A stretch of DNA of 64,000 nucleotides from Candidatus Nanosyncoccus sp. (GTDB taxonomy: Bacteria > Patescibacteriota > Saccharimonadia > Saccharimonadales > Saccharimonadaceae), in contig JAZRRH010000013.1 of NCBI GenBank assembly GCA_045650525.1, positions 43,881 through 107,880 of the forward strand, written 5' to 3'. The notes beneath the pieces were generated by a model, which had not been told where the DNA came from, ran no database searches, and was given only the letters and a program-made list of their open reading frames with translations. A program made the translations under genes and the position numbers. Of this stretch, positions 1 through 64,000 are shown piece by piece. Positions within the stretch are counted from its first letter, which is position 1; the number at the start of each line of letters is the position of its first letter.

Positions 1-391
1 CATGATCCGGTTTGAAATATTTTTCCGGCAGGAGGTCTTTGGTGATTCTGATAATTTTGCTACGCGAGACGCCTTCGCCGTAACCTTGGTAAGCAAGTGT
101 AGACCAGTAATTTCGAGCGGAAACCACGACGCCACCCTGTTTTAGGACGGGCTCAGCGATTTTGCGCCACAATTCGACCCGGGCAGCAGTAAAAAGTAAG
201 ACGTTGGTGATTGGCTCGAGATCGTAGCCGCGCGTCAAAATCATATCATGAAGATCGTGGGCTTGAGGCAAATCGCCATCTGGTTCTTCGAGCATGGCGA
301 CAGTTTTGCCTTTTTCTTCGTAGTATTTTTTGAGGAGTTCGGCTTGAGTGGATTTTCCGGTGCCGTCTTGGCCTTCAATCACTATATACAT
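1..391 (-). CDS. tmk: Thymidylate kinase, partial (3' end runs off the window)
   Basis: Manual translation of the minus strand from ATG at 391: MYIVIEGQDGTGKSTQAELL...LLFTAARVE...SARNYWSTLAYQG (P-loop and TMPK motifs). Not in the ORF track because it is truncated. Confidence 0.93.
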   Translation of the reverse strand, partial: MYIVIEGQDGTGKSTQAELLKKYYEEKGKTVAMLEEPDGDLPQAHDLHDMILTRGYDLEPITNVLLFTAARVELWRKIAEPVLKQGGVVVSARNYWSTLAYQGYGEGVSRSKIIRITKDLLPEKYFKPDH

Positions 392-969
392 TTTAAATAC
401 CTTTCATAGCAGGCGGGGCAGATGGCTCGATATTCGATCTTGCTTTTGCCGTCATCTATCAAAATGTCTGGCCCGTCAGCAATTAATTTGCCATTTAAGA
501 ATCTAGCGTTATAAGTGGCTTTTTTGCCACAAGTGCAGATGGTTTTGATCTCTTCGATGTCGTGAGCGATTTGGAGAAGCCGAGTAGCGCCCTTAAACCC
601 GCCGTCTTCACGACGAAAGTTAAGCCGAAGACCGTAAGCGATGACTGGGATATCGAGATATATGGTGATAAGCATCAGTTGGTCGGCTTGTTTTTTGGTC
701 AAAAACTGCGCTTCATCTACTAGAATGCAGTGGACATCGCTGAAGGATTTTTTTATTTCTTTAAATATGTTGGTTTTATTATCAAAGCAAAGGTCCGTCT
801 CGCGTTCTGGCCCAATGCGGGTCAAAATCTTAGTACCGTTTTTGACGTCGGTTTTTGGTTTGATAACGCAAACCTTGTGGCCGCGCTCTTCATAGTTGAA
901 AGCGACCTGAAGAAGCTGCATCGTCTTCCCACACCCCATTGCTCCATAGCGGAAATACAATTTTGCCAT
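382..969 (-). CDS. tdk: Thymidine kinase
   Basis: GAMGCGKT P-loop, ILVDEAQF, YGLR, and Zn-binding CTCG...CPAC. Confidence 0.96.
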   Translation of the reverse strand: MAKLYFRYGAMGCGKTMQLLQVAFNYEERGHKVCVIKPKTDVKNGTKILTRIGPERETDLCFDNKTNIFKEIKKSFSDVHCILVDEAQFLTKKQADQLMLITIYLDIPVIAYGLRLNFRREDGGFKGATRLLQIAHDIEEIKTICTCGKKATYNARFLNGKLIADGPDILIDDGKSKIEYRAICPACYERYLKCI

Positions 970-987
970 ATGCTATAATTATAGCAT

Positions 988-1635
988 ATGCACGAGAGTT
1001 GGAAGCCGTTTCTTAAGGGAGAATTTAAAAAACCATACTTCAAGGAATTATCTAAATTTTTACACGAAGAGTATGAGACTAAGACAATCTTTCCGCGGAA
1101 AGAATTGGTATTTAGGGCATTTGCGACTGATCTTAATGCGGTGAAAGTCGTAATCCTAGGGCAAGACCCATACCATACGCCTGGCGCGGCAGAAGGGTTG
1201 GCTTTTTCAGTACCAAATTCTCAGCCGATACCGCCTTCTTTGAAAAATATCTACAAGGAGATCGATTCTGATATTGGGGAGCACAAAAACCCGCGCGGGA
1301 GCCTGGCGTCTTGGCAAAAACAGGGAGTATTGCTTTTAAACACCGTTTTGACAGTGGAGGCACACCGGGCCGCTTCACATCGTGGCAAAGGTTGGGAAAC
1401 ATTTACCACTGCTACGATTTCATATTTAAATAACGCTAGACCTCACCTCGTGTTTATCTTATGGGGGAGAGATGCAAGAAGCAAAAAGGGCTTGGTTGAC
1501 TCGTCAAAGCATTTAGTCATAGAATCCGCACATCCGTCACCACTATCGGCATATCATGGATTTTTTGGAAGCCGACCGTTTTCGAAATGCAACGAGTTTC
1601 TCACGGAACACGGGATGGATCCGATTAAATGGTGA
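988..1635 (+). CDS. ung: Uracil-DNA glycosylase (family 1)
   Basis: ILGQDPYH, GVLLLN and HPSPLS motifs. Confidence 0.97.
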   Translation: MHESWKPFLKGEFKKPYFKELSKFLHEEYETKTIFPRKELVFRAFATDLNAVKVVILGQDPYHTPGAAEGLAFSVPNSQPIPPSLKNIYKEIDSDIGEHKNPRGSLASWQKQGVLLLNTVLTVEAHRAASHRGKGWETFTTATISYLNNARPHLVFILWGRDARSKKGLVDSSKHLVIESAHPSPLSAYHGFFGSRPFSKCNEFLTEHGMDPIKW

Positions 1636-1643
1636 CGACAAAA

Positions 1644-2189
1644 TTAGAGCCATTTTTCTAGACGGGCGCGCTCGTCTGAACCTTCGGGGTAAGAATCAAG
1701 GATATCCTCGATGTAGGTTTTGCCATTGGTAATATTTAGCGTCTTTACCTCCGGCATTGAAGCCAGGAGTCTCACCACAGCTTCGTCGGTTTCAAAATTT
1801 GTCATGGAGTGTTTGGGATCTACCGAGAAAGAGTGAACTCGGAGCTCACTATACACGAAGCGTTTAATGCCGGCTTGGAGGCAGTGTTTGAGGCAGTTTT
1901 CACAAGTCGCAACTCTATTGTATAGAGTGCAGCCAGTAAGATCCTGGCGAGAAAAAATGATAGCGTTCATTTCGGAGTGAATGATAAAATGATATTTCAT
2001 CGGACGCTCACTCAGAGTTAGCTTAGATTCGTCGGCGGCTTGCACCAGGCCATTATAACCCAGCGAAACTACGCGCTTGTTATTGTCTACTATGACACAA
2101 CCCATTTTGGATGAAGGATCTTTTGATTTTGCCGAAACGGCATCGGCGATGCCTAGAAAGTATTCATCCCATTCTTGCTGTTTACTCAT
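1644..2189 (-). CDS. dCMP (deoxycytidylate) deaminase
   Basis: SKDPSSKMGCVIV, GYNG, HSEMNAI and CENC Zn-deaminase motifs. Confidence 0.9.
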   Translation of the reverse strand: MSKQQEWDEYFLGIADAVSAKSKDPSSKMGCVIVDNNKRVVSLGYNGLVQAADESKLTLSERPMKYHFIIHSEMNAIIFSRQDLTGCTLYNRVATCENCLKHCLQAGIKRFVYSELRVHSFSVDPKHSMTNFETDEAVVRLLASMPEVKTLNITNGKTYIEDILDSYPEGSDERARLEKWL

Positions 2190-2231
2190 TTTGTCCTCCG
2201 TTTTGTTAATTATATCATGGAGGAGCTGTTT

Positions 2232-2435
2232 TTATCTAGAACTTAAGTGCCAATGATCGCCAAATTCGCATTTATAGACAGTCAAATCTTTAACACCGTG
2301 ATCATACTCAGCCACTCTGGCTGCCAGCTCTGCCTCTTCGCGAGTAGCATAGCAGATTTTATGAGAATCGCCCACCCAGCAGCGCTTGGGTGTATAGACC
2401 TGATTCGGATTCAGATGTTTATTTCGATTTGCCAT
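2232..2435 (-). CDS. Small hypothetical protein, probable metal-binding (C..C / YKCEFGDHWHLSS)
   Basis: 67-aa ORF with Cys/His pattern, co-oriented with the deaminase. Confidence 0.7.
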   Translation of the reverse strand: MANRNKHLNPNQVYTPKRCWVGDSHKICYATREEAELAARVAEYDHGVKDLTVYKCEFGDHWHLSSR

Positions 2436-2499
2436 ATTTTTTTATTATACTATAATAAGATAAATGTTGTACCTTTGAGTTTTATAAAAAGGGAGGGCG

Positions 2500-2763
2500 A
2501 TGATGAACGAACTTAGAATCACTTTTGGCCTCGAACATTTTGAGGCGATGGTAGACGAGACGGCGGCGCAGGAAATTATGGATATTGCAGCTCGGTCTAT
2601 GATACCGAGGTTGCACGAAAATTTGATTGGAGAAAAAATCAACGAAATGATATCGTTCGGTGTTTCTCCTGAAAAAATTTTTAAATATCTAAAAGAAGAA
2701 CAGCGGACCCCCGAGGTGATGTTGTTACTTTCAAAAAACGGCCTGTCTTACGAGAGGTCTTGA
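2500..2763 (+). CDS. Hypothetical protein
   Basis: 87-aa ORF with GGGAGG SD upstream and a hairpin downstream. Confidence 0.65.
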   Translation: MMNELRITFGLEHFEAMVDETAAQEIMDIAARSMIPRLHENLIGEKINEMISFGVSPEKIFKYLKEEQRTPEVMLLLSKNGLSYERS

Positions 2764-2869
2764 CCTCTGCAATTTGCAGGCTTCGTTCAAATGTAAGGCT
2801 GGATTATTCCAGCCTTCTCTCTCTTATTTACGCTAGACAACAAGGCGATTTTATGGTAGAATTACTCTT

Positions 2870-4753
2870 ATGACTTTAGATAAAAATAAAATTCGAAATG
2901 TGGCTATTATTGCGCATGTTGACCATGGTAAGACAACTTTGGTTGATGGGCTTTTGAAACAGTCGCATACTTTTCGCGACAATCAAGCAGAAATGTCGCA
3001 AACTTTGATCATGGATTCAATGGACCAGGAGCACGAACGCGGAATTACGATTACCGCCAAGCAAACCTGTGTTTATTACGATGGGTATAAAATTAATATT
3101 ATCGACACACCTGGGCACGCAGATTTTTCCGGTGAGGTAGAACGTACCCTAAATATGGCGGATGGCGTACTTCTTATCGTTGATGCGCAGGAAGGCCCGA
3201 TGCCTCAGACCAAATTCGTCCTGTCTAAGGCTCTAGATTTAGGCCTAAAGCCAGTGGTAGTAATTAACAAAATTGACAAACCTGCAGCGAGGATTCCGGA
3301 AGTTTTGTCAGAAATCGAATCGCTATTCTTGGAACTTGCAACAGATGAATCGCAGCTGTTTTATCCAGTTTACTATGCGATCGCTCGTGAAGGTAAAGCC
3401 GGCAAGACCACTGAACTCGATGACGATCTGCATGTGATTTTTGAGTCAATCATTAATGATATCCCAGCTCCGTCAGTGGATTCCGATTCCGATTCGGCAC
3501 AACTGCTCGTAGCTGCGCTAACCAGTGATAACTATCTCGGTAAATATTGTATCGGTAAAATTTTCCGTGGCAAGCTAAAAAAAGGACAGAGTGTTAGCAT
3601 TTTACATAAAACAACAAATTCATCATCCGAGGCAGTAAGACTTGGCCTAGCGGCCCGGAGCGCTGCCGAGGAGGATGGATTTGTTGTTTTGCGTGGAAAA
3701 ATTGAAAAACTGTTCATTTATAAGGGGCTTGGCAAGGAAGAGGTTTCCGAAGCAATTGCCGGGGATATTGTAGCCGTAACTGGTGTTTCGGAGGCGAACA
3801 TCGGTGACACTATCGCTACAGGTGACAAGCCTGAGGCTTTGCCAACAATTGAGCTTGAAGCTCCTACTCTTTCTATCTATATTGGCCCAAATACTTCACC
3901 ACTTAAGGGGCGTGAAGGCGAATTTACGACTTCACGACAAATCGCCGAAAGGCTCGAAAAAGAACTCGAGACCAACATTGCTCTTAAAATCCAGCCAGAT
4001 GGACTTGGCTACAAAGTGTCTGGCCGCGGTGAGCTGCATCTCTCAGTTTTGATTGAAACAATGCGACGCGAAGGCTACGAACTAGAAGCTGGTCGCCCAG
4101 AAGTGGTTTATCGTGACAACAATGGCGTGCAAGAAGAGCCAATTGAGTCACTTACCATCGAGGTTGATCCAGAATATGTCGGCGCTGTTTCGCAGGAACT
4201 AGGTATCCGTAAGGCCGAGCTAAAGACCCAGGAACTAACCTCTTCGGGCTCAACGAGGTTTGTCTATGAAATCTCTACCGCTGCCTTGATCGGTCTTAGG
4301 AATAATCTACTTACTGCTACCAAGGGTACAGTCATTATGTCTTCAATCCCATCGGGCTACCGACCGGTAGAAGGGAAATACCGTCCTGAGCGAAATGGCG
4401 CTCTTATATCCTTTGAAACTGGCGTCTCCACAGCCTATGCCCTCGATGCAGCCCAAGCCAGAGGAACTTTGTACATTCCACCTCAGGTAGATGTATATCA
4501 AGGTATGATCGTGGGGCTTTCAAACAAAAAAGATGATCTTGATATCAATGTTTGCCGCGAAAAACAGCTTACCAACATGCGTACGCATGCCTCTGATGGT
4601 GCAATTCAGCTCACTCCTTATACTCAGTTGTCTCTAGAGCAATGTCTAGACTTTCTCTTAGACGACGAGCTCTTAGAGGTCACACCAAAATCTTTGCGCC
4701 TACGTAAACGTCAACTCGACCCTATCAAACGAAAACGCGAAAACCGGGCATAA
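2870..4753 (+). CDS. typA: Translational GTPase TypA/BipA, carrying an in-frame hairpin insertion
   Basis: [31 protein letters not shown] and [11 protein letters not shown]. Confidence 0.97.
3608..3690 (+). repeat. In-frame palindromic insertion in typA
   Basis: AAAACAACAAATTCATC (3608-3624) pairs with GATGGATTTGTTGTTTT (3674-3690), one G-U; encodes [28 protein letters not shown]. Confidence 0.75.
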
Positions 4754-4757
4754 CAAG

Positions 4758-4787
4758 AAATCCACCGGTGAAAGCCTGTGGATTTTT
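4758..4787 (+). terminator. Intrinsic terminator after typA
   Basis: AAATCCAC...GTGGATTT stem followed by a T run. Confidence 0.65.
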
Positions 4788-4804
4788 CGTGATATAATTG
4801 TTTC

Positions 4805-5539
4805 ATGTTGATAGACACGCATTGTCATTTACACGACAGAGAATTCTTTACCGAGGAGCAGGCCGAAGAGATGCTTGGTCGCGCAAAAGAAGCAGGGGTA
4901 GAGAAGATTGTTTGTATTGGCACTTCGCACGATGATTCGCTTGCCGCCGCCGAATTTGCAGCCGCACACGATAATGTTTATTGGACATACGGCATACACC
5001 CCGAAGGGGCAGAGAAGGCCCGTTCCGAAAAAAGGCATTCGGACAGGACCCCCGCGCCTATCGCTATCGGAGAGGTGGGCCTAGATTACCATTATGAAGG
5101 ATATAACAGAGAAGCACAAATAAGATTATTCGAAGAAATGTTGCAGCTAGCTACCGATAATGATCTACCTGTTTCTTTCCATGTGCGCGAAGCTTACGCG
5201 GATTTTTTCCCTGTAGTAGAGAATTTTCCGAAAGTGCGTGGTGTAGTGCATTCTTTTACCGATAATAAGAAAGTTTTGAAGCGAATTTTAAACGAAACTG
5301 AGTATTTTATAGGGGTAAATGGCCTAGCCACCTACTCCACTCTACCCACGCCACCTCTTGAAAGGATTTTCCTCGAAACTGACGCCCCCTTCTTGACTCC
5401 TGAGCCATTTCGTGGTATAATTAATGAACCGGCCTATGTAAGGGAGGTAGCTCGCTGGCTGGCCTCCAAACTGGGTCTAGAGTACAAGATTATAGAGAAG
5501 GAGACCACGAATAATGCAAGAAAACTATTTCGAATATAA
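4805..5539 (+). CDS. tatD: TatD family deoxyribonuclease
   Basis: DTHCHL, GIHP, IGEVGLDY, HVRE, HSFT and LETDAPFL. Confidence 0.94.
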   Translation: MLIDTHCHLHDREFFTEEQAEEMLGRAKEAGVEKIVCIGTSHDDSLAAAEFAAAHDNVYWTYGIHPEGAEKARSEKRHSDRTPAPIAIGEVGLDYHYEGYNREAQIRLFEEMLQLATDNDLPVSFHVREAYADFFPVVENFPKVRGVVHSFTDNKKVLKRILNETEYFIGVNGLATYSTLPTPPLERIFLETDAPFLTPEPFRGIINEPAYVREVARWLASKLGLEYKIIEKETTNNARKLFRI

Positions 5540-5644
5540 AATACCATCTTTTGCGAGAAAAGAGGCTTATAATTTTGAGCCTATCGCTAAAGATAGCCCT
5601 TCTGTCTACGAAGAGCTTAACGCTATTTCGGAGGAGATTGAAAA

Positions 5645-6028
5645 ATGTCGTTTGCAGAATTGTTAAGGTTGCCAAGATTTCCTCTGGGCCTAAAAAATAG
5701 CCCATCACGCTATTCCAGTAAGCCATCTTATGAGGATTTAGTCAATGCCGAGTCCAAGATTGGTAGGACCATTTTTGGGCCAATCCCTAATGGTCATCAA
5801 CGCGAATTTTTCATGGCGCGAAGCAATGTATGGATTTGGCACGAAAGATACCCCGCCAGTGGCAACAGCCTTGGTGAAATGACCATCCGTTACGAAGTGC
5901 GACCAGACGGAGTCTACAAAAAGGCTACCGGTAGTGGCTACATAAAAATTGAAGGCGCTGAGCTTGAAAACTTCCGCAAAGCGACCAAGACTTATCTCGA
6001 ACTTGTCAAATCAAAACTCTATTGCTAA
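5645..6028 (+). CDS. Conserved hypothetical protein
   Basis: 127-aa ORF with SD; globular composition (ESKIGRTIFGPIP...REFF...WIWHE). Confidence 0.7.
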   Translation: MSFAELLRLPRFPLGLKNSPSRYSSKPSYEDLVNAESKIGRTIFGPIPNGHQREFFMARSNVWIWHERYPASGNSLGEMTIRYEVRPDGVYKKATGSGYIKIEGAELENFRKATKTYLELVKSKLYC

Positions 6029-6037
6029 AATAGAGTC

Positions 6038-6595
6038 ATGGATAAGAATAACGAGATTGACGCCGAGGCACTAGCTAGTGCATTTCAGGGTGATAGCAAG
6101 AAAAAACTCTCCCCTGAGAAAGAAACACGAAAGCCCAAGGGCCAAAAGAACACAAAAAAGAAAGTCTCTATAATTGTACTCATTCTTGGAATTATTGCCC
6201 TGATTGCAGGGCTAGTAGTATTAATCATCAACCTCACCAAAGGTGCGGCAATTTCTGACGCCGAGTATCTGGTCTCCGCCAAGGAATGGAGGCTCGAGGA
6301 TGGCACAAATTGCGACAACCAAAAAGACAGTGACGATGAGGCAAACTGCGAATCTGGTGTAATCTGGAAATTTACTGAGGTAGGGAAGGGTACCCTCACC
6401 ACCAATAATCATACTAATGACTATGATTTTGTTTGGGCGCTCGACGGCGACACGCTAAAAATCAACACCGATTGGCTTTATACGCTAAATAATGAATACA
6501 CTTATAAACTTGATAAGAATTCTGGTAAATTAACACTAGAAACTGAAGACGAAAAAGCTACTTTTGTATATATCAAGGACGAAGAGAACAAGTAG
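6038..6595 (+). CDS. Single-pass membrane protein with a small extracellular beta domain
   Basis: Basic N-terminus, TM (IIVLILGIIALIAGLVVLII), then a W/F/Y beta-strand pattern. Confidence 0.75.
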   Translation: MDKNNEIDAEALASAFQGDSKKKLSPEKETRKPKGQKNTKKKVSIIVLILGIIALIAGLVVLIINLTKGAAISDAEYLVSAKEWRLEDGTNCDNQKDSDDEANCESGVIWKFTEVGKGTLTTNNHTNDYDFVWALDGDTLKINTDWLYTLNNEYTYKLDKNSGKLTLETEDEKATFVYIKDEENK

Positions 6596-6622
6596 CCACC
6601 CCTGGAGGATTTATTAAAAAGA

Positions 6623-6648
6623 ATAAAACCGCCTAAAGGCGGTTTTAT
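6623..6648. terminator. Bidirectional terminator
   Basis: ATAAAACCGCC-TAAA-GGCGGTTTTAT between convergent genes. Confidence 0.8.
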
Positions 6649-7397
6649 ATTGCTAAAATTGCGCAGGACTTAATGTCTTTGTACAGCGCGTTTGCTTCAT
6701 TGATTTCTCTCGGGGAAGTTGCCCCTTTGGAAACAATACTTTTGATGATTTCAGAGCTAATTACTTTTCCGTTTATTTTGTACGGGAAAAATGCCTCAGG
6801 AGTTACGACTTCGCCAAGAACCCCGTCCCCAAATCCATAATTTTCGTGAGCGTCAGCTCGACAGTATTCGGAAAGGTATTCAAAGATACCTTCGGAGGTT
6901 TCTTTGCTCTGCATACAGTCATAGATAGACTTCGTCAAAGGAAGGTCCCAGAAATCGTTGTACCCGCACACCCACTTTGGTATGACTTTATGGATGGACT
7001 CGTAATAGTCTTTTCTTTTTTCGATGAAGGGTAGATCCCAGGACAGATCGGCAACGTATTTCTCATTGCCGAACATAAACTCCACCCAACAGTGCGGGGT
7101 CCCGTCCACAGTTCCTTGCACGTATTTTGTGCCGGGGACCATCTTTAAGGCTATCATTGACAGCACCGTCGGTTCACAGTTGAGGCAACAGCCCAAATAT
7201 GAGTCAATTCTCCGGAAGAACCCAATGTTTATATCGAAAAACTTCGATAATTCAATTCCACAGAGATACAAATTCTCCGTTTCCGCTAAAATAGCTTCGA
7301 GGAAAGCCTGATTGGGGTCCAAATGATATTGCTTGACAAAAAAACTGCTCATTTTTAGCTCCTTTCTGAAAGGTTCGCCGTAGATGGCATACGCCAA
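6645..7397 (-). CDS. Hypothetical protein, possible transglutaminase/papain-like fold
   Basis: GCC...HCWVEF...ADLSW spacing resembles a Cys-His-Asp triad. Confidence 0.55.
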   Translation of the reverse strand: MAYAIYGEPFRKELKMSSFFVKQYHLDPNQAFLEAILAETENLYLCGIELSKFFDINIGFFRRIDSYLGCCLNCEPTVLSMIALKMVPGTKYVQGTVDGTPHCWVEFMFGNEKYVADLSWDLPFIEKRKDYYESIHKVIPKWVCGYNDFWDLPLTKSIYDCMQSKETSEGIFEYLSEYCRADAHENYGFGDGVLGEVVTPEAFFPYKINGKVISSEIIKSIVSKGATSPREINEANALYKDIKSCAILAI

Positions 7398-7475
7398 AGC
7401 GATAACAACAGTTACTACAGATTTTAGTATTATATCATAACTTGATTATCTTGGCAAATGTGTTATAATATGCAT

Positions 7476-8639
7476 ATGATTTATCTTGACCATGCCGCCG
7501 CTACGCCGGTTTCCCAAAAAGCCATCAAGGCGATGGAGCCGTATTTTGCAGTGGATTTTTTTAATCCCTCGGCAGCATATCTTCCCGCAAAGAAGGTTGC
7601 GCACGATTATGAAACAGCAAAGGCGGAAATTGCGCATGGAATAGGAGCCAAGGCCTCCGATCTCGTAATCACAGCCGGGGCGACTGAGGCAAATAATCTA
7701 GCATTTACCTCTATAAGTTATGGGTCGGACGATAGCGCAGCTAAAACCGCTAGCCACAGGGTTTTATATCTTGAAACAGAGCATGATTCGGTCAGGCGCG
7801 TGGCGGAGTCCTATGACGGTATAGCTATCAAGGTGCTTCCGAATGGTCTAATTGATCTCAGGGATTTGCAAAACAAAATCTCCGATGAAACTGAGCTGAT
7901 TTCGGTCGCACTGGTCAACAACGAAATTGGCACTATTCAACCCCTTGCTGAGATCGCCGGAATAATCCGCGAAACGAAACTGAACCGCATGAAACGCGGT
8001 GTCAAGACCAAACTTTTGCTCCATTCGGACGCCTCGCAGGCACTCAATCTCCTCGATATCAATGTAGCGAGACTCGGCGTAGACCTCTTGACTATCAACG
8101 CAGCCAAAGTTTACGGCCCAAAGGGTGTAGGAGCACTTTATGCGTCGCACGACGTAAGACTTCGCCCCCTAACTCACGGTGGTGGGCAAGAAAACGGTCT
8201 TCGCTCTGGTACCGAAAATGTCCCTGCCGTGATTGGTTTTGCGAGAGCCGTAACTGATTGCAAAGAACACTTAAACGGCAACCGCAAAAAATACGCAAAA
8301 TGGCGTCAATTGTTTTTACAAAACTTGGAAAGCTACGAGTTAATCAATAAAAAACATTCTTTGGATAACTTTATCGTGCTTTGTTTTGATGGGATTGATG
8401 CAGAGAGGCTAGTGTTTATGCTAGAGGAAAAAGAAATATATGTAGCCACCGGCGCCGCTTGTGCCGCATCCAAAGGGGTGCGTTCGCACGTACTTGCGGC
8501 CATCGGCCTAACCGACTCGCAAATTGCCGGTTCTCTCCGCATAACTATGGGTGAGACCAACACAGAAGAACAGATAATTGAGGCCGCAAAAATTATCAAC
8601 GAGGTTGTCAAGAACGAGAGGGGAAGAGTCAATGGCTAA
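7476..8639 (+). CDS. iscS: Cysteine desulfurase (IscS/NifS family)
   Basis: IYLDHAAATP, GATEANN, NNEIGTIQP, AAKVYGPKG, RSGTEN and TGAACAAS; adjacent to mnmA. Confidence 0.93.
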   Translation: MIYLDHAAATPVSQKAIKAMEPYFAVDFFNPSAAYLPAKKVAHDYETAKAEIAHGIGAKASDLVITAGATEANNLAFTSISYGSDDSAAKTASHRVLYLETEHDSVRRVAESYDGIAIKVLPNGLIDLRDLQNKISDETELISVALVNNEIGTIQPLAEIAGIIRETKLNRMKRGVKTKLLLHSDASQALNLLDINVARLGVDLLTINAAKVYGPKGVGALYASHDVRLRPLTHGGGQENGLRSGTENVPAVIGFARAVTDCKEHLNGNRKKYAKWRQLFLQNLESYELINKKHSLDNFIVLCFDGIDAERLVFMLEEKEIYVATGAACAASKGVRSHVLAAIGLTDSQIAGSLRITMGETNTEEQIIEAAKIINEVVKNERGRVNG

Positions 8640-9690
8640 AACCGTTTACGTCGGAATGAGTGGTGGAGTAGATTCAAGTGTTTCGGCTCTACTTTTGAAG
8701 GAACAGGGGTATAACGTCGTGGGAGTTTATATGAAAAACTGGTCCAAGGATCTTCCCGGCATGAAATGTCCTTGGGCGGAAGATCTCGCCGACGCAAAGA
8801 GAATCGCCGTAAAGCTCGGAATTGATTTTTATGTTTGGGATTTTGAAAAGGAATATTTCGATAAGGTGGTCGAATATATGCTTTCGGAATTCAAAAAGGG
8901 AAACACGCCAAATCCCGATATTATGTGCAACCAAGAAATCAAATTCAAGTTATTTTACGAAAAGGCCATGAAAGCCGGAGCTGATTATATCGCGACCGGA
9001 CATTATGCTAGGGTAAAAAATGCAATGCTCCTCCGGGCCGTAGACGAAAACAAAGACCAAACTTACTTTCTTTATCGGATTTCCGAGGAGTCCCTTTCTC
9101 GTACTATTTTTCCAATTGGCGAAATGTTGAAGCCTGAAGTCAAAAAACTAGCGGAGGAGAAGGGTCTCCATAACGCCTACAAAAAAGAATCGATGGGTGT
9201 TTGTTTTGTGGGTGAGGTTGGAATGAAGGACTTTTTGAAGGAGTATATCGACGTGAGCCCAGGTGAAATTCGCGAGATCGAAAGCGACGAGGTGCTAGGG
9301 TATCACGAAGGTGCGGTGTTTTATACGATTGGCCAGAGACACGGACTGTATTTGAATGGCAAAAAAGGTGTAGTGAATGATGGCTTGCCTTATTATGTGG
9401 TCAAAAAAGACATCGATAAAAATGTGGTGTATGTGTCAAAAAACCTTAATCATGAGGCGATTTGGACCAGAGAGTTAGAATTAAAAGATGTTTTTGTGCG
9501 CAGTAAAGATAATCGTTTCGTAGAAGCAAAAGATATCCAGGTGCGACTCCGTCACCGTGCACCGCTCATTCCGGCTAAATTTGACGGCAATAAATTATAC
9601 TTTGCCAAGGAAATCAAGCGCCCGGCAAGCGGCCAAAGTGCCGTAATCTATGACGGCGAAGCTTGCCTTGGTGGCGGAATTATCCAATAA
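8632..9690 (+). CDS. mnmA: tRNA 2-thiouridine(34) synthase MnmA
   Basis: GMSGGVDSS, PNPDIMCN, ATGHY, KDQTYFL and SMGVCF; start taken at ATG 8632. Confidence 0.97.
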   Translation: MAKTVYVGMSGGVDSSVSALLLKEQGYNVVGVYMKNWSKDLPGMKCPWAEDLADAKRIAVKLGIDFYVWDFEKEYFDKVVEYMLSEFKKGNTPNPDIMCNQEIKFKLFYEKAMKAGADYIATGHYARVKNAMLLRAVDENKDQTYFLYRISEESLSRTIFPIGEMLKPEVKKLAEEKGLHNAYKKESMGVCFVGEVGMKDFLKEYIDVSPGEIREIESDEVLGYHEGAVFYTIGQRHGLYLNGKKGVVNDGLPYYVVKKDIDKNVVYVSKNLNHEAIWTRELELKDVFVRSKDNRFVEAKDIQVRLRHRAPLIPAKFDGNKLYFAKEIKRPASGQSAVIYDGEACLGGGIIQ

Positions 9691-9713
9691 AAATGCCCCT
9701 TCCGGGGCATTTT
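9690..9713. terminator. Bidirectional terminator
   Basis: AAAATGCCCC-TTCC-GGGGCATTTT. Confidence 0.8.
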
Positions 9714-9733
9714 AGACTCGCAGCATTAATTAA

Positions 9734-9937
9734 CTAGCCTATCATCATTGCGGCATTAGCGCAGAGAAGGGCCCCTGCAATAATGCTCATGCCTGCGACC
9801 ATACAAACATGCATCTTCTCTTGCCGAGAAATTTGCTTCTTGGCAGTACGAGAACATGCTTTTTTATGGCACTGCGTCTTCCTTGCGGAAGCTTTTTTCG
9901 CAGTTTTTGTCGCAGTTTTCTTTTTTGCTTGTGCCAT
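9734..9937 (-). CDS. Small Lys/Ala-rich protein with a C-terminal TM helix
   Basis: 67 aa; MAQAKKKTATKTAKKASARK... followed by a hydrophobic tail; SD (AAAGGAG) upstream. Confidence 0.7.
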   Translation of the reverse strand: MAQAKKKTATKTAKKASARKTQCHKKACSRTAKKQISRQEKMHVCMVAGMSIIAGALLCANAAMMIG

Positions 9938-10032
9938 TTTTGCTCCTTTTTTGTTTTAATTAATGCTTATGCTTATTTTAGCACTTATCTCCCAAATAGT
10001 CAAGAGTTCGTAACTGTGGTATAATTACACCT

Positions 10033-11913
10033 ATGGACGCGAATACAATTAGACAAAAATTTTTAGATTTTCAGGAAAAAAGAGGCCACAAAATAATCAC
10101 TCCTGCGCCACTAGTGCTCGAAGGTGACCCCACCACGTTGTTTACCGGCTCTGGGATGCAGCCGCTTTTGCCTTATCTCCTTGGAAAAGACCACCCAAAA
10201 GGAAAGCGTCTTTGTGATTCGCAACCCTCGATGAGGCTTCAGGATATCGAAGACGTAGGTGATCCGAGACACACTACAGTTTTTGAAATGCTCGGCAACT
10301 GGTCGCTTGGCGACTATTTTAAAGAAGAGCAGATTCGTGGATTTTTTGAATTCTTAACCAAAGAAGTGGGGCTTGACCCTAAGCGTATTTATGTAACGTG
10401 TTTTATCGGCAACGAAAAATATGGCATCCCGCGCGATACTGAGGCTGCCGAAATTTGGCAAAAAGTTTTCGAGGAGGCTGGCGTTGAAGCCAAAATTGCC
10501 GAGATAGGCTCAGCGGAAGAAGGGGATAGGCGCGGTATCAAGCCTGGCGAGAGAATCTTCTTCTACGACGATAAAGAAAACTGGTGGAGCCGTGGCGGCG
10601 GTTGTGATTCTACACCGATTGGGGATCCTTGTGGACCAGACTCCGAGGTATTTTATGATTTTGGCGAGAATTTACAAGATGAGGCAAAGTATGGTTTGGC
10701 GCACCCGGCTTCCGACGGGGCCAGGTTTATGGAAATCGGCAACCAAGTTTTTATGCAGTACAAACGCAATGCAGATGGTAGTTTTTCTGAACTCGAGAAG
10801 AAAAACGTTGATTTCGGTGGAGGCCTTGAGAGGATTGCTGCCGCAGCTATTGATTCGTTTGATGTATTTAAGATTTCATTAATGAAGCCAATCATCGAAA
10901 AACTTGAACAAGTTTCAGGGAAATCTTACGATAATAACACTGGCGAGATGCGTGTAATCGCAGATCATATTCGCGGCGCGTATTTACTCGCGGCGCAAGG
11001 TTTGGTACCCTCCAACAAAACCCAAGGGTACGCGATGAGGCGACTACTCAGGCGTGCAATTTTGCGAGCCCTAGACCTTGGAATTTCAGATAATTTTCTT
11101 GCTGAAATTATCCCGATTGTAGCTGATAATTACAAGAGTTTGCCCGAGTCGATTCTAACTTGTCGCGAAAATGCACTCGAAGTAATGCTTCGCGAGGAAA
11201 CAGCATTTAGAAAAACTCTAAATAAAGGTCTCAAGGAGCTCAGCAAAATGACCCGCAACAATAAAACTCTAGATGGGCGTGAAATTTTTAAGCTCCAAGA
11301 TACGTATGGTTTTCCAATGGAGTTGTCCGTGGAGGAATGTTACCGCGAGGGCATAAAACTATCCGAGAATTACCTCAAGGAATTCGAGGATGCCTTGAAG
11401 GAGCAGCGCGAAAGATCCCAAACCGCATCTAAAGGCATGTTCAAGGGCGGTCTCGAAGATCACGGCGAGCAGACTATCAAATATCACACCGCCACACATC
11501 TACTGCTTGCGGCCCTACAGAAATTGGTTTCGCCCGATATTATGCAAAAAGGTTCTAATACTACCGCTGAAAGACTAAGATTCGATTTTAACCTAGACCA
11601 CAAAATGACCGACGAAGAGAAAACAGCAGTAGAAAACCAGGTGAATGAGTGGATTGAGGCGGATCTTCCCGTAATTTTTGACGAATATGATAAGGATTAT
11701 GCGCGCAACGAGTTAAAGGCGCACGGACAATTCTGGGATAAGTACCCGGATAAGCTAAAAGTCTACACGATTGGCGATTTTGATAACCCGATTTCACGCG
11801 AGGTTTGCGGTGGCCCACATGTTGCACATACTGGCGCGATTGGTCATTTTAAGATCAAAAAAGAAGAATCCTCATCGGCCGGCGTGAGAAGAATCAAAGC
11901 TGTCATAGAATAA
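10033..11913 (+). CDS. alaS: Alanyl-tRNA synthetase (short form, no C-Ala domain)
   Basis: LFTGSGMQP, FEMLGNWS, DFGGGLER, IADHIR, HTATHLL and CGGPHV; ends at GVRRIKAVIE. Confidence 0.96.
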   Translation: MDANTIRQKFLDFQEKRGHKIITPAPLVLEGDPTTLFTGSGMQPLLPYLLGKDHPKGKRLCDSQPSMRLQDIEDVGDPRHTTVFEMLGNWSLGDYFKEEQIRGFFEFLTKEVGLDPKRIYVTCFIGNEKYGIPRDTEAAEIWQKVFEEAGVEAKIAEIGSAEEGDRRGIKPGERIFFYDDKENWWSRGGGCDSTPIGDPCGPDSEVFYDFGENLQDEAKYGLAHPASDGARFMEIGNQVFMQYKRNADGSFSELEKKNVDFGGGLERIAAAAIDSFDVFKISLMKPIIEKLEQVSGKSYDNNTGEMRVIADHIRGAYLLAAQGLVPSNKTQGYAMRRLLRRAILRALDLGISDNFLAEIIPIVADNYKSLPESILTCRENALEVMLREETAFRKTLNKGLKELSKMTRNNKTLDGREIFKLQDTYGFPMELSVEECYREGIKLSENYLKEFEDALKEQRERSQTASKGMFKGGLEDHGEQTIKYHTATHLLLAALQKLVSPDIMQKGSNTTAERLRFDFNLDHKMTDEEKTAVENQVNEWIEADLPVIFDEYDKDYARNELKAHGQFWDKYPDKLKVYTIGDFDNPISREVCGGPHVAHTGAIGHFKIKKEESSSAGVRRIKAVIE

Positions 11914-11984
11914 TAGTCTTAAATGGCTTTTAACGACAGTCCACTTGGACTGTTTGGTACAAATATATATTTGGTGACTAACCC

Positions 11985-13208
11985 TTATTTTTGGAGGATT
12001 TTGGCGATTTTGTTTCTTAATTTGTTTTCTTCGGGGGCTCCTGCTAGGGTATCTACGCCAACGCGAAGTAGGCCAAGAGCTGTAGCATAAGAGTGGTCAA
12101 GGTCAAATTTTTCTTCGTTTGTGAGGTTTGGGAGCTCTGCGACGTCAATCAAGTGGATAACCGGGCGACGCGAAAACGCCAAAGATTTATACCAGTCAGA
12201 AACGGCAAGAGTTTCTTGGATCATAGATAAGCTAGCGCCACCGCCGCATAGTAGGATGTTTCGTGGGAGACTGCCGACGTTTTCGAATTCTTCGAGGGCC
12301 ACTTCTACGCCAGTCAACCATACGCTAAGGTTGCGCGAAAGGGCAGTTTCGACTTTGGCTTTGACACGATCGTCGAGCTTGGTTGTATCAAAATCTAGCT
12401 TGTATTGCTCGGCGGCTTCATGGTCAACACCGAGAGACTCCGCAACTTGATGAGTAAAGCTGCGGCCGCCAATAGAGAACATCTTGGTGCCTTCGACGCC
12501 GCCGTCCTCGACTACTGCAATATCGGTGGTGCCACCGCCAATATCCATAACTATGCCAGAAAAACTTGAATCAAGGTCGTCACCTAGACATGCACGGCAA
12601 ACAGCAAATGGCTCTACGGCAACAGTGAGAAGGTCGAGGTTTAGCTCGGCGCAAACTTTTTCGATGGCGGCCACATGAATAAGAGGAGCAAAAGCGGTAT
12701 AAAACTGAATTACGATATCTGAGCCTTTGAATCCGATGGGGTTGCTGATCTTGTATCCATCAATAATGAGGGAGACAATCGCGGAATTAATTAAGCGTAC
12801 TTCGACGTTTTCGTTGCCGGTTTCGAGTGCTACGGTTTTTTTTGCTACTTCGCCGGATTTTTGTTGGACTTTTTTGATAATTTCTTGCATTTCATTATCA
12901 GTGATAGGCTTGTTGGGGTTCTTGCGATTGTAGTGGACAGTGGTGGTTGAGCCTTTTATTAGCTCGCCTGCTACTCCAACTACAGTAAGATCGGCTTTTT
13001 CGCCGGCTTGTTTTTCTACTTTAATAAGAGCATCTTCACACACGTTGACTACAGCTGGAATATCAGAAATAGCGCCGCCCCACATATTGCCTTCGGCCTG
13101 CTTGGCTTTGGCAACACCTAAAACCTCAAGATCGCCTTTGCGATTTGGGCGCGCAAGGACAGCTTTGACGAATTCCGTGCCAATATCTAATCCTAGTATA
13201 GTGCTCAT
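11985..13208 (-). CDS. FtsA-like actin-fold ATPase
   Basis: LGLDIGTEFVKA, MDIGGGTTD and LCGGGA actin-fold motifs. Confidence 0.85.
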   Translation of the reverse strand: MSTILGLDIGTEFVKAVLARPNRKGDLEVLGVAKAKQAEGNMWGGAISDIPAVVNVCEDALIKVEKQAGEKADLTVVGVAGELIKGSTTTVHYNRKNPNKPITDNEMQEIIKKVQQKSGEVAKKTVALETGNENVEVRLINSAIVSLIIDGYKISNPIGFKGSDIVIQFYTAFAPLIHVAAIEKVCAELNLDLLTVAVEPFAVCRACLGDDLDSSFSGIVMDIGGGTTDIAVVEDGGVEGTKMFSIGGRSFTHQVAESLGVDHEAAEQYKLDFDTTKLDDRVKAKVETALSRNLSVWLTGVEVALEEFENVGSLPRNILLCGGGASLSMIQETLAVSDWYKSLAFSRRPVIHLIDVAELPNLTNEEKFDLDHSYATALGLLRVGVDTLAGAPEENKLRNKIAKILQK

Positions 13209-14023
13209 ACTTTTATTATATCATATTTACCGACGGGGATATCACCCAGTTCGTATTTGCCAAAATGAGTGCGGTGGAGCTTGGTGACTTTGTATCCTAA
13301 GGCCGCAAAAGTACGGCGGATTTGGCGGTTGCGGCCCTCGGTCAAAACTACCGTGTATTGAGCTGGCACCACCGTCTCTTTCGGGTCGCGTCCGGTCGGC
13401 CTGTTTGCCTTCGGCAATTCGCGTCCCAAGGGGCGAGCGCCACGGGCGGCCGGCGCTAACTCTCGCGCTGCCGCGCTCCGAAATCCCCTCAAGAGAGGTG
13501 ATGCCAGCTCATTCCTCAGAACTTTGAACTGGCTGGGGCCGTCGTCAAGCATGACGCCGTAATCTGAAATCATTTGTTGATGTAGTGGTTCCAAAGGTTT
13601 GTCAAGTTCAACTTCATAGATCTTGTTTTTGCGGAACTTTGGGTGGGTCATTTGATAGGCAAAATCGCCATCGTTAGTTAAAAGAATTAAGCCGGAAGAA
13701 TCTTTGTCGAGACGACCTACGGTTTTTAATTTGTGGTATTTCTTGGGCAGGATTTCATAAATGGTGGGGGCGGTTTTTTGTGAACGTCGCGAGCATACAT
13801 ATCCAACTGGTTTATGAAAAGCTAAATAAAGATATTCCGTATCAAACGGAATTATCTTGTTATTATAGCATACTTTGCTTGATTTGTCAATTCTATCCCC
13901 TAGGATCGCTTGGCGTCCGTCAACGGTGATTTGATTGGAGGATATCAATTCATCCGCTTCGCGCCTGGAGACACCTAATCGTTCGGCTAAGAATTTGTTC
14001 AGTCTAACCAGTGAGTTTTCCAT
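13205..14023 (-). CDS. S4-domain pseudouridine synthase (RluB/RsuA family) with an in-frame hairpin insertion
   Basis: RLNKFLA, SRREADELI, HKPVGY, VGRLDKDSSGL and EGRNRQIRR. Confidence 0.93.
   Translation of the reverse strand: MENSLVRLNKFLAERLGVSRREADELISSNQITVDGRQAILGDRIDKSSKVCYNNKIIPFDTEYLYLAFHKPVGYVCSRRSQKTAPTIYEILPKKYHKLKTVGRLDKDSSGLILLTNDGDFAYQMTHPKFRKNKIYEVELDKPLEPLHQQMISDYGVMLDDGPSQFKVLRNELASPLLRGFRSAAARELAPAARGARPLGRELPKANRPTGRDPKETVVPAQYTVVLTEGRNRQIRRTFAALGYKVTKLHRTHFGKYELGDIPVGKYDIIKV
13359..13511 (-). repeat. In-frame palindromic insertion (153 bp) in the pseudouridine synthase gene
   Basis: TGAGCTGGCACCACC...GGTGATGCCAGCTCA 15-bp IR with 1 mismatch; GC-rich; shares CGCGTCCCAAGGGGCG with the obgE insertion. 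Confidence 0.85.
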
Positions 14024-14033
14024 GAGGTTTTGA

Positions 14034-14585
14034 CTATGCTACTGGTGCTCCTGGCTGAGCTTCTACTGTTGCCGGAGCAGGAGCCGGAGCGGCTGGAGCT
14101 ACTGGGGTAGGAGCATGAGCGGCTGGAGCCGGAGCAGCTGGGGCTGGGGCGGCTGGAGCTGGGGCGGCTGGAGCCGGAGCGGCATTTAGCGCACCTGGTA
14201 TAGGTGCAGCTGCAACACGATCGCCCAAAGTTTCGTGAATAGTATTAATAACATCCTCGATGCCAACTTGTGATTTAACAAGATACTTATTGGCACCAAG
14301 ACGTTCGCCGCGTTGTCTCTGATCATCGGCAGAGAGGGCAGTCATCATGATAACCTTGATATTTGCGGTCTCTGGGGTTGATCGCAAAATATCCAGCATA
14401 TCAAACCCGGATATTTTTGGCATCATCACGTCGCTTAGAATTAAATCGGGTTTTTCGCGCACAGCAACAGCAAGTGCTTCTTCGCCATCTCCTGCTGATA
14501 CTACTTCGTAGCCTTCGGCGGTGATGCGGATACTGTAAATTTCTCGTAGGTTTGCGTCGTCTTCGACTACCATTACTTTACTCAT
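14034..14585 (-). CDS. Stand-alone response regulator receiver domain with a Pro/Ala tail
   Basis: VMVVEDD, LSDVMMP, MTA and KS receiver motifs; no output domain; GGAGG SD before ATG 14585. Confidence 0.9.
   Translation of the reverse strand: MSKVMVVEDDANLREIYSIRITAEGYEVVSAGDGEEALAVAVREKPDLILSDVMMPKISGFDMLDILRSTPETANIKVIMMTALSADDQRQRGERLGANKYLVKSQVGIEDVINTIHETLGDRVAAAPIPGALNAAPAPAAPAPAAPAPAAPAPAAHAPTPVAPAAPAPAPATVEAQPGAPVA
14071..14183 (-). repeat. Imperfect 15-nt tandem repeat encoding (APAAP)n
   Basis: Recurrent GGAGC/GGGGC-GGCTGG units. Confidence 0.75.
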
Positions 14586-16299
14586 TATTTCCTCCATTTA
14601 TTTTATTATCAATTGTTGGGGCTTGGTTCACCGGTGACACTGGCGGTGGTGTCGCCGAGCCTGGCGCTACAGGCTGTGCCGGCGGGGGTACTGGGGGTGC
14701 CGGCGATAAATTCGGAACTGTCGGGGTAACGTGAGCTGGAGTTGGAGTAGCTGCGGGAGCCATAGGAGTTGGTATAGGGGCGGGAGCTGGCGCCGCTTGA
14801 GTTACAGCTGGGGCAGCCGCGGGAGCCATCGGAGTAGGTGCGGCTGCGGGAGCCATCGGAGTAGGTGCGGCCGGGGTGGCCGGAGTCGGTGCGACTGGCG
14901 CTGTTGGAACAGGTGGTGTCACAGGAGTAGCTGGTGCGGCTGGGGCCATCGGAGCCGTAGGGGCAGCTGATGCGGCTGGGGCCATCGGGGCCACGGGGGC
15001 AACTGGGGCCGCAGGTGCCACCGGAGCTACCGGAGCAGCGGAAGCAATGAATGGATTTTCGGATGGCGGCTTAACCGGACCACCGATAAGCTGATTTTGA
15101 ATTTCTTGATTTTTTACCACAATCATGCGTTTTTCGTATTCGTCTGCAGTTAGACGCGGAAGGGAAACATAAAAGGTTGTTCCTTCACCAAAAGCGGACT
15201 CGGCCCAGACTTTGCCACCCATAGCTTCGACGCGTTGTTTTACTAGATAGAGGCCTAGGCCAGTGCCACCAATTGTCCTGGTGTCAGAATTATCGACGCG
15301 GTAGAATTTTTGGAAAATATGAGTAAGATCTTCGGCGGAAATCCCGATACCGGTATCGGTGACATTGATAAGTACACGGTCGCCGTCGCCACGCACATTC
15401 ACATAGACCGAACCACCCTCAGGGGTGTATTTGATAGCATTTTCAATTAGATTATCTACGATTTCTTGAAGGAAAGTAGTATCGACAAAACTATAAACGA
15501 CCTGTTGCATCTTGCGACCGGCCTCTACCGATGATTCGTTTGAGCCAAATGTGAGTGTGAGCTTGGATTCTTGAGCGTGCTGCATATGATTACTCGTGAT
15601 CGACTCAATTAATTCGGTCATTTCGACTGGCTCTAAGTGAAGCTTACTCTTGCCATCATCTAGCTTGGTGACATCTAGTAGGTCTTGGAATAGTTTGCCG
15701 AGATGTTTTGAAGCTTTTTCGGCAGCAGAAAGATAACCACGAGCGCGTTCGTCGATAGTGGCCGTCTGCGGATTCAGGGCCAAGGATAAATATCCATCAA
15801 TAGTTGCCACTGGGGTACGCATTTCGTGCGAGGCTGTAGAAATAAACTCGGTTTGCTCGCCTTCTTCTTCGAGTTCTTTGGTGATATCACGGAAGGTTAT
15901 AATACGGTCGGTATTCACCCCGTCGGTCTGGATGACAGAGATAGAGACAGGGAAACGTTTGTCCGAAGAAGTATTAATAAGTGAAGCCTGATAATGTTCG
16001 AGTGGCTGGTTGGTCTTGATTGCTTGGGTTAATTGGTTTTCTTGCTCGGAGAGCTCTCGACCCTCTTTACTCTCTAGTTTGATAACTAAGCCATAATCTA
16101 GCCCAACAGCGTTACTTGCTGAGCTAGTGCCAGTCATAAGAACTGCAGCAGGATTAATAAATTTAACGGCACCATTTTTGTCAATTATTACTACGCCATC
16201 GTGAAGTGATTTTAGGACCAAATCGGACATGGCAGAATTATTGCTATCGCCACCATTTGGCTGTCCGTTTGTGGTTTTATCGTGCTTAAACATTTTCAT
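14578..16299 (-). CDS. Cytoplasmic PAS sensor histidine kinase with a long Pro/Ala tail
   Basis: PAS-like N-terminus, ASHEMRTP (H box), NLIENAIKY, DTGIGI and GTGLGL; no TM. Confidence 0.92.
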   Translation of the reverse strand: MKMFKHDKTTNGQPNGGDSNNSAMSDLVLKSLHDGVVIIDKNGAVKFINPAAVLMTGTSSASNAVGLDYGLVIKLESKEGRELSEQENQLTQAIKTNQPLEHYQASLINTSSDKRFPVSISVIQTDGVNTDRIITFRDITKELEEEGEQTEFISTASHEMRTPVATIDGYLSLALNPQTATIDERARGYLSAAEKASKHLGKLFQDLLDVTKLDDGKSKLHLEPVEMTELIESITSNHMQHAQESKLTLTFGSNESSVEAGRKMQQVVYSFVDTTFLQEIVDNLIENAIKYTPEGGSVYVNVRGDGDRVLINVTDTGIGISAEDLTHIFQKFYRVDNSDTRTIGGTGLGLYLVKQRVEAMGGKVWAESAFGEGTTFYVSLPRLTADEYEKRMIVVKNQEIQNQLIGGPVKPPSENPFIASAAPVAPVAPAAPVAPVAPMAPAASAAPTAPMAPAAPATPVTPPVPTAPVAPTPATPAAPTPMAPAAAPTPMAPAAAPAVTQAAPAPAPIPTPMAPAATPTPAHVTPTVPNLSPAPPVPPPAQPVAPGSATPPPVSPVNQAPTIDNKINGGNNE

Positions 16300-16349
16300 T
16301 TATATATATATTTTAACACAAGCATCAAAAAATGTGTTATATTTTATAT

Positions 16350-18221
16350 ATGAATAAGGATGTTATTTATATAGAACCCGAAGATGACATCACGGATGTT
16401 ATCGCTAAAATCGAGAAATCAAAAGAAAAAATAGTAGCCTTAGTCCCCCCGAAAAAAGCGGGTGTCTTTAGGAGTATTGTCAACATCAAACTTATTTATA
16501 AATCTGGCAAAGCTGCCGAAAAAACCATTGTGCTTGTTACCGTGGATCCATCCATTATCAAACTTGCTGCTTCCACTAAATTACCCGTAACAAAAGATCT
16601 CAACACGCCTCCAGCCATCCCGACCGTCGATGATGAAGGTGAGCCAGAAAACGTCTCAAATGAAGATTTGATTGAAGAGCCAGATGGTAGCGTCGAGGCA
16701 AAGGAAAATTCCGATGATTCGGACAAAAAATCAACTAGCAAAAAGAAAACAGACAACGACGAAGATGATGATGGCGATGAGGAAGATACTGAAGACGAAG
16801 AAGATGAAGAGAAAGAAGAGCCTAAGACTAAATCTAAGGGCCTTTCTTCAAAAAAGAAGAACTTAAAGGAAACTTCGAACAAGTTTATCGCTTGGATCAA
16901 AGACCATAAAAAACTCGCTATTTGTGGCGGTATTGGTATTGTTCTTTTGATAGTATTTATGATTTGGGCATTCGTGATTGCCCCATCTGTCAGCGTGACC
17001 GTGGGCGTGAAGGCGTCATCGAACAACTTTTCTGAAGCTTTGACTTTTACAACTACTTTGTCCGAAGAAAATGCCAGTGAGGGTAAGTTTTATCTTGAAG
17101 AAAAGAAAATCGAAACCCCACAAACAATAGAATTTGAAGCCACTGGTAAGAAAAACGTTGGCGAAAAAGCGAGTGGTGACGTCGTCGTGTATACATATTT
17201 TAGTGCAAAAGGCGCCTATTCTATCGAATCAGGAACAAGGTTTTCGATCAATAACCTAAATTATCTTGCTGATGCCGATTCGACACTGTATTGGGATGGA
17301 GCTCAATCGAGCTGTGAAAATAAAAAAGAAGACGACCCGATTATCGTAGATGGAGTCGTCCACTGTCTTAAATCCGGTAGAATAAAAGTCACTGCATCCG
17401 AAGCAGGTTCTAAGTATAATATTTCTGCTTCAAGCGCTGGCTGGACTACGGTTTTCAGCACTTTAAATGTCTACTCAGACAAAGCGATGGCTGGTGGTAC
17501 TGACCAAGAAATCACTGTCGTCCAGCAATCTGATGTCGATAAAGCAAAGAGTCAATTGACCACCAATAGCCTTGACGAAAACAAAGCTTCTCTCATGGAT
17601 GAGATCAGTGACGATATGCTAGTTATCGAATCTAGCTTAGCGCAGAACACCTCCGATCCAGAAATCTCACCAAAAGTTGGTGAAGAGGTTAAAGATGGCG
17701 CAAAAGCAACTCTTAAAGTTACTACAACTACTTCGATCTTTGCGATTGACAAAACCAAAGTTATTGAGTTTATTACCGAAAAAGCAAATCTCAAAGATGA
17801 CCAGAAGATTTACGAGATGAAGGATCCGTTTATCGAAAACTTCCTCAAGACAGATAATGGATATACTGGTAAGTTAAAGACCTCTTACCTCACTGGTCCG
17901 AATTTGACCGAAAGTAGCATAGCTGAACTCGTCAAGGGCCACGGCATAGGTGATGCAACACATATGCTTAAAGATGTCGATGGAGTAGTCGATGCCAGAA
18001 TTGACGGCTCGTTCCCGTGGGTAAGTTCCGTACCAGGTAATACCAACAAAATCACCGTAACTCTTGAGATTAAAGACCAAAACGGCAACAAGGTCGAACA
18101 AAAAGAAGAGGAAGATTCTAAAAAATCTGAGGACTCTGATGATTCTGATGAATCAAAGGATTCAAAGGAATCCAAAGACTCCAAGGACTCCAAAGAAAAG
18201 AAAGACAGTAAGACTCCTTAA
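16350..18221 (+). CDS. Membrane protein: N-terminal alpha/beta domain, acidic linker, TM, extracellular baseplate-J-like domain
   Basis: IYIEPEDDITDVI N-terminus, D/E-rich linker, one TM, ATGKKNVGEKASG...VTASEAGSKYNI...AMAGGTD; the domain name is inferred from recall of CPR homologs. Confidence 0.7.
   Translation: MNKDVIYIEPEDDITDVIAKIEKSKEKIVALVPPKKAGVFRSIVNIKLIYKSGKAAEKTIVLVTVDPSIIKLAASTKLPVTKDLNTPPAIPTVDDEGEPENVSNEDLIEEPDGSVEAKENSDDSDKKSTSKKKTDNDEDDDGDEEDTEDEEDEEKEEPKTKSKGLSSKKKNLKETSNKFIAWIKDHKKLAICGGIGIVLLIVFMIWAFVIAPSVSVTVGVKASSNNFSEALTFTTTLSEENASEGKFYLEEKKIETPQTIEFEATGKKNVGEKASGDVVVYTYFSAKGAYSIESGTRFSINNLNYLADADSTLYWDGAQSSCENKKEDDPIIVDGVVHCLKSGRIKVTASEAGSKYNISASSAGWTTVFSTLNVYSDKAMAGGTDQEITVVQQSDVDKAKSQLTTNSLDENKASLMDEISDDMLVIESSLAQNTSDPEISPKVGEEVKDGAKATLKVTTTTSIFAIDKTKVIEFITEKANLKDDQKIYEMKDPFIENFLKTDNGYTGKLKTSYLTGPNLTESSIAELVKGHGIGDATHMLKDVDGVVDARIDGSFPWVSSVPGNTNKITVTLEIKDQNGNKVEQKEEEDSKKSEDSDDSDESKDSKESKDSKDSKEKKDSKTP
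18126..18197 (+). repeat. Imperfect 9-nt tandem repeat encoding (SKD/SKE)n
   Basis: TCAAAGGATTCAAAGGAATCCAAAGACTCCAAGGACTCCAAAGAA. Confidence 0.6.
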
Positions 18222-18228
18222 GGCTAAG

Positions 18229-19713
18229 ATGAAAATAATTGGGCTAGATGTTGGCGAGAAACGAATTGGGGTGTCGAGAGCAGATTCGGACACCCGGATT
18301 GCTGTACCGGTCGGCTTTATTGAGGTAGATGGCAGCGGGTCGGAATGGCAGGAAATCGCTAGAATCGCAAGATTGAACAATACAAACTTGTTTATTCTTG
18401 GCATGCCGCGTAGCAATGAAGGGAATGAGACCGCTCAGTCGCTTTATGTTCGTAATTTCGCCAAAACATTAACAGAGAAACTACCCGGGGCGCGTGTAAA
18501 GTTTCAGGATGAATCACTCACCTCTGTTATAGCCGAGGAACGCCTCAAATCTCGCGAAAAAAACTATGTAAAAGGCGATATCGATGCAGAGGCAGCTACA
18601 ATTATTTTGCAGGATTTTCTCGAGGGGCTTAGCGCCGCCTCTAATATGGCCAGCGCGAGTAGCCCCACCTCTGATGACGCTGATGAGGATACACAGCAGT
18701 CTGGCATAAAATCCGCCATAAAAGGTGCCGGTATGGCCGTAAGCGGTGTCGCAAAAAAAGAGGCCGATAGAGCCAAGTTGAACTCGGCGAAGGTTAAACA
18801 TAAGGTAAAAACCTCCACAAAGCTAATATCTGGAGGTGTAGCGCTAGTTATTTTAATAATTGGGGCTATCGGCGGTTTTTTTCTAATTAACCACATCAAG
18901 GAAGAAAATGCGAAAAAACGCGCCGAGGAGTATGCTAGACAAGAGGCCGAAATGAAAGCGGCGACTTTTGATTTTACGATTCGCCCAGGGGAAACCATCT
19001 ACGATATCAGAGATAATTTGACAAAGGTTGAGCGCGGCAAGCCCGTCGGTGCCGACGAGGAACTTCCTCATTTCACTCGCCAAGAGATCGATGCGGCACT
19101 TGCAAAGAATTATAACTATACTTTTTTGCAGGGGCGACCAGAAGGGGCTACCCTTGAGGGTTACCTTTTTCCGGAGACTTTGAATTTTTATGGTGAAAGC
19201 ACAGTAGAAGAGGTAATAGACGCGTTTCTTAAGGAGACTGAGAGGGTAATTCAAGAAAATGATCTTATAAACAAATACAGCGCACAGGGATTGTCTCTAT
19301 TTGAAGGGATTACTTTGGCATCGGTGGTACAAAAAGAAGCTTCTTCGCCAGAGCAGCCAACCGTGGCTCAGGTGTTTTTATCGAGGCTCTCCTCGGGAAT
19401 GCTCCTCGGGAGCGATGTAACAGTAACTTATGCTCTTGACACAATTGACCCCGATCGAGAGATTTACAAAGATAATCAGAATGCTTTAAAGATAGACTCT
19501 TGTTACAACACAAGGACCCACAGAGGCCTCCCCTGTGGCCCTATCTCCAATCCGGGGCTTTCGGCGCTTCTTGCTGTAGCTAATCCATCAGATACAGCTT
19601 ATCTTTACTTCTTGACAGGAGACGATGGTATGATGTATTATGGTTATACAGAGTCTGAGCATATCCAGAACATCTACAACCATTGCCAAGAACTCTGTAA
19701 TGTATCATTATGA
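18229..19713 (+). CDS. Fusion of RuvX/YqgF (N-terminal) and endolytic transglycosylase MltG (C-terminal)
   Basis: IIGLDVGEKRIGV...DESLTS...DAEAATIILQ, then linker, TM and LEGYLFPETL...LASVVQKEA...YNT...GPISNPG...YLYF in one uninterrupted frame. Confidence 0.88.
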   Translation: MKIIGLDVGEKRIGVSRADSDTRIAVPVGFIEVDGSGSEWQEIARIARLNNTNLFILGMPRSNEGNETAQSLYVRNFAKTLTEKLPGARVKFQDESLTSVIAEERLKSREKNYVKGDIDAEAATIILQDFLEGLSAASNMASASSPTSDDADEDTQQSGIKSAIKGAGMAVSGVAKKEADRAKLNSAKVKHKVKTSTKLISGGVALVILIIGAIGGFFLINHIKEENAKKRAEEYARQEAEMKAATFDFTIRPGETIYDIRDNLTKVERGKPVGADEELPHFTRQEIDAALAKNYNYTFLQGRPEGATLEGYLFPETLNFYGESTVEEVIDAFLKETERVIQENDLINKYSAQGLSLFEGITLASVVQKEASSPEQPTVAQVFLSRLSSGMLLGSDVTVTYALDTIDPDREIYKDNQNALKIDSCYNTRTHRGLPCGPISNPGLSALLAVANPSDTAYLYFLTGDDGMMYYGYTESEHIQNIYNHCQELCNVSL

Positions 19714-20804
19714 CAAGACGCAAGAAGAAATTTGATTTTAGGAAAATTCAGAAGGCTTTGCCTTATTTGTTAACTGGTATCGTGACGCTAGCGGTTGTTT
19801 CTGTCGGCTCCATAGATAAACAAAATAGTGACGTCAACCTCAGTCTTGATTCTTTTGCAGCTAGCGACTATAACGTCTCTGTTGACCAGCTATCAGAGCT
19901 CTATGTTATTGCAGATCTATCTGATGCACTCAGCCTAGCTAGTGCCTCTGATGCCGCTTCCAACTACGTTATTACAAATACTATGTATAATGCTGGTATT
20001 TCGCTGGCTGGTAAGATAGAAAAACCAAGCCTTACCAATATTTCTGCTTCGCGTGGCGTAGTTGAGCATACAGTAGCCGAAGGTGAGACTATTGATACGC
20101 TCGCCTCAAAATACAACGTCTCTGCGGATCAGATACGTTGGTCTAACGGGCTCAAAACCACAGAGGTAGGAGTAGGTACAGTGCTTTATATCCCAAGTAG
20201 GCCTGGAATTGTTTATACCGTTAAATCTGGCGATACGATCGACTCTATCGTAGAAAAATATGGTTCGAATTCAGAAGAAATCATCGCTCTCAATGATTTG
20301 GAATTATCTGGTATTACTGAAGGGGCGAGAATCTTAATTAAAGATGGTACTCTGCCAGAAAAAGAACGCCCAGAATATGTGGCCCCTGTTGTACAGAGGA
20401 GGACTTCATCAAATTCATCAAGTTCGTCATATACCTATACCTATCTCGGTGACACCTCTGAGCGACAAAATATCCAAGTGGTAGGATACTATCGCATCGG
20501 ACACGGTCAATGTGTGGACTGGGCATCCTATATGAGGCCAGACCTCGGCGGATTGATGCTTGGCAACGCCAACGCTTGGGCGAGGAATGCCGCTGCTAGA
20601 GGATATTCTGTAAATCGTAGCCCTTCGGCTGGTGCGATTTTCCAGACTTCATCTGGTTGGTATGGTCACGTCGGTTATGTTGAAGCAGTCAACGGAGATG
20701 GCTCTATTACTGTAACAGAGATGAACTATAGCTATGTTCCTTATCGCGTGATTCGCGCAATTATTCCGGCGGATAAGGTGGGGAATTTTAACTATATCCA
20801 TTAA
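19710..20804 (+). CDS. LysM x2 plus CHAP domain peptidoglycan hydrolase
   Basis: HTVAEGETID and YTVKSGDTID LysM repeats; GQCVDW...GNANAW...GHVGYVE...EMNY CHAP motifs. Confidence 0.92.
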   Translation: MTRRKKKFDFRKIQKALPYLLTGIVTLAVVSVGSIDKQNSDVNLSLDSFAASDYNVSVDQLSELYVIADLSDALSLASASDAASNYVITNTMYNAGISLAGKIEKPSLTNISASRGVVEHTVAEGETIDTLASKYNVSADQIRWSNGLKTTEVGVGTVLYIPSRPGIVYTVKSGDTIDSIVEKYGSNSEEIIALNDLELSGITEGARILIKDGTLPEKERPEYVAPVVQRRTSSNSSSSSYTYTYLGDTSERQNIQVVGYYRIGHGQCVDWASYMRPDLGGLMLGNANAWARNAAARGYSVNRSPSAGAIFQTSSGWYGHVGYVEAVNGDGSITVTEMNYSYVPYRVIRAIIPADKVGNFNYIH

Positions 20805-20818
20805 ATATTGATGAAATA

Positions 20819-21002
20819 AAATCTCTTAACGCTATTTTTCGTTCGCGCTTCGCTTCGCTCCAGGAAAATCTTTATAAATTTTTTAACGGAAATTACTCGT
20901 GACTCACGTCTGCCTACGCGGTTCGCACGAGCTAATTTCCTAAAATTTATAAAGATTTTCTTGGGCTTGCTCAATGCTCACAAAAACAGAGTTAAGAGAT
21001 TT
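20819..21002. repeat. Intergenic nested palindrome (184 bp), homologous to the obgE/trmD insertions
   Basis: Nested IRs AAATCTCTTAAC/GTTAAGAGATTT, GAAAATCTTTATAAATTTT/AAAATTTATAAAGATTTTC, GGAAATTA/TAATTTCC and CTCGTG/CACGAG; the arms match the trmD element arms. Confidence 0.85.
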
Positions 21003-21006
21003 CATC

Positions 21007-22572
<1,566 letters not shown>

Positions 22573-22588
22573 TTATAAAATAAAATGC

Positions 22589-22617
22589 TTGACAACTAAT
22601 TGGTTATGCTTTATGCT
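22589..22617 (+). promoter_or_regulatory. Sigma70-type promoter with no ORF directly downstream
   Basis: TTGACA-17 nt-TATGCT. Confidence 0.7.
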
Positions 22618-22623
22618 TGTATT

Positions 22624-22768
22624 AAGCTGATACGCTTCACAGGGGTTCCACTGACTTTAGTGGAGTGTGGAGACTCATTAAAAACAAAAACAGCGGATTA
22701 AAACAAACCAATGTGCCCCAGGGTGGGCGCGTAGCAGCGGGGAAAGCGGCCGAAAGGTCGCTTTTTTT
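22624..22768 (+). ncRNA. Candidate orphan small RNA (about 145 nt)
   Basis: Own promoter; 5'/3' pairing GCTGATACGC/GCGTAGCAGC; internal hairpins; terminator AGCGGCC-GAAA-GGTCGCT plus T7. Confidence 0.55.
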
Positions 22769-22804
22769 GCGGCCGCATGGTATAATTCTCGGTAAAGGAG
22801 GCTC

Positions 22805-23002
22805 ATGGACCAAGAAAAAATAATCGATCAGTTAGAGGATGCGGTACTAGACAGGCTACCGGCTGACGCTGTAAAAAAACTAGCAGATTTAACCGACTTA
22901 GAAGGTGATCGCACGAAAGAGGCTCAGGCAATATTAGACGAGCATGGCGTCGACGTCGAGGCTGTCGCCAAGGATTATTTCAAGGAGGAAAACAATGACT
23001 AA
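22805..23002 (+). CDS. Small acidic hypothetical protein
   Basis: 65 aa, AAGGAG SD, overlaps the next start. Confidence 0.7.
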   Translation: MDQEKIIDQLEDAVLDRLPADAVKKLADLTDLEGDRTKEAQAILDEHGVDVEAVAKDYFKEENND

Positions 23003-23525
23003 CCCCAATAGATCAGGATTTACAAGCCACGAAGGTGATGGGCCAATCAAACATATCGGCATCAATAATAGCAATATCAACCACGATCAAGAGCTTCTTG
23101 ACCTGGAGGCTATCGAAAAGGATATAAAGGACCACAGAGAGCGAAACCAAGAGCTCGGCAAGATGAGCAATGAAGTTATTGCAAACAAAAACAAAGCCAA
23201 GCGTGGACCACTGAAGACAATTGTCAAAGGCGTAGCGGCCACTCTTATCACTATTGGGGTCATTGCTGGTATTGGAAGCCTCGAGAAAAACTCGCTCGAA
23301 GAACAGAAAAAGGCCGAAGAAGAAATGCATAATAAGAATCTTGCGGATTCGCCTATGCATTTTAATATTGGGGCTGATTCAAGCACGCTCATCGGGTCAA
23401 ATGGTAAAGTTTATACCGTAGAGAACAATGGCAGGAGCGAAGAGGAAGTCAAAAACGCACTAATCGGCATGATGGATGACGATATAAAGAATACAGAGGA
23501 GCGCGAGGCTCAATTTGGAGAATAA
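22995..23525 (+). CDS. Hypothetical single-pass membrane protein
   Basis: AGGAGG SD before ATG 22995; TM GVAATLITIGVIAGIG. Confidence 0.7.
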   Translation: MTNPNRSGFTSHEGDGPIKHIGINNSNINHDQELLDLEAIEKDIKDHRERNQELGKMSNEVIANKNKAKRGPLKTIVKGVAATLITIGVIAGIGSLEKNSLEEQKKAEEEMHNKNLADSPMHFNIGADSSTLIGSNGKVYTVENNGRSEEEVKNALIGMMDDDIKNTEEREAQFGE

Positions 23526-24338
23526 ATGATTAAGTTTACAATAATTACACTATTTCGCGAGGCGATTGAGCCATATCTCAAGACCTCAATGATGTGGAAA
23601 GCCACCGAGAAGGGTCTTGCAGAGTTTGATTTCGTAAACCTGAGGGATTTTGGCCTGGGGCCACACAAATCCGTGGATGATGCGCCATACGGGGGTGGAG
23701 ACGGTATGCTTCTCCGGTGCGAGCCGGTTTTTGCCGCGATTGAATCAGTAAAAGCAAAAGACCCCGAGGTAAAGGTTATTCTACCTACCCCTGTAGGGGA
23801 GATATGGAACCAAGGGATGGCGAGAGAGTTCGCTGGGGGTCAGCCGGTAGATTTTGCAAACATTGAGCAAACCCGAGAAAAATCTGAGGAGGCTAGTCGA
23901 GACGAGTACGAAACTGGAATTTCGGCGCAGTCCCGATTAGTCGACGAAGATTTTTCCCGGAGTGCAGCGAAGCGTGAGCAAAATCTACCTACTGACCACT
24001 CTACCACTCACTACATCATCTTGTGTCCACACTATGAGGGGTACGATGAGAGGATTTTGTCGATCGTGGACTATAAAATTTCGCTTGGCAAATACGTTTT
24101 GACTGGGGGCGAGCTTCCAGCATTGATCATTATCGATTCCGTAGTGCGGCTTATCCCAGGGGTACTTGGCGGTGAACAGTCTGCCGAAATTGAGTCTTTT
24201 TCGGATGGAGATAACCTGGAATATCCGCAATATACTCGTCCAGAGGATTTTAGAGGGATGAAGGTGCCAGAGGTTCTTCTCTCGGGCAACCATGGCGAAA
24301 TCGCTAAATGGCGCGAGGAGCATAGTGGGACTGTTTGA
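23526..24338 (+). CDS. trmD: tRNA (guanine-N1)-methyltransferase TrmD with an in-frame hairpin insertion
   Basis: TLF, VDDAPYGGGDGM, YEGYDERI, YVLTGGE, RLIPGVLG, YPQYTRP and VPEVLLSGNH. Confidence 0.96.
   Translation: MIKFTIITLFREAIEPYLKTSMMWKATEKGLAEFDFVNLRDFGLGPHKSVDDAPYGGGDGMLLRCEPVFAAIESVKAKDPEVKVILPTPVGEIWNQGMAREFAGGQPVDFANIEQTREKSEEASRDEYETGISAQSRLVDEDFSRSAAKREQNLPTDHSTTHYIILCPHYEGYDERILSIVDYKISLGKYVLTGGELPALIIIDSVVRLIPGVLGGEQSAEIESFSDGDNLEYPQYTRPEDFRGMKVPEVLLSGNHGEIAKWREEHSGTV
23838..23997 (+). repeat. In-frame palindromic insertion in trmD (family A)
   Basis: GGTCAG-CC-GGTAGATTTTGC...GCAAAATCTACC-TA-CTGACC; the 144-bp core 23846-23989 has a perfect 12-bp IR. Confidence 0.92.
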
Positions 24339-26382
24339 CCCGGTTGAATCATTGACTGGGGTCGGCCCAAAAACGGCAGAAGTTTTAAGAAAACATGGTA
24401 TCAGGACCGTAAAAGACTTTTTTTATAATTTGCCGCGTGATTACGAGAACTACGAGAGGCCGACCTCTATCTCGGAGATGCGCCCCGGCAAGGTGGTGAT
24501 TAGGGGCAAAATCGACAGTCTGTCTACCAGGAGAGCTCGAAAACGTAATTTATCTATCACCGAAGGTATAGTTCGAGATAAAACAGGGGCAGTAAAAGTT
24601 GTTTGGTTTAATCAAAGATACCGCGTAAAGCAATTTTCTCCGGATAAAGAATATTTCTTTACTGGGCTCTATGAGCTAAGAAATGGCCGTTATAGCCTAG
24701 TTTCACCCTCTGCGGCTGAGATAAGCGATATTGACCCATCAAGCGGCCTAGCGCCCGTTTATGTGGCTCACGGAAGCTTAAAGTCTAATGATTTTAAGCG
24801 TTTGATAAATAAATCACGTGATCAGTTTGCCTCTATCCCAGATCTTTTGCCATCTGTGGTGCAGGGAACAAGGGCTAAAGCACTCTATTTTGCACATTTC
24901 CCAAACTCTCTGAAATCTATAGAGGGAGCGCGAGATTATTTGGCCTACGAGGAGCTTTTTGAGTTAATTCTCGCGGCAAGGCTAAACCGCAGGGAAAATG
25001 AGAAACTAAAAGCCATGCCAGTGCCTTTCAATCAGGGTAAAATCCAGGAAATTGTTAACGGGCTTCCCTTCAAATTAACTAATGCGCAGAGGCGGGCTAC
25101 TTGGGAGATTTTCCAAAATATGGAGGCCGTTACACCGATGAATAGGCTTTTACAGGGTGATGTGGGCTCTGGCAAAACCATGGTGGCGACTCTCGCGGCA
25201 TACGAGGCGGTTCTCGCTGGTAGCCAAGTGGCGATTCTCGCCCCAACAGCAATCTTGGCCGCTCAGCATTATGCTAGTTTTTCATCGGTTTTGGAGGCTT
25301 ATGGCGTTAAAATTGCCCTCCTCACTGGGGCAACCAAGAAAAAATCTGAGCTAAAAAAACAAATCAAGGACGGCGAAGTCGATATCGTAATAGGAACACA
25401 TGCTCTGCTCACCGATGACACGGAATTCCATGAGCTTAGATTGGTAGTAATTGACGAGCAGCACAGATTTGGGGTAGAACAGAGACAAAAGCTGATGTTA
25501 AAATCGCCAGCCGGCCTGGCACCACACCTGTTATCTATGACAGCCACCCCTATTCCGCGCTCGTTGCAGTTAACTGTGTTTGGGGACCTCGATGTCTCTA
25601 TTTTGAATGAACTGCCAACCGGCAGGCAACCTGTCACGACTTTTATTTCGCCAGAGGTAGAAATACGAGAAAAACTATACCCACTGATGCGTCAAATTTT
25701 GAAATCCGAGCCGGACAAGAAAAAACACGGCGACCTAGCGCATGGACAGCAGATTTATTGGATTTGTAAGGCGATTGACAAAAATGGCGACGAGAATTCC
25801 GGTGTCACCTCTGTAAGAACTAGGACAAAACGCCTCCAGGAGGTATTCCCTGAATGTAAGGTAGAATTTTTGCATGGCAAGATGAAACCTGCAGAAAAAG
25901 ACGCCGTGATGGAGCAGTTTTCCTCTGGGGAGATTGACATTTTGGTTTCTACAACAGTGGTAGAGGTGGGCGTTGACGTACCAAATGCAAACTTGATGGT
26001 GATCGAAAATGCCGAGTCGTATGGTTTGGCACAACTTCACCAATTAAGGGGTCGCGTGGGGCGCGGAGCGTCTTCTGCGTATTGTTGCCTTTTAACCTCT
26101 GGGGACAGCTTCCCGTCTAGAAGACTTCGCGAGCTCGAGAAATCCAACGATGGTTTTTACCTTGCTGAGGTGGATTTGAAACTACGTGGTCCTGGCGAGA
26201 TTTACGGAGCCCTGCAGCATGGCGCGCTCGATCTTCGCATCGCCTCACTCTCTGATACCAAGCTAATTAGCCGCGCACAGGCCGATGTATTGAAATTCTT
26301 GAAAGATCCGGCGAATTTGGCGTGCCACAAGGAATTGATGGACGGCATCTCTAAATATCAACAGATTACGACGCTGAATTAA
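24325..26382 (+). CDS. recG: ATP-dependent DNA helicase RecG
   Basis: RLLQGDVGSGKT, DEQHRFG, MTATPIPR, QLHQLRGRVGRG and DLKLRGPGE; GTG start at 24325 with GAGGAG SD. Confidence 0.96.
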   Translation: MGLFDPVESLTGVGPKTAEVLRKHGIRTVKDFFYNLPRDYENYERPTSISEMRPGKVVIRGKIDSLSTRRARKRNLSITEGIVRDKTGAVKVVWFNQRYRVKQFSPDKEYFFTGLYELRNGRYSLVSPSAAEISDIDPSSGLAPVYVAHGSLKSNDFKRLINKSRDQFASIPDLLPSVVQGTRAKALYFAHFPNSLKSIEGARDYLAYEELFELILAARLNRRENEKLKAMPVPFNQGKIQEIVNGLPFKLTNAQRRATWEIFQNMEAVTPMNRLLQGDVGSGKTMVATLAAYEAVLAGSQVAILAPTAILAAQHYASFSSVLEAYGVKIALLTGATKKKSELKKQIKDGEVDIVIGTHALLTDDTEFHELRLVVIDEQHRFGVEQRQKLMLKSPAGLAPHLLSMTATPIPRSLQLTVFGDLDVSILNELPTGRQPVTTFISPEVEIREKLYPLMRQILKSEPDKKKHGDLAHGQQIYWICKAIDKNGDENSGVTSVRTRTKRLQEVFPECKVEFLHGKMKPAEKDAVMEQFSSGEIDILVSTTVVEVGVDVPNANLMVIENAESYGLAQLHQLRGRVGRGASSAYCCLLTSGDSFPSRRLRELEKSNDGFYLAEVDLKLRGPGEIYGALQHGALDLRIASLSDTKLISRAQADVLKFLKDPANLACHKELMDGISKYQQITTLN

Positions 26383-26411
26383 GACCTCGCCCGTGTTATA
26401 ATTGAAGGGTA

Positions 26412-26936
26412 ATGAAAAAGGGAAGTATCAAAATCACCTCCGGAACATACCGGAGTAGAGCTATCGCCACCCCTGGCGGAAAGACTCACCCGATGGGGGA
26501 GAGGGAGCGAATTGCGCTTTTTAATATGATTTCCGAAGAAATCCCTGGAGCGACTATTTTGGATGCTTTTTCTGGCTCGGGGGCCCTCGGGCTTGAGGCC
26601 ATCTCTAGAGGCGCGAAGGAAGTGACTTTTATTGAGAGTAATCCCGCAGCTTCGCGAACAATCAAAGAAAACCTCGCCTCGCTCGGAGTTACTGGTATGA
26701 TAGTAACTTGCCGAGTTTCTAGTTTCTTATCCGATACAGAATTTGATGTAATTTTGGCCGACCCGCCTTATGATGATTTTAAGTTGAATGAGGTTTCTTA
26801 TCTGGTGCAATTTTTGAAAAATGGTGGCATATTTGTGCTCTCGCACCCCGGTGAAGCGCCAGATATTTCTGAACTTACCCTCACAAAAAGCCGTAAATAT
26901 GCCGGGGCAACAATTTCGATATTTGTCAAGGCATAG
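26412..26936 (+). CDS. rsmD: 16S rRNA m2G966 methyltransferase RsmD-like
   Basis: ILDAFSGSGALGLEAISRGA and DPPY. Confidence 0.88.
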   Translation: MKKGSIKITSGTYRSRAIATPGGKTHPMGERERIALFNMISEEIPGATILDAFSGSGALGLEAISRGAKEVTFIESNPAASRTIKENLASLGVTGMIVTCRVSSFLSDTEFDVILADPPYDDFKLNEVSYLVQFLKNGGIFVLSHPGEAPDISELTLTKSRKYAGATISIFVKA

Positions 26937-27026
26937 ATACTGGTTGATTTATTCTTGTTTTATGTTGTAGTTATATTTGCATTTTTTACAATTGTGTGAT
27001 ATAATTATAGAATAAGGAGTTTAATT

Positions 27027-27518
27027 ATGTATTATCAGGAAGAAACAGATAAGAAAGAGCGACGCAAAGTTATTGCCATTGCTACGGCCGCCGTCGTAAT
27101 TATTCTTATTCTGATTGTAGCCATTATAGTGGTGGCGACTAGAAAAACCACCAAGACTGTTTCGGTAACTGAGAATTCTAATACTGAGGTGGTCGTCGAC
27201 GAAAACAAAGACGAAAACGCCAATAATACTGAAAACAACGAGCAGACCGAAGGCGCTAAACAAGCTGAAGGTGCCGAAAACAAAGAAACCACCGAGAACA
27301 AAGAGGCCGAGAATAAGAATACGAGCTCTGCCGCTACAATCGGTAGCCTTTCTACGGAAACTAATAAGCAAGCCGAAAAGAAAGCCTCTACTCCTACTAC
27401 AGAACAAAGCAAAAATATGCCATCCACTGGCCCAGAAGAATACTTGCCTATTGCGTTGATGGCCGGTATGCTGGTTGCTTATCTTTCTTCCCGTGTTCTC
27501 GCGAAACGTTCCGCCTAA
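27027..27518 (+). CDS. Membrane protein: N-terminal TM, acidic linker, C-terminal MPSTG plus TM
   Basis: Two hydrophobic segments; PSTG motif precedes the last TM and basic tail. Confidence 0.75.
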   Translation: MYYQEETDKKERRKVIAIATAAVVIILILIVAIIVVATRKTTKTVSVTENSNTEVVVDENKDENANNTENNEQTEGAKQAEGAENKETTENKEAENKNTSSAATIGSLSTETNKQAEKKASTPTTEQSKNMPSTGPEEYLPIALMAGMLVAYLSSRVLAKRSA

Positions 27519-27592
27519 GACAATTCTTTTATGTAACACGCTTTACACAAAACGCTCGCAATTTCGGGCGTTTTGTGATATTATAGCTACAG

Positions 27593-27677
27593 GCCCGGGT
27601 GGTGGAATTGGTAGACACGTATGCCTTAGGAGCATATGCCATTCGGTGTGCAGGTTCAAGTCCTGTCCCGGGCACCA
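27593..27677 (+). tRNA. tRNA-Leu (anticodon TAG)
   Basis: GCCCGGG/CCCGGGC acceptor, D-loop GGAATTGGTAGAC, TATGC-CTTAGGA-GCATA, long variable arm, GGTTCAAGTCC, encoded CCA. Confidence 0.96.
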
Positions 27678-27752
27678 CGCTATTTTGAAAAAATATCGTT
27701 CAAAAAGAAGGACTGTGAATCTTCGATGCAAGTCCTGTCCCGGGCACCACGC
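27657..27752 (+). repeat. 24-bp direct repeat of the tRNA-Leu 3' end (att-like)
   Basis: CAAGTCCTGTCCCGGGCACCACGC at 27657-27680 and 27729-27752, separated by 48 bp. Confidence 0.85.
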
Positions 27753-27804
27753 ACGCTAAAGCGTGTTTTTTCTTTTCTTAAAGGTTTTTGTTATAATTGT
27801 AGTT

Positions 27805-28596
27805 ATGGCTAAACATGGTTTCATTAAATTTAAAACCATCATCATTAATTTGATTCTGATTGGAGTACTCGTTGGGGTTGGATTCTTTTGCTATACATTG
27901 ATCAAAGAAAGGAAAATGTTTGTCAACGAATGGTTTCTCGGAGATGCCCTGAAGGGTGTAGATATATCGAGCTACCAGGCGGATGTCGATATGAAAAGCC
28001 TCTCTAATCAAGGCGTTCGCTTTGCTTATATTAAGGCGACGGAAGGAAGTAGTCACGTTGATGAGAAATTTAAGAGCAACTGGGAAAACGTCGCAGAGAG
28101 TAACATTAAGCCCGGTGCATACCATTTCTTTTCGTTTGAAAGCAGCGGGGAAACGCAGGCGGAGAACTACATAACTACAGTTGGCGACCTGAAGAACAAG
28201 TTGATCCCGGCGGTAGATGTTGAGATGCATGGAAAATCCGAAGAGGAGCCACCCGAAAAAGACGCCTTGGTGAGACAGCTAAAGATTTTTATGGCTGTAC
28301 TTGAGGATGAATATAAAACTAAGCCAATGATTTACGCCCAAAAGGACGTTTACGACAAATACCTAAAAGATGACTTTTCGGAATATCCGGTTTGGGTTCG
28401 CAATGTATATTTTCCGGTGTATTTGGAATTTGGCGGCGACTGGACGATTTGGCAGTACAAAGATCGCGGAGAGCTTGAAGGGTATTCTGGTGGGGAAAAA
28501 TACATCGACCTCGATGTCTTGAACCCGGGCAAGAATCTTGATGATCTCGTCGTAAAGGAAAGCAAAAGGCACGACGAATCTAAAAAAGACTCCTAA
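27805..28596 (+). CDS. GH25 family lysozyme (muramidase) with an N-terminal TM
   Basis: GVDISSYQ, YIKATEG, GAYHFF, AVDVE and WQY. Confidence 0.92.
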   Translation: MAKHGFIKFKTIIINLILIGVLVGVGFFCYTLIKERKMFVNEWFLGDALKGVDISSYQADVDMKSLSNQGVRFAYIKATEGSSHVDEKFKSNWENVAESNIKPGAYHFFSFESSGETQAENYITTVGDLKNKLIPAVDVEMHGKSEEEPPEKDALVRQLKIFMAVLEDEYKTKPMIYAQKDVYDKYLKDDFSEYPVWVRNVYFPVYLEFGGDWTIWQYKDRGELEGYSGGEKYIDLDVLNPGKNLDDLVVKESKRHDESKKDS

Positions 28597-28644
28597 AATT
28601 CAAAACTATTTTTTGTATCTGTGACTATGGTGTATAATAGTGGC

Positions 28645-28923
28645 ATGAAGGAGGTTAGAGAGTTGGTAATACATGGCGTGTATCGCCACTTTAAGGGTGA
28701 CTATTATCTCGTGGAAGATATTGCAACACATTCGGAGACCAAAGAAGATATGGTGATTTATCGGTCACTCTATGGCGACCATCGTTTGTATGTGCGGCCG
28801 ATTCAGATGTTCCTTAGCCCCGTCGATACCGAAAAATACCCAAATGTCAGACAAAAGTGGAGATTTGAACTCCAGGAGAAAAGGATAAAGATTAAACTAG
28901 GCGAAAAGAAGCGTCGAAAATAA
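28645..28923 (+). CDS. DUF1653 family protein
   Basis: YRHFKG..Y...ATHSET.E.MVIYRSLYG...YVRP..MF. Confidence 0.88.
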   Translation: MKEVRELVIHGVYRHFKGDYYLVEDIATHSETKEDMVIYRSLYGDHRLYVRPIQMFLSPVDTEKYPNVRQKWRFELQEKRIKIKLGEKKRRK

Positions 28924-28942
28924 TAACAAAACGGAGGGTAAA

Positions 28943-29500
28943 ATGGATATTAAATATTTGGGGCACGCGTGTTTCATAATAAACGACGAGCTTGTAATTG
29001 ATCCTTACAAAGATGGTTCCGTGCCGGGGCTCACGCCTCTCAAGGTGTCGGCCAGGAAAGTAATCTGCACACACGGGCACGCTGATCATAGTGGAGTAGA
29101 ATGCGTGACAATCACACCAGGAGAGTGTGAACTTAAGGTCAGCGAGGTGCCGAGTTTCCATGACGACAAGAATGGCGCACTGCGGGGCCCGAATACGATT
29201 TTTATAATCACTTCTCCGGCCGGAGAGAAACTGGTACACCTTGGTGATTTGGGACATTTTCCGAATAAGGATCAGCTTGAAGCAATATCCGATGCAGACT
29301 TTTTACTAATCCCGGTGGGTGGATATTATACGATTGATGCCGCGACCGCAGCCGAAATTTGTGTGGCAGCAAATCCAAAATGCATTATCCCAATGCACTA
29401 TCGGACCGCGAATTCTGGCTACACGGAGCTCGCTATGGTAGATGATTTTTTGAAGCTTTGCGAAGAAAAGGGAATCGCAGATAATGTTAGATTAATGTAA
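28943..29500 (+). CDS. MBL-fold metallo-hydrolase
   Basis: YLGHACF, THGHADH, HLGDLG and IPMHY. Confidence 0.9.
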   Translation: MDIKYLGHACFIINDELVIDPYKDGSVPGLTPLKVSARKVICTHGHADHSGVECVTITPGECELKVSEVPSFHDDKNGALRGPNTIFIITSPAGEKLVHLGDLGHFPNKDQLEAISDADFLLIPVGGYYTIDAATAAEICVAANPKCIIPMHYRTANSGYTELAMVDDFLKLCEEKGIADNVRLM

Positions 29501-29537
29501 ACCAAGCATTAAAAACGCCCCGACAAGGGGCGCTTTT

Positions 29538-30242
29538 TTATTTGTTTTTATCTGAAATCGATATTCCGCCAAATCCGCCACCCGCATCTAGATAAATAGT
29601 ATATTTGCCTTTGTTGTCGCCACTCTTTCGCTCATCAGAGATGCCGCCAAAGATAAAGCCAGATTTGATTTTGACCTGAACATCTTTCGGGACCTTGATA
29701 TCGATACCACCAAAGAGACAGAAGGCTTTGATTACAGTGTCTTTTTCAAACTTGGCGTTTCGAAGGTCTAGATCTACACCGCCAAAAATAGCGACTAAAT
29801 TCGAGCCAGAAAAGGTCTCGTCATTATAAACTCTGTCGCTACCCGAAAATACAGCCGTTTGAGAATCCATGCTTTTGCCATCTTTCATGTCTTCGATTTT
29901 TTTGGCGACCTCTTTATCGTTTTTGCTATGGAAAAGACTTTTGACGATAATGTTAAGACCAATCAGGATCAAGAATACTGCAAGAGCAGCCTTCCAGGCC
30001 ACATCGTACGAGAAGACATTCTGGGCAGCTAGGAGCAGAATTACGCCGACAGCAAGGAAGCCAAGGCTGGCAATTTTGTCCTTTTCGGTGATGAGGCTAA
30101 TTACGCTCGGAACAATAATGAATAGTGTCCACCACCCGTCAAAGAAAACGTTAAAATTAAATAGCCCGATAGCGTTACCACCGAAGATTACACCAAGGGC
30201 GATGATTGCGACCCCCCAGATAATTGGTTTTGCTTTTTTCAT
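29538..30242 (-). CDS. LiaF-like membrane protein (TM bundle plus C-terminal beta-solenoid)
   Basis: Four TMs, then AVFSG...AIFGGVDLDLR...FGGIDIKVP. Confidence 0.8.
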   Translation of the reverse strand: MKKAKPIIWGVAIIALGVIFGGNAIGLFNFNVFFDGWWTLFIIVPSVISLITEKDKIASLGFLAVGVILLLAAQNVFSYDVAWKAALAVFLILIGLNIIVKSLFHSKNDKEVAKKIEDMKDGKSMDSQTAVFSGSDRVYNDETFSGSNLVAIFGGVDLDLRNAKFEKDTVIKAFCLFGGIDIKVPKDVQVKIKSGFIFGGISDERKSGDNKGKYTIYLDAGGGFGGISISDKNK

Positions 30243-30368
30243 GCTTGATATACTCCTCTGATTTATTATAACACACGATATATTGAATCTTGCTAAAGCC
30301 AAAAGCTCCCGCCAAGAGGAGCTACTTTTGGCGAGGCTTATTGGTTATAAGGAGCTGTTAGGCTGAGG

Positions 30369-32150
30369 TTATTTTTTGAAGCTTATCGCGTGGCTATACT
30401 TTACAAAGCGGAAGACAAGTGCGATTCCCGCAATAGAGATCAGAGAAGAGACCACTATCGCAACCACATTAATGCTTCCACCAGTTGTGCTATCGGAGCC
30501 AAAGTTCGATGAGCCTATGGCGCCAGTATTTGGTGTATTAACGTCTGTACAGACTACGTCGATGGTGCGTTTTTCGGATACGCCCTCAAACGTATAGGAT
30601 GTTGGGTGATCAGTGATGCTTACTTCCTCCCCATTCACCAAGATACTAGCCAGGTGAAATCCTTCATTACATGAATATTCAACATCGTAAGTTTCCTCGG
30701 CATCGATATCTGTAATGCTTTCCGTGATAGTACCATTTTCGATTGACGTTATGATGCTTGGCAAACCACTATCATCATCTTCATATTCATCGTCTTGGTC
30801 AGCACCTGGTCCTTCTACGCAACTTACCGCAATACTGTTCTGCTCCGCAATTTCTTCACTAGACATACTAGCAAAGCCAAATGTATAATCACCCGAGTTG
30901 CCAGTTATCCCATCTTGTTGAGCACCATTTACCAATACAGATCCTATAGTATATCCATTATTACAAAAGAAGCCTACCGTGTAATCATCATCGGCGCTAA
31001 CATTGCTTGCGCTAGGGGATATCTGCCCATTAGTGATTGACGTAGTTACAGAAGTACTCCTTTCTGCTTGTTCTGTAGAGTTTTTAGTGAAACTACCATA
31101 GAGAGTTATTCCATTTTGACCTACCGTTATACCATTTGGGGATTGGCCATTGACTTTCCACCCATCAAAGCTAAAGTTGGCGGTATCGCTATAAATCGGA
31201 GTATTACTTACACTTAGTTTCCCATAAGTCGCTATTATGTCAGATTTTCTATATGAGAGACTTGCTGGCGTGCTGCCACCCATCTGATAGTACACATAGG
31301 TATATGGCGTATTGTTTTTCGCCCCGCGCCTTAGTTTTGGCATCGTCATAACTAGCTTGAGAGGTTTTGCTTGGCTTCCCTCGACTTCTGTCCACAGAAC
31401 ATACTTGTTATCATACATTGCGTGAAGGTCGTTTTCGTAGTTGCTACCGCTTCCGGTGCCGGACATGACCCAGGTATTTGCATTGCTATGAATAAGTGGC
31501 GTCGTATTATCCCTAGTTATAACATATCCTCGACGAAGGCCAGTCGTGATTGAGTACCCTTCGCCCCAATCGAAGTCAGCAAATGCGATTATGCCTTTAA
31601 AGGTAACTTCTTCTGTTGTCCCAGATTTATAAAAATGGATTTCTCTGTGTATATTTGTCTTCGTATTCTTAGCTTTAGTACCCTCGTCGGAAGCCATACC
31701 GGTATTACCAAGATTGAGCGCATATATAGCACCATTCGGAATCCAGTCGTATTCTATAACATCTAGCCAGCCATAATCGAGACTATAAGCTGCTTTTCCA
31801 AACTCAACATATATTCCACTATTTTTCGTAGTGTTGTTCCCGCAGAAATAATTGCCTTTTTTAATGGTGTCGTTTTGTGCATACTTACTACAGCTGATGC
31901 CACCATGCGTTTTAACGCTTTTAGGTGCCAAAAACGCAACGCCCTTTGAATATTCGGCTTCAAAAGAGTCTTCCAGGTATCTGTATTCGTTCATACTGCC
32001 TGGTGTTACTTTTCGAAACTGCGCCTTTTCGTAACTCGCGGCTGAAACTTGACTGATGACCGAAGTAATCCCAAACCCGGCCAAGCCAAGACCGAGAACA
32101 AGTGTTGCGATACGGACCGCCATCCTCGAATTATTGTGTTTTATTTTCAT
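30369..32150 (-). CDS. Secreted surface protein with repeated beta domains and a C-terminal TPNTG plus TM
   Basis: Signal peptide; two SITNGQI/SIENGTI...C..G......VNG...Y.F repeats; TPNTG, TM and basic tail. Confidence 0.8.
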   Translation of the reverse strand: MKIKHNNSRMAVRIATLVLGLGLAGFGITSVISQVSAASYEKAQFRKVTPGSMNEYRYLEDSFEAEYSKGVAFLAPKSVKTHGGISCSKYAQNDTIKKGNYFCGNNTTKNSGIYVEFGKAAYSLDYGWLDVIEYDWIPNGAIYALNLGNTGMASDEGTKAKNTKTNIHREIHFYKSGTTEEVTFKGIIAFADFDWGEGYSITTGLRRGYVITRDNTTPLIHSNANTWVMSGTGSGSNYENDLHAMYDNKYVLWTEVEGSQAKPLKLVMTMPKLRRGAKNNTPYTYVYYQMGGSTPASLSYRKSDIIATYGKLSVSNTPIYSDTANFSFDGWKVNGQSPNGITVGQNGITLYGSFTKNSTEQAERSTSVTTSITNGQISPSASNVSADDDYTVGFFCNNGYTIGSVLVNGAQQDGITGNSGDYTFGFASMSSEEIAEQNSIAVSCVEGPGADQDDEYEDDDSGLPSIITSIENGTITESITDIDAEETYDVEYSCNEGFHLASILVNGEEVSITDHPTSYTFEGVSEKRTIDVVCTDVNTPNTGAIGSSNFGSDSTTGGSINVVAIVVSSLISIAGIALVFRFVKYSHAISFKK

Positions 32151-32241
32151 GAAATAGCTCCTTGTTTTGTTTTTATTTTTTATGTATAACCTTTATGTTT
32201 GTTATTTTAACGCGGTTTTTAAATAAAGTCAAGCGTTTTTA

Positions 32242-32721
32242 TCAAATACTTTTAGCCCAAGCTTCAACCTCGTCGTCAGGGGCATCTTGGTAGAAGCGGT
32301 GAGCTTCGAGCCAGTTACCTGACCCGGCGTCGGATTGTAATAATTTGTCGCTATCGCCTAGGCTGGAGGAATGAGAGGTACAAAATGGAATAACTGTTTT
32401 GCCTGTAAAATCTAGTTTTTTGATCATAGAATTAGTTGGCCAAGCAGCAATGCCGTACCAAATTGGATATCCAATAATAACAGTGTCATAATCTGACCAG
32501 TTTGGAATGTCGGTGGTAGCGAGCGCGACATTTCTTAGTGATTCGTCAGCGTGTTCGTGTGAGACACGAGAATCGTTATTGGTCCAGTCGAGATCCGCTT
32601 CTTCGTATTTTGATTCTGGCATAATTTCAAAGATATCCGCGTTCAAGTTTTTGGCGATTTTTTCGGCGACAGTCTTAGTGTGGCCTTGCGCCGAATAATA
32701 TATAACTAGAGTTTTTCCCAT
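32242..32721 (-). CDS. Flavodoxin
   Basis: VIYYSAQGHT, IGYPIWYG and IPFCTSHSS. Confidence 0.9.
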   Translation of the reverse strand: MGKTLVIYYSAQGHTKTVAEKIAKNLNADIFEIMPESKYEEADLDWTNNDSRVSHEHADESLRNVALATTDIPNWSDYDTVIIGYPIWYGIAAWPTNSMIKKLDFTGKTVIPFCTSHSSSLGDSDKLLQSDAGSGNWLEAHRFYQDAPDDEVEAWAKSI

Positions 32722-32808
32722 TCTCCTCCTTTTCTAATCATTATAATTATAGCACGAGCTGAGATGGGGTATAATAAATATAAGATTCGTAAATTACGAA
32801 AGGATGAT

Positions 32809-33309
32809 ATGGATAAATTTGTAAAGCAAAGTATTGATGCGAGAAAAAATGCCATGGCGGCAAGTTATAATCTTGATGCTAATGCCAAGAAAAGGATTGA
32901 TACGCTATTTGTTGAGATTGAAAAATTAGGTGAAAAATGTAAAGATGCAACTGAGTTTGAAACAGAGTTTCAGAAGAGTCCTTTGAATCAAAAATATTTG
33001 GATTTGTTTACGGAGATTGCGACCACTTCACAACCAAAGGCGGTAGCCTCAACTACCGATACAGAAAAAGCTAAAAGTGGTCTAAAGAAACAAGTCGCTG
33101 GCGGTATGGTAGCTGGCGCAGCCGAAAGTGCGTTGAATCAAACTATCCACACCGTGGTCCCGACCCGCGCCGCAGTACATCAGAAGGCTTACGACGAAGT
33201 ACGAGATATCCCAGTAGTAGGTGAAGCTATTGACATCAAAGAAAAAGCAGGTTATCTAGCGCATCTTGGAAAAGTGTTTGGGAAAAGCAAAAAGAAAAAG
33301 GAGGAGTAA
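32809..33309 (+). CDS. Hypothetical protein
   Basis: Open frame with GAAAGGA SD before ATG 32809. Confidence 0.7.
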   Translation: MDKFVKQSIDARKNAMAASYNLDANAKKRIDTLFVEIEKLGEKCKDATEFETEFQKSPLNQKYLDLFTEIATTSQPKAVASTTDTEKAKSGLKKQVAGGMVAGAAESALNQTIHTVVPTRAAVHQKAYDEVRDIPVVGEAIDIKEKAGYLAHLGKVFGKSKKKKEE

Positions 33310-33329
33310 ATTATTATGCATAAGGAAAG

Positions 33330-34244
33330 GTGGGTGCGGTGAATATCCTAGATTATTCCAAGGGCGTCGAGAAATTAGTGAACCCGATGGAGGTCGGGCG
33401 AGTGAGCTATATGCAAACAAAACTTAGGAGGCTCCCGGTTTGGATGCAGCGCAAAATCGTCACTAGCTCAACAAAGAAAGCTGATAAAATGCCTTTCGTG
33501 GTGGAGCCGTATTGCTCATTTATGTTTTATGAAATAGTCGAACCGGAAAAAATTCAACCATTTTTGCCGGTTGATTTTGTACCGGCAAGGTCGGCTATTT
33601 TTAAAGGTGATGAACCAAAATATTACGGAATAGTATCAATGTTTAGAGTACATTCTAGTGTTTTTTGGGGTGCAAGAACCGAATTCTATTTGGTGGCAAA
33701 AAATGCAAAAACTGGTCTTTTGTCGTGGATTATCTGTGACTATATTAGTGACACAATTTCGTACGATGAGAAACATGGACTGAAATCGCCGGATGTTTCT
33801 GGGGCTGTAATGACCACAACTTGTGAAGGTGATTTTGTATGCGACATGAAAAACGAAGATGGCACAAAATTTGTGCAGAGCGAGATGAATCTGCTTGGCG
33901 CAAAGATGCGAAAACTAGACAAAAAGCTATGGATTGAGGGGAATACCTCAATCGCATACGGCCGATTGGCTGGCGAGGCGGACGGGGATTTATTTTCTTT
34001 GACTTTTTTCCCGGAGGAAATGGAGCAGGCCCTTGAAATACCAATTACGAAAGTACGAAAAGCAAATGTACTTTGCGGGACCGGTAAGCTCGGGGGAGTA
34101 CTTGAGCGAGCGGTCAGTTTTCCTTACGCGCAGCATATGTTATCGGACGCGCCTGGCCGGCAAACTCATTACGGATCCGAGGATGCTCTGAGGAAAGCTG
34201 TAGAAAACGTGCGATTTAGTGGCATAAAAACTTTGGGGAATTAG
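33330..34244 (+). CDS. Hypothetical protein, possible acetoacetate-decarboxylase-like fold
   Basis: 304-aa ORF; pattern 'PEKIQPFLP..F.P...YYGIVSMF...EFYLV' is reminiscent only. Confidence 0.5.
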   Translation: MGAVNILDYSKGVEKLVNPMEVGRVSYMQTKLRRLPVWMQRKIVTSSTKKADKMPFVVEPYCSFMFYEIVEPEKIQPFLPVDFVPARSAIFKGDEPKYYGIVSMFRVHSSVFWGARTEFYLVAKNAKTGLLSWIICDYISDTISYDEKHGLKSPDVSGAVMTTTCEGDFVCDMKNEDGTKFVQSEMNLLGAKMRKLDKKLWIEGNTSIAYGRLAGEADGDLFSLTFFPEEMEQALEIPITKVRKANVLCGTGKLGGVLERAVSFPYAQHMLSDAPGRQTHYGSEDALRKAVENVRFSGIKTLGN

Positions 34245-34254
34245 AATAAGAATT

Positions 34255-34932
34255 ATGGTGGAGAAAAGAAAATCAAGTTTGGGTGCCAGGAAGGATACTT
34301 TTAAATATATCTGGCGAGAATTTATAAAAGGAAGTCTGAGACTCGCAAAATGGCAATGGGTAGGAATACTTATGCTGGTTTTTGTTTTTGCTGGGCTATT
34401 TGGATGGATGTACGAATTCCTGTTTTATTATATAGATGCAGGAACTGGGGAATTCTATATGCAAGGCGGAAACTTTTTGCCATGGATTAATATTTATGCT
34501 TTTGGCGCAATACTGATTATGCTTTTATGTTTTAAAATTCGAAAGTATCCGTGGGCGGTATTTTTACTTTCTGTGGTGATAACCGGCGCGCTTGAATTTG
34601 TGGCGGGTTGGCTAGTATACACAATAGGGAATGGGACTAGGTATTGGGATTATAACACTGAGATATGGAATTTTGGAAATATTGAAGGGTTTGTGTGTCT
34701 GCGCAGTGTGCTAGTTTTTAGCCTATCGGCGCTGATGCTGATGTATTTAATTGCACCGTTTTTTGTGTGGCTGTCTCAAAAAATGTCAAAACGTGCGTTC
34801 CTGACACTAGCTATTTCTTTGTTTGCCCTTGTGATAGTCGATGAAGTGTATAATCTATTGGCATCCAAGGTCTTTGGTTGGCCGGATGCAATGGAATTTT
34901 ACAGAACTCATGGTTGGAAATATTTAACTTAA
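34255..34932 (+). CDS. Putative ABC-transporter-type membrane protein (multi-TM)
   Basis: FGWMYE, GNFLPWINIYAFG, LEFVAG, RYWDY and GFVCL pattern with several TMs. Confidence 0.75.
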   Translation: MVEKRKSSLGARKDTFKYIWREFIKGSLRLAKWQWVGILMLVFVFAGLFGWMYEFLFYYIDAGTGEFYMQGGNFLPWINIYAFGAILIMLLCFKIRKYPWAVFLLSVVITGALEFVAGWLVYTIGNGTRYWDYNTEIWNFGNIEGFVCLRSVLVFSLSALMLMYLIAPFFVWLSQKMSKRAFLTLAISLFALVIVDEVYNLLASKVFGWPDAMEFYRTHGWKYLT

Positions 34933-34968
34933 TTTGTTATGATGGAAGTATAAAAGAGGAGTAGGCAG

Positions 34969-35850
34969 ATGGCAAAAGTATTTTACACAAAAGAAGTCAC
35001 ACCGGAAGGACTAAAAAAGGCTTACGACGCGCTGGGGGTGAAATTGCCGGGCCGGGTTGGGGTGAAAGTATCAACTGGCGAAAGAGGGGCGAAAGGTTAT
35101 CTAAAGGCGGATTTAATCGGAGAATTTGTTAAAGGTCTAAAGGGGACAATCATAGAATGCAATACCGCCTACAAAGGTGCGCGCAATACCGTAAAAGACC
35201 ACATAGAAGTCGCGAAAGAACATGGATTCACTTCATTTGCCGAAGTAGATATCATGGATGCGGAAGGTGAAATCAAAATCCCAGTGAAGAAAGGTAAGCA
35301 TTTAAAATACGACCTACTTGGCTCACATTTTGATAATTACGATTCTTTTGTAAACCTAGCGCATGGCAAAGGCCATGTCATGGGAGGGTTCGGAGCGAAT
35401 CTCAAGAATCAATCGATTGGGTTCGCATCAAGAAATGGCAAGGCTTATATTCATTCGTGCGGAAAAACAAAAAGCCCTATAAGGTGCTGGATCTCGAAGC
35501 ATGAGCAAATTGATTTTATCGAATCGATGGCTGAGGCTGCAACAGCGGTGGCGGATTATCTTAAAGAACAGGAAAAACCGATAGTATATATAACTGTAAT
35601 GAATGCGTTGTCGGTTGGATGCGACTGCGAAGCCAAGCAAGGTGATCCAGTAATGGGCGACATGGGCATCGTGGCCTCGCTCGACCCGGTAGCCAACGAT
35701 CAAGCGTTTATTGATATGATTTGGGCATCAAAAGATCCTGGCGCCGAGGAGCTAAAAGAAAGGATCGATTCGAGGCTCGGGAGAGAAATATTGCCTTATG
35801 CCGAATCGCTTGGACTAGGAAGTAGAGAATACGAGCTCGTAGAAATCTAA
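34969..35850 (+). CDS. DUF362 family (Fe-S associated) protein
   Basis: VKVSTGE, IECNT, HGKGH..GGFGANLKN..IG, CDC and SLDPVA.DQA. Confidence 0.85.
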   Translation: MAKVFYTKEVTPEGLKKAYDALGVKLPGRVGVKVSTGERGAKGYLKADLIGEFVKGLKGTIIECNTAYKGARNTVKDHIEVAKEHGFTSFAEVDIMDAEGEIKIPVKKGKHLKYDLLGSHFDNYDSFVNLAHGKGHVMGGFGANLKNQSIGFASRNGKAYIHSCGKTKSPIRCWISKHEQIDFIESMAEAATAVADYLKEQEKPIVYITVMNALSVGCDCEAKQGDPVMGDMGIVASLDPVANDQAFIDMIWASKDPGAEELKERIDSRLGREILPYAESLGLGSREYELVEI

Positions 35851-35895
35851 GCACTGAGCCAACCTGTTGCTTTTCGTAAAAAAGGTCCTAGATTA

Positions 35896-36231
35896 CTAGG
35901 ACCTGGTGGTCTCCTCAAGCTTTTTTCTGCGCTTTCTCGCTCGCCTGAAGATGGCTCTTTTGTATCGCTCAGTGAGGCCCCCTTTATTTTTATCTTCACA
36001 CAGTTGTTCCCATTCCGAGACAGCTCTCGCGTAAAGATCTTCGTTGCGCTCGCCGTTTTTTGGTCTGAGCTTTTCTGTTGCGAACCAGCAACCTGGGCTT
36101 AAGCAGCGCACCATAGCATAACGTCCTTCGCTACCTTTGGCGGGTGCTCCCCTATACTTCAGATGGATTTTCCTATCCAACTTTGCCTTACCCCCACACT
36201 CGGGACAAGGACTTAATTTCTTTTGGGCCAT
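35896..36231 (-). CDS. Lar-like (restriction alleviation) zinc-ribbon protein
   Basis: LSPCPECGG...VRCLSPGC...A..EW. Confidence 0.6.
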   Translation of the reverse strand: MAQKKLSPCPECGGKAKLDRKIHLKYRGAPAKGSEGRYAMVRCLSPGCWFATEKLRPKNGERNEDLYARAVSEWEQLCEDKNKGGLTERYKRAIFRRARKRRKKLEETTRS

Positions 36232-36381
36232 ATTTTCCCCCTTTCTAAGGTGCGGTTTTTACAAAAGTTACTATTACCATTATACCATTTTTCTTGTTTT
36301 CTGTCAATTTTACCCTCATTCAACATAAAAGTTTTGGTGATTCAAATCTGTTATGATATAATAGCCGCAAGGAGGAGGTTT

Positions 36382-36603
36382 ATGGAGTTTGTCAGGTTAA
36401 AATTCGCAAACAACAAATTGATTAATGCCGACATTAAAGAGCATCGCGACGTCATCGATGAGTATGTCGAGAAAAAAGGTTATGAGTATGTAGGTTTCAT
36501 ACCTACCCTCTTTGGCCCTAGCGGCAAAATGCTTGAAATTGATCTGGTTTTTAAAAAGCCAGCCAGTAGCACCGAACCAGAGAATAAGCCAGCCAAAAAA
36601 TAG
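36382..36603 (+). CDS. DUF4177-like small protein
   Basis: GGAGGAGG SD; EHRDVIDEY..KGYEYVGFIP...IDLVFKK. Confidence 0.7.
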   Translation: MEFVRLKFANNKLINADIKEHRDVIDEYVEKKGYEYVGFIPTLFGPSGKMLEIDLVFKKPASSTEPENKPAKK

Positions 36604-36630
36604 ATTTTTTGTGATATAATCGTAAGCAAC

Positions 36631-38217
36631 ATGGGCAAAATTACGAAGTACCTAAATCAGCTTATTGTCGGTAATGTTTTTGATTCACCTGAAATCCTTG
36701 ATCTTTATTCGACCGATCGCTCGGCGCTCAGAATTAAGCCAAAATTCGTCGCTTTTCCGGAGTCTACGGAAGATATCAGAAAACTAATGCGTTTTTTTAA
36801 TCAAATTGCCGCCAAAGAAATCCCGGTAACGGTAACTGTGCGAGGCTCTGGATTAGATGAAACCGGGGCGGATCTTGGTACTGGCCTAATTATCTCTACC
36901 GAAAAAATGAACAAAATGCTCGAGATCGACCCGCGCGAAAGACTTGTGCGAGTGCAGTCTGGGATCACCCTGAAGGAACTCAATACTGCACTTTCGGTGT
37001 CGGGCCTCACTATACCAATTGGTGGGCATGACAACGAAACGATCGGTGGGCTAATTTCCAATTGCCCAACCGATGAATATAGCGCAAAATACGGCGGAAT
37101 CAATAATTATGTCAAGCGCATTGAAGTAGTGCTGGCAAATGGCGAGATACTCCAGACAATGCGATACCGCAAATACGCAGCCGCCAAGAAAACTACCGAA
37201 AGGTCTCTCGAGGGTGATATTTACCGCAAGATTGCAAAACTAATTGACAAAAATCCAAAGCTAATTGACAAGCTCAACAGATCCCGTACGGGACACGCCG
37301 GTTACCCAATGATTTACGATGTGATGAGACGAGAATCGATGGATCTTTTGCCGCTTTTCTTCTCCGCACAGGGGACTCTTGGTGTTATTTCTGAGGTAAT
37401 CCTTCGTGCAGTGCCGATCCCCAAGAAACCAACCAGGATTGTGGCTACCTTCAAAACTCTGGAGTACGCAGTGGACTACATGAATGCCGTACAGCCCCTA
37501 AAGCCGCGCGAACTTAAGATTTTTGACCTCAAAATCGTGCAAGAGGCGCGAGAATCCGGCAAAAATTTAGATGGAGTTATCAAAAAAATCGAGGACGGAT
37601 TCGTAGTTTATTTGACTTTCGATGAACGCCAGAATTATTATCTCAAAAAGATGTCGGTTATCATGGATAATTTTTCACGTAGTGGCAAGTTTGTCCTCGA
37701 GTCGCCAGAAAACCAATTGATTCTGAATGAATTCGAAAATTCGCTCAGTACTTACCTTAGCGGCGTTAGGAATGGCGAGCGAGTGCCAGTGCTCACTAAT
37801 TTTTATTTACCTGGCGAAAATCTAGAATTCTTTATCAAAGACCTCGACGTACTAAAAGAAAAACTTGGCATCGAAATGGCAATCTTTGGTTCGTACGACA
37901 CCTCTATTTACAGTCTAAGACCAAAGTTTAATCTCGAAGACGAGGATTACAATAAAAAAATGACCACTTTCCTCCGCGCCGGGGCATATATTATCAAGAG
38001 GCAAGGTGGTGACCTTACCGGTGGTGGGCCAGAAGGGCGACTTAAAGCCGTGGTAACTAACACCGAAATATCAGACTCCGAAAACAAACTTTACAGTGAA
38101 ATCAAAAAACTATTTGACCAAAACAATATTCTTGCTCCAGACATCAAGCTCGGGGCGGTGTCCAAATTCACACTGACACACCTTCGTAACACCAATTCGA
38201 CAAGAATTATGTTATAA
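36631..38217 (+). CDS. FAD-binding oxidoreductase (GlcD/D-lactate dehydrogenase-like)
   Basis: P..VAFPES, RGSG, VRVQSG, TIGGLIS, QGTLGVISE and LAPDIK. Confidence 0.8.
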   Translation: MGKITKYLNQLIVGNVFDSPEILDLYSTDRSALRIKPKFVAFPESTEDIRKLMRFFNQIAAKEIPVTVTVRGSGLDETGADLGTGLIISTEKMNKMLEIDPRERLVRVQSGITLKELNTALSVSGLTIPIGGHDNETIGGLISNCPTDEYSAKYGGINNYVKRIEVVLANGEILQTMRYRKYAAAKKTTERSLEGDIYRKIAKLIDKNPKLIDKLNRSRTGHAGYPMIYDVMRRESMDLLPLFFSAQGTLGVISEVILRAVPIPKKPTRIVATFKTLEYAVDYMNAVQPLKPRELKIFDLKIVQEARESGKNLDGVIKKIEDGFVVYLTFDERQNYYLKKMSVIMDNFSRSGKFVLESPENQLILNEFENSLSTYLSGVRNGERVPVLTNFYLPGENLEFFIKDLDVLKEKLGIEMAIFGSYDTSIYSLRPKFNLEDEDYNKKMTTFLRAGAYIIKRQGGDLTGGGPEGRLKAVVTNTEISDSENKLYSEIKKLFDQNNILAPDIKLGAVSKFTLTHLRNTNSTRIML

Positions 38218-38238
38218 TATATATAAATAGGAGTTTTT

Positions 38239-39516
38239 ATGAAAACAAAGTACAAAAAAGTATCTGATTCACGTGCCGAAATTACAGTCACTCTCGATGC
38301 GGAGGATCTAAAAAAGGCCGAGAAAAAGGCACTAGAAAAATTATCGAAAGAAATCAAAGTTGAGGGATTTAGAAAAGGTAAGGTACCTCTAGAAGTTGCC
38401 AAGAAATTTATCCCTGAAAACGATTTGAATGCCGAAACGATTGATTTTGCAGTTCGCTCTACTGTGGTCGAAGCCTTCCAAAAAGAAGAAAAATCGCCAC
38501 TAGTCCTACCCAACGTAAATGTAACTAAGTATGTCCCGGGTGAGCTCGCCGAATACACCGCTACGGCGGATATTATCCCCGAAGTCAAACTCGGCGATTA
38601 CAAGAAATTAGGCGTCAAAAAACCTGAGGTCAAAACCACCAAGAAAGACATCGATGGCGTGCTCGACAACATCGCTGGATCTTTTGCCGAGAAAAAGGCA
38701 GTCAAAAGAGCTGCTAAACTAACCGATGAAGTAATTATTGATTTTGTCGGCAAAAAAGGCGGCAAAGAGTTTAAGGGTGGTTCCGCCAAGGATTACAAGC
38801 TAGTCCTAGGCTCAGAGACCTTTATTCCGGGATTTGAGGATGGTATCGTAGGGCATGAGCCAGGCGATAAATTCGACCTCAAGTTGACATTTCCTAAGGA
38901 TTATGGCGTAAAAGATTTAGCCGGTGCAAAAACTGTTTTTGAAGTACTCTTGAAACAAGTCAACGAAGTTACCAAGCCAAAACTAGATGACGAACTCGCC
39001 AAGAAGTGTGGCCCATTCAAGTCGCTCGACGACCTCAAAAAGGACATCGAGAAAAATCTAAACGCTCAAAATGAACAGCGTGTGATGGAACAATACAAAG
39101 ACGAGCTAATCAAAGCATTGGTTGCCAAATCTAAGGTTCCTGCTCCAGAAATTCTGATCGACGATCAAGTACGTGCCGTCCGCGACGACATGACAAGAAA
39201 CGCCGAATCGCGTGGTATGAGCTTTGAAGATTTCCTTAAGGCCAACAATGAGACAATGGAAAAATGGGAGAAACAAGCCAAAATTATCGCGACAGATCGC
39301 GTCAAAGCTTCGCTTGCACTCCAGACTCTCGCGGTAGAAAGCAAGATTAGTGTTCCGGACGAAATCGTCAACGCAAAAATTGCCGAACTTCGCGATGTTT
39401 ACAAAAAATCCCCTGAGGCTCTAAAGAGCTTAAAAGATCCTAATGTCAAAAACGACATCAAGAATCGCCTCATCATCGAAGCAACTATTGATTTCCTAGT
39501 TAAGGTCAATAAATAA
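38239..39516 (+). CDS. tig: Trigger factor
   Basis: VEGFRKGKVP, IDFVG and FIPGFEDGIVG. Confidence 0.95.
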   Translation: MKTKYKKVSDSRAEITVTLDAEDLKKAEKKALEKLSKEIKVEGFRKGKVPLEVAKKFIPENDLNAETIDFAVRSTVVEAFQKEEKSPLVLPNVNVTKYVPGELAEYTATADIIPEVKLGDYKKLGVKKPEVKTTKKDIDGVLDNIAGSFAEKKAVKRAAKLTDEVIIDFVGKKGGKEFKGGSAKDYKLVLGSETFIPGFEDGIVGHEPGDKFDLKLTFPKDYGVKDLAGAKTVFEVLLKQVNEVTKPKLDDELAKKCGPFKSLDDLKKDIEKNLNAQNEQRVMEQYKDELIKALVAKSKVPAPEILIDDQVRAVRDDMTRNAESRGMSFEDFLKANNETMEKWEKQAKIIATDRVKASLALQTLAVESKISVPDEIVNAKIAELRDVYKKSPEALKSLKDPNVKNDIKNRLIIEATIDFLVKVNK

Positions 39517-39706
39517 TAGACTTTTTAAGATACTTGTGATATAATTCTAGTAAGAGTTTCAGTCGGTTTGTTATTGCTGTAAGCAAATCGACAAATAGTG
39601 ACCACTAGATATGGGGTTTAATGCGTTTGTTTTCGCTATAAAACACTATATATAGCGTAGTGAAAATCACTATATATTATATATTAATCTAAGAAGGAAA
39701 GATTTA

Positions 39707-40120
39707 ATGCCAACTATCAATCAGTTGATTCGTAAGCCTAGAAAAAAGGCTCCGAAAAAGTCAAAATCTCCTGCACTTGGTTCCATCGTTAATACTTTGA
39801 AAACCAAGCGTTACGAGAAAGCTGCGCCCCTGAAGCGTGGTGTATGTATCAAAGTAACTACCAAGACACCAAAGAAACCAAACTCAGCTATGCGTAAGGT
39901 TGCTCGTGTGCGTCTTACTAATGGTCAGGAAGTTTGGGCTTACATTGGTGGCGAGGGCCACAACCTACAGGAGCACGCTGTTGTTCTAGTACGTGGTGGT
40001 CGTGTACCAGATTTACCTGGTGTGCGTTATCATGTTGTCCGCGGTACGCTTGACCTTCAAGGTGTCCAGGGCCGCAAACAAGGTCGTTCCAAATATGGCG
40101 CGAAGAAGGAGGACAAGTAA
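39707..40120 (+). CDS. rpsL: 30S ribosomal protein S12
   Basis: MPTINQL, PKKPNSA, HNLQEH and DLPGVRY. Confidence 0.98.
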
Positions 40121-40122
40121 TT

Positions 40123-40599
40123 ATGCCACGTAAGACTACAAAATCATTGCAAAGAAAAGTTAATCCTGATCGCAAATACCAATCTATTTTGGTCCAAAGA
40201 CTCATCAACAAGTCTATGCTTGATGGTAAAAAACAAGTTGCTGAGCGCGCAGTTTATGCCGCGATCGAGGGTGCCGCTAAGAAGCTAGAGTCAGAGAACC
40301 CAGTCGAAGTATTGGAGAAGGCTATCGCTAATGTTTCACCGGATTTCGAAGTTAAGTCTCGCCGCGTCGGTGGTGCTAACTACCAAATCCCATTCCCAAT
40401 TTCTGGCCATAGGCAACTTCACTTTGCCTTCTCTTGGCTAGTACAGTCAGCACGTGCACGTGGTGGCATGCCTTATGCTAAGAGGCTTGAAGCAGAGATT
40501 GTCGATGCCTACAACGAAACCGGTGCCGCTTTCAAGAAGAAAGAAGACTGTCACCGTATGGCAGAAGCCAACCGCGCATTCGCTCACTTTGCAAGATAA
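40123..40599 (+). CDS. rpsG: 30S ribosomal protein S7
   Basis: RRVGGANYQIP and HRMAEANRAFAHF. Confidence 0.98.
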   Translation: MPRKTTKSLQRKVNPDRKYQSILVQRLINKSMLDGKKQVAERAVYAAIEGAAKKLESENPVEVLEKAIANVSPDFEVKSRRVGGANYQIPFPISGHRQLHFAFSWLVQSARARGGMPYAKRLEAEIVDAYNETGAAFKKKEDCHRMAEANRAFAHFAR

Positions 40600-40624
40600 A
40601 ACATCCAAGCAAAACAAAGCATCT

Positions 40625-40651
40625 AAAACAGGTCTGGGGGACCTGTTTTTT
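40625..40651 (+). terminator. Intrinsic terminator after rpsG
   Basis: AAAACAGGTC-TGGGG-GACCTGTTTT plus T run. Confidence 0.8.
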
Positions 40652-40752
40652 GTTCTTATGCTATTGACCAAAAGTCTCATGCTTGCTATAATTATTTTTA
40701 GCAAAAAAGTAGTGTGGAGCTATCTTCTTTGCCTAAAAACAGGAGAAAATTA

Positions 40753-41076
40753 ATGGATAAAATAAAAAGCGGTGTTGTCGCTGCTATTGCTGTGATATCC
40801 CTTGCGTCAACATTTGTTTTACCAACTTTCGCAAATCAAGTTAGTTCAACTCAAGATAATACAAGTTATGCCGAGGAGTCTGCTAGTCCAGTTTCGGTAG
40901 GCGATGATACGGAGATCATAGGTGTTACCGCCTCGCCAAATACTGGCGCGGCTACTGACAAAGCCCCCACTAGCCGTATCAACAACACCGGCCTACTTAT
41001 AACAATTGCCGCTCTTAGTGTAATCCTTGGTATATATAGCTTAGTTAACATTTTAAAAAATAAGATAAAAAAATAA
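40753..41076 (+). CDS. Small secreted protein with SPNTG plus a C-terminal TM
   Basis: AGGAGA SD; signal peptide ending PTFA; SPNTG; TM; KNKIKK. Confidence 0.75.
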   Translation: MDKIKSGVVAAIAVISLASTFVLPTFANQVSSTQDNTSYAEESASPVSVGDDTEIIGVTASPNTGAATDKAPTSRINNTGLLITIAALSVILGIYSLVNILKNKIKK

Positions 41077-41164
41077 CCCATAATAAAATCTCCAGTTTTG
41101 GGAGATTTTATTTTTTATGCTTAAAAACGTGCTATAATAGACATAAGAATATTGAGGAGGTAAA

Positions 41165-42169
41165 ATGGTAAAAATCGCAATCAATGGCTTTGGCAGAATT
41201 GGCCGCAACGCACTTAAAATTTTACTCGAAAGGCGCGATGTACAAGTTGTAGCGATTAATGATATTACGGACGCAAAAACTTTGGCGCATCTATTAAAAC
41301 ATGATTCGTCATATGGTGCATACGAGAAAAAGGTTACTTCTACCGATAATTCTCTCATTATAAACACTCGCGAAATACCAGTTTTTGCCGAAAAAGATCC
41401 GGCGAATTTGCCATGGAAAAAACTAGGTGTTGATGTAGTAATTGAATGTACTGGCTTCTTTACAAAGCCAGAAGATGCTATGGCTCACGTCAAGGCTGGC
41501 GCAAAAAGAGTGGTTATTTCGGCACCGGCCAAGGGCGATGGAGCTAAGACCGTAGTGCTTGGCGTCAACGAGGATGTTGTTGACTCCAAGGACGTTATAT
41601 TATCCAACGCTTCGTGTACGACTAACTGTATTGCGCCTGTTATGAAGGTACTCGAGGATGAATTTGGCATCGAAAAAGCCATGATGACCACAGTGCATTC
41701 TTATACAGGCTCTCAGAGAATCTTGGATGCCCCAGCAAAAGATCTCCGCGAAGCTCGTTCCGCGGCAGAAAACATAGTACCAACATCGACTGGCGCGTCA
41801 AAAGCTGCCGCACTTGCAATCCCTACACTCAAAGGCAAATTCAACGGCCTTTCCGTGCGTGTCCCTACACCAGTAGTTTCTTTGTCTGATATTACAGCAA
41901 TCCTCAACCGCGACACCACTAAAGAAGAGCTCGTGGCACTTTTCAAAAAGGCTGCAAGGGAACCATATTATGAGGGGATCCTAGGTGTAACCGAAGAAGA
42001 GTTGGTTTCTTCTGATTTTATTGGCGATCCTCATTCTTGTATTGTCGATTTGCCGCTAGTCGATGTGGTTGGTGGTAATATGGTAAAAATCGTAGCTTGG
42101 TACGACAATGAGTGGGGTTATTCCAATAGACTCGTTGAACTATCGGTCGATTTCGGGAAGGAACTTTGA
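41165..42169 (+). CDS. gap: Glyceraldehyde-3-phosphate dehydrogenase
   Basis: INGFGRIGR, ASCTTNC and WYDNEWGYS. Confidence 0.98.
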   Translation: MVKIAINGFGRIGRNALKILLERRDVQVVAINDITDAKTLAHLLKHDSSYGAYEKKVTSTDNSLIINTREIPVFAEKDPANLPWKKLGVDVVIECTGFFTKPEDAMAHVKAGAKRVVISAPAKGDGAKTVVLGVNEDVVDSKDVILSNASCTTNCIAPVMKVLEDEFGIEKAMMTTVHSYTGSQRILDAPAKDLREARSAAENIVPTSTGASKAAALAIPTLKGKFNGLSVRVPTPVVSLSDITAILNRDTTKEELVALFKKAAREPYYEGILGVTEEELVSSDFIGDPHSCIVDLPLVDVVGGNMVKIVAWYDNEWGYSNRLVELSVDFGKEL

Positions 42170-42618
42170 TGAAAGTTTATATTGGTGCTGATTATCGCGG
42201 TCTAGAAAGGAAAAATGCACTAAGAGATTTTCTTATCGGTGATGGTTTTGAAGTATCTGATGAAGGGGCATACGAATACCACGAAGGTGATGATTTTAAT
42301 GACCCAGCGATCAAAGTCGCAAAAGCCGTAAGGGAAGATCGTGGATCGATGGGTGTTTTGATATGCGATTCGGCGCACGGTGTAACAATGCAGGCAAATC
42401 GTTTCAAAGGTATCCGGGCCGCTCACTGCGATAACACCGAATCCGCAACGCTAGCGAGAGAGCATGATGACGCGAATGTTATATGTTTGTCGGCGCATTT
42501 TATGGATGAGCAGACAATGCAGGAAATCACAAAAGTATTTTTGGAAACAAATTTTACCAATATGGAACGCCGCGTAAGGCGAATTAACCGTCTAGACGAA
42601 AGGGAGGACTATGATTAG
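42169..42618 (+). CDS. rpiB: Ribose-5-phosphate isomerase B
   Basis: IGADYRG, ICDSAHGV..QANRFKGIRAA, AREHDDANV and RRVRRI. Confidence 0.88.
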   Translation: MKVYIGADYRGLERKNALRDFLIGDGFEVSDEGAYEYHEGDDFNDPAIKVAKAVREDRGSMGVLICDSAHGVTMQANRFKGIRAAHCDNTESATLAREHDDANVICLSAHFMDEQTMQEITKVFLETNFTNMERRVRRINRLDEREDYD

Positions 42619-43267
42619 AACTGTTTCGATCGTACCATCGATTCTAACAGATGACAAACAAATCTATCGCGCACAGGCCGAGACTATTAATACTTTTACG
42701 CGTCGCGTGCAGATTGATGTGACTGATGGGATTTTTACTCCAGCTCAAACTTTGGATATCACTAATGTATGGTGGCCCAAAAACTGGGAGGCCGATCTCC
42801 ACTTAATGGCGGCGAGACCTTCCGATCATATGGATACCGTCTTAAAACTCGCTCCTTCACTTTGTATTTTACATGCAGAGGCAAGTGAAGATTTGCTGCC
42901 GAGTTTTCAGAGGCTAAAAGAAGCTGGTATTAAGACTGGGGTGGCGCTTTTGCCTTCCACTTATCCTGGCAACGTGACACAGTATATAGATGCAGCTGAC
43001 CATGTTTTGATTTTTGCCGGGCAGCTTGGCGTACAAGGGTCGCAGGCAGATTTGATGCAAATGGAAAAAATCGCCTTGGTTCGCAATATGAAACCCGAGC
43101 TCGAAATAGGATGGGATGGTGGTGCGAATATGTCCAATGTGCGCGCCATCGCACACGCCGACGTTGACGTAATAAATGTTGGTTCCGCAATTTCTGGATC
43201 GCCAAATCCAGCACAAGCTTTCGAAGAGCTCGTGGCGGAAATTGATAAGAATGGAGTGGTAATCTAA
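42611..43267 (+). CDS. rpe: Ribulose-phosphate 3-epimerase
   Basis: QIDVTDG, DLHLM, LHAE, WDGG and VGSAI. Confidence 0.85.
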   Translation: MIRTVSIVPSILTDDKQIYRAQAETINTFTRRVQIDVTDGIFTPAQTLDITNVWWPKNWEADLHLMAARPSDHMDTVLKLAPSLCILHAEASEDLLPSFQRLKEAGIKTGVALLPSTYPGNVTQYIDAADHVLIFAGQLGVQGSQADLMQMEKIALVRNMKPELEIGWDGGANMSNVRAIAHADVDVINVGSAISGSPNPAQAFEELVAEIDKNGVVI

Positions 43268-44235
43268 TGGCTAGAATTGTTTCTCTTGGTTCGGCGCTCC
43301 AGGATATTTATCTTATCGATCACGATGATTTAGTCCCGACCGATATTGGCGATTCTGCTATTTTTGGCAAAGTAATTGTTGGTTCCAAGGTCGACATTGA
43401 TCGCATTTCATACGAAGTAGGCGGAGGAGGAGTAAATTCTGCAATTTGCTTTTCTCGCCACGGACATGAAGCAATCTTGTTTAGCAACATCTCGCGCGAC
43501 CCGGCCGGAATGGCCATCATCAAAACTTTGGACAGAGAATGTGTTGACACTAGCTATTTGAAATTCTTGACCAGAAAGACCACCGGCAGTTCCGTAGTAT
43601 TGCTTGATTCAAAGAGTGGCGAAAGAACAATACTTACGTGTCGAGGAGCAAGTGAGCAGTTTGGGAATTTTGAAACTTCGGATCTTGACATGATAAGCCC
43701 GGACTGGATTTATGCCACAACCCTCAGAGGCGACATGGAGACCTTGGAAAAATTCTTCAAATACGCCAAGAAAAACGGCATCCACGTGATGTATAACCCT
43801 GGCGTCAAAGAACTAGAGAAAAAAGCAGAGTTAGCCAAACTTCTCAAATATGTTGACATACTGCTCGTCAATAAATCCGAAGCATCGATGATTGTGCCAG
43901 GAGTCACATTGGCCGAACTACTATATCACCTAAATAATTATGTACAGATAGCGATTATTACCGACGGATCGATGGGCGGGATCGCAGGGAACGGCGACAA
44001 AGTTTACCGTTTTGGAATTTACGAAGATGCGCCAATTAAGGATGCAACTGGCGCAGGCGATGCTTTTGGTTCTGGGTTTTTGGCACATCTGTCGTCTGGG
44101 CACTCTTTCCGAGATTCATTAATTTTTGCGTCTGCCAATTCGACTGCCGTAGTAGGGAAGCTCGGTGCCAATAAAGGTTTGCTATATGGACAAGAATCGT
44201 TGCACCCAATGCCAATTCAAGAAATAAAGTCATAA
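43267..44235 (+). CDS. PfkB family carbohydrate kinase
   Basis: GGGGVNSA, YNPG, NKSE and DATGAGDAFGSG. Confidence 0.92.
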   Translation: MARIVSLGSALQDIYLIDHDDLVPTDIGDSAIFGKVIVGSKVDIDRISYEVGGGGVNSAICFSRHGHEAILFSNISRDPAGMAIIKTLDRECVDTSYLKFLTRKTTGSSVVLLDSKSGERTILTCRGASEQFGNFETSDLDMISPDWIYATTLRGDMETLEKFFKYAKKNGIHVMYNPGVKELEKKAELAKLLKYVDILLVNKSEASMIVPGVTLAELLYHLNNYVQIAIITDGSMGGIAGNGDKVYRFGIYEDAPIKDATGAGDAFGSGFLAHLSSGHSFRDSLIFASANSTAVVGKLGANKGLLYGQESLHPMPIQEIKS

Positions 44236-44247
44236 AAAGGAGTAAAA

Positions 44248-44976
44248 ATGACATCACTCGAAGAAGAGTTACTAAAAAAATTATCTATTGCTGACTTGGA
44301 GCGAGCAAATGCTTATGCAAAAGATTTGGGTAGAGGACTCCAAATCATCCGTTCTTTCCCACAAGGTGTGACTATTTTTGGTTCGGCAAGGCTTTCGCAG
44401 GAATCTGAATATTGTAAAAAAGCCTACGAGCTAGGAAAGATGCTAGCTGAGAATGGGCATGCCGTCATCACCGGTGGTGGTCCAGGCATCATGGAGGCAG
44501 CATCACATGGTTCTTATGATTTTGGTGGGAGGACAATTGGTCTCAACATCACCTTGTCGCACGAACAATTCCCAAATCCCTATCTCACCGACTGCATTAC
44601 ATTTGAATATTTCTTTGCACGCAAAGTATCCCTCGCGATGGCGTCAAAGGTATTTGTATTCTTTCCGGGCGGATTTGGTACAATGGACGAATTATCGGAA
44701 CTTCTTTGTTTGATGCAGGAAAAGAAAATGCCAAAAATGCCAATGTTCCTGATTGGTCAAAACTATTGGAGAGGTTTTGACAAGATGATCGGCAAAATGA
44801 TTTCGCTTGGACTTATTACGGCCAAAGATACTGGTATTTTTACAATTACCAATAATATTAAGCTCGTGGTGGACGCAGCCAACAAGATTGGTCATCCAAA
44901 AGTCTCAGAAAACTTCTATGATGGCTTCCATGAGGCAAGTGCCCTCTCTGGGGATGGCTCAAATAAGAAGAAGTAA
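44248..44976 (+). CDS. LOG family protein (TIGR00730-like)
   Basis: TIFGSAR, TGGGPGIMEA, FFARK and PGGFGTMDE. Confidence 0.9.
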   Translation: MTSLEEELLKKLSIADLERANAYAKDLGRGLQIIRSFPQGVTIFGSARLSQESEYCKKAYELGKMLAENGHAVITGGGPGIMEAASHGSYDFGGRTIGLNITLSHEQFPNPYLTDCITFEYFFARKVSLAMASKVFVFFPGGFGTMDELSELLCLMQEKKMPKMPMFLIGQNYWRGFDKMIGKMISLGLITAKDTGIFTITNNIKLVVDAANKIGHPKVSENFYDGFHEASALSGDGSNKKK

Positions 44977-44991
44977 CAACAAGTAAAACAA

Positions 44992-46272
44992 TTAAAATGG
45001 GTTTTTGAGACCTAGACGCGAATTCGTATCGGCGATACGAATAAGCTCGTTGTATTTTGCAATGCGCTCGCTACGAGAGAGCGAACCAGTTTTGATTTGA
45101 CCGGCTCCGAGACCAACTGCAAGATGCGCAATAGAGACATCTTCTGTTTCGCCAGAACGATGAGATATAATAGTGCGATACCCTGCACGCTTCGCCATCA
45201 TCACTGCATCGATAGTTTCGGTAAGAGTACCGATTTGGTTGGGCTTTATCAGAATTGCGTTTGCAACACCCGAGTTGATGCCTTTTTCTAACAATTTTGT
45301 GTTGGTTACAAATAAATCGTCGCCAACTAGTTGGACGCGATTGCCGAGGCGCTCGGTCATAATTTTCCAATTTGCCCAATCGTTTTCGGAGAGGCCATCC
45401 TCGATTGAAGCTAGCGGGTAATTGTCCGCAATCCAAGTGTACCAATTAATGAGATCATCGGCAGATTTCCAATCGCCGTTGGTTTTTAGTACGTAGTGAT
45501 CGTTATCGAAGAACTCTGATGCGGCAATATCCATAGCAATTGCAATATCGTCACCGAATTTAAGCCCTGTGCGCTCTACTGCGAGTTTGATGCATTCGAG
45601 AGGTTCATTGTCACCCTCGCGAACACGCGGAGCATAACCACCTTCGTCACCAACTGTAGTTGGATAATCGCGTTCTTTTAGAACGTCTTTTAGTGCGTGA
45701 AAAACTTCCGCACCATAGCGAACTGCCTCAGCAATATTACCAGCGCCCTTTGGAATAATCATGTATTCCTGGAAATCTGTGGCCCACGAAGCATGTTCGC
45801 CGCCATTCATTACGTTCATCATCGGCATAGGTATAGACATATCATTAGTGGTACCAGCAAGTTCTGCAACATAAAGATAAAACGGCATACGCATAGCTCT
45901 GGCGTTAGCCTTGGCATTTGCGAGCGATACTGCCAGGATTGCGTTAGCACCTAGGTTGGTTTTGTTTTCGGTGCCATCTAGATCGCGCATAAATTGGTCC
46001 ACAACAATTGGGTCAGAAGTGTTGTCAACAAGAATGTCGCGAATTTTGGAATTAATATTCCAAACCGCTTTCAGGACGCCCTTGCCGTTGTATTTGGTTT
46101 TGTCGCCATCCCTCAGTTCGAGAGCTTCGCCAGAGCCGGTGGAAGCACCAGAGGGAACAATGGCGCGGCCAAAACCACCACCTTTGAGATAAACCTCGGC
46201 CTCTACCGTAGGATTACCTCGAGAATCTAATACTTGTCTTGCTTTGATATTTGCAATTTCGAATCTATCCAT
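44992..46272 (-). CDS. eno: Enolase
   Basis: DSRGNPTVE, VPSGASTG, GDEGG, VGDDLFVTN, SHRSGET and KYNEL. Confidence 0.98.
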   Translation of the reverse strand: MDRFEIANIKARQVLDSRGNPTVEAEVYLKGGGFGRAIVPSGASTGSGEALELRDGDKTKYNGKGVLKAVWNINSKIRDILVDNTSDPIVVDQFMRDLDGTENKTNLGANAILAVSLANAKANARAMRMPFYLYVAELAGTTNDMSIPMPMMNVMNGGEHASWATDFQEYMIIPKGAGNIAEAVRYGAEVFHALKDVLKERDYPTTVGDEGGYAPRVREGDNEPLECIKLAVERTGLKFGDDIAIAMDIAASEFFDNDHYVLKTNGDWKSADDLINWYTWIADNYPLASIEDGLSENDWANWKIMTERLGNRVQLVGDDLFVTNTKLLEKGINSGVANAILIKPNQIGTLTETIDAVMMAKRAGYRTIISHRSGETEDVSIAHLAVGLGAGQIKTGSLSRSERIAKYNELIRIADTNSRLGLKNPF

Positions 46273-46345
46273 ATCACTATTATATAATAAAAACATAAAA
46301 CTTATGTTAAAATAATGGTAGAAATTAAATCAAGGAGTTATTTTT

Positions 46346-47743
46346 ATGGATGAAAACCCTAACGCGCAGCCAACGCCTCCACTCAGGCCTAGTTCACTGG
46401 GTCCAAACGCGCGTCCTTTGCAAACTAGTGCGCCCGACCCGGCGCAAGCCATGATTGATCCATCACAAAGAGTAGTGGTAGAGTCACTAGATCCAAATGG
46501 TCGTCCGATGGAAAAAGTCGTGCCAGCCGAGGAGCCCGAAAAGAAAAAACCAAACAAGGGTCTCCTTATTGGCATCATCGCTGGAGCTGCTGTGCTTTTT
46601 TGCGGGATCATCGTTGCGATCGTGGTTGCTATTAGTTCCAACAAACCTGACGCCGTTGCATTGGCAATTCAGCGCGTTATAACCGGCGAAGCTCCCTCTA
46701 ATCTTGCAATTGGTGGTGATATTGATATTCACATAAATACCGACGGGGCACCAATTAAGCATTTTAATATTAACTTGAATTCTGAGATTATCACAAAATC
46801 ACTGATCAATACATCTTCAGCAACGCTCACTATAACTAATTATAATAATGATGACTTTTCAATAAAGTTAGATGAGGTTTATGCCGCTGATGGCGATTTA
46901 TTCCTGAAGGCTGAAGGGCTTTCTGATTTGATTGGAGGGTCCGATTTAGTAAACTTACTTACATCAAATAGCGGCGCCGTAGATTGTAGCGCGGAGGATA
47001 CTGATTGCGTAGATCAACAAACAGTCCAAGATACCAACGCCACAACCTGCACCGATGAAAGCCAAGAATGCCCAAGCGAAGAAAAGACGCTCGACGAAAA
47101 AAACGTTGAGACGATGACGGCTTTGAATAAAATTGCCGAAGTTATCGATGATGAGTGGATTAAGATTTCACTCGACGAAATAAAAGAACTAGGCAAGGAC
47201 TATGTTAGCGAGGACAGCCCACTTAGTTGCCTAGCCGATGTGGCCAGTAATTTAAACAAAAACACTAACATGACCACAGAAATATATAGCAAGTACCCAT
47301 TTGTATCATCTACAACCAAAGACGTGACCGTACCAGGCAAGCAAGGTCCGGTATACCTGGTGAATTTTGACAGCACGAATTTTACAAACTACATCAACTC
47401 CTTTAATGATTCTTCGTCTAGCGATGGGCTGTTTTCTTGCCTTGGCTATGACAGCAAGACCGAGCTTGACGAAAATGAGGTAGCAAATCTATTTAGTAAT
47501 CTGCCAAAAATTTACGCCGAGGTGGATAATAATTATGATTTTTCGAGATTGTATCTAGAAACAGACATTGATGGCGGGAAAGCCATGGTCACTGTTGATC
47601 TTGATTTTTCGTATCCGGTAAACGTAAATGTATCCGAGCCGGTAGAATACACTGATTACAAGGACATACTCGAGGAGATCAACGAAGCGAACGGTGAAAA
47701 TACCGAAGGTGATGCAGCTAGCGAGTCGGCAGAAGAAATTTGA
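46346..47743 (+). CDS. Single-pass membrane protein with a large acidic extracellular domain
   Basis: Pro-rich N-terminus, one TM, about 370-aa D/E/S-rich ectodomain. Confidence 0.75.
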   Translation: MDENPNAQPTPPLRPSSLGPNARPLQTSAPDPAQAMIDPSQRVVVESLDPNGRPMEKVVPAEEPEKKKPNKGLLIGIIAGAAVLFCGIIVAIVVAISSNKPDAVALAIQRVITGEAPSNLAIGGDIDIHINTDGAPIKHFNINLNSEIITKSLINTSSATLTITNYNNDDFSIKLDEVYAADGDLFLKAEGLSDLIGGSDLVNLLTSNSGAVDCSAEDTDCVDQQTVQDTNATTCTDESQECPSEEKTLDEKNVETMTALNKIAEVIDDEWIKISLDEIKELGKDYVSEDSPLSCLADVASNLNKNTNMTTEIYSKYPFVSSTTKDVTVPGKQGPVYLVNFDSTNFTNYINSFNDSSSSDGLFSCLGYDSKTELDENEVANLFSNLPKIYAEVDNNYDFSRLYLETDIDGGKAMVTVDLDFSYPVNVNVSEPVEYTDYKDILEEINEANGENTEGDAASESAEEI

Positions 47744-47748
47744 TTTCC

Positions 47749-47777
47749 TTGACAATTAAGCTTAAGTATGATATAAT
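47749..47777 (+). promoter_or_regulatory. Consensus sigma70 promoter of uvrC (leaderless spacing)
   Basis: TTGACA-17 nt-TATAAT with TG extension; ATG 6 nt after the -10. Confidence 0.8.
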
Positions 47778-47783
47778 TAGAGA

Positions 47784-49058
47784 ATGGATGATGCTTTAAA
47801 ACAAAAACTAACTAAACTCCCGGCCAGCCCGGGGGTTTATTTTCATAAAAATTCCGTGGGGGAAATAATCTACGTCGGCAAGGCAGCAGTACTAAAAAAC
47901 CGTGTAAGACAGTATTTCCAAAACTCAAAAAAAGACCCCAAGACCGAAGCGCTTGTTAAGGAAATCGCTGACACCGATTGGATTGTGGTTGATACAGAGA
48001 TGGATGCACTCTTTCTAGAGTCCGAAATGATCAAGCGCTATATGCCAAAATGGAATATACTTCTCAGGGACGACAAGACAGTGTCATACGTAAGGATCAC
48101 TATGAATGAGGAAGTCCCCTATATTTCCTTCACTCGGAATCCGATAGACGACAAGGCAACTTACATTGGGCCTTTTTATGGTAAATCTGCCGTAGAAAAA
48201 GCAGTACGCACGCTTCGCAAGATTTTTCCATATTACACCAAACCCTACACGGGGCAAAAAACTTTGGATACTGACCTCGGGCTTACTCCCGGCATCGAGA
48301 CCGGAGCTGCGACGCCCAAAGATTATAAAAGAAATCTAAAAAAACTCATTAGGTATCTCGAAGGTGATCGCAAAAAACTTCTAAAAGACCTGGAAAAAAC
48401 CATGAAGGACGAGGCGGCAAAAGAGAACTACGAGCTCGCAGCTGAGGCACGAAATCAACTGATGGGCCTAAAGGAATTGAAGAAAAAAATCGTATTTTCG
48501 GATAAGGAGTTTTTGGATATTTCCTCGGATATGGCCCTGAAGCAGCTGCAAGAACTACTGAATTTACCTGAGCCACCACGCAGAATTGAGGGGTATGACA
48601 TATCACACCAATCCGGCGAGAATACAGTTGGAAGTATGGTGGTTTTTATAAATGGCGCGGCGGCGAGAGATGAATATCGTAAGTTTAAAATCCGCACTTC
48701 GCGAAATGATGATCTAAAAAGCATGCGAGAGATGATTGAGAGGAGACTCAAACACAAAGAATGGGACTTTCCGGATCTTATTATTTTGGATGGCGGCGTA
48801 ACCCAAGTTAACGCCGTGCTACCCCTAGTATCTGCCCACAATATACCCGTAATTGGGCGCGACAAATCCGGTGATCATTCAAAAAGCGCGATTGTTAAGC
48901 TGATTGTCCCGACCACTTTGACGGAAAAAGGTTGGAACGAAATTGAACTCCCGTCATCATCTCATATTTCAAGACTCATCGCCAGGGTTGACGAAGAAGC
49001 ACACCGTTTTGCGATAACTTACCATTCTTTACTGAAAAGAAAAAGTATGCTAAAATGA
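47784..49058 (+). CDS. uvrC: Excinuclease ABC subunit C (short, no HhH tail)
   Basis: GIY-YIG PGVY...IYVGKA, UVR domain, IEGYDISH, PDLIILDGG and RVDEEAHRFA. Confidence 0.93.
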   Translation: MDDALKQKLTKLPASPGVYFHKNSVGEIIYVGKAAVLKNRVRQYFQNSKKDPKTEALVKEIADTDWIVVDTEMDALFLESEMIKRYMPKWNILLRDDKTVSYVRITMNEEVPYISFTRNPIDDKATYIGPFYGKSAVEKAVRTLRKIFPYYTKPYTGQKTLDTDLGLTPGIETGAATPKDYKRNLKKLIRYLEGDRKKLLKDLEKTMKDEAAKENYELAAEARNQLMGLKELKKKIVFSDKEFLDISSDMALKQLQELLNLPEPPRRIEGYDISHQSGENTVGSMVVFINGAAARDEYRKFKIRTSRNDDLKSMREMIERRLKHKEWDFPDLIILDGGVTQVNAVLPLVSAHNIPVIGRDKSGDHSKSAIVKLIVPTTLTEKGWNEIELPSSSHISRLIARVDEEAHRFAITYHSLLKRKSMLK

Positions 49059-49077
49059 TGCTACATAGGAGTTATTT

Positions 49078-49305
49078 ATGAATATCGGAAGTTTTCTAGA
49101 AGTTGTAATCTTTGTGTCCGCAATCCTGACTATTCTTTTGGTGCTTTTGCAACAACGCGGAGCATCGCTCGGGGCTGGTTTTGGTAGCTCTGGTGAGCTT
49201 TATACCACACGTCGCGGCCTGGAGAAATCACTATTTGTCGCAACAATTGTTTTTGCAATAATTTTCGTGTTATCAATTTTAGGGATATTATTAATACCAT
49301 CATAA
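49078..49305 (+). CDS. secG: Preprotein translocase subunit SecG
   Basis: Two TMs; VLLQQRGASLGAGFG...RRGLEK. Confidence 0.9.
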   Translation: MNIGSFLEVVIFVSAILTILLVLLQQRGASLGAGFGSSGELYTTRRGLEKSLFVATIVFAIIFVLSILGILLIPS

Positions 49306-49306
49306 T

Positions 49307-51043
49307 ATGAAAAAAACTCTCAAAAAGCGTGGGCAAAAATTTATCAGAAAGTTCTCTAGGGCTTCTATTCAGGCAAGCGAAGACGGTAGAGAGCATATCA
49401 AAGAAAACTTCTTTGAGCGTTTGTCGCATATTGCTGACATTAGGCTTTTGATTTTGGAATGGGGGCTACTCATTGTGGCGCTTATTCTCCTTGCGGTGAC
49501 GCAGGCTTTTTGGTTTGGCGACTCGTTTGCGCAGAATGTTTGGACAAGTGGTGGCACCTACACTGAGGCGACGATGGGCGAAGTGGACTCCATGAACCCG
49601 CTTTTTGCAACCACGAACAGTGAAAAAGTCCTCAGTCGCTTGATGTTTGCAAGGATTGTCACGATTGATTACTCTGGCCACCCGCAACCAGAAATCGCTA
49701 AATCTGTCAAAGCAAGCGAGGGCGGCCGAATTTGGACCGTGACCATCAGAGATGATTACAAATGGTCAGACGGAGAACCACTTACGCGCGACGACGTGCT
49801 TTATACCTTGGGGCTCATCAAGAACCCAGCAGTTAATACTGCCTACGATACTAATCTAGCCAACGTCAAGGTGACCGAAGGCGAGAATGGTGAAATAGTG
49901 TTTACCTTGCCGACAGCCTACGCTGATTTTATTTCAGCACTTACTATTCCGGTTTTGCCAAAACATGTTTTGGGTGATTCGGATCCCAAGACTTTAATTG
50001 AAAATAGTTTTTCTAATGCGCCAATCTGTTCGGGGCCGTTTACTTTTAACGCCATGCAAGGAAGTGCTGTGTCGGGCGAGAAAACTTTTTATTTGTCGCG
50101 AAATGAGGATTACGCTAGAGGCAAGGCACTGCTCGGAAGTTTCGCCGTAAAAACATTCACATCGCATGCGGAAATTATAGATTCTTTGAATAGTAATGTC
50201 GTGACAGCCTCTGCAGAATTATCTGGCGCGGAGGTCGACAAGGTTACTAACAAACAGATGCTTCTCAAAAACTCTAGCCTAGATTCGGGTGCATTTATCT
50301 TCTTTAACACCGGAAGCGAGAAACTAAAAAGTGCGTCGGTCCGTGCGGCGATTAGGCAGGGAATTAACATGGCGGCGCTGAGAGAGCTAGCTCATGACAC
50401 GGAGCCCTTGGATTACCCGATACTAGATTCACAGCTCAAACTCACCAATCGTCCATCGATTCCGGAGTATGATCTTGAGGGCGCAAAAGCCAAGATCAAT
50501 GAAGCCGTTGGCGAAGAAAAACCAATGCTTGATATCGCTACTGTTAACAATGGTTTTTTGCCTGAAATCACCGACCAAATCGCAAAGGATTTAGAGGCCC
50601 TAGGTTACCAAGTCAATGTCTCTAAATACGAAGAAAACCAAGAGTTTATTTCGAATATTCTTTCTAAGCGAAGCTATGATATCTTGGTCTATGAAGTAGA
50701 ACTCGGCGCAGACCCAGACCCTTTGCCTTATTATCATTCTTCGCAGGCATCGTCCTCAGGATTTAATCTGTCAAATTACAAGAACGCCTTGGTAGACGAT
50801 TTGCTCCTTGCTGGGCGTGAAACTCTCGACGAAACTCTCCGGGTCAAAAAATATGAGAATTTCCTCGAATACTGGGTGAATGGTGTCCCGGCGATTGGGA
50901 TCTATCAGCCTAATTTGTCTTATTACTACAATAAAAACGTCCGGACTTTTAGTAACGATATCCGTCTTGTGACAGCACTGGATAGATTTACCGATGTAGA
51001 AGATTGGGCAGTCAACAAAACCACCAAAAATAAAACTCCATAA
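49307..51043 (+). CDS. ABC-type peptide-binding protein (SBP family 5), membrane anchored
   Basis: GGTYTEA, MNPL, W.DGEPLT.DDV.YT, CSGPF, VRAAI and DPDP.PYYHSS. Confidence 0.88.
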   Translation: MKKTLKKRGQKFIRKFSRASIQASEDGREHIKENFFERLSHIADIRLLILEWGLLIVALILLAVTQAFWFGDSFAQNVWTSGGTYTEATMGEVDSMNPLFATTNSEKVLSRLMFARIVTIDYSGHPQPEIAKSVKASEGGRIWTVTIRDDYKWSDGEPLTRDDVLYTLGLIKNPAVNTAYDTNLANVKVTEGENGEIVFTLPTAYADFISALTIPVLPKHVLGDSDPKTLIENSFSNAPICSGPFTFNAMQGSAVSGEKTFYLSRNEDYARGKALLGSFAVKTFTSHAEIIDSLNSNVVTASAELSGAEVDKVTNKQMLLKNSSLDSGAFIFFNTGSEKLKSASVRAAIRQGINMAALRELAHDTEPLDYPILDSQLKLTNRPSIPEYDLEGAKAKINEAVGEEKPMLDIATVNNGFLPEITDQIAKDLEALGYQVNVSKYEENQEFISNILSKRSYDILVYEVELGADPDPLPYYHSSQASSSGFNLSNYKNALVDDLLLAGRETLDETLRVKKYENFLEYWVNGVPAIGIYQPNLSYYYNKNVRTFSNDIRLVTALDRFTDVEDWAVNKTTKNKTP

Positions 51044-51082
51044 CTAGTTTATTTTGGTATAAATGTGATATAATAGTACTAC

Positions 51083-51173
51083 GCGCGCGTGGTGGAATTG
51101 GTAGACACGCTACCTTGAGGTGGTAGTGGCCACACTTACGGCTGTGCTGGTTCAAGTCCAGTCGCGCGCACCA
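51083..51173 (+). tRNA. tRNA-Leu (anticodon GAG)
   Basis: GCGCGCG/CGCGCGC acceptor, CTACC-TTGAGGT-GGTAG, long variable arm, GGTTCAAGTCC, CCA. Confidence 0.95.
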
Positions 51174-51231
51174 ATTTTTTGGGAGCATATATATTAATAT
51201 AGCGGTCCTATAAGGTGCAATAAGGAGGTGA

Positions 51232-52245
51232 ATGAGTAAGAAGTTATTGACTGGAATATTAGCTGCTTTAGTGCTAGCGCTTGGTCCAGTTTTTTTGATT
51301 AGTGGGGTTGTTAATGCCGAGAATGGTAGCGATACATCAAGCAGTGTCGAAGATGCTGGTACGACCAACATTAGTCTAACTCCGGTCAGTAAGATCCTTC
51401 AAATTTCTTCTGGTTCAGTCTATGATAATACTTTTACCGTCAACAACGATGGTAGTAGAGAGCTCGAGATTGAGGTATTTGCCGCGCCTTATTCATATGT
51501 TTATTCAGAAGAATCAGACACTTACCAACTCGGCTTTAGTAACGAGAATTCATTCACCCAAATGTCACGCTGGATAACATTCAAAGATGACGACGGTAAC
51601 TATGCGCAAACCATCCATACAAAAATCGATCCTGGCAACAAAAGAGATATCGAATATCGCATTACTACCCCTGGCAGTATCCCTGGCGGTGGCCAGTATG
51701 CGGTAATTTTCGCTCGTACCGTCAATGGGGCAGCGTCATCTAACGGAATCAAGACAGAAGCTAGCCCGGGCATGATAGTCTATGGGCGCTCTCTCGAAGG
51801 CGAAGCTATTACTACTGGCGATATTACAAAAATGGTGATAGATCAGTCAATCAACGACGGCGACAAAGTCCGAAATAATATCAATGCTGCCGCCAAGGTC
51901 AAAAACACCGGCAATGTTGATTTTACCGCATCAGGGAAGTTGACTGTAGACGCGATTATTGGCAGTGGCCACTACGAGACTCCGTCAAACATGGGTAGGG
52001 TATCGATCATTCCCGAGTCGGAGCTTACGGTGTCCGATGAATGGAGAGAAACACCTGTTTTTGGGGTTTTTAAGGTTACGTGGACGGTCAGCGCGGCAGA
52101 CAAAACAGAGACTATCGAAAAAATTGTATTAATAAACATTATTCCGGTGATTATAATAATCATAATCGTCTTGACAATTATAATTGTTGGGTGTATAATC
52201 GCCGTTAAGAAGCGTAAAGCGCGCCGTTCTAGGTTAGTTGTCTAG
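51232..52245 (+). CDS. Secreted Ig-like surface protein with a C-terminal TM (DUF916-like)
   Basis: Signal peptide; TFTVNN...PYS...WI...I.P.....I.Y.I..P.SIPGGGQYAVIF; KNTGN; C-terminal TM plus KKRK. Confidence 0.7.
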   Translation: MSKKLLTGILAALVLALGPVFLISGVVNAENGSDTSSSVEDAGTTNISLTPVSKILQISSGSVYDNTFTVNNDGSRELEIEVFAAPYSYVYSEESDTYQLGFSNENSFTQMSRWITFKDDDGNYAQTIHTKIDPGNKRDIEYRITTPGSIPGGGQYAVIFARTVNGAASSNGIKTEASPGMIVYGRSLEGEAITTGDITKMVIDQSINDGDKVRNNINAAAKVKNTGNVDFTASGKLTVDAIIGSGHYETPSNMGRVSIIPESELTVSDEWRETPVFGVFKVTWTVSAADKTETIEKIVLINIIPVIIIIIIVLTIIIVGCIIAVKKRKARRSRLVV

Positions 52246-52316
52246 ATCGGGTACCAGTGCGAGTGGTCGCCTTTACGAGTCAAAACAAATATCAAACATA
52301 AACAAGAGTGCAGAGT

Positions 52317-53213
52317 ATGAAAAAGACACAAAAAAGATGCTTAGGTATTCTTGGCCTTAGTGCTGTTGTCGCTATGACCACAGTAGCTTCTGCCTTGCCT
52401 GGCCCAGATGCATCGGCAATATCAACCATGACCGACACCTTAAATGTCAGGGTGATCGGCGAAACCCCGAATGTGGATATTTCTGGGATCGAATCCGGTG
52501 TGGAATTCGTAATTCCTAGACAATCAGCTCGGGTGACTTACGAATATGTTAATAAAGTCAAGATAACTTTGACGTATACTGATTTAGAGGGGAATGAATC
52601 TTCATTCGTCCTAATAGATGACGTCGTAAGTCCTCAACCTGGCCAATATAATTTTAATTTTGATTTCGATGATCCAGAATATGGTTATGGTAACTATATT
52701 CTGACGGCAGTAGGTGAAGCAGAGGATGGTTACAAAGACCAAGATATTATTGAATTTACATATTTGCCATTTATTGCCGCTTTGGATGAACAAGATAATA
52801 AGACATACGTTAATTTGGAATACGACAATGACGAAACACTAGGTAGAATCAAAGAATTTGTTCTCGATATATACGACAAAGATGGCAATATCGTAAGTGG
52901 GCTATCTCCAGTTACCTTGCTAGCGCCTGGGACAAGAGTAGAGGTTCCATTTGGCGACTACGATCTTGCGACAGGGGAATATACGATTAGAGTTACCGCA
53001 AAAGATTCGAACGGTGTGATTCCTTATAGCCAAGACTTGAAAAAAGATATCACTGATGTTCCAGTGCCTAGCGCAGATACACCTGACACTGGTGGATTCT
53101 TTAGAAATATTGGAATTTCACAAAGTGATTTCCTAATTAGTGGGCTGATTGTATTCTTTGTGATTGGTGTACTTGGTATCATTGTCGTCAGTCGTAAGAG
53201 CAAAAAAGCTTAG
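52317..53213 (+). CDS. Secreted beta-sandwich protein with a TPDTG plus TM tail
   Basis: Signal peptide; TPDTGGFF; TM; RKSKKA. Confidence 0.75.
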   Translation: MKKTQKRCLGILGLSAVVAMTTVASALPGPDASAISTMTDTLNVRVIGETPNVDISGIESGVEFVIPRQSARVTYEYVNKVKITLTYTDLEGNESSFVLIDDVVSPQPGQYNFNFDFDDPEYGYGNYILTAVGEAEDGYKDQDIIEFTYLPFIAALDEQDNKTYVNLEYDNDETLGRIKEFVLDIYDKDGNIVSGLSPVTLLAPGTRVEVPFGDYDLATGEYTIRVTAKDSNGVIPYSQDLKKDITDVPVPSADTPDTGGFFRNIGISQSDFLISGLIVFFVIGVLGIIVVSRKSKKA

Positions 53214-53246
53214 TAACAGACAATAAATCATTCATACTCAACTCGA

Positions 53247-53329
53247 AAAAAAATTCGGGCGCTACTGCGAGGGCGCCTGAATTTTTTTGTTAATTATATG
53301 GGCTAGGCTAACGCCTAGGGGACCTCGCA
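53247..53329. other. Intergenic structured element with pseudoknot potential
   Basis: 16-bp stem whose loop TGCGAGG is complementary to CCTCGCA (53323-53329); intervening hairpin CTAGGC-TAAC-GCCTAG. Confidence 0.6.
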
Positions 53330-53330
53330 C

Positions 53331-53363
53331 AAAAATAAACCGCCAGAAGACGGTTTATTTTTT
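53331..53363. terminator. Bidirectional terminator at the end of tsf
   Basis: AAAAATAAACCG-CCAGAAGA-CGGTTTATTTTT. Confidence 0.75.
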
Positions 53364-53377
53364 CATGGTATCTCAAA

Positions 53378-53974
53378 TTATTCGGTTACACCGAGTTCAA
53401 TACGCTTGAATTGGCGAATGGTGATATTTTCACCAGTCTTTGCGATAGCTTCTTTGATGAATTGCTCGACAGTCTTGGTGTCATCCAAGATGTAAGGCTG
53501 GTTCATAAGAACCTTGTCAGCGAAAGCTTTTTTCATTTGGCCTTCGAGGATTTTTTCTTTCATGTTTTCTGGGCCTTTGAAGTTGGATTCGAGCTCTTTC
53601 ATCTTGGCTTTGCGATCAGCTTCTGGGATGTCCTCTTCGGAAACGTAGAGAGGGTTCATTGAAGCGATTTGCATGGCGATTTGGTGAGCCAAAGTTTTGA
53701 ATTCGTCGGTCTTTGCTACGAAAGAGGTTTCGCAGTTTACTTCGACGATAGCACCTAGACGACCATCGTGGATATATGAATCGACGAGGCCTTCACGAGT
53801 CTCGCGATCGCCACGCTTTTCGGCCTTAGTGAGACCTTTTTTGCGCATCGCTTCGAGGGCTTTGTCAAAATCGCCGTCGGCTTCGACTAATGCTTTTTTG
53901 GCATCAGTAAGACCGGCACCAGATAATTCTTTTAGTTTTTTGATTTGTTCAATTGAAATTTCTGCTTTTGCCAT
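53378..53974 (-). CDS. tsf: Elongation factor Ts (short form)
   Basis: IKKLKELSGAGLTDAKKAL, EVNCETSFVA, AMQIA and FKRIELG; start at ATG 53974. Confidence 0.97.
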   Translation of the reverse strand: MAKAEISIEQIKKLKELSGAGLTDAKKALVEADGDFDKALEAMRKKGLTKAEKRGDRETREGLVDSYIHDGRLGAIVEVNCETSFVAKTDEFKTLAHQIAMQIASMNPLYVSEEDIPEADRKAKMKELESNFKGPENMKEKILEGQMKKAFADKVLMNQPYILDDTKTVEQFIKEAIAKTGENITIRQFKRIELGVTE

Positions 53975-53990
53975 TTTTTTGCCTCCTAAA

Positions 53991-54677
53991 TTATTTTTTA
54001 CCTTCTTTAACCGCTTCGACGAAGTAGTCAAGGATTAGTTTGGTAGCCTTGATTGAGTCATCGTTTGCCGGGATGACGTGATCGATCGTAGTTGGATCGA
54101 TGTTGGTGTCCGTAATAGCAAATACTGGGATCTTTAGCATTTTTGCTTCTTTGATAGCATTTTTATCTTCGTCAGCATCTACAACGATGATAGCGGCAGG
54201 TTGCTCGGTCATATCTTTGATGCCACCATAGCGTTCGTTTAAGAGATCAATCTCTTCTTGGAAACGCTGAACTTCTAGCTTAGAGTAATGTCTCTCAAGC
54301 TCGCCGGAATTCATGCGGCGCTCCAAATCTTTTAATTTTTTGATTTGACGGTTGACCGTCTCGACATTAGTCAAAGTACCACCGACCCAACGGACGGTAA
54401 CGTAAGGCATTTCGACAGATTCGGCTGCTTCTTTGACGACATCTTTCATCTGTTTCTTGGTGCCTACAAAGAGGACCTTTTTACCGTTTTTGACAATGTC
54501 GGTGACTTTTGGCAAAGATGCCTCGAGGGCCTCGACGGTTTTTTCTAGATTAATAATGTGGGCTTCTCCACGTTTGCTGTGGATGTATGGCGCCATCTTG
54601 GGGTGCCAGCGGCTTGTTTTGTGCCCAAAATGAGCACCAGCTTCAAGCAAAGCTTTCATATCGACATCAACTGCCAT
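53991..54677 (-). CDS. rpsB: 30S ribosomal protein S2
   Basis: LLEAGAHFGH, FVGTK, RWVGGTLTN, DTNIDP and PANDD. Confidence 0.98.
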   Translation of the reverse strand: MAVDVDMKALLEAGAHFGHKTSRWHPKMAPYIHSKRGEAHIINLEKTVEALEASLPKVTDIVKNGKKVLFVGTKKQMKDVVKEAAESVEMPYVTVRWVGGTLTNVETVNRQIKKLKDLERRMNSGELERHYSKLEVQRFQEEIDLLNERYGGIKDMTEQPAAIIVVDADEDKNAIKEAKMLKIPVFAITDTNIDPTTIDHVIPANDDSIKATKLILDYFVEAVKEGKK

Positions 54678-54696
54678 ATATGATTTCCTTTCTCTT

Positions 54697-54755
54697 CGTT
54701 TTTGGGCTAATTCGAGCGCATCTTGCACCCAGGAAACCTCCCAAAAACTGTTTCG
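54697..54755 (-). promoter_or_regulatory. Putative rpsB (S2) leader hairpin
   Basis: Minus strand GTTTTTGGG...CCCAAAAAC stem enclosing GGGTGC, in the rpsB 5' UTR. Confidence 0.5.
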
Positions 54756-54894
54756 TTAATTAATATATGTTGTATATTATAGCACATTGCTCTTAGATTG
54801 CAATACTTCGTATTAGATAAAAACCGTTACTAGAATCTTGTTCTTTCAAAATAAAATAAGGCCAGCACTTGCTGACCTTATTTTGGTTGCTGAT

Positions 54895-56235
54895 TTATTT
54901 TTTTGTGACCTTTTTGGCTTTAGTTATTTTAAAGCTTGGGCCACTGATGCTACCCTTTAGAGCGGTACACTTTTTAGATGGCACGATTTTGATTTTAGCC
55001 ATTCCAGTCTTTTTCTTATCCACTCTAACTACACGGTACGCCTTGCTTGGTACCACATTTTTGCCGTATTTTACTACGACTTTCGGTACAATTTGTTTGC
55101 CCTTGTAGACGTACACTTTATTGGGGTATTTAAGCGTAACTGTACAGTCTTTGAGGCTTTTCTTGTACCGGGGCCATTTCTTGCCTTCGAACCTGTGATC
55201 TTTTGCGGGCTCTTTTGATTTCGAGTACGTGGAATACTTCATTCCTTTGTAATGCTTTGCGTCACTCACGAGGAAGTGTTTTGACTTGATATCTTTCGCA
55301 AAAAAGTCTTTGCTAGATTGATCGTCCCACGTCACATCGATGTTATACCAGACACCATCGATTTTTACTCGGTTCCAAGCGTGGTTACCGCCTGTAGCAA
55401 TGTCGCATTTTACTGCGAGACTTCCTCGACGAACCAGCTCGTCGATAATTGCCTTGAATGCTTGGGCGTAACCTCCGCAGACCGCCTTGCCATCTACAAG
55501 AGCGCCATACTCGTTGTAAATGTGGCCATATCTGCTTGTGCCTTTTGCCTCGTTTTTGTAGGCGTTGAGACCCTTGTAGTCATATTCAACACTCATAACT
55601 AGCCAGTCATGAACCCACTTTAGCTTTTGCTTCTTGGTGAGCGGCTTTCCATTGGGTTGCCGCGCTGAAATGACCTTTTTTGCTACCTTATTAATAATAT
55701 TTTGGCATTTTTTTTGGTAGCCAATGGCCTCATCTCTGGTACAAGACCCACCGTACGGTGAACACCAAAGACTAGCACGAAGACATACTAAAGCACAAAC
55801 GTATTTGTCGTCTGATACCTTGCGCGTTTCAGTTATGTATACCAATCTGCCGAGGCTGAAGAATCCAATTGGGGATTCGCCGAGCATTAACATAAACTGT
55901 TTTGGGCTTGTCATACGCAACCCCAGGTTTGCGATAAACTCGCGGCGCGCGCTCCATTCATCAGGCCCCTCTGTGTAAATGGGTGCGTCGTCAAAGTCCC
56001 ATCTGTATTCGTCTTCAGGCGTTTTGCCGGACGCTAAAGATCTAATCTTTGGCATTATATCGAGACGAAGGCATTTTTCTATATCACCACCATAGAGGTG
56101 GGTTTTATAGTTTGGGATTTCTGCGGATCCGCCCATCTCATCGGCACGAATTACCGATACGCGGAGCATAACAATGCCCGCAAGAATCAGAGACAAAATA
56201 GTTGCACTCTTGATTATTTTCTTCAAATAAATCAC
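54895..56235 (-). CDS. Secreted transglutaminase-like domain protein with a Lys-rich C-terminal domain
   Basis: Signal peptide; AVCGGYAQAF...NHAWNRVKIDGVWYNIDVTWDD (intact C-H-D triad). Confidence 0.88.
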   Translation of the reverse strand: MIYLKKIIKSATILSLILAGIVMLRVSVIRADEMGGSAEIPNYKTHLYGGDIEKCLRLDIMPKIRSLASGKTPEDEYRWDFDDAPIYTEGPDEWSARREFIANLGLRMTSPKQFMLMLGESPIGFFSLGRLVYITETRKVSDDKYVCALVCLRASLWCSPYGGSCTRDEAIGYQKKCQNIINKVAKKVISARQPNGKPLTKKQKLKWVHDWLVMSVEYDYKGLNAYKNEAKGTSRYGHIYNEYGALVDGKAVCGGYAQAFKAIIDELVRRGSLAVKCDIATGGNHAWNRVKIDGVWYNIDVTWDDQSSKDFFAKDIKSKHFLVSDAKHYKGMKYSTYSKSKEPAKDHRFEGKKWPRYKKSLKDCTVTLKYPNKVYVYKGKQIVPKVVVKYGKNVVPSKAYRVVRVDKKKTGMAKIKIVPSKKCTALKGSISGPSFKITKAKKVTKK

Positions 56236-56393
56236 CTAACCTTTCTTTAAAGGTGCGAAATTAATATACTTCTACTTATATTATATCATATTTTTGCGAT
56301 TTTGGCCAGCATAAGCTAAATCCGAGCTAGATTGAGAACCCCAATTCAAACTCTTTACAATTATTTTTTTATCTGATATAATAGGGTGCAGTT

Positions 56394-56744
56394 ATGAGTA
56401 AAAGTGAATTACATCCTAAAGATTATCGGTTTGTCGTGTTTTCGGATGAGTCGGCTGGTTTTTCATTTTTGACAAAATCGACCGCTAAAAGCGAAGAGAC
56501 AATCAAATGGGAAGACGGGAATGAGTATCCACTAGTCAAGGTGCAGATTTCTTCCGCTTCACACCCATTCTTCACCGGTGAAGAGAAGATTATCGATACC
56601 GAGGGTCGCGTGGATCGCTTCAAAGCTCGTGCCGCTAAAGCTGCCAAGTTAAAGACTGCGCTTGAGAACAAAGCCAAGAAAGCAGCAAAAGAGGCCGAGA
56701 AAAAAGCCAAAGCGAACGACAAAATCGAAGAAACCGTAGAATAA
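56394..56744 (+). CDS. rpmE: 50S ribosomal protein L31 type B with a Lys/Ala-rich extension
   Basis: [29 protein letters not shown] and DTEGRVDRF; no Zn Cys. Confidence 0.95.
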
Positions 56745-56812
56745 TCTCATAAACGACCCGCGAAGGGTCGTTTTTTGTGTGTTATAATTAGAAATATAAT
56801 AAAGGAGTATGT

Positions 56813-57358
56813 ATGTTTGACATCAAAGAAGATCGCAAAAAAATGGAAGACGTGATCGATAGGTTTAGGGAAGGAATGAAAAAAGTACGCACCGGCAGAG
56901 CGCATCCTGATATGATTTCTGGCGTAAAAGTTGAAGTTTACGGGCAGTTTATGCCGCTCAACCAAGTTGCAAATATCACTGCAGCAGATGCTACTTTGCT
57001 CGTAGTTACTCCTTTTGATCCCACCAACATTCAGGCAATTTCAGCAGCTATTAGGGGCGACCAATCTCTTGGTCTTAACCCTTCCGATGATGGACGCGTA
57101 GTCCGCGTACCAATTCCGGCTTTGACCGAGGAAAGGCGCAAAGAAATCGTCAAAAGTGCTTCTAGTAAAGTCGAAGAAGCAAAAATCGCCATCAGGAACG
57201 CTCGCGAAGACGCTAGAAAAGCCGTCAAAATCGCAACCGAGATGAGCGAAGATATAAAAAAGCGTGCCGAAAAAGAGATCGATGAGCTCACCAAGGAATT
57301 CACCGATAAGGTCGAAAAGGAATTCAAAGCTAAAACCGAAGAAATAATGAAGTTATGA
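56813..57358 (+). CDS. frr: Ribosome recycling factor
   Basis: VRTGRA, LNP.DDG..VRVPIP.LTEERR and IRNAR. Confidence 0.97.
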   Translation: MFDIKEDRKKMEDVIDRFREGMKKVRTGRAHPDMISGVKVEVYGQFMPLNQVANITAADATLLVVTPFDPTNIQAISAAIRGDQSLGLNPSDDGRVVRVPIPALTEERRKEIVKSASSKVEEAKIAIRNAREDARKAVKIATEMSEDIKKRAEKEIDELTKEFTDKVEKEFKAKTEEIMKL

Positions 57359-58026
57359 GCCTGACACATCTTGGAATTATTGCCGACGGAAATCGTCGTT
57401 GGGCAAGGGAGCGTGGGCTCCCCACAATCGAAGGGCATCGAAAAGGCCTCGATGCTATTGGTGCATTAGTCGATGGTGCAATAGAGAATGATATTAAATT
57501 TATCTCTTTTTACGTTTTTAGTACTGAGAACTGGGGAAGAAGCAAAGCTGAAGTATCTTATATCATGAAGCTAGCCGAGACTATGATTGGTAAATACGCC
57601 GAAAAACTGAAGGCCAAAAATGGACGACTTTTGGTTTTGGGTTCTAAGGACAAAATCTCACCTAAGCTCGCTAGTATTTTTGAAAAAGCTGAGGAGACCA
57701 CAAAGGATTGCGACGGAATTACGGTGTGTTTTTGTTTTAATTACGGTGGCGAGCTCGAAATTTCCGATGCCGCCAATAAGGCTCTCGAAGCGGACGGGGA
57801 GATTACCCCAGAAACCATACGAAAACACCTTTATCATCCCGAGGTGCCGAATATCGATATGGTGGTCAGGACTTCTGGCGAAGAGAGAATATCTGGGTTC
57901 ATGCTATGGCGCTCATCATATGCTGAATTTTTGTTCATAAAGAAATATTTCCCAGAAATGAAGGAAGAAGACGTAGCCGAAATAGTAAAAGAATACGAAA
58001 AGCGCAACCGTAGATTCGGTAAATAG
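57355..58026 (+). CDS. uppS: Undecaprenyl diphosphate synthase
   Basis: HLGIIADGNRRWA, FSTENW, NYGG and RTSGEERISGF. Confidence 0.96.
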   Translation: MSLTHLGIIADGNRRWARERGLPTIEGHRKGLDAIGALVDGAIENDIKFISFYVFSTENWGRSKAEVSYIMKLAETMIGKYAEKLKAKNGRLLVLGSKDKISPKLASIFEKAEETTKDCDGITVCFCFNYGGELEISDAANKALEADGEITPETIRKHLYHPEVPNIDMVVRTSGEERISGFMLWRSSYAEFLFIKKYFPEMKEEDVAEIVKEYEKRNRRFGK

Positions 58027-58041
58027 TGGTATAATGGGATT

Positions 58042-59358
58042 ATGGATATTTTTTTAGGTGTTATTGTTGGTCTTGTTGTCTTGATGATTCTGGTGACAGC
58101 GCATGAATTTGGGCATTTTTTGGCTGCCCGCCGGAATGGTGTAAATGTACTGGAATTTGGAATTGGCTTTCCGCCAAGAGCGATTGCTTGGAGAAAAGAC
58201 CCTAAATCCGGCAAATGGAAAAGATTAAAAAGGAGTGAATGGAAAAAAGAAAGTGTATCAAAGGTTGTATACTCGGATGAGAAATCTGCGCATCTAGCCC
58301 AGAAAGGGATGGTTTTTAGTTTGAACTGGCTCCCGATCGGTGGATTCTGCCAAATGGATGGAGAATCAGCGGCTGATACCAGGGAAGGAACTTTTGGTAA
58401 AGCCAAGTTTTGGGCAAAGACAAAGATCCTCTTCGCTGGTGTAGCAATGAACTGGCTTGTTGCCATAATCATCTTTACAGTTCTAGCCTGGACGGGGATG
58501 CCGGAATTTTTGGATGGTCAATTTACAGTCGCGGCAGATACCAGGCGAGACGCCTCGCCCGTACAAATAACATCTGTGGCCGAAAACTCCCCGGCCGAAC
58601 GTGCAGGTTTTAAGGCCGACGATTACATCATCGCAGTAGACGGAAACGAATACACTTACAGTAGTGACATTACTAATTACAACAAAGAACACGCCGGTGG
58701 CGAGGTTAGATACACGGTCGAAAGGATGGCAGAGGGGTGTGTAGTCCAGCCAGACTGTTACCAAGAGCCTTGCCCGTGCCTCGAAACTGGAGAAACCAAA
58801 CAAAGAATAGAACTAACCGCAACACTAAACCCCGCTGATTCAGATTATCTTCTAGGTGTAACTATGGCCTCTTCGCAAGCTTTATCATACTCGACTTGGT
58901 CTGCACCGATCGTGGGCGTAGGACTCACCGCGCAACTCACGGGCGAAACTTTCAAGGGGTTAGGAATTATGATTGGAAATCTAGTGTCTGGTACCGCGCG
59001 ATTATTTAGCCCGAATTCCGAGGTCAGAGAAGAGGGACAAGAAGCGCTTGGTGAAGTCAGAGATTCTGTATCGGGACCAGTTGGTATCATTGGTGTGTTA
59101 TTCCCAGCCTTCACCTCAGCGGGCCCAGCTAATCTGGCATTCCTTGCAGCTTTAATCTCCGTTTCGCTAGCCTGCATGAACGTATTGCCTGTCCCGGCGC
59201 TCGACGGAGGAAGATGGCTTCTTATCGCGTTTTACAAACTACGCAAGAAAAAACTCACCAAAGAAACCGAGGAAAAAATTGTTTCTAGAGCAATGATGGT
59301 ATTGCTTGCGCTTATTGTTATAGTAACTGTTCTTGATATTATTAGGATTGCAAGTTAA
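58042..59358 (+). CDS. rseP: RIP metalloprotease RseP (M50, PDZ)
   Basis: AHEFGH, LPIGGF, AGVAMN, PDZ (SPAERAG) and NVLPVPALDGG. Confidence 0.93.
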   Translation: MDIFLGVIVGLVVLMILVTAHEFGHFLAARRNGVNVLEFGIGFPPRAIAWRKDPKSGKWKRLKRSEWKKESVSKVVYSDEKSAHLAQKGMVFSLNWLPIGGFCQMDGESAADTREGTFGKAKFWAKTKILFAGVAMNWLVAIIIFTVLAWTGMPEFLDGQFTVAADTRRDASPVQITSVAENSPAERAGFKADDYIIAVDGNEYTYSSDITNYNKEHAGGEVRYTVERMAEGCVVQPDCYQEPCPCLETGETKQRIELTATLNPADSDYLLGVTMASSQALSYSTWSAPIVGVGLTAQLTGETFKGLGIMIGNLVSGTARLFSPNSEVREEGQEALGEVRDSVSGPVGIIGVLFPAFTSAGPANLAFLAALISVSLACMNVLPVPALDGGRWLLIAFYKLRKKKLTKETEEKIVSRAMMVLLALIVIVTVLDIIRIAS

Positions 59359-60191
59359 TGGTTGAAAAGAAAAAAATCCCCGAAAAACTCAAAAAACCTC
59401 GTGCCAAAAGCAGCGACAAATCACCTTGGTGGAAATTTGCCCTTAAAATTTTCGCAATGCTTATGTGGGTTGCGGCTTCTACGATCGTCTCACAATTAAT
59501 TATTGGGCGGTTAATGGTCCTCATCATGGGCGTAGAGAATTTCTCGCAACCTGTGCCCATGGCTATTTATTCTGCTTTGTCATATGTGTTGACAATGTTT
59601 ATGGTAATTTTAGTACCGCCGATTGTCATTTCTATACGAAAATCAAAGACCGACAAAAAAAGGGTCACCATAGACAAAAAAGCCGCCAGGGAAGAAATGG
59701 GCCTCAAAGATTTCCCGACCTGGACCGATATTGGGCTTGCGCCGGTTGGTTTTATCGTGTATTTGTTGGTCGCTGGCGGACTTACTGCTTTGTTCGGTCT
59801 TTTCCCGTGGTTCAATGCTAGCGAGGCACAGGATGTCGGGTTTAATTATTATATAACCGGCATGGATCGAATGATAGCCTTCGTGGTACTCGTAGTGATA
59901 GCCCCAATCGCAGAAGAAATAATCTTCCGTGGATGGCTATATGGCAAGCTCCGAAATACTGTTCTTAATAGATATTCTAATATTGTTTCTATCTTAATAT
60001 CTACATTTTTGGTCTCCCTTGTATTTGGAGTCGTGCATCTACAATGGAACGTAGGAGTAAATGTTTTTGCGATGTCTATTGTTTTGTGTGTCCTCCGCGA
60101 GATAACTGGTACAATTTATTCCGGAATACTCCTCCATATGTTGAAGAATGGCCTCGCATTTTATCTCCTTTATGTCCTCGGTATGCACTGA
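59358..60191 (+). CDS. CPBP (CAAX prenyl protease-like) intramembrane metalloprotease
   Basis: APIAEEIIFRG, FGVVH and HMLKN; multiple TMs. Confidence 0.9.
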   Translation: MVEKKKIPEKLKKPRAKSSDKSPWWKFALKIFAMLMWVAASTIVSQLIIGRLMVLIMGVENFSQPVPMAIYSALSYVLTMFMVILVPPIVISIRKSKTDKKRVTIDKKAAREEMGLKDFPTWTDIGLAPVGFIVYLLVAGGLTALFGLFPWFNASEAQDVGFNYYITGMDRMIAFVVLVVIAPIAEEIIFRGWLYGKLRNTVLNRYSNIVSILISTFLVSLVFGVVHLQWNVGVNVFAMSIVLCVLREITGTIYSGILLHMLKNGLAFYLLYVLGMH

Positions 60192-60208
60192 TGTGATATA
60201 ATTACTCT

Positions 60209-61438
60209 ATGAGATTATCTAAGACTTTTATTAAAACTTTGCGGGAGGCTCCCAAAGACGAAATAGCCAAAAATGGCGCTTTTCTTACGCGCGCTGGCTA
60301 TGTCCACAAAGAAATGGCTGGCGTATATGACTATTTGCCGCTTGGATTACTCGTTATTGAGAATATCAAAAAAGTAGTCAGGGAAGAGTTAAACAAGTTA
60401 GGCTGCGAAGAAATACTGATGTCATCCTTACAAAATCCTGCCCCATGGGAAAAATCAGGAAGGTTTTCGGACCAGGAAGTTGATATTTGGTTTAAGACCG
60501 AACTTTCTAGTGGCGGAGTTTTGGGGCTTGCGCCTACACATGAAGAGCCTGTGACCGAGATGATGAAAAGTTACATCTCAAGCTACAAAGATTTACCATT
60601 ATATATTTATCAGTTCCAAACGAAGTTTAGGAATGAGTTTCGAGCCAAATCTGGGATCCTGCGCGGACGGGAATTCTTGATGAAAGATCTCTATAGTTTT
60701 CACGCCTCAGAAGAAGACTTGGATTCTTTTTATGCTAAGGTAGAGAAAGCCTACGCTAAAATTTTTGAACGCCTAGGGCTAGGTGACTGCACCTACGAAA
60801 CGTTTGCAAGCGGCGGAATCTTCTCGAAGTTCTCGCACGAGTTCCAGACCATTCTGCCAGTAGGCGAAGATGAGATATACTACAATACCGACAAAACAGT
60901 GGTGCTTAACAAGGAAGTTTACAATGATGAGGTGCTAGAAGAGTTGGGCGCCAAGGGCCAGAAATTCGAAACAGCCAATGCGGCCGAAGTGGGGAATATT
61001 TTCAAGTTGAAATTCAAATACTCCGAGCCACTTGGGCTTAAATTTGTCGACGATAATAATAAACCGCAGACCGTTTACATGGGTTGCTACGGGATCGGAA
61101 TTTCTCGGCTTATGGGCGTAATCGCGGAGAAATTCGCCGACGACAAAGGTTTGGTTTGGCCTGAAATCGTCGCGCCATTCAAATATTACCTTGTAGGGAT
61201 TGGCGACAAAGGCACCGAAGAAGCGGAAAAGTTCTATGCCGGCCGAGAGAATAGAATATTGTTTGACGACCGCGCCAAAAGACCTGGCGAGAAATTCGCG
61301 GATAGTGAATTAATAGGAATACCATTTCGAGTTGTAATATCCGATAAGACATTGGATGAAGACTCCGCCGAAATTACCGATAGAAAAACCGGCGAATCCT
61401 GGCGCGTAAAGCTCGATGAATTGTTCGAGAAATTTTAA
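60209..61438 (+). CDS. proS: Prolyl-tRNA synthetase (short, no editing domain)
   Basis: LAPTHEE, QFQTKFRNE, REFLMKDLYS, EVGNIF and MGCYGIG. Confidence 0.96.
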   Translation: MRLSKTFIKTLREAPKDEIAKNGAFLTRAGYVHKEMAGVYDYLPLGLLVIENIKKVVREELNKLGCEEILMSSLQNPAPWEKSGRFSDQEVDIWFKTELSSGGVLGLAPTHEEPVTEMMKSYISSYKDLPLYIYQFQTKFRNEFRAKSGILRGREFLMKDLYSFHASEEDLDSFYAKVEKAYAKIFERLGLGDCTYETFASGGIFSKFSHEFQTILPVGEDEIYYNTDKTVVLNKEVYNDEVLEELGAKGQKFETANAAEVGNIFKLKFKYSEPLGLKFVDDNNKPQTVYMGCYGIGISRLMGVIAEKFADDKGLVWPEIVAPFKYYLVGIGDKGTEEAEKFYAGRENRILFDDRAKRPGEKFADSELIGIPFRVVISDKTLDEDSAEITDRKTGESWRVKLDELFEKF

Positions 61439-61515
61439 TTCTTAAGTTTAGTTAAAAGGGTTGACACATTTTTCTTTTTCATATAAACTAGACTTTGTTT
61501 ATAAATGGAGTAAAA

Positions 61516-61962
61516 ATGATTAAGAAAACTATTAGTCTAACAGCTGAAGGCAAGAAGGAGCTTGAGCGCGAACTTAAAGAGTTAATCGACGAGCGCCCGG
61601 CAATTTCTGAGAGGATTGCAACAGCGCGGGCTTTTGGTGACTTGTCTGAAAACGAAGAATATAGCTCGGCTCGTAACGAACAAAAAATGGCCGAAAGTAG
61701 AATCTTGGAGATCCAGGAAATTTTGAAGAATGCTAAGATTATCCGTGGCGGCAAGAGAACAAAAGTCGAGCTTGGCGCTATCGTTTCTCTTGACTTTGGT
61801 GGACGCAAACTTGAGTACACACTTGTAGGTCCGACTGAAGCCAACCCACTCGAAGGCAAAATCTCTAACGAATCTCCGATCGGCAAGGCTCTTCTTGGAC
61901 ACAAGGCAGGCGAATCGTTTGATTTTAACGGCAAAAAGGTTAAGATTGTCGAAATCCAGTAA
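61516..61962 (+). CDS. greA: Transcription elongation factor GreA
   Basis: AFGDLSENEEY, ISNESPIGKALLG; start at ATG 61516. Confidence 0.96.
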   Translation: MIKKTISLTAEGKKELERELKELIDERPAISERIATARAFGDLSENEEYSSARNEQKMAESRILEIQEILKNAKIIRGGKRTKVELGAIVSLDFGGRKLEYTLVGPTEANPLEGKISNESPIGKALLGHKAGESFDFNGKKVKIVEIQ

Positions 61963-61980
61963 CATGATATAATAATAGAT

Positions 61981-63435
61981 ATGTTACTTGAAGATTACAG
62001 AAACGAAAGATTAAAGAAATTATCTAAAATAAATGAACGGGGAATTGATCCGTACCCATCAAAATCTCATCGAAATACCAAGATTTTTGATATTGTTTCG
62101 CATTTTGATGAGAAAAAAGGCCAAGAAGTATGCATCGCAGGACGTATCGTAGCGATCCGTTCTTTTGGCAAGCTGGCGTTCGTGAAGCTACGTGATTATT
62201 CTGGTGAAGTACAGATTTTTATGCGAACCGTCCTAGAAGATACTCCAGAATCAATGTTTGGCGTAAAGGACATCAAATTGCTTGATATTGGTGATTTTAT
62301 CGAAGCCACTGGCACGGTAGATAAGACGCAAACAGGAGAAATTTCTGTCTTTTCGAATTTTGTAAGACTTCTTACTAAAACACTTCGTCCTCTCCCCGAG
62401 AAATTCACCAACAAAGAAGAGCGTTATCGCCGCCGCTATGTTGATATGAATGTCAACCCAGAGGTGCGCGAAAGATTAGTACGCAGGTCTAAATTCTGGC
62501 AAGCAACGCGTGATTTCATGAATTCGCATGGGTTTATCGAGATCAATATTCCTGTGCTTGAACACACTACCGGTGGGGCGGATGCTGAGCCTTTTGTAAC
62601 ACACATGAATGCATTGGACGAAGATTTTTATCTTAGAATTTCGCACGAGCTGCCTTTGAAGCGTCTTCTTGGCGGTGGTTTTGAAAAGGTTTATGATATT
62701 GGGCCGAGATTCCGTAACGAAGGCGTAGATGATGAGCATCTGCCAGAACATATCGCGTTTGAAGCGTATGCTGCGTACGAAAACTACGAAGATGGCATGA
62801 AATTTTACGAAGAAATGATCAAACATGTTTGCCGTGAGACTTGGGGTACTTTGCAGTTTAATGTAGGTGGATTCGAAATCGATCTCGACTGCGAATGGCC
62901 ACGCTATAAATATGCAGATCTTTTGAAAGAAAAATACGACGTAGATGTATTTAACCCGGACAGGGAACAGATTATTCGCGTTTTGAAAGAAAACGGCGTA
63001 GAAACGAATTTTGATGCTACGACACCGCATCTAATCGATCACGTATGGAAACTCATCCGCAAGACTTCGGCTGGGCCTTATTGGGTGATCGAGGAACCCT
63101 TGTCTTTGTCGCCTCTTGCCAAAAAATCATCTGAGAACCCACTTGTCACCGAAAGATTCCATCCGGTAATCGCTGGTACCGAGATGGGGAATGGCTTCTC
63201 GGAGTTAAATGATCCTATTGATCAGCTAGGACGTTTTGAAGAACAACAAGCCGCACGTGATGCAGGTGACGCCGAGGCACAAATGCTTGACAGAGATTTC
63301 GTCGAGATGCTCGAGTATGGTATGCCGCCAGCTTGCGGATGGGGAAACAGCGAAAGAAACTTTTGGTTGCTGGAAGGTGTCCCGGGGAGAGAGGCTGTAC
63401 CGTTCCCAACGTTGAAATCAGTAAAACAAGATTAG
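61981..63435 (+). CDS. lysS: Lysyl-tRNA synthetase (class II)
   Basis: GGADAEPF, YLRISHEL, FRNEG, NGFSELNDP and YGMPPA. Confidence 0.97.
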   Translation: MLLEDYRNERLKKLSKINERGIDPYPSKSHRNTKIFDIVSHFDEKKGQEVCIAGRIVAIRSFGKLAFVKLRDYSGEVQIFMRTVLEDTPESMFGVKDIKLLDIGDFIEATGTVDKTQTGEISVFSNFVRLLTKTLRPLPEKFTNKEERYRRRYVDMNVNPEVRERLVRRSKFWQATRDFMNSHGFIEINIPVLEHTTGGADAEPFVTHMNALDEDFYLRISHELPLKRLLGGGFEKVYDIGPRFRNEGVDDEHLPEHIAFEAYAAYENYEDGMKFYEEMIKHVCRETWGTLQFNVGGFEIDLDCEWPRYKYADLLKEKYDVDVFNPDREQIIRVLKENGVETNFDATTPHLIDHVWKLIRKTSAGPYWVIEEPLSLSPLAKKSSENPLVTERFHPVIAGTEMGNGFSELNDPIDQLGRFEEQQAARDAGDAEAQMLDRDFVEMLEYGMPPACGWGNSERNFWLLEGVPGREAVPFPTLKSVKQD

Positions 63436-63492
63436 GCACCCGCGCAAAATCCTTAGAGAACAATTTCCGTGTTGTAATTTTTACAACAGTAG

Positions 63493-63732
63493 TTAGAATT
63501 CGATAGTTTTAACGCGAGATTTGTGACCGCGCGTGATAGTGATAGAAGTTTTGGGGACGTCGAAATGCTTGGAAAGAAGTTTGATGAGGGCAGTATTGGC
63601 CTCGCCGTCGTGAGGTTTGGCGCGAAGATAAACAGTAAGCTCGCCTGGTTCGCTGGCCGCGCTTGGTGTGTTTTCGACAATTTTTTCCTGCGAGGAACCT
63701 GGTTTGACAGTGACTACGTATTTCATGTCCAT
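63493..63732 (-). CDS. DUF167 (YggU-like) protein
   Basis: VKPGS...[28 protein letters not shown]. Confidence 0.88.
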
Positions 63733-63767
63733 ATTATATAATAATCTGGCGTGATATAATAATAGAT

Positions 63768-64000
63768 ATGGCTAAATTTAAATTGGTGTCAAAATTCCAG
63801 CCAACCGGTGATCAACCTGCGGCAATCGACACTCTCGTGGAGGGGATTAATCGTGGTGTCCACGAGCAGACACTGCTTGGCGTGACGGGATCCGGTAAGA
63901 CTTTTACGATGGCGAATATCATCGAGAAAACTCAAAAACCGACTTTGATCCTCGCGCACAATAAAACACTTGCCGCACAGCTTTTTGCGGAATTTCGTGA
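63768..64000 (+). CDS. uvrB: Excinuclease ABC subunit B, partial (5' end)
   Basis: Manual translation: [17 protein letters not shown]...[19 protein letters not shown]...[11 protein letters not shown]. Confidence 0.95.

Follow-up and report, generated by a model that had tools for sequence, protein, structure and literature searches.

In-frame modular palindromes with private, flank-derived stems in housekeeping genes of Candidatus Nanosyncoccus

Six hairpin-forming segments, five within genes and one intergenic, were analyzed in a 64,000-nucleotide stretch of Candidatus Nanosyncoccus DNA (hereafter, the window). They appear to be members of a population of small palindromic DNA elements, modular and non-autonomous, that extends throughout the genus. 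We interpret them as selfish repeats similar to the Rickettsia palindromic elements (RPEs), probably translated through and spreading by template switching during replication. The probability of this reading, population and mode of spread taken jointly, is roughly 0.6, the copying mechanism being deduced from its products.

Results

Hairpin segments and their common architecture

The source organism is a tiny ruminant-gut bacterium of the Saccharibacteria, and its genome of 741 kb contains approximately 130 strong hairpins. Folding with DNA parameters confirmed the proposal of an earlier note on this DNA that typA, rluB, obg (two segments), and trmD contain segments forming long hairpins at the positions it gave, and that the intergenic palindrome also forms one (Table 1). 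The genome-wide folding background, determined by a window scan, was −12.9 ± 5.2 kcal/mol per 150 nt.

Table 1. Host genes and hairpin elements in the window
Feature	Position	Strand	Description
typA/bipA host gene	2870..4753	+	627 aa; Pfam GTP_EFTU, GTP_EFTU_D2, EFG_C, BipA_C
typA in-frame hairpin insert	3608..3690	+	~25 aa, within domain II
rluB-like pseudouridine synthase host gene	13205..14023	-	272 aa; Pfam S4, PseudoU_synth_2
rluB in-frame GC-rich hairpin insert	13360..13511	-	~45 aa; member of the 14-copy family
Intergenic palindrome	20811..21004	.	Between convergent stops of the LysM-CHAP gene and obg
obg host gene	21007..22551	-	514 aa; Pfam GTP1_OBG (in 2 stretches), MMR_HSR1, DUF1967
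obg insert 2	21253..21446	-	Adds ~43 aa; linker between G domain and C-terminal domain
obg insert 1	22106..22260	-	Adds ~45 aa, in Obg fold; from DNA fold and ortholog DNA
Module C, 35-nt mini-hairpin	22151..22185	-	Nested in tetraloop of obg insert 1
trmD host gene	23526..24338	+	270 aa; Pfam tRNA_m1G_MT in 2 stretches
trmD in-frame insert	23838..23997	+	~50 aa; core 23850-23985; obg2-family copy, same reading frame

All six segments belong to repeat families, and at least 15 in-frame inserts were found in at least 14 housekeeping genes. Each element consists of a common GC-rich tip, built of hairpin modules of 30–80 nt, and a private outer stem that is different in every copy. One arm of the private stem is host flank, the other arm is an inverted copy of that flank, and the two change together. 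The earlier note had regarded the copies as one related family; the assignment to repeat families held for all segments, but the "family" is several modular families with one architecture in common.

Every in-gene insert keeps the host frame without stop codons, as had been claimed, and this conservation of the frame suggests that the ribosome reads through the inserts, which would form additional loops or linkers. It is highly improbable that they are removed from the transcript or the protein as introns or inteins are, leaving mature proteins without the segment. Strong hairpins could in principle serve as processing sites; however, excision needs neither a preserved frame nor freedom from stops, and a stop-containing relative was found only between genes. 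No intron or ribozyme family was matched among Rfam families at E ≤ 0.1 in window positions 1–26000, and Pfam scans of the host proteins detected no intein-like domain in the inserts of 25–55 aa.

Element families and nested modules

The rluB insert, with a GC content of 0.63–0.70, had a folding energy of about −57 kcal/mol when folded within 231 nt of sequence and was linked by BLAST to nine further loci. The 16-nt core reported to be shared by this insert and obg insert 1, CCGCCCCTTGGGACGCG, had two matches in the window versus 0 expected by chance, and genome-wide self-BLAST placed both inserts in a family of 14 copies, which bore out the expectation of further copies in the genome. Eleven copies lie inside ORFs of 272–969 aa, the hosts being ValRS, TsaD, ArgRS, QueA, RluB, Obg, UvrB, GatA, PepN, UvrD, and a methyltransferase, and identical DNA of this family is read in at least three frames or orientations. 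The three copies of module C, located in obg, argS, and a methyltransferase gene, are 100% identical, and each lies in the tetraloop of a different carrier hairpin. Carriers without module C exist, and it is missing from the orthologous obg1 elements in six other species. This module, which has no stop in any of the six frames, is used in each of the three sense frames.

Obg insert 2 and the trmD insert showed 88% complementarity across 136 nt and 93% identity across 114 nt, in agreement with the earlier estimate of about 87% identity over 136 nt, and their family presents one open frame only, every time. In obg insert 2, the conserved core (21282–21417) is enclosed by a private 16-bp outer stem. 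In 15 copies of the obg2 family aligned across species, the outer stem was 90% paired, 15 of the 16 pairs had changed on both sides, and covariation was 0.818 vs. 0.245. The intergenic palindrome (arms, 20801–20839 and 20982–21020) proved to be related, as suggested previously: both of its ~33-nt arm modules also occur, inversely oriented, in the trmD/obg2 family, and its tip is different and AT-rich. It contains stops in five of the six frames and has a second copy at C13:140110–140320.

The typA insert has arms of 28 nt each with 86% complementarity, a tip module at 3637–3662, and a private, AT-rich outer stem. Its proposed connection to the other copies through the shared 10-mer CGGAGCGCTG turned out to be weak. 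The actual relation is to contig C12: the tip of an intergenic palindrome there (C12:12313–12339) repeats the typA tip module with 92.6% identity.

In obg insert 1, the right arm of the outer stem is formed by the host I-L-L-A-D codons. The third codon positions of the host Ala/Asp at this site covary with the Gly/Ser and Ile/Val codons of the opposite arm, with a covariation of 0.183 vs. 0.123 ± 0.017 in shuffles; none of the 500 shuffles was as high.

Empty sites and differences between genomes

Empty-site orthologs, which the earlier note had proposed to look for, were found for all four host genes, and the inserts at these sites in Obg, TrmD, RluB, and TypA were absent from all other genera compared. 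The proteins with empty sites were 419–435 aa (Obg, both sites empty), 213–232 aa (TrmD), and 221–235 aa (RluB) in length. Among the 99 in-genus genes counted for Obg site 1 (alignments of 110 orthologs; the Obg tree, from one gene, is weakly resolved), 34 were empty, 20 were short, and 45 were filled, with at least eight recurring element types. The trmD loop held at least five other elements in congeners. Of 30 relatives, 25 had an empty typA site, and other elements occupied this site in three congeners; the rluB site was empty in most relatives. The same loop thus carries unrelated elements or none among closely related species. A scan of 300 genomes of the order, with two candidates scored per genome, detected no DNA of these families beyond the genus.

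The sister genome, GCA_052829825.1 (94–96% DNA identity), contains an identical obg insert 2 and the rluB insert with three differences in 181 nt. It is devoid of the intergenic palindrome and the trmD, ileS, and uvrB inserts, and these empty sites were defined at base resolution. Such presence and absence between two close genomes supports the claim of recent activity. In the sister genome, TrmD is 220 aa, with 20 nt replacing window positions 23834–24003, IleRS and UvrB are 42 and 32 aa shorter, respectively, and the intergenic palindrome is missing as a whole 194-nt block. The uvrB site is also empty in two further relatives, and the insertion arose on the branch of the studied genome itself.

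The earlier note had suggested that empty alleles might define target duplications. The alleles were obtained, but no direct target duplication was present at the base-level empty sites of the intergenic, ileS, and uvrB inserts. Inverted flank copies were found instead at ileS and uvrB, matching the host right flank at 13 of 13 nt and the host left flank at 16 of 19 nt, respectively. At the IleRS and intergenic sites, the empty alleles already contain host inverted repeats, and the inserts sit in the loops of these repeats. For the intergenic palindrome, the flank of the empty allele does not account for the outermost stem. In a second independent assembly, the obg1, obg2, rluB, and typA inserts had the same lengths, and orthologous inserts were present in MAGs of several unrelated projects. 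The inserts are therefore not assembly artefacts.

Conservation, base composition, and RNA signatures

Elements common to the two genomes showed 6 differences in 551 nt vs. 42 in 1114 nt of flanking coding DNA (98.9% vs. about 96.2% identity), which is not predicted for a purely neutral parasite. This difference would be expected if the elements were selected features, that is, DNA or RNA structures regulating replication, transcription, or translation of the host genes, or adaptive surface loops, whose persistence reflects function. The retention of stem pairing through many compensatory changes and an element GC content far above the genome mean point in the same direction. We nevertheless consider this explanation improbable, because close relatives have unrelated elements, or none, at the same loop, other genera are devoid of them, and one DNA module read in three frames yields unrelated peptides. 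Furthermore, the sense-strand mismatches in 80 palindromes comprised 164 of the G:T type vs. 233 of the A:C type; this lack of a G:T excess indicates no mRNA-structure signature, and the Rfam search was likewise negative. In one ortholog (L138), a conserved host Leu is changed to Cys and the change perfects the palindrome, which resembles arm-to-arm copying, not protein selection. The hairpins were richer in GC within ORFs than between genes (0.55 vs. 0.46, p = 2e-4).

Enzyme content of the genome

Genes for Y1_Tnp, TnpB, DDE_Tnp_1, rve, and RVT_1, the five families searched, were absent from the genome, whose assembly is 96% complete. No multi-copy IS was found, and the large repeats of the genome are surface-protein genes. 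The search for Y1/IS200–IS605 TnpA proposed in the earlier note was thus negative for this genome, and Y1_Tnp was present in 7 of the 121 genomes of the genus. The SbcD hairpin nuclease was not found in the genome, and of 101 genomes examined across the order, 100 likewise yielded no SbcD; ExoVII was present in the genome.

Mobilization by an enzyme acting in trans on elements of the MITE, REP, or PATE type would account for some of these observations. The enzyme might be Y1/RAYT-like or another nuclease, perhaps unrecognized, lost, or encoded by a phage or host bacterium, and the private stems would have arisen later. Hairpin-loop targeting without target duplication is typical of single-strand HUH systems and fits the sites observed here, Y1_Tnp genes do exist in the genus, and the three identical copies of module C, all at the same tetraloop position, look site-specific. 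However, this explanation is unlikely: the five enzyme families are absent although the uvrB insertion occurred on this genome's own branch, there is no multi-copy IS, the termini are private instead of conserved, and the flank duplication is inverted, not direct. We know of no transposase with inverted flank duplication as its signature. The HUH/REP precedent offered in the earlier note is inapplicable as a mechanism.

Discussion

Two features of the products favor template switching as the mode of spread: new modules land at the loop centre of existing hairpins, and the added sequence repeats neighboring DNA in inverted form and so makes or perfects a hairpin. The nascent strand would stall at a hairpin loop, copy a module from another hairpin, fold back, build the opposite arm by copying part of its own flank, and rejoin its template. 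A dedicated transposase would be unnecessary for such spread. The missing SbcCD hairpin nuclease may let the palindromes persist; since SbcD is missing across the order, its loss cannot explain the confinement of the families to one genus. Within genes, only stop-free copies adding a multiple of three bases would survive, and this filter would favor GC-rich modules in genes and leave AT-rich ones intergenic. A more specific version of the template-switching reading, which we put forward tentatively, is a transposase-free mobile DNA in which GC-rich mini-hairpins of 35–80 nt enter loop centres by copy-choice, carriers grow by fold-back copying of the flank, and arm-to-arm copying keeps the symmetry and can overwrite conserved host codons.

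This mode of spread resembles quasipalindrome mutagenesis. Ripley, and Lovett and co-workers, reportedly described template-switch mutagenesis at E. coli quasipalindromes, with intra- or interstrand copy-choice at hairpins. Through quasipalindrome copy-choice, imperfect palindromes become perfect and adjacent sequence is duplicated in inverted form, and the private stems of the present elements look exactly like its products. To our knowledge, it is a point-mutation or short-patch process that is not known to spread dispersed repeat families into genes.

The comparison of these elements with RPEs as non-autonomous hairpins adding peptide loops to housekeeping proteins, already drawn in the earlier note, is upheld by the genome copies and the empty orthologs. 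RPE-1 to RPE-10 are described as palindromes of about 100–150 bp, in frame in housekeeping genes (Ogata et al. 2000, 2002, as summarized in PMC10969869 and cited in PMC2996958). Both groups are dispersed palindromic repeats of about 100–150 bp in reduced genomes, lie in frame in many unrelated housekeeping ORFs that are left intact, and have no known transposase. The elements reported here differ in that they occur in an unrelated lineage, have modular and nested tips with insertion into hairpin loops, possess private outer stems that are inverted copies of the host flank with strong covariation, and turn over very fast, with the same loop holding many families across the genus. Each RPE family has one conserved peptide, a feature that holds here for the obg2/trmD family, whereas the 14-copy family and module C are read in at least three frames. 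In-frame "selfish" protein-coding palindromic repeats of several codons also occur in Wolbachia and Methanocaldococcus jannaschii, likewise in housekeeping genes of small genomes; their citation in PMC2996958 mentions neither flank-derived stems nor nesting, both of which the present elements have. MITEs and REP/BIME-type repeats (Correia, ERIC, BOX, and REP with RAYT) are short, non-autonomous, hairpin-forming, and multi-copy, as are the present elements, and mostly intergenic, with occasional intragenic copies (PMC10969869, PMC3733652). However, their termini are conserved throughout each family, they usually show a direct target duplication or fixed target, and they depend on a cognate transposase, and none of these features was found here; the cognate Y1 HUH transposase of REP/BIME-RAYT or IS200/IS605 systems is absent from this genome. 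No published description of such a family in Saccharibacteria was found in the literature. These comparisons suggest that the elements belong to a known kind, RPE-like in-frame palindromes, and that the private flank-derived stems, the nested modules, and the insertion into hairpin loops are new.

The genomes of Saccharibacteria are among the smallest known for free-replicating cells. In the genus studied here, essential enzymes, including tRNA synthetases, Obg, TrmD, and UvrB, carry insertions of 25–55 aa that differ between near-identical genomes. The inserts inflate apparent protein divergence, and for this phylum they can distort alignments, marker-gene phylogenies, and structure predictions. 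Pairs of sister genomes provide exact before-and-after sequences, and the mechanism can be tested with the genetic tools now available in cultivated Saccharibacteria (PMC10633639). If template switching is the true mode of spread, a replication error mode would act as mobile DNA without an enzyme of its own and would provide a steady supply of new protein loops. If the transposase-free reading is correct, Saccharibacteria would harbor a self-sustaining genomic parasite that continually remodels the loops of their essential proteins.

Hairpin inserts in four host genes

The elements are dispersed, in-frame palindromic repeats that were recently gained and lost. The genome that carries them comprises 741,443 bp in 24 contigs (~43% G+C, 96% complete); the window corresponds to C13:43881-107880, and its four host genes are listed in the table. 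A repeat finder recovered self-complementary arms for the typA, rluB, obg insert 2 and intergenic segments. Folding with DNA parameters converted every segment into one long hairpin, often branched, which confirmed the hairpins that the earlier note had read from the in-gene and intergenic sequences; the mean for 150-nt windows genome-wide was -12.9 +/- 5.2 kcal/mol. The relationship proposed there between obg insert 2 and the trmD copy (about 87% over 136 nt) was recovered by the repeat finder as 136 nt with 88% complementarity. An assembly artefact, for which read mapping had been suggested as the check, was rejected because independent assemblies agree.

Since window positions 1-26000 matched no Rfam family at E ≤ 0.1, a known RNA family was also rejected. 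The stretch 22589-22768, previously flagged as an orphan small RNA, likewise had no Rfam match at this threshold. An AlphaFold2 model of Obg based on 48 aligned orthologs was poor (mean pLDDT 52, pTM 0.29) and was set aside as evidence; the inserts scored below 50 pLDDT, but so did large parts of the real domains.

Coordinates of host genes, a tip module and an intergenic repeat family (C-numbers are contigs of the genome, G000)
Feature	Location	Strand	Remark
typA	window 2870-4753	+	host gene
rluB-like pseudouridine synthase	window 13205-14023	-	host gene
obg	window 21007-22551	-	host gene
trmD	window 23526-24338	+	host gene
module C in obg insert 1	window 22151-22185		
~340-nt intergenic family, copies 1-4	C4:51946-52301, C4:64152-64491, C12:22959-23299, C13:29647-29919		
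~340-nt intergenic family, copies 5-8	C14:60456-60777, C16:207-542, C21:10441-10799, C22:8715-9074		

Repeat families in the genome

The BLAST search of the genome proposed in the earlier note returned further copies of every element, and genome self-comparison yielded over 60 groups of repeats, of which many were palindromic. The group containing rluB and obg insert 1 comprised 14 copies, 11 of which were located inside ORFs of 272-969 aa; its hosts were ValRS, TsaD, ArgRS, QueA, RluB, Obg, UvrB, GatA, aminopeptidase N, a UvrD/PcrA helicase and a methyltransferase. The remaining large repeat groups were strictly intergenic. UvrB and the methyltransferase have one 16-residue reading of this DNA, GatA and QueA read it as RSLARRG.APAA.GDGPAGR, and the PepN copy is read in the reverse orientation. 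Because the same DNA yields differing peptides in differing hosts, the repeating unit is the DNA and not a protein domain.

A whole-genome fold-energy scan detected 133 strong hairpin regions. With regions of at least 60 nt and ORFs of at least 250 aa counted, 25 regions lay within ORFs, and at least 15 of these, spread over 14 genes, were accepted as clear inserts. Fifty-one of the 133 were strictly intergenic, compared with a 12% non-coding share of the genome. The G+C content was 0.55 in the in-ORF hairpins and 0.46 in the intergenic ones (p = 2e-4), and open frames were commoner in the former. A DNA query of concatenated elements was run on 300 genomes of the order; since two candidates per genome were scored, the apparent restriction of the element families to the genus is provisional.

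Two other kinds of repeat were observed. Family 2 of the self-comparison is an eight-copy, strictly intergenic repeat of ~340 nt (table). At window positions 14047-14181 and 14738-14968, tandem GC-rich direct repeats of the GCTGGAGC type with a 15-nt period lie within the minus-strand ORFs 14034-14597 and 14578-16299; these are low-complexity coding repeats, not hairpin elements.

Empty and occupied sites in orthologs

For each host gene, orthologs were collected within the genus (18 genomes) and from 12 further genera of its order. The ortholog alignment suggested in the earlier note revealed empty sites: Obg has 514 aa here and 419-435 aa where both sites are empty, TrmD 270 aa here and 213-232 aa where its site is empty, and RluB 272 aa here and 221-235 aa where the insert is lacking, and the typA insert was absent from 25 of 30 relatives. 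The Obg set was enlarged with 80 further loci. Among the 99 in-genus genes scored, Obg site 1 was empty in 34, with the bare loop IVKRDGKV; a full insert occupied it in 45 genes and a short remnant in 20. At least eight types of insert recur at this site, and several of them match elements that this genome carries in other genes. About ten species had a member of the obg2/trmD family (obg insert 2 and its relatives) at Obg site 2, and two more had one at site 1; the reading frame was the same in every case. In congeners, the trmD loop held other elements, at least five in number. In a weakly resolved, single-gene tree of the Obg core, the element types were scattered and close neighbors were unlike.

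At Obg site 1, a locus from another genus of the order (L017) carries a 57-aa insertion of unrelated sequence with weak hairpin potential; judging from this sequence, the loop may tolerate insertions throughout the order.

Comparison with a sister genome

A second Obg in the protein collection, 99% identical and bearing both inserts, came from GCA_052829825.1, the DNA of which is 90-96% identical to the window; no nearer Obg allele was found in the collection of 5.8 billion proteins. This sister genome shares obg insert 1 (with module C, described below), obg insert 2, and the rluB and typA inserts, and differs at four sites, namely the intergenic palindrome, trmD, IleRS and UvrB. These presence-absence differences support the earlier reading of an active or recent family. 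The sister genome lacks window 20811-21004 (194 nt), leaving convergent stop codons 8 nt apart, and a direct duplication looked for at this site was absent. Its TrmD has 220 aa, with 20 nt replacing window 23834-24003. Its IleRS, 95% identical in nucleotides, has 986 aa compared with 1028 aa here; the extra DNA consists of a GC-rich core and 13 nt that repeat the host right flank perfectly in inverted orientation, and the palindrome continues into an inverted repeat, TTTGAA/TTCAAA, already present in the empty allele. Its UvrB, 98% identical in amino acids, has 669 aa compared with 701 aa here; the extra 96 nt consist of an 81-nt element and an inverted copy (16/19 nt) of the host left flank. 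Because the uvrB site is empty in two further relatives and holds a different element in a third, this insert is a gain on the branch of the present genome.

Over 72 nt, the uvrB core has the same sequence as the gatA copy, located 10 kb from it, and one extra G at each end shifts the frame. The trmD copy lies 2.4 kb from obg insert 2 in inverted orientation, and the intergenic relative about 250 nt from it. The proximity of these copies (gatA-uvrB, obg2-trmD and intergenic-obg2) may hint at local copying.

In the shared elements, obg insert 2 (21253-21446), obg insert 1 (22095-22270) and rluB (13345-13525) differed from the sister genome at 0/194, 3/176 and 3/181 nt, respectively, while the flanking coding DNA was 96.7% (obg) and 95.7% (rluB) identical. 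Conservation beyond that of the flanks is unexpected for neutral insertions, and the combined difference (6/551 nt in elements and 42/1114 nt in flanking coding DNA; chi-square about 9.5) is the best support for a second alternative, in which selection acts on the structures themselves.

The stretch most diverged from the sister genome was window 14831-20810 (89.8% identity, 84 gap positions), an envelope block encoding a two-component pair, a large membrane protein, a RuvX-MltG fusion and a LysM-CHAP protein.

Nested tip modules

Folding revealed a plan common to all copies, with shared GC-rich hairpin modules at the tip and a copy-specific stem outside. The modules are nested: the methyltransferase element corresponds to a UvrB-type element whose main hairpin bears an additional module in its loop. 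This 35-nt unit, module C (GACCGCCCCTTGGGACGCGGACGACCCGAAGGGTC), occurs in three 100% identical copies, in argS, the methyltransferase gene and obg insert 1. Each copy, as a 36-nt insertion, splits a tetraloop (GGCG or AACG) at its midpoint, and the three carrier hairpins differ. Module C is missing from the orthologous obg insert 1 elements of six other species, and its empty carriers are seen as UvrB-type and ValRS-type elements. None of its six frames contains a stop, and each of the three sense frames is used. The typA tip module recurs on contig C12, where it caps an unrelated, AT-rich palindrome between genes, and the intergenic palindrome at 20811-21004 combines both arm modules of the trmD/obg2 family with a different, AT-rich tip.

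In the methyltransferase (C24:30553-31842), the insert, together with ~90 residues around it, shows 100% identity to a relative's protein (P0134), compared with only 85% overall, and a separate 12-aa indel occurs at the N-terminus. The identical segment may reflect recombination or recent transfer.

Co-varying stems derived from the flanks

The copy-specific stems pair host flank with an inverted copy of that flank. In the stem at Obg site 1, conserved host codons for (I/F)-L-A-D supply the right arm, opposite a new left arm. In the ten orthologous copies compared, third-position choices in the host codons for Ala (GCC/GCT) and Asp (GAT/GAC) have counterparts in the left arm, GGC/AGC and ATC/GTC, respectively, and six pairs have changed on both sides. 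In one species (L138), the conserved host Leu is replaced by Cys, which makes the palindrome perfect. The 15 copies of the obg2/trmD family have a 16-bp outer stem, the left arm of which is the end of a G-domain helix (K-Q-V-C/Y-F); this stem is unlike in nearly every copy yet 90% paired, and 15/16 pairs have changed on both sides. The covariation analysis proposed in the earlier note gave 0.183 for site 1 (shuffled, 0.123 +/- 0.017; partner slid, ≤ 0.106) and 0.818 for the outer stem (shuffled, 0.245; partner slid, ≤ 0.16), values reached by 0/500 shuffles in each case. The elements combine modular tips, flank-derived co-varying stems and loop-centre targets, with direct target duplication absent. 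Sense-strand G:T mismatches (164) were not in excess over A:C (233), a comparison that coding-strand composition may bias; the counts therefore give no indication of an mRNA hairpin being maintained.

Enzymes and a proposed mode of spread

Y1_Tnp, the TnpB zinc-ribbon domain, DDE_Tnp_1, rve and RVT_1 had no matches in the genome, and control genomes matched each. Mobilization of the IS200/IS605 type was rejected because TnpA is lacking, and a retroelement because reverse transcriptase is lacking. Among 121 genomes of the genus, just 7 contained Y1_Tnp. Full-length IS200/IS605-type Y1 transposase genes (e.g., C4:44075-44431 of genome G323) are present, as residents or contamination, in a few congeners whose assemblies are larger (0.9-1.2 Mb). 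The main alternative is that a nuclease, unrecognised or acting in trans, mobilizes the elements.

The larger repeats of the genome correspond to genes for surface proteins, LRR-like proteins, pilins and transporters rather than to IS elements. Three tandem paralogous genes encoding ~500 aa with signal-peptide-like N-termini occupy C14:53650-58576, and long LRR-like repeat proteins (SLTSLPDGSFDTSNITT motif) break the assembly at the ends of contigs C3, C11, C17 and C18.

The elements behave as summarized for Rickettsia palindromic elements (PMC10969869), a comparison already drawn in the earlier note, and also match the Wolbachia and M. jannaschii cases cited in PMC2996958. They fail the tests that define classical MITEs, REP/RAYT elements and IS200/IS605 elements; the precedent first invoked, hairpins moved by HUH (Y1) transposases, does not carry over as a mechanism. 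A literature search for palindromic, in-frame or miniature inverted-repeat elements in Saccharibacteria and Patescibacteria found no description in the phylum.

Copy-choice during replication is the simplest process that would place a module and an inverted flank copy in a hairpin loop. In this scheme, a 3' end that has stalled would copy a module from another hairpin, snap back, copy its own flank and return, and later arm-to-arm copying would maintain the symmetry of the stem. In E. coli, long hairpins are destroyed by a complex whose nuclease subunit is SbcD. The present genome had no match to SbcD (TIGR00619), nor did 100 of 101 genomes sampled across the order, although 13 of 14 control genomes did; ExoVII is present in the genome. 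An order-wide lack of SbcCD could make palindromes tolerable. The inserts are probably translated through, because the frame is always kept, the stop-containing relative occurs only between genes, and the family with a single open frame is always inserted in that frame.

Follow-up and report, generated by a model that had tools for sequence, protein, structure and literature searches.

Why would a gene for an rRNA pseudouridine synthase carry, a few codons before one of its conserved motifs, a palindrome that is much richer in G+C than the gene around it? The gene belongs to Candidatus Nanosyncoccus (Saccharibacteria) from the ruminant gut, as given by database names and locus titles. It lies in a stretch of 64,000 nucleotides, which was analysed as a whole and is called the window here. 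The host gene occupies positions 13205-14023 on the minus strand and encodes 272 aa. Its open reading frame, Pfam matches and solved relatives place it in the RsuA/RluB family of rRNA pseudouridine synthases. Both the S4 domain (PF01479) and the PseudoU_synth_2 domain (PF00849) were detected past the curated Pfam cut-offs (1.5e-19 and 1.6e-06). The top solved relatives of the protein were E. coli RluB (4LAB, 4e-29), RsuA and RluF, and orthologs carry the database name 'rRNA pseudouridine synthase [Candidatus Saccharibacteria]'. R104-L105-D106 of the GRLD Asp motif and E229...R237 of the EGRNRQIRR motif were invariant among 55 orthologs. All four marks of the family (S4, PseudoU_synth_2, the GRLD Asp motif and EGRNRQIRR) are present in the host gene, and the insert ends 6 residues before EGRNRQIRR.

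The palindromic element runs from inverted repeat to inverted repeat over 13359-13511 (minus strand), as delimited by the repeat, by folding and by the gap in the sister ortholog L001. It measures 153 nt, or 51 codons, and corresponds to residues ~171-222. The terminal inverted repeat pairs TGAGCTGGCACCACC at 13359-13373 with GGTGATGCCAGCTCA at 13497-13511, with 14 of the 15 pairs being Watson-Crick and one G:T. Inside it lies a TCTCTT/AAGAGA pair, at 13375-13385 and 13486-13496. The G+C content of the element is 0.67-0.68, compared with 0.38-0.44 in the flanks of the gene and 0.443 in the whole window. These features had been listed by the initial annotation, together with a 16-mer and an AGGGG(A)TTTCGG motif shared with obgE, and all were recovered at their positions. 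RNA folding, which had been suggested as a check, bore out the hairpin: positions 13340-13530 folded at -90.8 kcal/mol (z = -4.5), a value equalled by none of 200 shuffles. Folded as single-stranded DNA, the two strands of the element gave z = -4.0 and -3.7 (0/200 shuffles each). The insert translates in frame and stop-free as NELASP...VVPAQ, a peptide rich in Arg, Ala, Pro and Gly. Peptides predicted from it include GFRSAAAR and the tryptic ELAPAAR and ETVVPAQYTVVLTEGR.

The hairpin is built in layers. The outer stem is private to this copy: its 5' arm in gene sense, GAGCTGGCATCACC (13497-13510, minus strand, codons E-L-A-S-P), pairs as an inverted repeat with the 3' arm GGTGGTGCCAGCTC (13360-13373, minus strand, codons V-V-P-A-Q), and its GAGCTGG is common to the ortholog P0004/L085. 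The next layer is an exchangeable unit at 13370-13501 (minus strand). It consists of an inner stem, TCTCTTGAGGGG / CCCGAAAGAGA, and a three-way-junction core, and was recognized by a match to the ortholog P0006 at 97 of 99 positions, not counting the tip module. Within the core, hairpin A (13462-13480, minus strand; CGGAGCGCGGCAGCGCGAG) has a GCGC stem and a GGCA loop, as predicted by folding, and its pairs covary in 17 copies at the same site. Hairpin B (13388-13456, minus strand) was delimited by folding and comparison. Its arms lie at 13438-13456 and 13388-13404, with a nested module of 33 nt, CTCGCCCCTTGGGACGCGAATTGCCGAAGGCAA (13405-13437, minus strand), interrupting the tip. This module, which the P0006 copy lacks, supplies 11 codons (...RPLGRELPKA...) and includes the 16-mer. 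The same general plan was found across copies: an outer stem (12-25 bp) that is peculiar to its site and species; an inner-stem layer resembling CCTCTTTCGAGGGG...CCCCGAGAAAGAGG; and a Y-shaped core of hairpin A (GCGC-GGCA-GCGC) and hairpin B, with an extra module at a hairpin tip in some copies. The sequence of the outer stem differs in every species, with its complementarity kept. The hairpin A motif anchors 58 copies of the type that we call T1.

The claim that the segment was inserted and does not belong to the ancestral protein had been made before and is upheld by the ortholog alignment. The match with E. coli RluB covers residues 7-170 and 222-259; between them, the E. coli enzyme has 9 residues in contrast to the 51 of the host protein. 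The segment is absent from distant RluB homologs, in which its conservation, in the sense intended by the initial annotation, would have spoken against an insertion. An AlphaFold2 model from a 55-sequence alignment reproduced the core fold (mean pLDDT 73), with pLDDT below 50 at residues 174-217, between predicted strands at 167-170 and 221-227. The site was compared among orthologs from 80 species-level genomes, all of which (80/80) have a single open frame across it. A bare turn of ~14 aa, TVIKDGNKYIVTLT, was present in 39 of them and a short GP(A/V)E scar in 4. The other 37 are longer by 24-61 residues at precisely this turn, and the frame is kept in every case. The DNA of the filled orthologs mostly folds at -40 to -91 kcal/mol, and a few inserts are weak (e.g., L026 and L041, ~-23).

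Occupancy of the turn is patchy among the Nanosyncoccus orthologs, and the inserts are of several unrelated sequence types. In a gene tree built from insert-masked proteins, the sister of the window gene is L001 (support 99/91). The two masked proteins are 89% identical; L001 is insert-free, and pairwise alignment of the genes leaves a 153-nt gap at the element. Six more sister pairs combine a filled with an empty allele. At least 10 changes between empty and filled are forced by well-supported branches, and the insert type contradicts the gene tree. No direct repeat flanks the rluB copy, where the closest empty allele has only ~80% DNA identity and does not fix the junction exactly. Direct duplications of host codons were seen beside some inserts at a site in Obg (L019, L036, L066).

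The element is one of a dispersed family. A blastn search with 17 insert cores against the window and the 80 loci (1.55 Mb) returned 152 related regions, 146 of which (96%) lie wholly within stop-free ORFs of >=120 aa. In the sampled loci the density is about one copy in 10 kb, and copy numbers of whole genomes are extrapolated from it. The hosts are Obg (two sites), MnmA, RluB, TrmD, an IscS-like desulfurase, AlaRS, TatD, UvrB, TypA, a histidine kinase and RuvX-MltG, that is at least 11 gene families, and the list reflects the loci sampled, which are conserved genes of the rluB neighbourhood. The proposed kinship to the insert in obgE (22105-22260, minus strand) was upheld by a core match. 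The two belong to the same core superfamily, of which the obgE copy is a T4 variant, and share the same tip module, present there as the other subtype (22148-22188). The further link to a second family through an RSAA motif did not hold up: just ~8-9 nt (CGGAGCGC) are common, and the 17 core queries gave no blastn match to the inserts obgE-2, trmD and typA, which have 45-51% G+C.

The conserved entity in this family is a nucleic-acid fold and not a peptide. T1-type cores occur in both orientations, and all six of their frames are used, yielding unrelated peptides, e.g., GFRSAAARELAPAARGDGPAGRDPE, SGPRPSGPSPRADGANSRAAALRNAP, ASEPRNDGRERSGSRK and TERPSPVTTGARERSENDG. In the copy of L078, which is read in the frame that contains a TAG in the reference core, the stop is lost. 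In the alignment of the 17 rluB-site copies, 93% of cells were paired, compared with 39-49% when the partners were slid, and compensatory double changes occurred in 28 of 36 pairs. Double-change cells numbered 125, against 14-23 in the slid controls, and the observed values were attained in 0 of 500 shuffles. The covariation acts at the nucleotide level and includes pairs across codon positions.

We therefore read the rluB segment, with a probability of about 80%, as a GC-rich palindromic selfish element in a surface beta-hairpin turn, in frame and translated as a tolerated, disordered loop, and comparable to the Rickettsia palindromic elements (RPE). The universal open frame, free of stop codons, suggests read-through: the element would be transcribed and translated with its gene, giving a loop of 48-51 residues that is predicted to be disordered. 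Its spread and upkeep may take place on folded single-stranded DNA during replication. Insertion at a hairpin tip would be one such replication-time step, and template switching may extend and perfect the stems into the adjoining host codons. Inversion could occur between the arms of an element. Homologous recombination between lineages may additionally spread filled alleles, and selection would purge copies that break the frame or the fold.

Comparison with two orthologs shows how the rluB copy was assembled. P0004 is 87.1% identical to the window gene outside the element and only 54.5% identical within it, where a T2 core sits inside the same outermost stem, GAGCTGG...CCAGCTC. P0006 is 68.9% identical outside the element, but its inner stem and core are identical at 97 of 99 positions (98%). 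From these two comparisons, occupancy of the site and the private stem are old, the core has recently been exchanged between lineages, and the tip module is newest. The rluB copy is thus a stack of three nested layers of different age. The earlier description as a recent insertion applies to the inner stem with its core and to the 33-nt module; it does not apply to the site, which has long been occupied, or to the outermost stem, which is common to P0004.

The 33-nt segment in the tip of hairpin B is the sole real difference between the rluB element and its P0006 counterpart. Of the 16-mer that it includes, CGCGTCCCAAGGGGCG, the window has exactly two copies, one at 13420-13435 and the other, within the obgE insert, at 22167-22182 (blastn E = 0.002 in 64 kb). 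Both copies translate as RPLGR, and AGGGG(A)TTTCGG is found in both inserts. With up to two mismatches the motif has 10 matches in the 1.55 Mb, and at least 8 of these are at or beside hairpin tips of recognizable elements. The tip module exists in two subtypes, in which a second mini-hairpin covaries (UUGCC-GAA-GGCAA versus GACCC-GAA-GGGUC).

Replacement of cores was also seen between sister genomes. L005 has a T1 core where L011 has T2, and L006 has T1 where L069 and L070 have T5. The flanks of L006 and L069 are near-identical by eye in the alignment, whereas their inserts are unrelated. In both L006/L069 and L005/L011 the divergent tract extends ~25-35 nt past the hairpin, which suggests that whole filled alleles were imported by homologous recombination. 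Such recombination of filled alleles, and not new insertions, could account for much of the patchy distribution on the gene tree. L016 has the L008 type of core in reverse complement within a homologous outer stem, which means that the core has flipped between its arms. The rluB of L004 and a different gene of L016 have a 75-nt core in common, with 100% identity. Of the T5 element present in its sister L013, L019 retains just the 3' end, as a deletion scar. In L047 a T1 left end is joined to a T5 right end.

The private stems appear to be drawn in part from the host gene. Beyond the shared core, the two flanks of a copy form a duplex with a mean energy of -29.0 kcal/mol, compared with -16.7 kcal/mol for flanks taken from different copies. 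In TrmD, the 5' arm consists of AREFA, a host sequence that empty alleles also have, and the complementary 3' arm LSANS is new. At the Obg site, the 3' arm corresponds to host LADL codons, the pairing there having been read apart from the allele comparison. In the rluB copy, complementarity past the 15-bp repeat is ~8/15, and only the first GAG codon is plausibly of host origin.

Orientation and stability of the copies follow the chromosome. Of the 58 T1 copies, 46 are oriented like the rluB strand, among them 28 of the 40 in genes on the opposite strand, the copies being kin by descent. In 90 of 113 copies the more stable fold is that of the rluB-sense strand, with a mean difference of -5.1 kcal/mol (Wilcoxon p = 3e-9, nominal because the copies are related). 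The mRNA strand has no such preference (60 versus 53, nominal p = 0.73), and is the less stable one in minus-strand genes, by a mean of 4.1 kcal/mol. GC skew of the rluB-sense strand is negative at 76 of the 80 loci and in the window too. Descent makes the orientation and stability counts non-independent, and the stability asymmetry may restate the orientation bias. An asymmetry that tracks the chromosome strand and not transcription argues for a single-stranded, replication-linked process on DNA and against a function in the mRNA.

A more specific version of this process is tentative, and we hold it to be possible but doubtful. The elements would be self-propagating hairpins and not transposase-driven MITEs. 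They would grow and spread by replication-linked template switching on one chromosome strand, by insertion at tips, which would nest module in core and core in private stem like Russian dolls, by stems made from backward-copied host codons and by flipping between arms, with the same permissive turns re-colonised from stem scars. If this were true, they would be a counterpart, in protein-coding DNA, of the growth of rRNA expansion segments, and a new way of adding loops to essential proteins in ultra-small genomes.

The same evidence bears on the chance that the insert is kept for a function as a structured mRNA module, acting in stability, in binding of a nuclease or protein, as a translational pause or as the source of a small RNA. 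Selection on RNA would also yield the very strong covariation, the significant RNA fold and the high conservation of core sequences across species whose genes have diverged. Copies are, however, found in either orientation relative to the host transcripts, and the stabler strand is set by the chromosome, to the disadvantage of the mRNA strand in minus-strand genes. The insert is absent from the sister species, the same turn is filled by unrelated sequence families, and Rfam at permissive thresholds (E up to 10) gave no family, intron or ribozyme match for 13250-13620. We consider such a module unlikely.

Peptide-level selection for an adaptive, lineage-specific, Arg-rich RNA-binding loop, to which the hairpin would be incidental, is very improbable. 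The peptide is rich in Arg and Lys, many of the hosts bind RNA or ribosomes (RluB, Obg, TypA, TrmD, MnmA, AlaRS), and insertions of this kind can be co-opted. But one DNA is read in six frames as unrelated peptides, and the hosts also include TatD, UvrB, the IscS-like enzyme and the histidine kinase. Sister species can differ in whether they have the insert, its core is replaced within a gene that is 87% identical, and the loop is predicted to be disordered. The covariation of the stems at the nucleotide level, across codon positions too, is likewise not what a peptide would require.

The least probable alternative is that the mature enzyme lacks the insert, an intervening sequence that would be taken out either of the transcript, by excision of the hairpin and re-ligation, or of the protein, in the manner of an intein: CPR bacteria do have intervening sequences in their rRNA genes and the base of the long stem would juxtapose both junctions, but an excised RNA needs neither the one open frame of all 80 orthologs nor the uninterrupted ORFs around 146 of 152 copies, copies in the TAG-bearing frame (e.g., L078) have lost the stop, 51 residues are far below intein size and contain, on reading the sequence, no Cys/Ser...His-Asn intein blocks, and Rfam matched no intron or ribozyme.

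Two further candidates were rejected. For phages as vectors, a scan of viral contigs with the 19-nt hairpin A motif gave 3 matches; all are chance matches in GC-rich phage genes without the architecture of the element. An assembly artefact was dismissed since dozens of independent MAGs have this architecture.

The reading as a translated selfish palindrome can be set against known systems. RPE-1 to RPE-10 (Ogata et al. 2000/2002) are in-frame palindromic repeats, about half of them intragenic, and each is said to encode a conserved peptide, according to the MITE review PMC10969869. Measured against that account, the Nanosyncoccus elements are alike in being palindromic repeats of ~100-150 bp with many dispersed copies in the reduced genome of a host-dependent bacterium. 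They also resemble RPEs in lying in frame in unrelated housekeeping genes, without inactivating them and with an added peptide compatible with the fold. They differ from the RPEs of the same account in being GC-rich in a genome of 44% G+C, in having 96% of the detected copies intragenic, compared with about half, and in encoding no conserved peptide, with six frames in use. They further differ in the outer stem that is private to each site and partly made of host codons, in the swapping and flipping of cores within the same stem, in the nesting of modules in tips and in an orientation that tracks the chromosome strand. Their bearer is a Saccharibacterium, of the CPR phylum, and for this reason they are called an analogue of the RPEs described there and not a member; the two are not known to be related in sequence. 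The Nanosyncoccus elements are probably a family of translated palindromic elements that is RPE-like yet distinct. A search of the full-text literature found no published description of such elements in Saccharibacteria.

MITEs are typically AT-rich, mostly intergenic and derived from IS elements, with family-wide terminal inverted repeats and target-site duplications (PMC10969869). Intragenic members and similar repeats, namely Coxiella QMITE1, intragenic ERIC and BOX (PMC10969869), resemble our elements as short, non-autonomous repeats with stable stem-loops and possible in-frame ORF fusions. Unlike in a classical MITE, the terminal stems of the Nanosyncoccus elements differ at every site, and only the inner stem and core are common. 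No duplication is visible at the rluB site, where the nearest empty allele is too divergent to place the exact junction.

The best mechanistic analogy for the chromosome-strand bias is provided by REPs and REPINs. These are GC-rich imperfect palindromes that are mobilised by RAYT transposases (IS200/IS605-like, Y1 HUH), act as folded single-stranded DNA and are strand-linked. REPs are extragenic by definition, with units of ~20-40 nt and a conserved 5' tetranucleotide tag. The Nanosyncoccus elements, in contrast, are 96% intragenic, larger and branched. The GC clusters of yeast mitochondria are optional elements of ~30-50 bp that occur in frame in var1 and spread between alleles by non-reciprocal recombination. 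They share with our elements the GC-rich palindromic form, the optional presence in an AT-richer genome and the possibility of lying in frame, but they are organellar and much shorter. We know of no private stems or nested modules described for them.

If the reading as selfish elements is right, essential enzymes (the rRNA pseudouridine synthase, Obg, TrmD, MnmA and AlaRS) carry repeated selfish insertions of 25-60 residues at the same surface turns. Their hosts have some of the smallest bacterial genomes known, and the evolving unit would be a DNA hairpin and not a peptide. This would be an independent and much denser case of selfish DNA in protein-coding genes, comparable with that in Rickettsia. 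The private stems, core swapping, tip nesting and strand bias point to a mechanism on single-stranded DNA. In practice, the inserts inflate protein lengths and may mislead ortholog alignments and gene trees, and they serve as markers of recombination among uncultured lineages.

Turns in Obg and TrmD behave like the one in RluB. Their empty alleles read GTVVKKDGEIIADL and AREFAKDAHYIIL, respectively, and each of the two sites is filled by at least 8 unrelated families. As a minor observation, which with three sites in a Lys-rich, AT-rich genome does not count as evidence, the empty RluB, Obg and TrmD alleles all have AAA GAY G/A (K-D-G/A).

Four further large hairpin elements were found in the window (3608-3690, 20801-21020, 21253-21446 and 23838-23997), all less GC-rich, with a G+C content of 36-51% and folding energies from -45 to -89 kcal/mol. 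Three of the four lie in frame within genes, namely typA, trmD and a second site of obgE, and one is intergenic. In blastn searches, none matched any of the 17 insert cores used as queries. These hairpins represent families other than that of the rluB element. The region's other GC-rich islands (14032-14238 and 14605-15087) are long Pro/Ala-rich low-complexity tracts (PAPAAPAPAA...), not hairpin elements. The tracts lie within or end both a response regulator (14034-14597) and a histidine kinase (14578-16299), whose minus-strand ORFs are located upstream of rluB and overlap by 20 nt.

Copies within single genomes were found among the loci from the species-level relatives. L009 carries a second copy of its unusual type of rluB element (L009:16872-16971), 92% identical, in opposite orientation, 6 kb from the first and not within any long ORF. 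The outer stem is partly common to both copies (GGAAGAAAAA), so the mobile unit can include stem sequence. L017 has two copies of the core variant T4, one in obg (L017:2047-2154) and one in rluB (L017:10511-10654), which share 92% identity across 108 nt. At its end the rluB copy reads ...RSFLAK, similar to the host LLAD codons of Obg; this suggests that it derived from the Obg copy plus a few host nucleotides. Two copies in L002 (L002:1247-1375 and L002:16332-16470) are composites of 127-136 nt, with one tip module following hairpin A and another within hairpin B. The double modules indicate that nesting is possible more than once per element.

The empty turns of RluB, Obg and TrmD, where other species have elements, all contained AAA GAY G/A (K-D-G/A; 3/3). 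It could be a target motif, or merely a common turn sequence of a Lys-rich genome. At the peptide level, some Obg-site inserts lay between directly duplicated host codons. L036 reads LLADLTTDGAE...LLADLTKDGAE, L066 reads LLADPTRDG...LLADLTHDG and, either side of a GPVE scar, L019 has KKNLIA...KKNLIA. Such repeats resemble tandem re-insertions or long target-site duplications.

Follow-up and report, generated by a model that had tools for sequence, protein, structure and literature searches.

A non-coding palindromic repeat between converging LysM/CHAP and obg genes of a Nanosyncoccus-like Saccharibacterium and its probable RPE-like nature

Rickettsia palindromic elements (RPE) are repeats that lie between genes and also in frame within unrelated genes, which then translate them into a conserved peptide (Ogata et al., 2000, 2002; excerpted in PMC10969869). 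REP sequences, as described in an excerpt of PMC3733652, are 20–40 bp long and carry a GTAG or CGTC head. In-frame palindromic repeats inside essential genes are best known from Rickettsia. Bacterial MITEs, such as Correia elements, ERIC/IRU, and RUP, are small non-autonomous repeats with inverted ends which are present or absent between relatives. REP/BIME are extragenic palindromes of high copy number, associated with RAYT transposases, which often lie between converging genes, and roles in mRNA stabilization or termination have been proposed for them. Quasipalindromes are known to mutate by template switching, as established in E. coli and phage T4. This process predicts paired complementary changes in the two arms and growth of the palindrome by inverted copying of its flanks. 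No paper linking elements of the palindromic, MITE, or REP kind with Saccharibacteria or Patescibacteria came up in a full-text literature search.

We analyzed a 64-kb stretch of DNA (the window) in which a LysM/CHAP gene and obg converge, with a palindrome enclosed by their stop codons. The close relatives of TrmD, Obg, and MetK are Candidatus Saccharibacteria, several of them labeled Nanosyncoccus, mostly from ruminant gut metagenomes. Comparison with the empty sites of relatives set the length of the inserted palindrome at 197 nt (Table 1). The original prediction had placed it at 20819–21002, which was slightly too narrow. The element begins 5 nt after the CHAP stop codon, and its right end abuts the obg stop codon directly; the flanking bases are ATATT on the left and CTACC on the right. 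Its ends, GATGAAAT from 20810 and ATTTCATC to 21006, form a perfect 8-nt terminal inverted repeat. Further inward, the inverted-repeat pairs are nested (20801–20839 with 20982–21020, 20860–20882 with 20942–20964 at 96% complementarity, and 20882–20901 with 20926–20945) and end in an apical hairpin. The predicted RNA fold is a single rod of about 75 pairs with an energy of −72.7 kcal/mol. Dinucleotide shuffles of the element gave −34.5 ± 3.8 kcal/mol (z = −10), and none of 200 shuffles was equally stable. The hairpin is formed by either strand. The near-continuous rod of nested inverted repeats that had been read from the letters was thus confirmed, as was its location between convergent stops, about 270 nt from the beginning of the related element in obg.

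Table 1. Features of the intergenic palindrome and the neighboring genes (window coordinates)
Feature	Position	Strand	Basis or remark
Whole inserted palindrome	20810–21006		Fold; empty sites in L018, L012, L013, L023, L024, L086
Left outermost stem, locus-specific	20810–20839		Partner of 20982–21006
Left family-A arm GTTCGCGCTTCGCTTCGCTCCAGGAAAATCTT	20841–20872	+	Antisense match to trmD/obg elements; inside 41-bit profile match
Core block TTAACGGAAATT	20883–20894	+	Identical in window and L002; used as scan pattern
Apical motif CTCACG	20903–20908	+	Invariant in 7/7 aligned non-coding copies
Core block AATTTCCTAAAA	20934–20945	+	3' partner of 20883–20894; conserved in subfamily
Right family-A arm AGATTTTCTTGGGCTTGCTCAATGCTCACAAAA	20953–20985	+	Inside profile match
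Right outermost stem	20982–21006		Abuts obg stop (CTA on + strand, 21007–21009)
LysM/CHAP gene, peptidoglycan hydrolase-like protein	19710–20804	+	Pfam LysM, CHAP
obg (GTPase), converging	21007–22551	−	Pfam GTP1_OBG, MMR_HSR1, DUF1967; alignment with orthologues
Coding copy in obg, translated in frame	21253–21446	−	Related to the element
Coding copy in trmD, translated in frame	23838–23997	+	Site empty in close relatives

We compared the CHAP/obg spacer in 89 related loci holding the trmD region. The same convergent pair is found in L005, L012, L013, L015, L018, L023, L024, L028, and L086–L088, usually with spacers of −4 to 46 nt, and in some relatives the CHAP gene and obg overlap. The junction in L018 reads TAAATATTAATTTTACC, at the place where the window has the palindrome between its two flanks. 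Aligning the element flanks with this empty site revealed no target-site duplication. An orthologous 180-nt copy with the same interior is present in L002 (GCA_045530815), with 84% identity to the window copy over the shared body. An independent metagenome contig, L101, is nearly identical to the window, which rules out an assembly artefact. What deletion has left in L083 and L085 is the pair of outer stems plus 17 nt of the left arm; the homologue of the left outermost stem is retained in these remnants and missing from the L002 copy. The orthologous copy and the remnants indicate that the element predates the split of these lineages and decays in some of them. The comparison shows an insertion, and the ancestor of the window genome and a few close relatives would have received it in the few bases between the converging stops. 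The element would afterward have been kept in the window genome, diverged in L002, and been mostly deleted in L083.

The obg gene contains two in-frame hairpin insertions. One of them and the element in trmD share 88% identity over 136 nt, share a reading frame, and encode one conserved peptide; we refer to them as family A. When the obg and trmD elements are read in antisense, both arms of the intergenic element align with them; the strand of the intergenic element equivalent to the coding sense is the − strand. We made a profile exclusively from coding copies, ten in number, of the window and seven related loci. It matches 20837–20986 on the − strand with 41.4 bits (E 1e-10 in 1.5 Mb; model positions 14–146). 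The best of 2000 dinucleotide shuffles reached 9.1 bits against the same profile, which indicates that the arm homology is real. Strong matches are those of the arms; over the interior, the alignment with the coding core is weak. The likeness of the arms to those of the trmD element, proposed earlier, holds in this comparison. The match to a coding-only profile also supports the view that the intergenic element is a free-standing, non-coding relative of family A, with the caveat on membership that the defining arms are about 33 nt each.

A recent local duplication, in which hopping or gene conversion copied the obg or trmD element and the middle was later replaced, is extremely unlikely. It would account for the fact that all three family-A copies of the window lie within 3.2 kb, and obg and trmD copies seem to exchange elsewhere, since the trmD copy of the window is closest to the obg copy of L083 (92%). 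However, the intergenic copy is 58–65% identical to every coding copy, and the two neighboring ones are no closer than the rest. Its best arm matches lie in other genomes, L001 and L021; for the right arm, identity with the L001 trmD element reaches 91% over 33 nt. L002 shares the intergenic copy, yet its obg and trmD genes are without family A. Moreover, the interior belongs to a subfamily found at other loci. As judged from the identity matrix, local duplication appears largely refuted. The even identity to all coding copies, the copy common to L002, and the remnant in L083 point to an old element rather than a recent copy of a neighbor, and the local hopping suggested in the original prediction is therefore not supported.

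The distribution of the coding copies was examined at the protein level. A profile search with the inserted peptide in 1.84 billion representative proteins returned one match, at a MiaA-like N-terminus (P0121), and a word-based search limited to the peptide region returned Obg proteins only. The coding family thus seems limited to a small number of sites, unless searches of this kind miss so short a peptide. P0121 is a 72-aa fragment with the family-A peptide ARAKSEEGSRDEYGTVIPAQSRLTDDDFALRA at the N-terminus of a MiaA-like P-loop protein, and it is apparently a third host gene of the coding subfamily.

The TrmD loop AREFA-HYIILCPHYEG (window 23835–24014) is highly variable in length among near-identical orthologues. 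Its variants are empty (217 aa), carry family A, or carry at least two further unrelated inserts (SGPRPAGP...AALRNAP and EFSSTSYAG...). From these alignments, the loop is a site that seems to be struck or remodeled repeatedly. In the obg linker, the codons for ELK(M/E/Q)V in the outer stem pair with a mirrored stretch before IPTIS (L013:7690–7880, L012:7745–7935, L001:9400–9590). The two sides of this stem covary between genomes (AAGATG/CATCTT, AAAGAG/CACTTT, and AAGCAG/CTGCTT), and the nucleotides and both peptide stretches alter in concert.

To find further copies with the same interior, a metagenome collection was scanned with a core pattern consisting of TTAACGGAAATT, 25–55 nt, and AATTTCCTAAAA. 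The scan returned 16 loci; since the members were retrieved by an exact pattern, the sample is biased to conserved cores. Besides L101, five independent loci have the same design (L090/L094, L092, L093, L096, and L105), and their copies score 123–143 bits with the subfamily profile. From the outside in, the layers are a locus-specific outer stem, family-A-like arms, a variable AT-rich stem, the core with a TTAAC bulge, a variable inner stem, and the CTCACG apex. The arms of the subfamily read TTCGCG.CTTCGC..CCAGGA and TCTTGGGC..GCTCAATGC. The apex is invariant although it was absent from the search pattern. All copies of the subfamily are intergenic; they occur in convergent, tandem, and divergent contexts and in both orientations. 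In total, 1.67 Mb was searched, made up of 1.36 Mb of trmD-centered loci from about 85 relatives, the window, and the loci retrieved by the core pattern. In the trmD-centered loci, the subfamily profile found the window and L002 copies only, so the subfamily is sparse there.

The most conserved part of the subfamily is the interior, whereas the AT-rich connecting stems and the outermost stems are variable. The interior had been described as unrelated to family A. This description does not fully hold, as the interior aligns, if weakly, with the coding core and is a conserved module of the non-coding subfamily. The related proposal of conserved ends with an exchangeable interior is right in that the design is modular. 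The same arms carry two interiors, and the intergenic copies L050 and L055 do the reverse, joining an apex of the coding type to different stems or arms. It is wrong in treating the interior as filler. The non-coding copy is useful in this respect because it is free of coding constraint and reveals the parts that are conserved for themselves, which are the arms, core, bulge, and apex.

Orthologous contexts for the other non-coding copies were sought in the related loci, and none was found there; the metK locus alone is comparable. In the spacer between a glycosyltransferase gene and metK, L093, which comes from a Saccharibacterium, has the element at 4345–4530 and no riboswitch. Three contigs of Saccharibacteria have a SAM riboswitch in this spacer upstream of metK (L106:2412–2505, L107:2411–2505, and L108:2412–2505; Rfam RF00162, 56–59 bits). 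The outer arms of the L093 copy carry the promoter-like sequence TATGATATAAT in both directions.

The hairpin is maintained through paired changes. Between the window and L002, the 55 predicted pairs contain 8 double compensatory changes, no single change, and no broken pair. Among the seven non-coding copies, two-sided changes occur in 25 of 54 pairs; shuffles gave 10.2 ± 2.2 (0 of 500 reached 25), and slid partners gave at most 10. When coding and non-coding copies are taken together, two-sided changes are found in 42 of 47 pairs. Additional signs are seen at the DNA level. Folding energy favors neither strand consistently. The trmD copies of the window and L001 have a 9-nt difference in both arms. 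The right outer arm of the L002 copy is an inverted copy (24/27) of the last CHAP codons and stop on its left. In obg, the left extension of the element, which encodes EENKKES, is an inverted copy (34/37) of the host codons for DIPTISL on the right, and these codons are conserved even in orthologues without the element. The both-arm differences in trmD and the inverted flank copies in L002 and obg suggest that one arm was copied from the other at the level of DNA.

These patterns are the ones that quasipalindrome template switching predicts. That process differs from the other systems in that it is a mutational process rather than an element family, and it is not known from Saccharibacteria. 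We suppose that the hairpin persists as both its arms change together at the DNA level, and that intramolecular template switching or arm-to-arm conversion at the hairpin is the likely cause, although selection on an RNA or DNA structure could also play a part. The same process would leave palindromes of this kind in the clade with inverted copies of their host flanks. The paired changes and the inverted flank copies thus offer a concrete and testable mechanism for the persistence and growth of palindromes.

Some features of the core are not those expected from unconstrained copying. Within TTAACGGAAATT, TTAAC forms an asymmetric bulge and GGAAATT pairs with 20934–20940; the bulge is conserved. 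Two G-T positions are also conserved, in 5–6 of the 7 copies. Unconstrained arm-to-arm correction should erase conserved blocks, the bulge, and G-T positions, which suggests that something, either a protein or an RNA function, reads them.

One such function would be that of a structured RNA. The element could be a 3'-UTR hairpin that ends or stabilizes the converging transcripts, as a bidirectional terminator or exonuclease barrier, or it could be a small RNA gene outside Rfam. We consider this explanation unlikely. Conserved blocks between covarying stems, the conserved bulge and apex, and the conservation of the two G-U positions on the + orientation are what a functional RNA would have. The element also lies exactly between two stop codons, and on the − strand its outer stem runs into ATTTTATTT. 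However, the folding energies of both strands of 18 copies showed no consistent strand preference, and neither the element nor its immediate surroundings yielded a promoter. A search against Rfam (E ≤ 1) over 20300–24400 gave no match except an irrelevant snoRNA match inside obg, and the L093 element was likewise without a match. A consensus scan found no canonical terminator in the element, which has long, AT-rich stems. In close relatives the two genes converge without a spacer, and in some they overlap; paralogues include copies flanked by divergent genes and, in the opposite orientation, copies flanked by tandem genes.

The distribution bears on termination in particular. The spacer-free relatives, together with copies in 5' regions, make a dedicated terminator role unlikely for the family, and no terminator is needed at the paralogues between divergent genes. 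An incidental effect is plausible, in which both converging transcripts would end in a long 3'-terminal duplex.

Several described classes were compared with the element and rejected. An intrinsic (Rho-independent) terminator needs a short G+C-rich stem-loop with a U tract directly behind it, at the 3' end of a transcription unit, and the consensus scan found none in the element. 6S RNA, SRP RNA, and other rod-shaped RNAs were rejected on the lack of an Rfam match and of a large central bubble. The outer stem contains TTAAC/GTTAA as an integron attC site might, but the other copies are without conserved AAC/GTT boxes. A coding role of the intergenic copy was rejected as well. The strand equivalent to the coding sense has stops in every frame. 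On the + strand, the frame in register with CHAP is open for 69 codons through the whole palindrome (20817–21029); it is separated from CHAP by the stop of that gene and, five codons further on, by another stop. It lacks a start codon, and stops interrupt it in 2 of 7 paralogues.

The conserved core could instead be read as DNA. The element would then be a recombination or inversion site, or a target of a cruciform-binding protein, perhaps tied to flipping of obg. The orientation of obg relative to CHAP and trmD changes among close relatives: the gene lies on the + strand in L001 (8452–9831), L089 (7985–9349), and more distant relatives, and on the − strand in the window, L002, and L083–L088. 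One boundary of this segment coincides exactly with the element. With its conserved bulge and mismatches, the element recalls the structural determinants known from hairpin recombination sites, and it is symmetric between strands. A site of this kind is nevertheless very unlikely, as the junction is free of the element in most genomes whose obg is inverted, no matching partner element was found at the other junction (22552–22943), and no recombinase gene was seen beside any copy.

The explanation that we favor is that the element is probably an RPE-like, formerly mobile, non-coding copy of a palindromic repeat family of ruminant-gut, Nanosyncoccus-like Saccharibacteria. The repeat would spread, or would have spread, by duplication; it has no gene of its own and stands in no constant relation to its neighbor genes, and it probably serves no dedicated function. 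Against mobility stand the lack of a target-site duplication and the fact that no transposase or other mobilizing enzyme was identified. The sparse subfamily, the conserved blocks and bulge, and the + frame that is open in 5 of 7 copies also speak against this explanation.

RPE is the closest of the described systems. RPE are palindromic repeats of about 100–200 bp in small, reduced genomes, and here the body of the element is about 150 nt (197 nt with the outer stems) in a genome that is also small and reduced. Intergenic copies and in-frame copies in housekeeping genes belong to one family in both systems. Both lack genes of their own, and for neither is a mobilizing enzyme known. In contrast, the host belongs to Saccharibacteria/CPR, and the coding sites are few (obg, trmD, and one MiaA-like N-terminus) where Rickettsia has dozens. 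Here the non-coding copies make up a separate subfamily, distinguished by a conserved interior unlike that of the coding copies, and the palindromes also carry inverted copies of host flanks. By analogy, the element may be said to work like RPE. Membership in RPE is not claimed because the host phylum differs and the likeness rests on design and size rather than on sequence.

The comparison with MITEs and REP is less close, and the MITE/REP-type label given in the original prediction does not fit. The element is like bacterial MITEs in its small size, its inverted ends, its presence or absence between relatives, its intergenic and transcribed positions, and its capacity for a long RNA or DNA hairpin. 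Its terminal inverted repeat also agrees with them. However, the absence of a target-site duplication around it argues against the MITE label, and no parent insertion sequence is known. In addition, the element is one palindrome throughout rather than two short terminal repeats around unique DNA, and its outermost stems vary by locus. With REP/BIME, it shares the extragenic position between converging genes. It is 150–197 bp in length, lacks the GTAG or CGTC head, and has one orthologous locus in 1.36 Mb, so that the REP label fails on size and head motif.

The presence of a related pattern in a CPR bacterium of ultra-small size, where coding and non-coding subfamilies have arms in common, suggests that such repeats are a recurrent feature of reduced genomes. 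On the practical side, the length variation in obg, trmD, and the spacers can introduce errors into gene calling, sequence alignment, and the assembly of MAGs from Saccharibacteria.

We also put forward a wider reading, which is tentative and doubtful as a whole. Saccharibacteria may harbor self-maintaining and self-extending palindromes, whose core would be read by a structure-specific factor, whose arms would evolve in concert, and which would grow outward through inverted copies of host flanks. Stop codons, promoters, and conserved codons from essential genes would be among the flanks copied in this way. Such palindromes might have remodeled protein linkers and regulatory regions, with one copy at the position of the metK SAM riboswitch.

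The core pattern had no match in viral contigs. Among the metagenome contigs, it also retrieved a second group of hairpins with the same core (L091, L095, L097, L098, L100, L102, L104, and L099). This group also has TTTTCG..ACTCAC..GGTTC, which lies outside the search pattern, and its arms differ (CCCCAGCTTCACCGC.../...GGCGGTTCAGATGGGG). The hairpins adjoin ilvC/ilvY-like genes, and the Haemophilus-type uptake sequence AAGTGCGGT is nearby; the contigs are probably from Pasteurellaceae. The shared core may reflect chance, convergence, or exchange between phyla. If the palindromes of Saccharibacteria are indeed self-extending, the core in the Pasteurellaceae-like contigs would suggest that naturally competent bacteria sharing a mammalian microbiota have exchanged this motif.

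What the first reader, a model, noticed from the sequence alone, without database searches (positions are those of the whole stretch)
22589..22768. Orphan small RNA with its own promoter and terminator
Seen: TTGACA-17-TATGCT, then about 145 nt without an ORF. The 5' and 3' ends pair (GCTGATACGC/GCGTAGCAGC, GGGG/CCCC) and enclose two hairpins (TCCACT/AGTGGA, GAGT/ACTC) and an unpaired A/C-rich tract. A GAAA-loop terminator with T7 follows. The next gene has its own TGGTATAAT and SD. An alternative fold CCCC-AGG-N10-AGCAGC-GGGG has SRP helix-8-like spacing but lacks the GNRA loop. Inference: a divergent 6S-like or SRP-like RNA, or a new sRNA class.
Basis: partly seen in the sequence, partly recalled or inferred. 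Interest (0 to 1): 0.6.

Follow-up and report, generated by a model that had tools for sequence, protein, structure and literature searches.

The report
Conserved orphan small RNA of Saccharibacteria
This is a real, self-contained gene for a folded RNA of about 145 bases that nearly every sampled member of one order of ultra-small Saccharibacteria keeps as a single copy; it is not an SRP or 6S RNA, it matches no described RNA family, and its function is unknown.

Summary
A TTGACA-17-TATGCT promoter (22589-22617) drives an ORF-less transcript of about 145 nt (22624-22768) that ends in a strong intrinsic terminator. The host is a Candidatus Nanosyncoccus MAG of 741 kb.

Homologues occur once per genome:
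- 33 of 36 genomes of the genus
- 24 of 24 genomes of the family
- 16 of 21 genomes from other families of the order
- 0 real matches in 105 genomes of other orders of the class, and 0 in 144 of other Patescibacteria classes

Shared anatomy:
- a closing helix P1
- an invariant 3'-side GGGUGGGC strand
- helix P2
- an A-rich apical region with two AAAYAAA boxes

Nanosyncoccus adds one hairpin. Both helices covary. Promoter and terminator are kept while terminator sequence and neighbouring genes change, so this is an independent RNA gene and not a leader.

SRP is excluded. The AGG-N10-AGCAGC-GGGG motif is not conserved. No SRP RNA, Ffh or FtsY is found in the genome or in the class sample, and no Ffh M domain in the phylum sample. 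6S is not supported by model or by shape.

Rfam 15 has no match. Hfq, CsrA, ProQ and Ro are absent.

Function is inferred only; most likely it is a protein-bound regulatory or housekeeping RNA.

This scan found the same RNA earlier in other genomes (e1-5210501).

The parts
22589..22594 (+). -35 hexamer TTGACA of the RNA gene's promoter
   Evidence: Found by the promoter scan. TTGAC is kept in all 29 aligned genus homologues that reach that far upstream and in 40 of 49 order-level loci.
22612..22617 (+). -10 hexamer TATGCT, 17 nt after the -35
   Evidence: TATGCT itself recurs in 15 of the 31 order-level loci that fit a strict -35/-10 pattern, ending 5-9 nt before the conserved RNA start.
22624..22768 (+). 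Predicted primary transcript of about 145 nt. The start is inferred from the promoter geometry and the end from the terminator T-run.
   Evidence: Conservation begins at AAGCUG (22624) in all homologues. The MFE fold has z = -4.3. No conserved ORF is present.
22626..22640 (+). P1, 5' strand (GCUG-A-UACGC-UUCAC)
   Evidence: Pairs with 22723-22738. Compensatory changes are seen in the genus. At order level the 8 core pairs are 98% paired and 5 of them change on both sides.
22642..22645 (+). P2, 5' strand (GGGG)
   Evidence: Pairs with CCCC at 22716-22719. All four pairs covary across the order and 98.5% of cells are paired.
22647..22664 (+). Hairpin UCCACU / AGUGGA with a variable loop, seen at full strength in Nanosyncoccus
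   Evidence: The stem is kept while loop length and sequence vary. One A-U to G-C compensatory change is present. The hairpin is absent from the homologues of about 80 nt in other families.
22676..22715 (+). A/C-rich, largely unpaired apical region closed by a short CAUU/AAUG stem
   Evidence: Across the order this region is 20-35 nt and holds two semi-conserved AAAYAAA boxes.
22716..22719 (+). P2, 3' strand (CCCC)
22721..22728 (+). GGGUGGGC, the most conserved element of the whole family, on the 3' side between P2 and P1
   Evidence: GG(G)UGGGY is present in all 49 order-level representatives. The opposite 5' strand varies in length and sequence, and 14-16 of 49 cells per position are unpaired. 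In this genus UUCAC pairs with GUGGG.
22723..22738 (+). P1, 3' strand (GUGGG-C-GCGUA-G-CAGC)
22743..22768 (+). Intrinsic terminator: GC-rich stem, GAAA loop, seven T
   Evidence: Every genus homologue has a hairpin plus T-run of a different sequence here. 40 of 49 order-level loci have one within 70 nt. The simple terminator scan missed it.
22778..22807 (+). Separate promoter (TGGTATAAT), SD (AAAGGAGG) and ATG of the next gene. This is not part of the RNA.
   Evidence: A TGnTATAAT box follows the terminator in many relatives, although the gene behind it differs.

Best explanation
This is an independently transcribed, non-coding, structured small RNA gene. It is the Nanosyncoccus version of an RNA family kept as one copy per genome across the order Saccharimonadales.

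Shown:
- A near-consensus sigma-70 promoter starts transcription at about 22624, and an intrinsic terminator ends it at about 22768.
- The RNA folds into a long hairpin. P1 joins the 5' and 3' ends. An invariant GGGUGGGC strand sits on the 3' side. P2 follows, and then an A-rich apical region. This genus adds one extra hairpin.
- Both helices are maintained by compensatory mutations.
- The gene moves and inverts relative to its neighbours without losing its promoter or terminator.

Inferred:
- The RNA acts in trans as a stable, abundant RNA.
- Its invariant G-rich strand is the docking site for a conserved partner, most likely a protein.
- The A-rich boxes give a second, single-stranded platform.
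- It therefore works as a ribonucleoprotein or protein-titrating RNA, with the logic of 6S, CsrB or CrcZ but not their families.

My confidence that it is a real, independent, conserved structured RNA gene is about 0.9. My confidence in the protein-binding mechanism is about 0.35-0.4.
For: - Promoter, fold and terminator are present in the window.
- 33 of 36 genus genomes carry it, and the core is more conserved than its flanks.
- The promoter hexamers are kept, terminators differ in sequence but are always a hairpin plus U-run, and downstream sequence diverges.
- Covariation in the genus: 4 pairs change on both sides and 0 of 500 shuffles reach that.
- Covariation in the order on a MAFFT alignment: 9 pairs change on both sides against 3.8 expected, and P1 is 98% paired.
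- Covariation on 49 representatives: 105 cells change on both sides against 33 expected, and 88% are paired against 21-55% for slid partners.
- Exactly one hit per genome in 65 of 151 order genomes with model R2.
- With model R3: 24 of 24 in the family, 16 of 21 in other families of the order, and none real outside the order.
- It lies within 1.5 kb of obg in 63 of 80 named Nanosyncoccus/Saccharibacteria loci, in three different arrangements.
- Elsewhere in the order it sits between ligA and tRNA-Ala(GGC), with the tRNA in either orientation.
- GG(G)UGGGY is invariant in 49 of 49 loci while the facing strand varies. This fits sequence-specific recognition.
- Conservation across an order, single copy and a strong promoter resemble housekeeping or protein-binding RNAs more than typical base-pairing sRNAs. 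This last point rests on general knowledge.
Against: - No partner has been identified.
- The genome lacks Hfq, CsrA, ProQ and Ro/TROVE, so none of the classic sRNA-binding proteins is available.
- No gene is consistently next to the RNA across the order except ligA and tRNA-Ala, and neither is an obvious partner.
- The one suggestive neighbour is an RRM-protein gene. It lies divergent beside the RNA in seven genomes of the same family, but it is missing from this genus and is present in orders that lack the RNA.
- No expression data were available.
- An invariant G-rich strand could equally be a base-pairing seed or a tertiary-contact or ligand site.
Confidence: 0.4

Rival explanations
1. It is a chaperone-independent, base-pairing regulatory sRNA. 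The A/C-rich single-stranded region or the G-rich GGGUGGG motif pairs with mRNAs, or with a stable RNA such as a tRNA 3' end or rRNA, to control translation or stability.
For: It has the stand-alone promoter-to-terminator architecture and the long unpaired tract typical of trans-acting sRNAs. The A-rich boxes are partly conserved across the order.
Against: - Hybridisation of the loop to 1347 predicted translation-initiation regions of the genome is no better than for 10 shuffled loops. The observed minimum is -37.5 and the first percentile -28.4, against -30.6 to -39.3 and -27.1 to -30.1 for the shuffles.
- CCCACCC, the complement of the invariant motif, occurs 48 times against 43 expected.
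- 16S rRNA of two relatives has no CCCACC. The 16S 3' tail read in one of them ends in GAUUACCUCCUUUCU, which pairs only weakly with the motif.
- The loop sequence drifts and tolerates large insertions.
- Hfq and ProQ are absent.
Confidence: 0.2
2. It is a functional analogue of 6S RNA. It would bind RNA polymerase holoenzyme and tune transcription, replacing a canonical 6S RNA that cannot be found in these genomes.
For: No RF00013 hit exists anywhere in the genome. The RNA is single-copy, order-wide and strongly promoted. The ends pair into a closing stem.
Against: The order-wide form is only about 75-95 nt. It has a single terminal loop, not two helical arms around a central bubble. It has no similarity to the 6S model even at E = 10. 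An earlier follow-up in this scan reached the same view (e1-5210501).
Confidence: 0.08
3. It is a ligand-sensing or self-folding catalytic RNA. The invariant GGGUGGGC strand and the A-rich strand would form a tertiary pocket, for example through A-minor contacts, instead of binding a protein.
For: The internal-strand nucleotides are invariant while the helices covary, which is the pattern seen in aptamers and ribozymes.
Against: No expression platform is coupled to a downstream gene. The apical region varies widely in length and sequence. There is no match to any riboswitch or ribozyme family.
Confidence: 0.07
4. It is a cis-acting 5' leader or attenuator of the gene at 22805 and of the trmD operon behind it.
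For: It lies directly upstream, on the same strand, and ends in a terminator, as attenuators do.
Against: - The downstream gene differs among close relatives. It is trmD directly, obg, or something else.
- The RNA is found upstream-divergent, upstream-codirectional or downstream of obg.
- In other families it lies after ligA and next to tRNA-Ala in either orientation.
- The next gene has its own extended -10 box and SD.
- Terminator sequences vary, with no conserved antiterminator.
Confidence: 0.02
5. It is a divergent SRP (4.5S) RNA.
For: The window contains CCCC-AGG-N10-AGCAGC-GGGG, which has the spacing of E. coli helix 8.
Against: - The motif is not conserved. It lies in the closing helix, not at a hairpin apex, and there is no GNRA loop.
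- No SRP RNA model hit.
- No Ffh or FtsY in the genome. No real SRP54 GTPase-domain match in 121 genomes of the class, and no Ffh M domain in 151 genomes of the phylum.
- SRP loss has been published for Parcubacteria and many other CPR bacteria (PMC4508563, PMC8080830).
Confidence: 0.01

Closest known systems
6S RNA (SsrS, Rfam RF00013)
   Same: It is a single-copy, strongly promoted, stand-alone structured RNA whose 5' and 3' ends form a closing helix. It is conserved far beyond the range of typical base-pairing sRNAs. It plausibly acts by binding a protein and not by pairing with mRNAs.
   Different: It has no sequence or structure match. It is half the length or less across the order. It is a hairpin with one terminal A-rich loop, not a rod with a central bubble. 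No evidence links it to RNA polymerase.
Bacterial SRP RNA (4.5S, Rfam RF00169 / RF01854)
   Same: It is a small hairpin RNA of about 80-115 nt with conserved internal-loop nucleotides, one copy per genome. The window happens to contain an AGG-N10-AGCAGC string.
   Different: The motif is not conserved, there is no GNRA apex and no model match. The protein partners Ffh and FtsY are missing from this genome and from the sampled lineage.
Protein-titrating sRNAs with repeated single-stranded motifs (CsrB/RsmZ with GGA; CrcZ with A-rich AAnAAnAA motifs bound by Hfq/Crc). This comparison is from general knowledge.
   Same: It is an abundant stand-alone RNA that presents repeated short single-stranded motifs, here two AAAYAAA boxes, in a loop.
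   Different: CsrA and Hfq are absent. There are only two boxes. The best-conserved element is a G-rich internal strand that has no counterpart in those RNAs.
The same RNA family as noted earlier by this scan in other Saccharibacteria genomes (e1-5210501, e1-4194944, e1-4209969, e1-4242638 and others)
   Same: It has the same promoter-to-terminator unit of about 145-155 nt, the same closing stem, UCCACU/AGUGGA hairpin and A/C-rich tract.
   Different: This report adds the order-wide core of about 80 nt, the invariant GGGUGGGC strand, the limits of the distribution, the ancestral ligA-RNA-tRNA-Ala synteny, the RRM-gene neighbour in sister genera and the negative target scans.

Membership tests
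Bacterial SRP RNA (RF00169, RF01854) | Match to the covariance model | tested here: not met
   No hit at E <= 10 in 22500-22850. No hit in the whole genome for RF00169 or RF01854. The controls rang in 12 and 7 of 14 reference genomes.
Bacterial SRP RNA (RF00169, RF01854) | Conserved helix-8 motif (AGG ... GNRA tetraloop ... AGCA) at the apex of the hairpin | tested here: not met
   AGCAGC becomes AUCAGC, AACAGC, UUCAGC or ACCAGC. The spacing between CCCC and GGG varies, and the 3' GGGG is not kept. The string lies in the closing helix, and no GNRA loop is present.
Bacterial SRP RNA (RF00169, RF01854) | Partner proteins Ffh and FtsY encoded in the genome | tested here: not met
   PF02978 and PF00448 give no match in the 96%-complete genome. 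No DTAGR GTPase motif occurs in any of the six frames. In 121 genomes of the class PF00448 gives only partial P-loop-level hits of about 18-25 bits. PF02978 matches 0 of 151 genomes of the phylum.
6S RNA (RF00013) | Match to the covariance model | tested here: not met
6S RNA (RF00013) | Rod of about 150-200 nt with a large central bubble between two helical arms | tested here: not met
   The consensus structure is P1, one-sided G-rich strand, P2 and a terminal A-rich loop. The median core length is 84 nt across 49 representatives.
6S RNA (RF00013) | Binds sigma-70 holoenzyme and templates product RNAs | not testable with these tools
   This needs biochemistry.
Cis-regulatory leader / riboswitch | Constant association with one downstream gene or operon | tested here: not met
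   Downstream genes differ within the genus. The position and orientation relative to obg vary. In the rest of the order the RNA lies between ligA and tRNA-Ala.
Cis-regulatory leader / riboswitch | Terminator that competes with a conserved alternative pairing | tested here: inconclusive
   Terminator stems differ completely between homologues and show no conserved complementarity to P1. No formal search for alternative structures was made.
Hfq-, ProQ- or CsrA-dependent sRNAs | The chaperone or target protein is encoded in the genome | tested here: not met
   PF17209, PF04352 and PF02599 give no match.
Y RNA | Ro (TROVE) protein encoded in the genome | tested here: not met
   PF05731 gives no match.
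Stand-alone trans-encoded structured sRNA gene (generic kind) | Own promoter and own terminator, both conserved | tested here: met
Stand-alone trans-encoded structured sRNA gene (generic kind) | Secondary structure supported by compensatory changes, and no conserved ORF | tested here: met
   Searches show the covariation. Indels that are not multiples of three fall in the loops, and only short unconserved ORFs are present.
Stand-alone trans-encoded structured sRNA gene (generic kind) | A detectable discrete transcript | not testable with these tools

The most novel reading that the evidence does not exclude
The RNA is the RNA subunit, or the dedicated regulator, of a so-far unrecognised ribonucleoprotein that is specific to Saccharimonadales. 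In that case it would be a lineage-specific housekeeping RNA on a par with 6S or SRP RNA, in bacteria that have lost SRP. The invariant GGGUGGGC strand would be its protein-recognition site, possibly for the small RRM protein encoded next to it in sister genera.
Probability: 0.25. Interest if true: 0.8.

Novelty: new member of a known kind. Interest (0 to 1): 0.55.

Why it matters
Saccharibacteria and other CPR bacteria have tiny genomes, and almost no regulatory RNA has been described in them. A single-copy RNA with a strong promoter, kept across an entire order while its surroundings are reshuffled, is likely to do something central. It costs little to study, at about 80-145 nt. Cultured Saccharibacteria can now be genetically manipulated (PMC10633639), so a deletion, a pull-down and a motif mutant are feasible. 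Finding its partner could reveal a new RNA-protein machine or a global regulator in organisms that lack Hfq, CsrA, ProQ and the SRP. If it proves to be an ordinary regulatory sRNA, it still gives the first well-defined family for annotating these genomes.

Tried and rejected
- **Rfam 15.** Searches at gathering thresholds over the whole window and at E <= 10 over the region found nothing relevant. The only hits were a CRISPR-DR56 look-alike at E = 0.26 in the A-rich tract and other noise.
- **Rfam on 14 order-level homologues.** These gave only sub-threshold Thr_leader hits of 23-27 bits against a 55-bit cut-off, caused by the A/C-rich tract plus terminator.
- **SRP and 6S.** See the membership tests.
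- **tmRNA and RNase P RNA.** Both are present elsewhere in the genome (C22), so the RNA is not a stand-in for them. ARAGORN missed the tmRNA.
- **Base-pairing to mRNA start regions.** No better than shuffled controls.
- **Complement of the invariant motif.** It is not enriched in the genome and is absent from the 16S rRNA of two relatives. The assembly itself has no rRNA genes.
- **A 10-nt match to the motif at C14:72301.** It lies in a long hairpin between two minus-strand genes, at the frequency expected by chance, and none of my models hits it.
- **Conserved protein neighbours.** Only ligA and tRNA-Ala recur. Two other recurrent neighbour families have no Pfam match and no homologue in this genome.
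- **A weak model hit in another order (G207).** It lies inside what reads as a coding region and is a false positive.
- **Literature.** Full-text searches found no description of a Saccharibacteria small RNA of this kind.
- **H-type pseudoknot between the loop end CCACCC and GGGUGG.** This was considered and set aside. The connecting loop would be 0-1 nt, and a P2 extension (GUG/CAC) explains the same conservation.

Full report
**What is in the window.**
- The stretch 22589-22768 lies between obg (21007-22551, minus strand) and a 65-codon ORF at 22805.
- The sequence shows TTGACA (22589-22594), a 17-nt spacer and TATGCT (22612-22617). The promoter scan scores this 10 of 12.
- From about 22624 there are 145 nt with only short ORFs. 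They end in a GC-rich hairpin with a GAAA loop and seven T (22743-22768).
- The next gene has its own TGGTATAAT (22778-22786), AAAGGAGG and ATG.
- The predicted fold pairs the 5' end (22626-22640) with the 3' end (22723-22738), and GGGG (22642-22645) with CCCC (22716-22719).
- It encloses a UCCACU/AGUGGA hairpin and a long A/C-rich tract.
- Its energy is -53.2 kcal/mol against -37.6 +/- 3.6 for shuffles (z = -4.3).
- One exception is the small GAGU/ACUC hairpin, which relatives do not keep.

**Organism.**
- The window belongs to a 741-kb assembly of 24 contigs, 96% complete.
- Obg finds its closest relatives in MAGs named Candidatus Nanosyncoccus or Candidatus Saccharibacteria. Where a source is named, it is the gut of a ruminant.

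**It is a conserved, independent gene.**
- BLASTN finds the stretch in 33 of 36 genomes of the genus, once each. The core (22622-22739) is better conserved than its flanks.
- The alignment shows conserved -35 and -10 hexamers with a variable spacer, and a conserved RNA body. Next comes a terminator whose sequence differs in every genome but is always a hairpin plus T-run. Downstream sequence is unrelated from there on. The next gene is trmD in some genomes and obg in others.
- In 80 named obg loci, the RNA lies within 1.5 kb of obg in 63. It can be upstream and divergent, upstream and co-directional, or downstream.
- This rules out a leader of the 22805 gene.

**Structure.**
- In the genus, 96.6% of cells are paired. 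Four pairs change on both sides, and no shuffle of 500 reaches that.
- A covariance model built from these sequences (R1) found weak, shorter homologues in other families of the order. Two rounds of model rebuilding followed (R2, R3).
- These homologues have a median core of 84 nt. They have their own TTGACA promoter, often with the same unusual TATGCT -10, and their own terminator.
- Their common plan has four parts:
  - P1, typically UCGUGCGC/GCGCACGA.
  - A one-sided element whose 3' strand is invariably GG(G)UGGGY, in 49 of 49 loci, while the 5' strand varies in length and sequence.
  - P2, typically GCGGCG/CGCCGC.
  - An A-rich apical loop of 20-35 nt with two AAAYAAA-like boxes.
- On an independent MAFFT alignment, P1 is 98% paired and five pairs change on both sides.
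- On 49 representatives, 105 cells change on both sides against 33 in shuffles. All four modelled P2 pairs covary.
- G-U pairs on this strand, together with the promoter and terminator, show that the transcribed strand is the one that folds.
- Nanosyncoccus differs in two ways. It has an extra hairpin plus GUGUGGAGAC at the 5' side of the apical region, and its 5' strand (UUCAC) pairs with GUGGG.

**Distribution.**
- Model R2 hits 65 of 151 genomes of the order, always once.
- Model R3 hits 24 of 24 genomes of the family and 16 of 21 from other families of the order. It hits 1 of 105 from other orders of the class, and that hit lies inside what reads as a coding region.
- In a sample of the phylum, all 6 relatives from the order match and none of 144 others do.
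- Outside this family the gene sits downstream of ligA, in 24 of 28 loci, and next to tRNA-Ala(GGC), which can face either way.
- In sister genera of the same family the order is ligA, then a small gene, then an RRM-protein gene on the opposite strand, then the RNA, then a Mur-ligase-like gene.

**What it is not.**
- SRP RNA:
  - There is no model match.
  - The AGG-N10-AGCAGC-GGGG string is not conserved.
  - Ffh and FtsY are not found in the genome. No real SRP54 GTPase-domain match appears in 121 genomes of the class. No Ffh M domain appears in 151 genomes of the phylum.
  - This agrees with published reports that Parcubacteria and many other CPR bacteria lack SRP (PMC4508563, PMC8080830).
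- 6S RNA: there is no model match and the shape is wrong.
- tmRNA and RNase P RNA are present elsewhere in the genome.
- No Rfam family matches the order-level homologues.
- I found no description of this RNA in the literature.

**How it may work.**
- The genome lacks Hfq, CsrA, ProQ and Ro.
- Pairing of the loop to predicted start regions is no better than for shuffled loops.
- The complement of the invariant motif is neither enriched in the genome nor present in 16S rRNA of relatives.
- Four properties point to a partner-bound RNA: conservation across an order, single copy, a strong promoter, and an invariant internal strand facing a variable one. An mRNA-pairing regulator fits these less well.
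- The partner is most likely a protein. This is inference, at about 0.35-0.4.
- The RRM gene next to the RNA in seven genomes of the family is a lead. It is weak for three reasons. These genomes are related, this genus lacks the RRM gene, and other orders have the protein without the RNA.

**Relation to earlier notes.**
- The scan met the same RNA before in other genomes. One follow-up (e1-5210501) also concluded that it is a conserved unknown RNA without 6S shape.
- My tests agree with that and extend it.

**Verdict.**
- This is a real and apparently undescribed RNA family of moderate to high interest.
- The SRP reading is refuted and the 6S reading is not supported.
- The function remains open.

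Noticed in passing
whole genome G000; samples of the class and the phylum: No Ffh, FtsY or SRP RNA is found in this 96%-complete genome. No real SRP54 GTPase-domain match is found in 121 genomes of the class, and no Ffh M domain in 151 genomes of the phylum. This is already published for Parcubacteria and many other CPR bacteria (PMC4508563, PMC8080830).
   Followed up: yes
L159:925-1269, L161:1040-1345, L163:758-1060, L167:922-1200, L176:972-1271, L165:1734-2060: In sister genera of the same family a small RRM-domain protein gene of about 92-114 codons lies beside the RNA gene and divergent from it. RRM genes occur in 111 of 121 genomes of the class but in 0 of 4 of this genus, including this genome. 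It may be a partner, or it may be a shared ancestral insertion.
   Followed up: partly
window 22600-22617 and the promoters of homologues (for example L132, L134, L128, L036, L139): The -10 box is the unusual TATGCT in many families. A motif GCTTATGC, or its reverse complement GCATAAGC, recurs in or just before the -10 region. It could be an operator.
   Followed up: no
window 22805-23525: Two ORFs of 65 and 193 codons, overlapping by 59 nt and without any Pfam match, sit between the RNA and trmD. In several relatives trmD follows the RNA directly.
   Followed up: partly
window 21007-22551 (minus strand): Obg is 514 residues, which is long for the family. The GTP1_OBG domain is matched in two stretches, which suggests an in-frame insertion.
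   Followed up: no
G000:C14:72240-72330 (L173:940-1030), outside the window: A GC-rich long hairpin (GGAUAGAGCCCAGCGG ... CCGCUGGCUCUAUCC) lies between two minus-strand genes. On the minus strand it contains GGGUGGGCGCA, almost the invariant motif of the RNA. It has no Rfam hit, and a match of this length is expected by chance.
   Followed up: partly
L043-L122 (obg loci of named Nanosyncoccus/Saccharibacteria MAGs): The RNA gene stays linked to obg but is found in at least three arrangements: divergent upstream, co-directional upstream, and downstream. This implies repeated small inversions or transpositions around it.
   Followed up: partly
G000 contigs C1 (end) and C15 (end): ligA, the ancestral neighbour of the RNA in the order, is split across two contig ends in this assembly. 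The assembly also has no rRNA genes.
   Followed up: no
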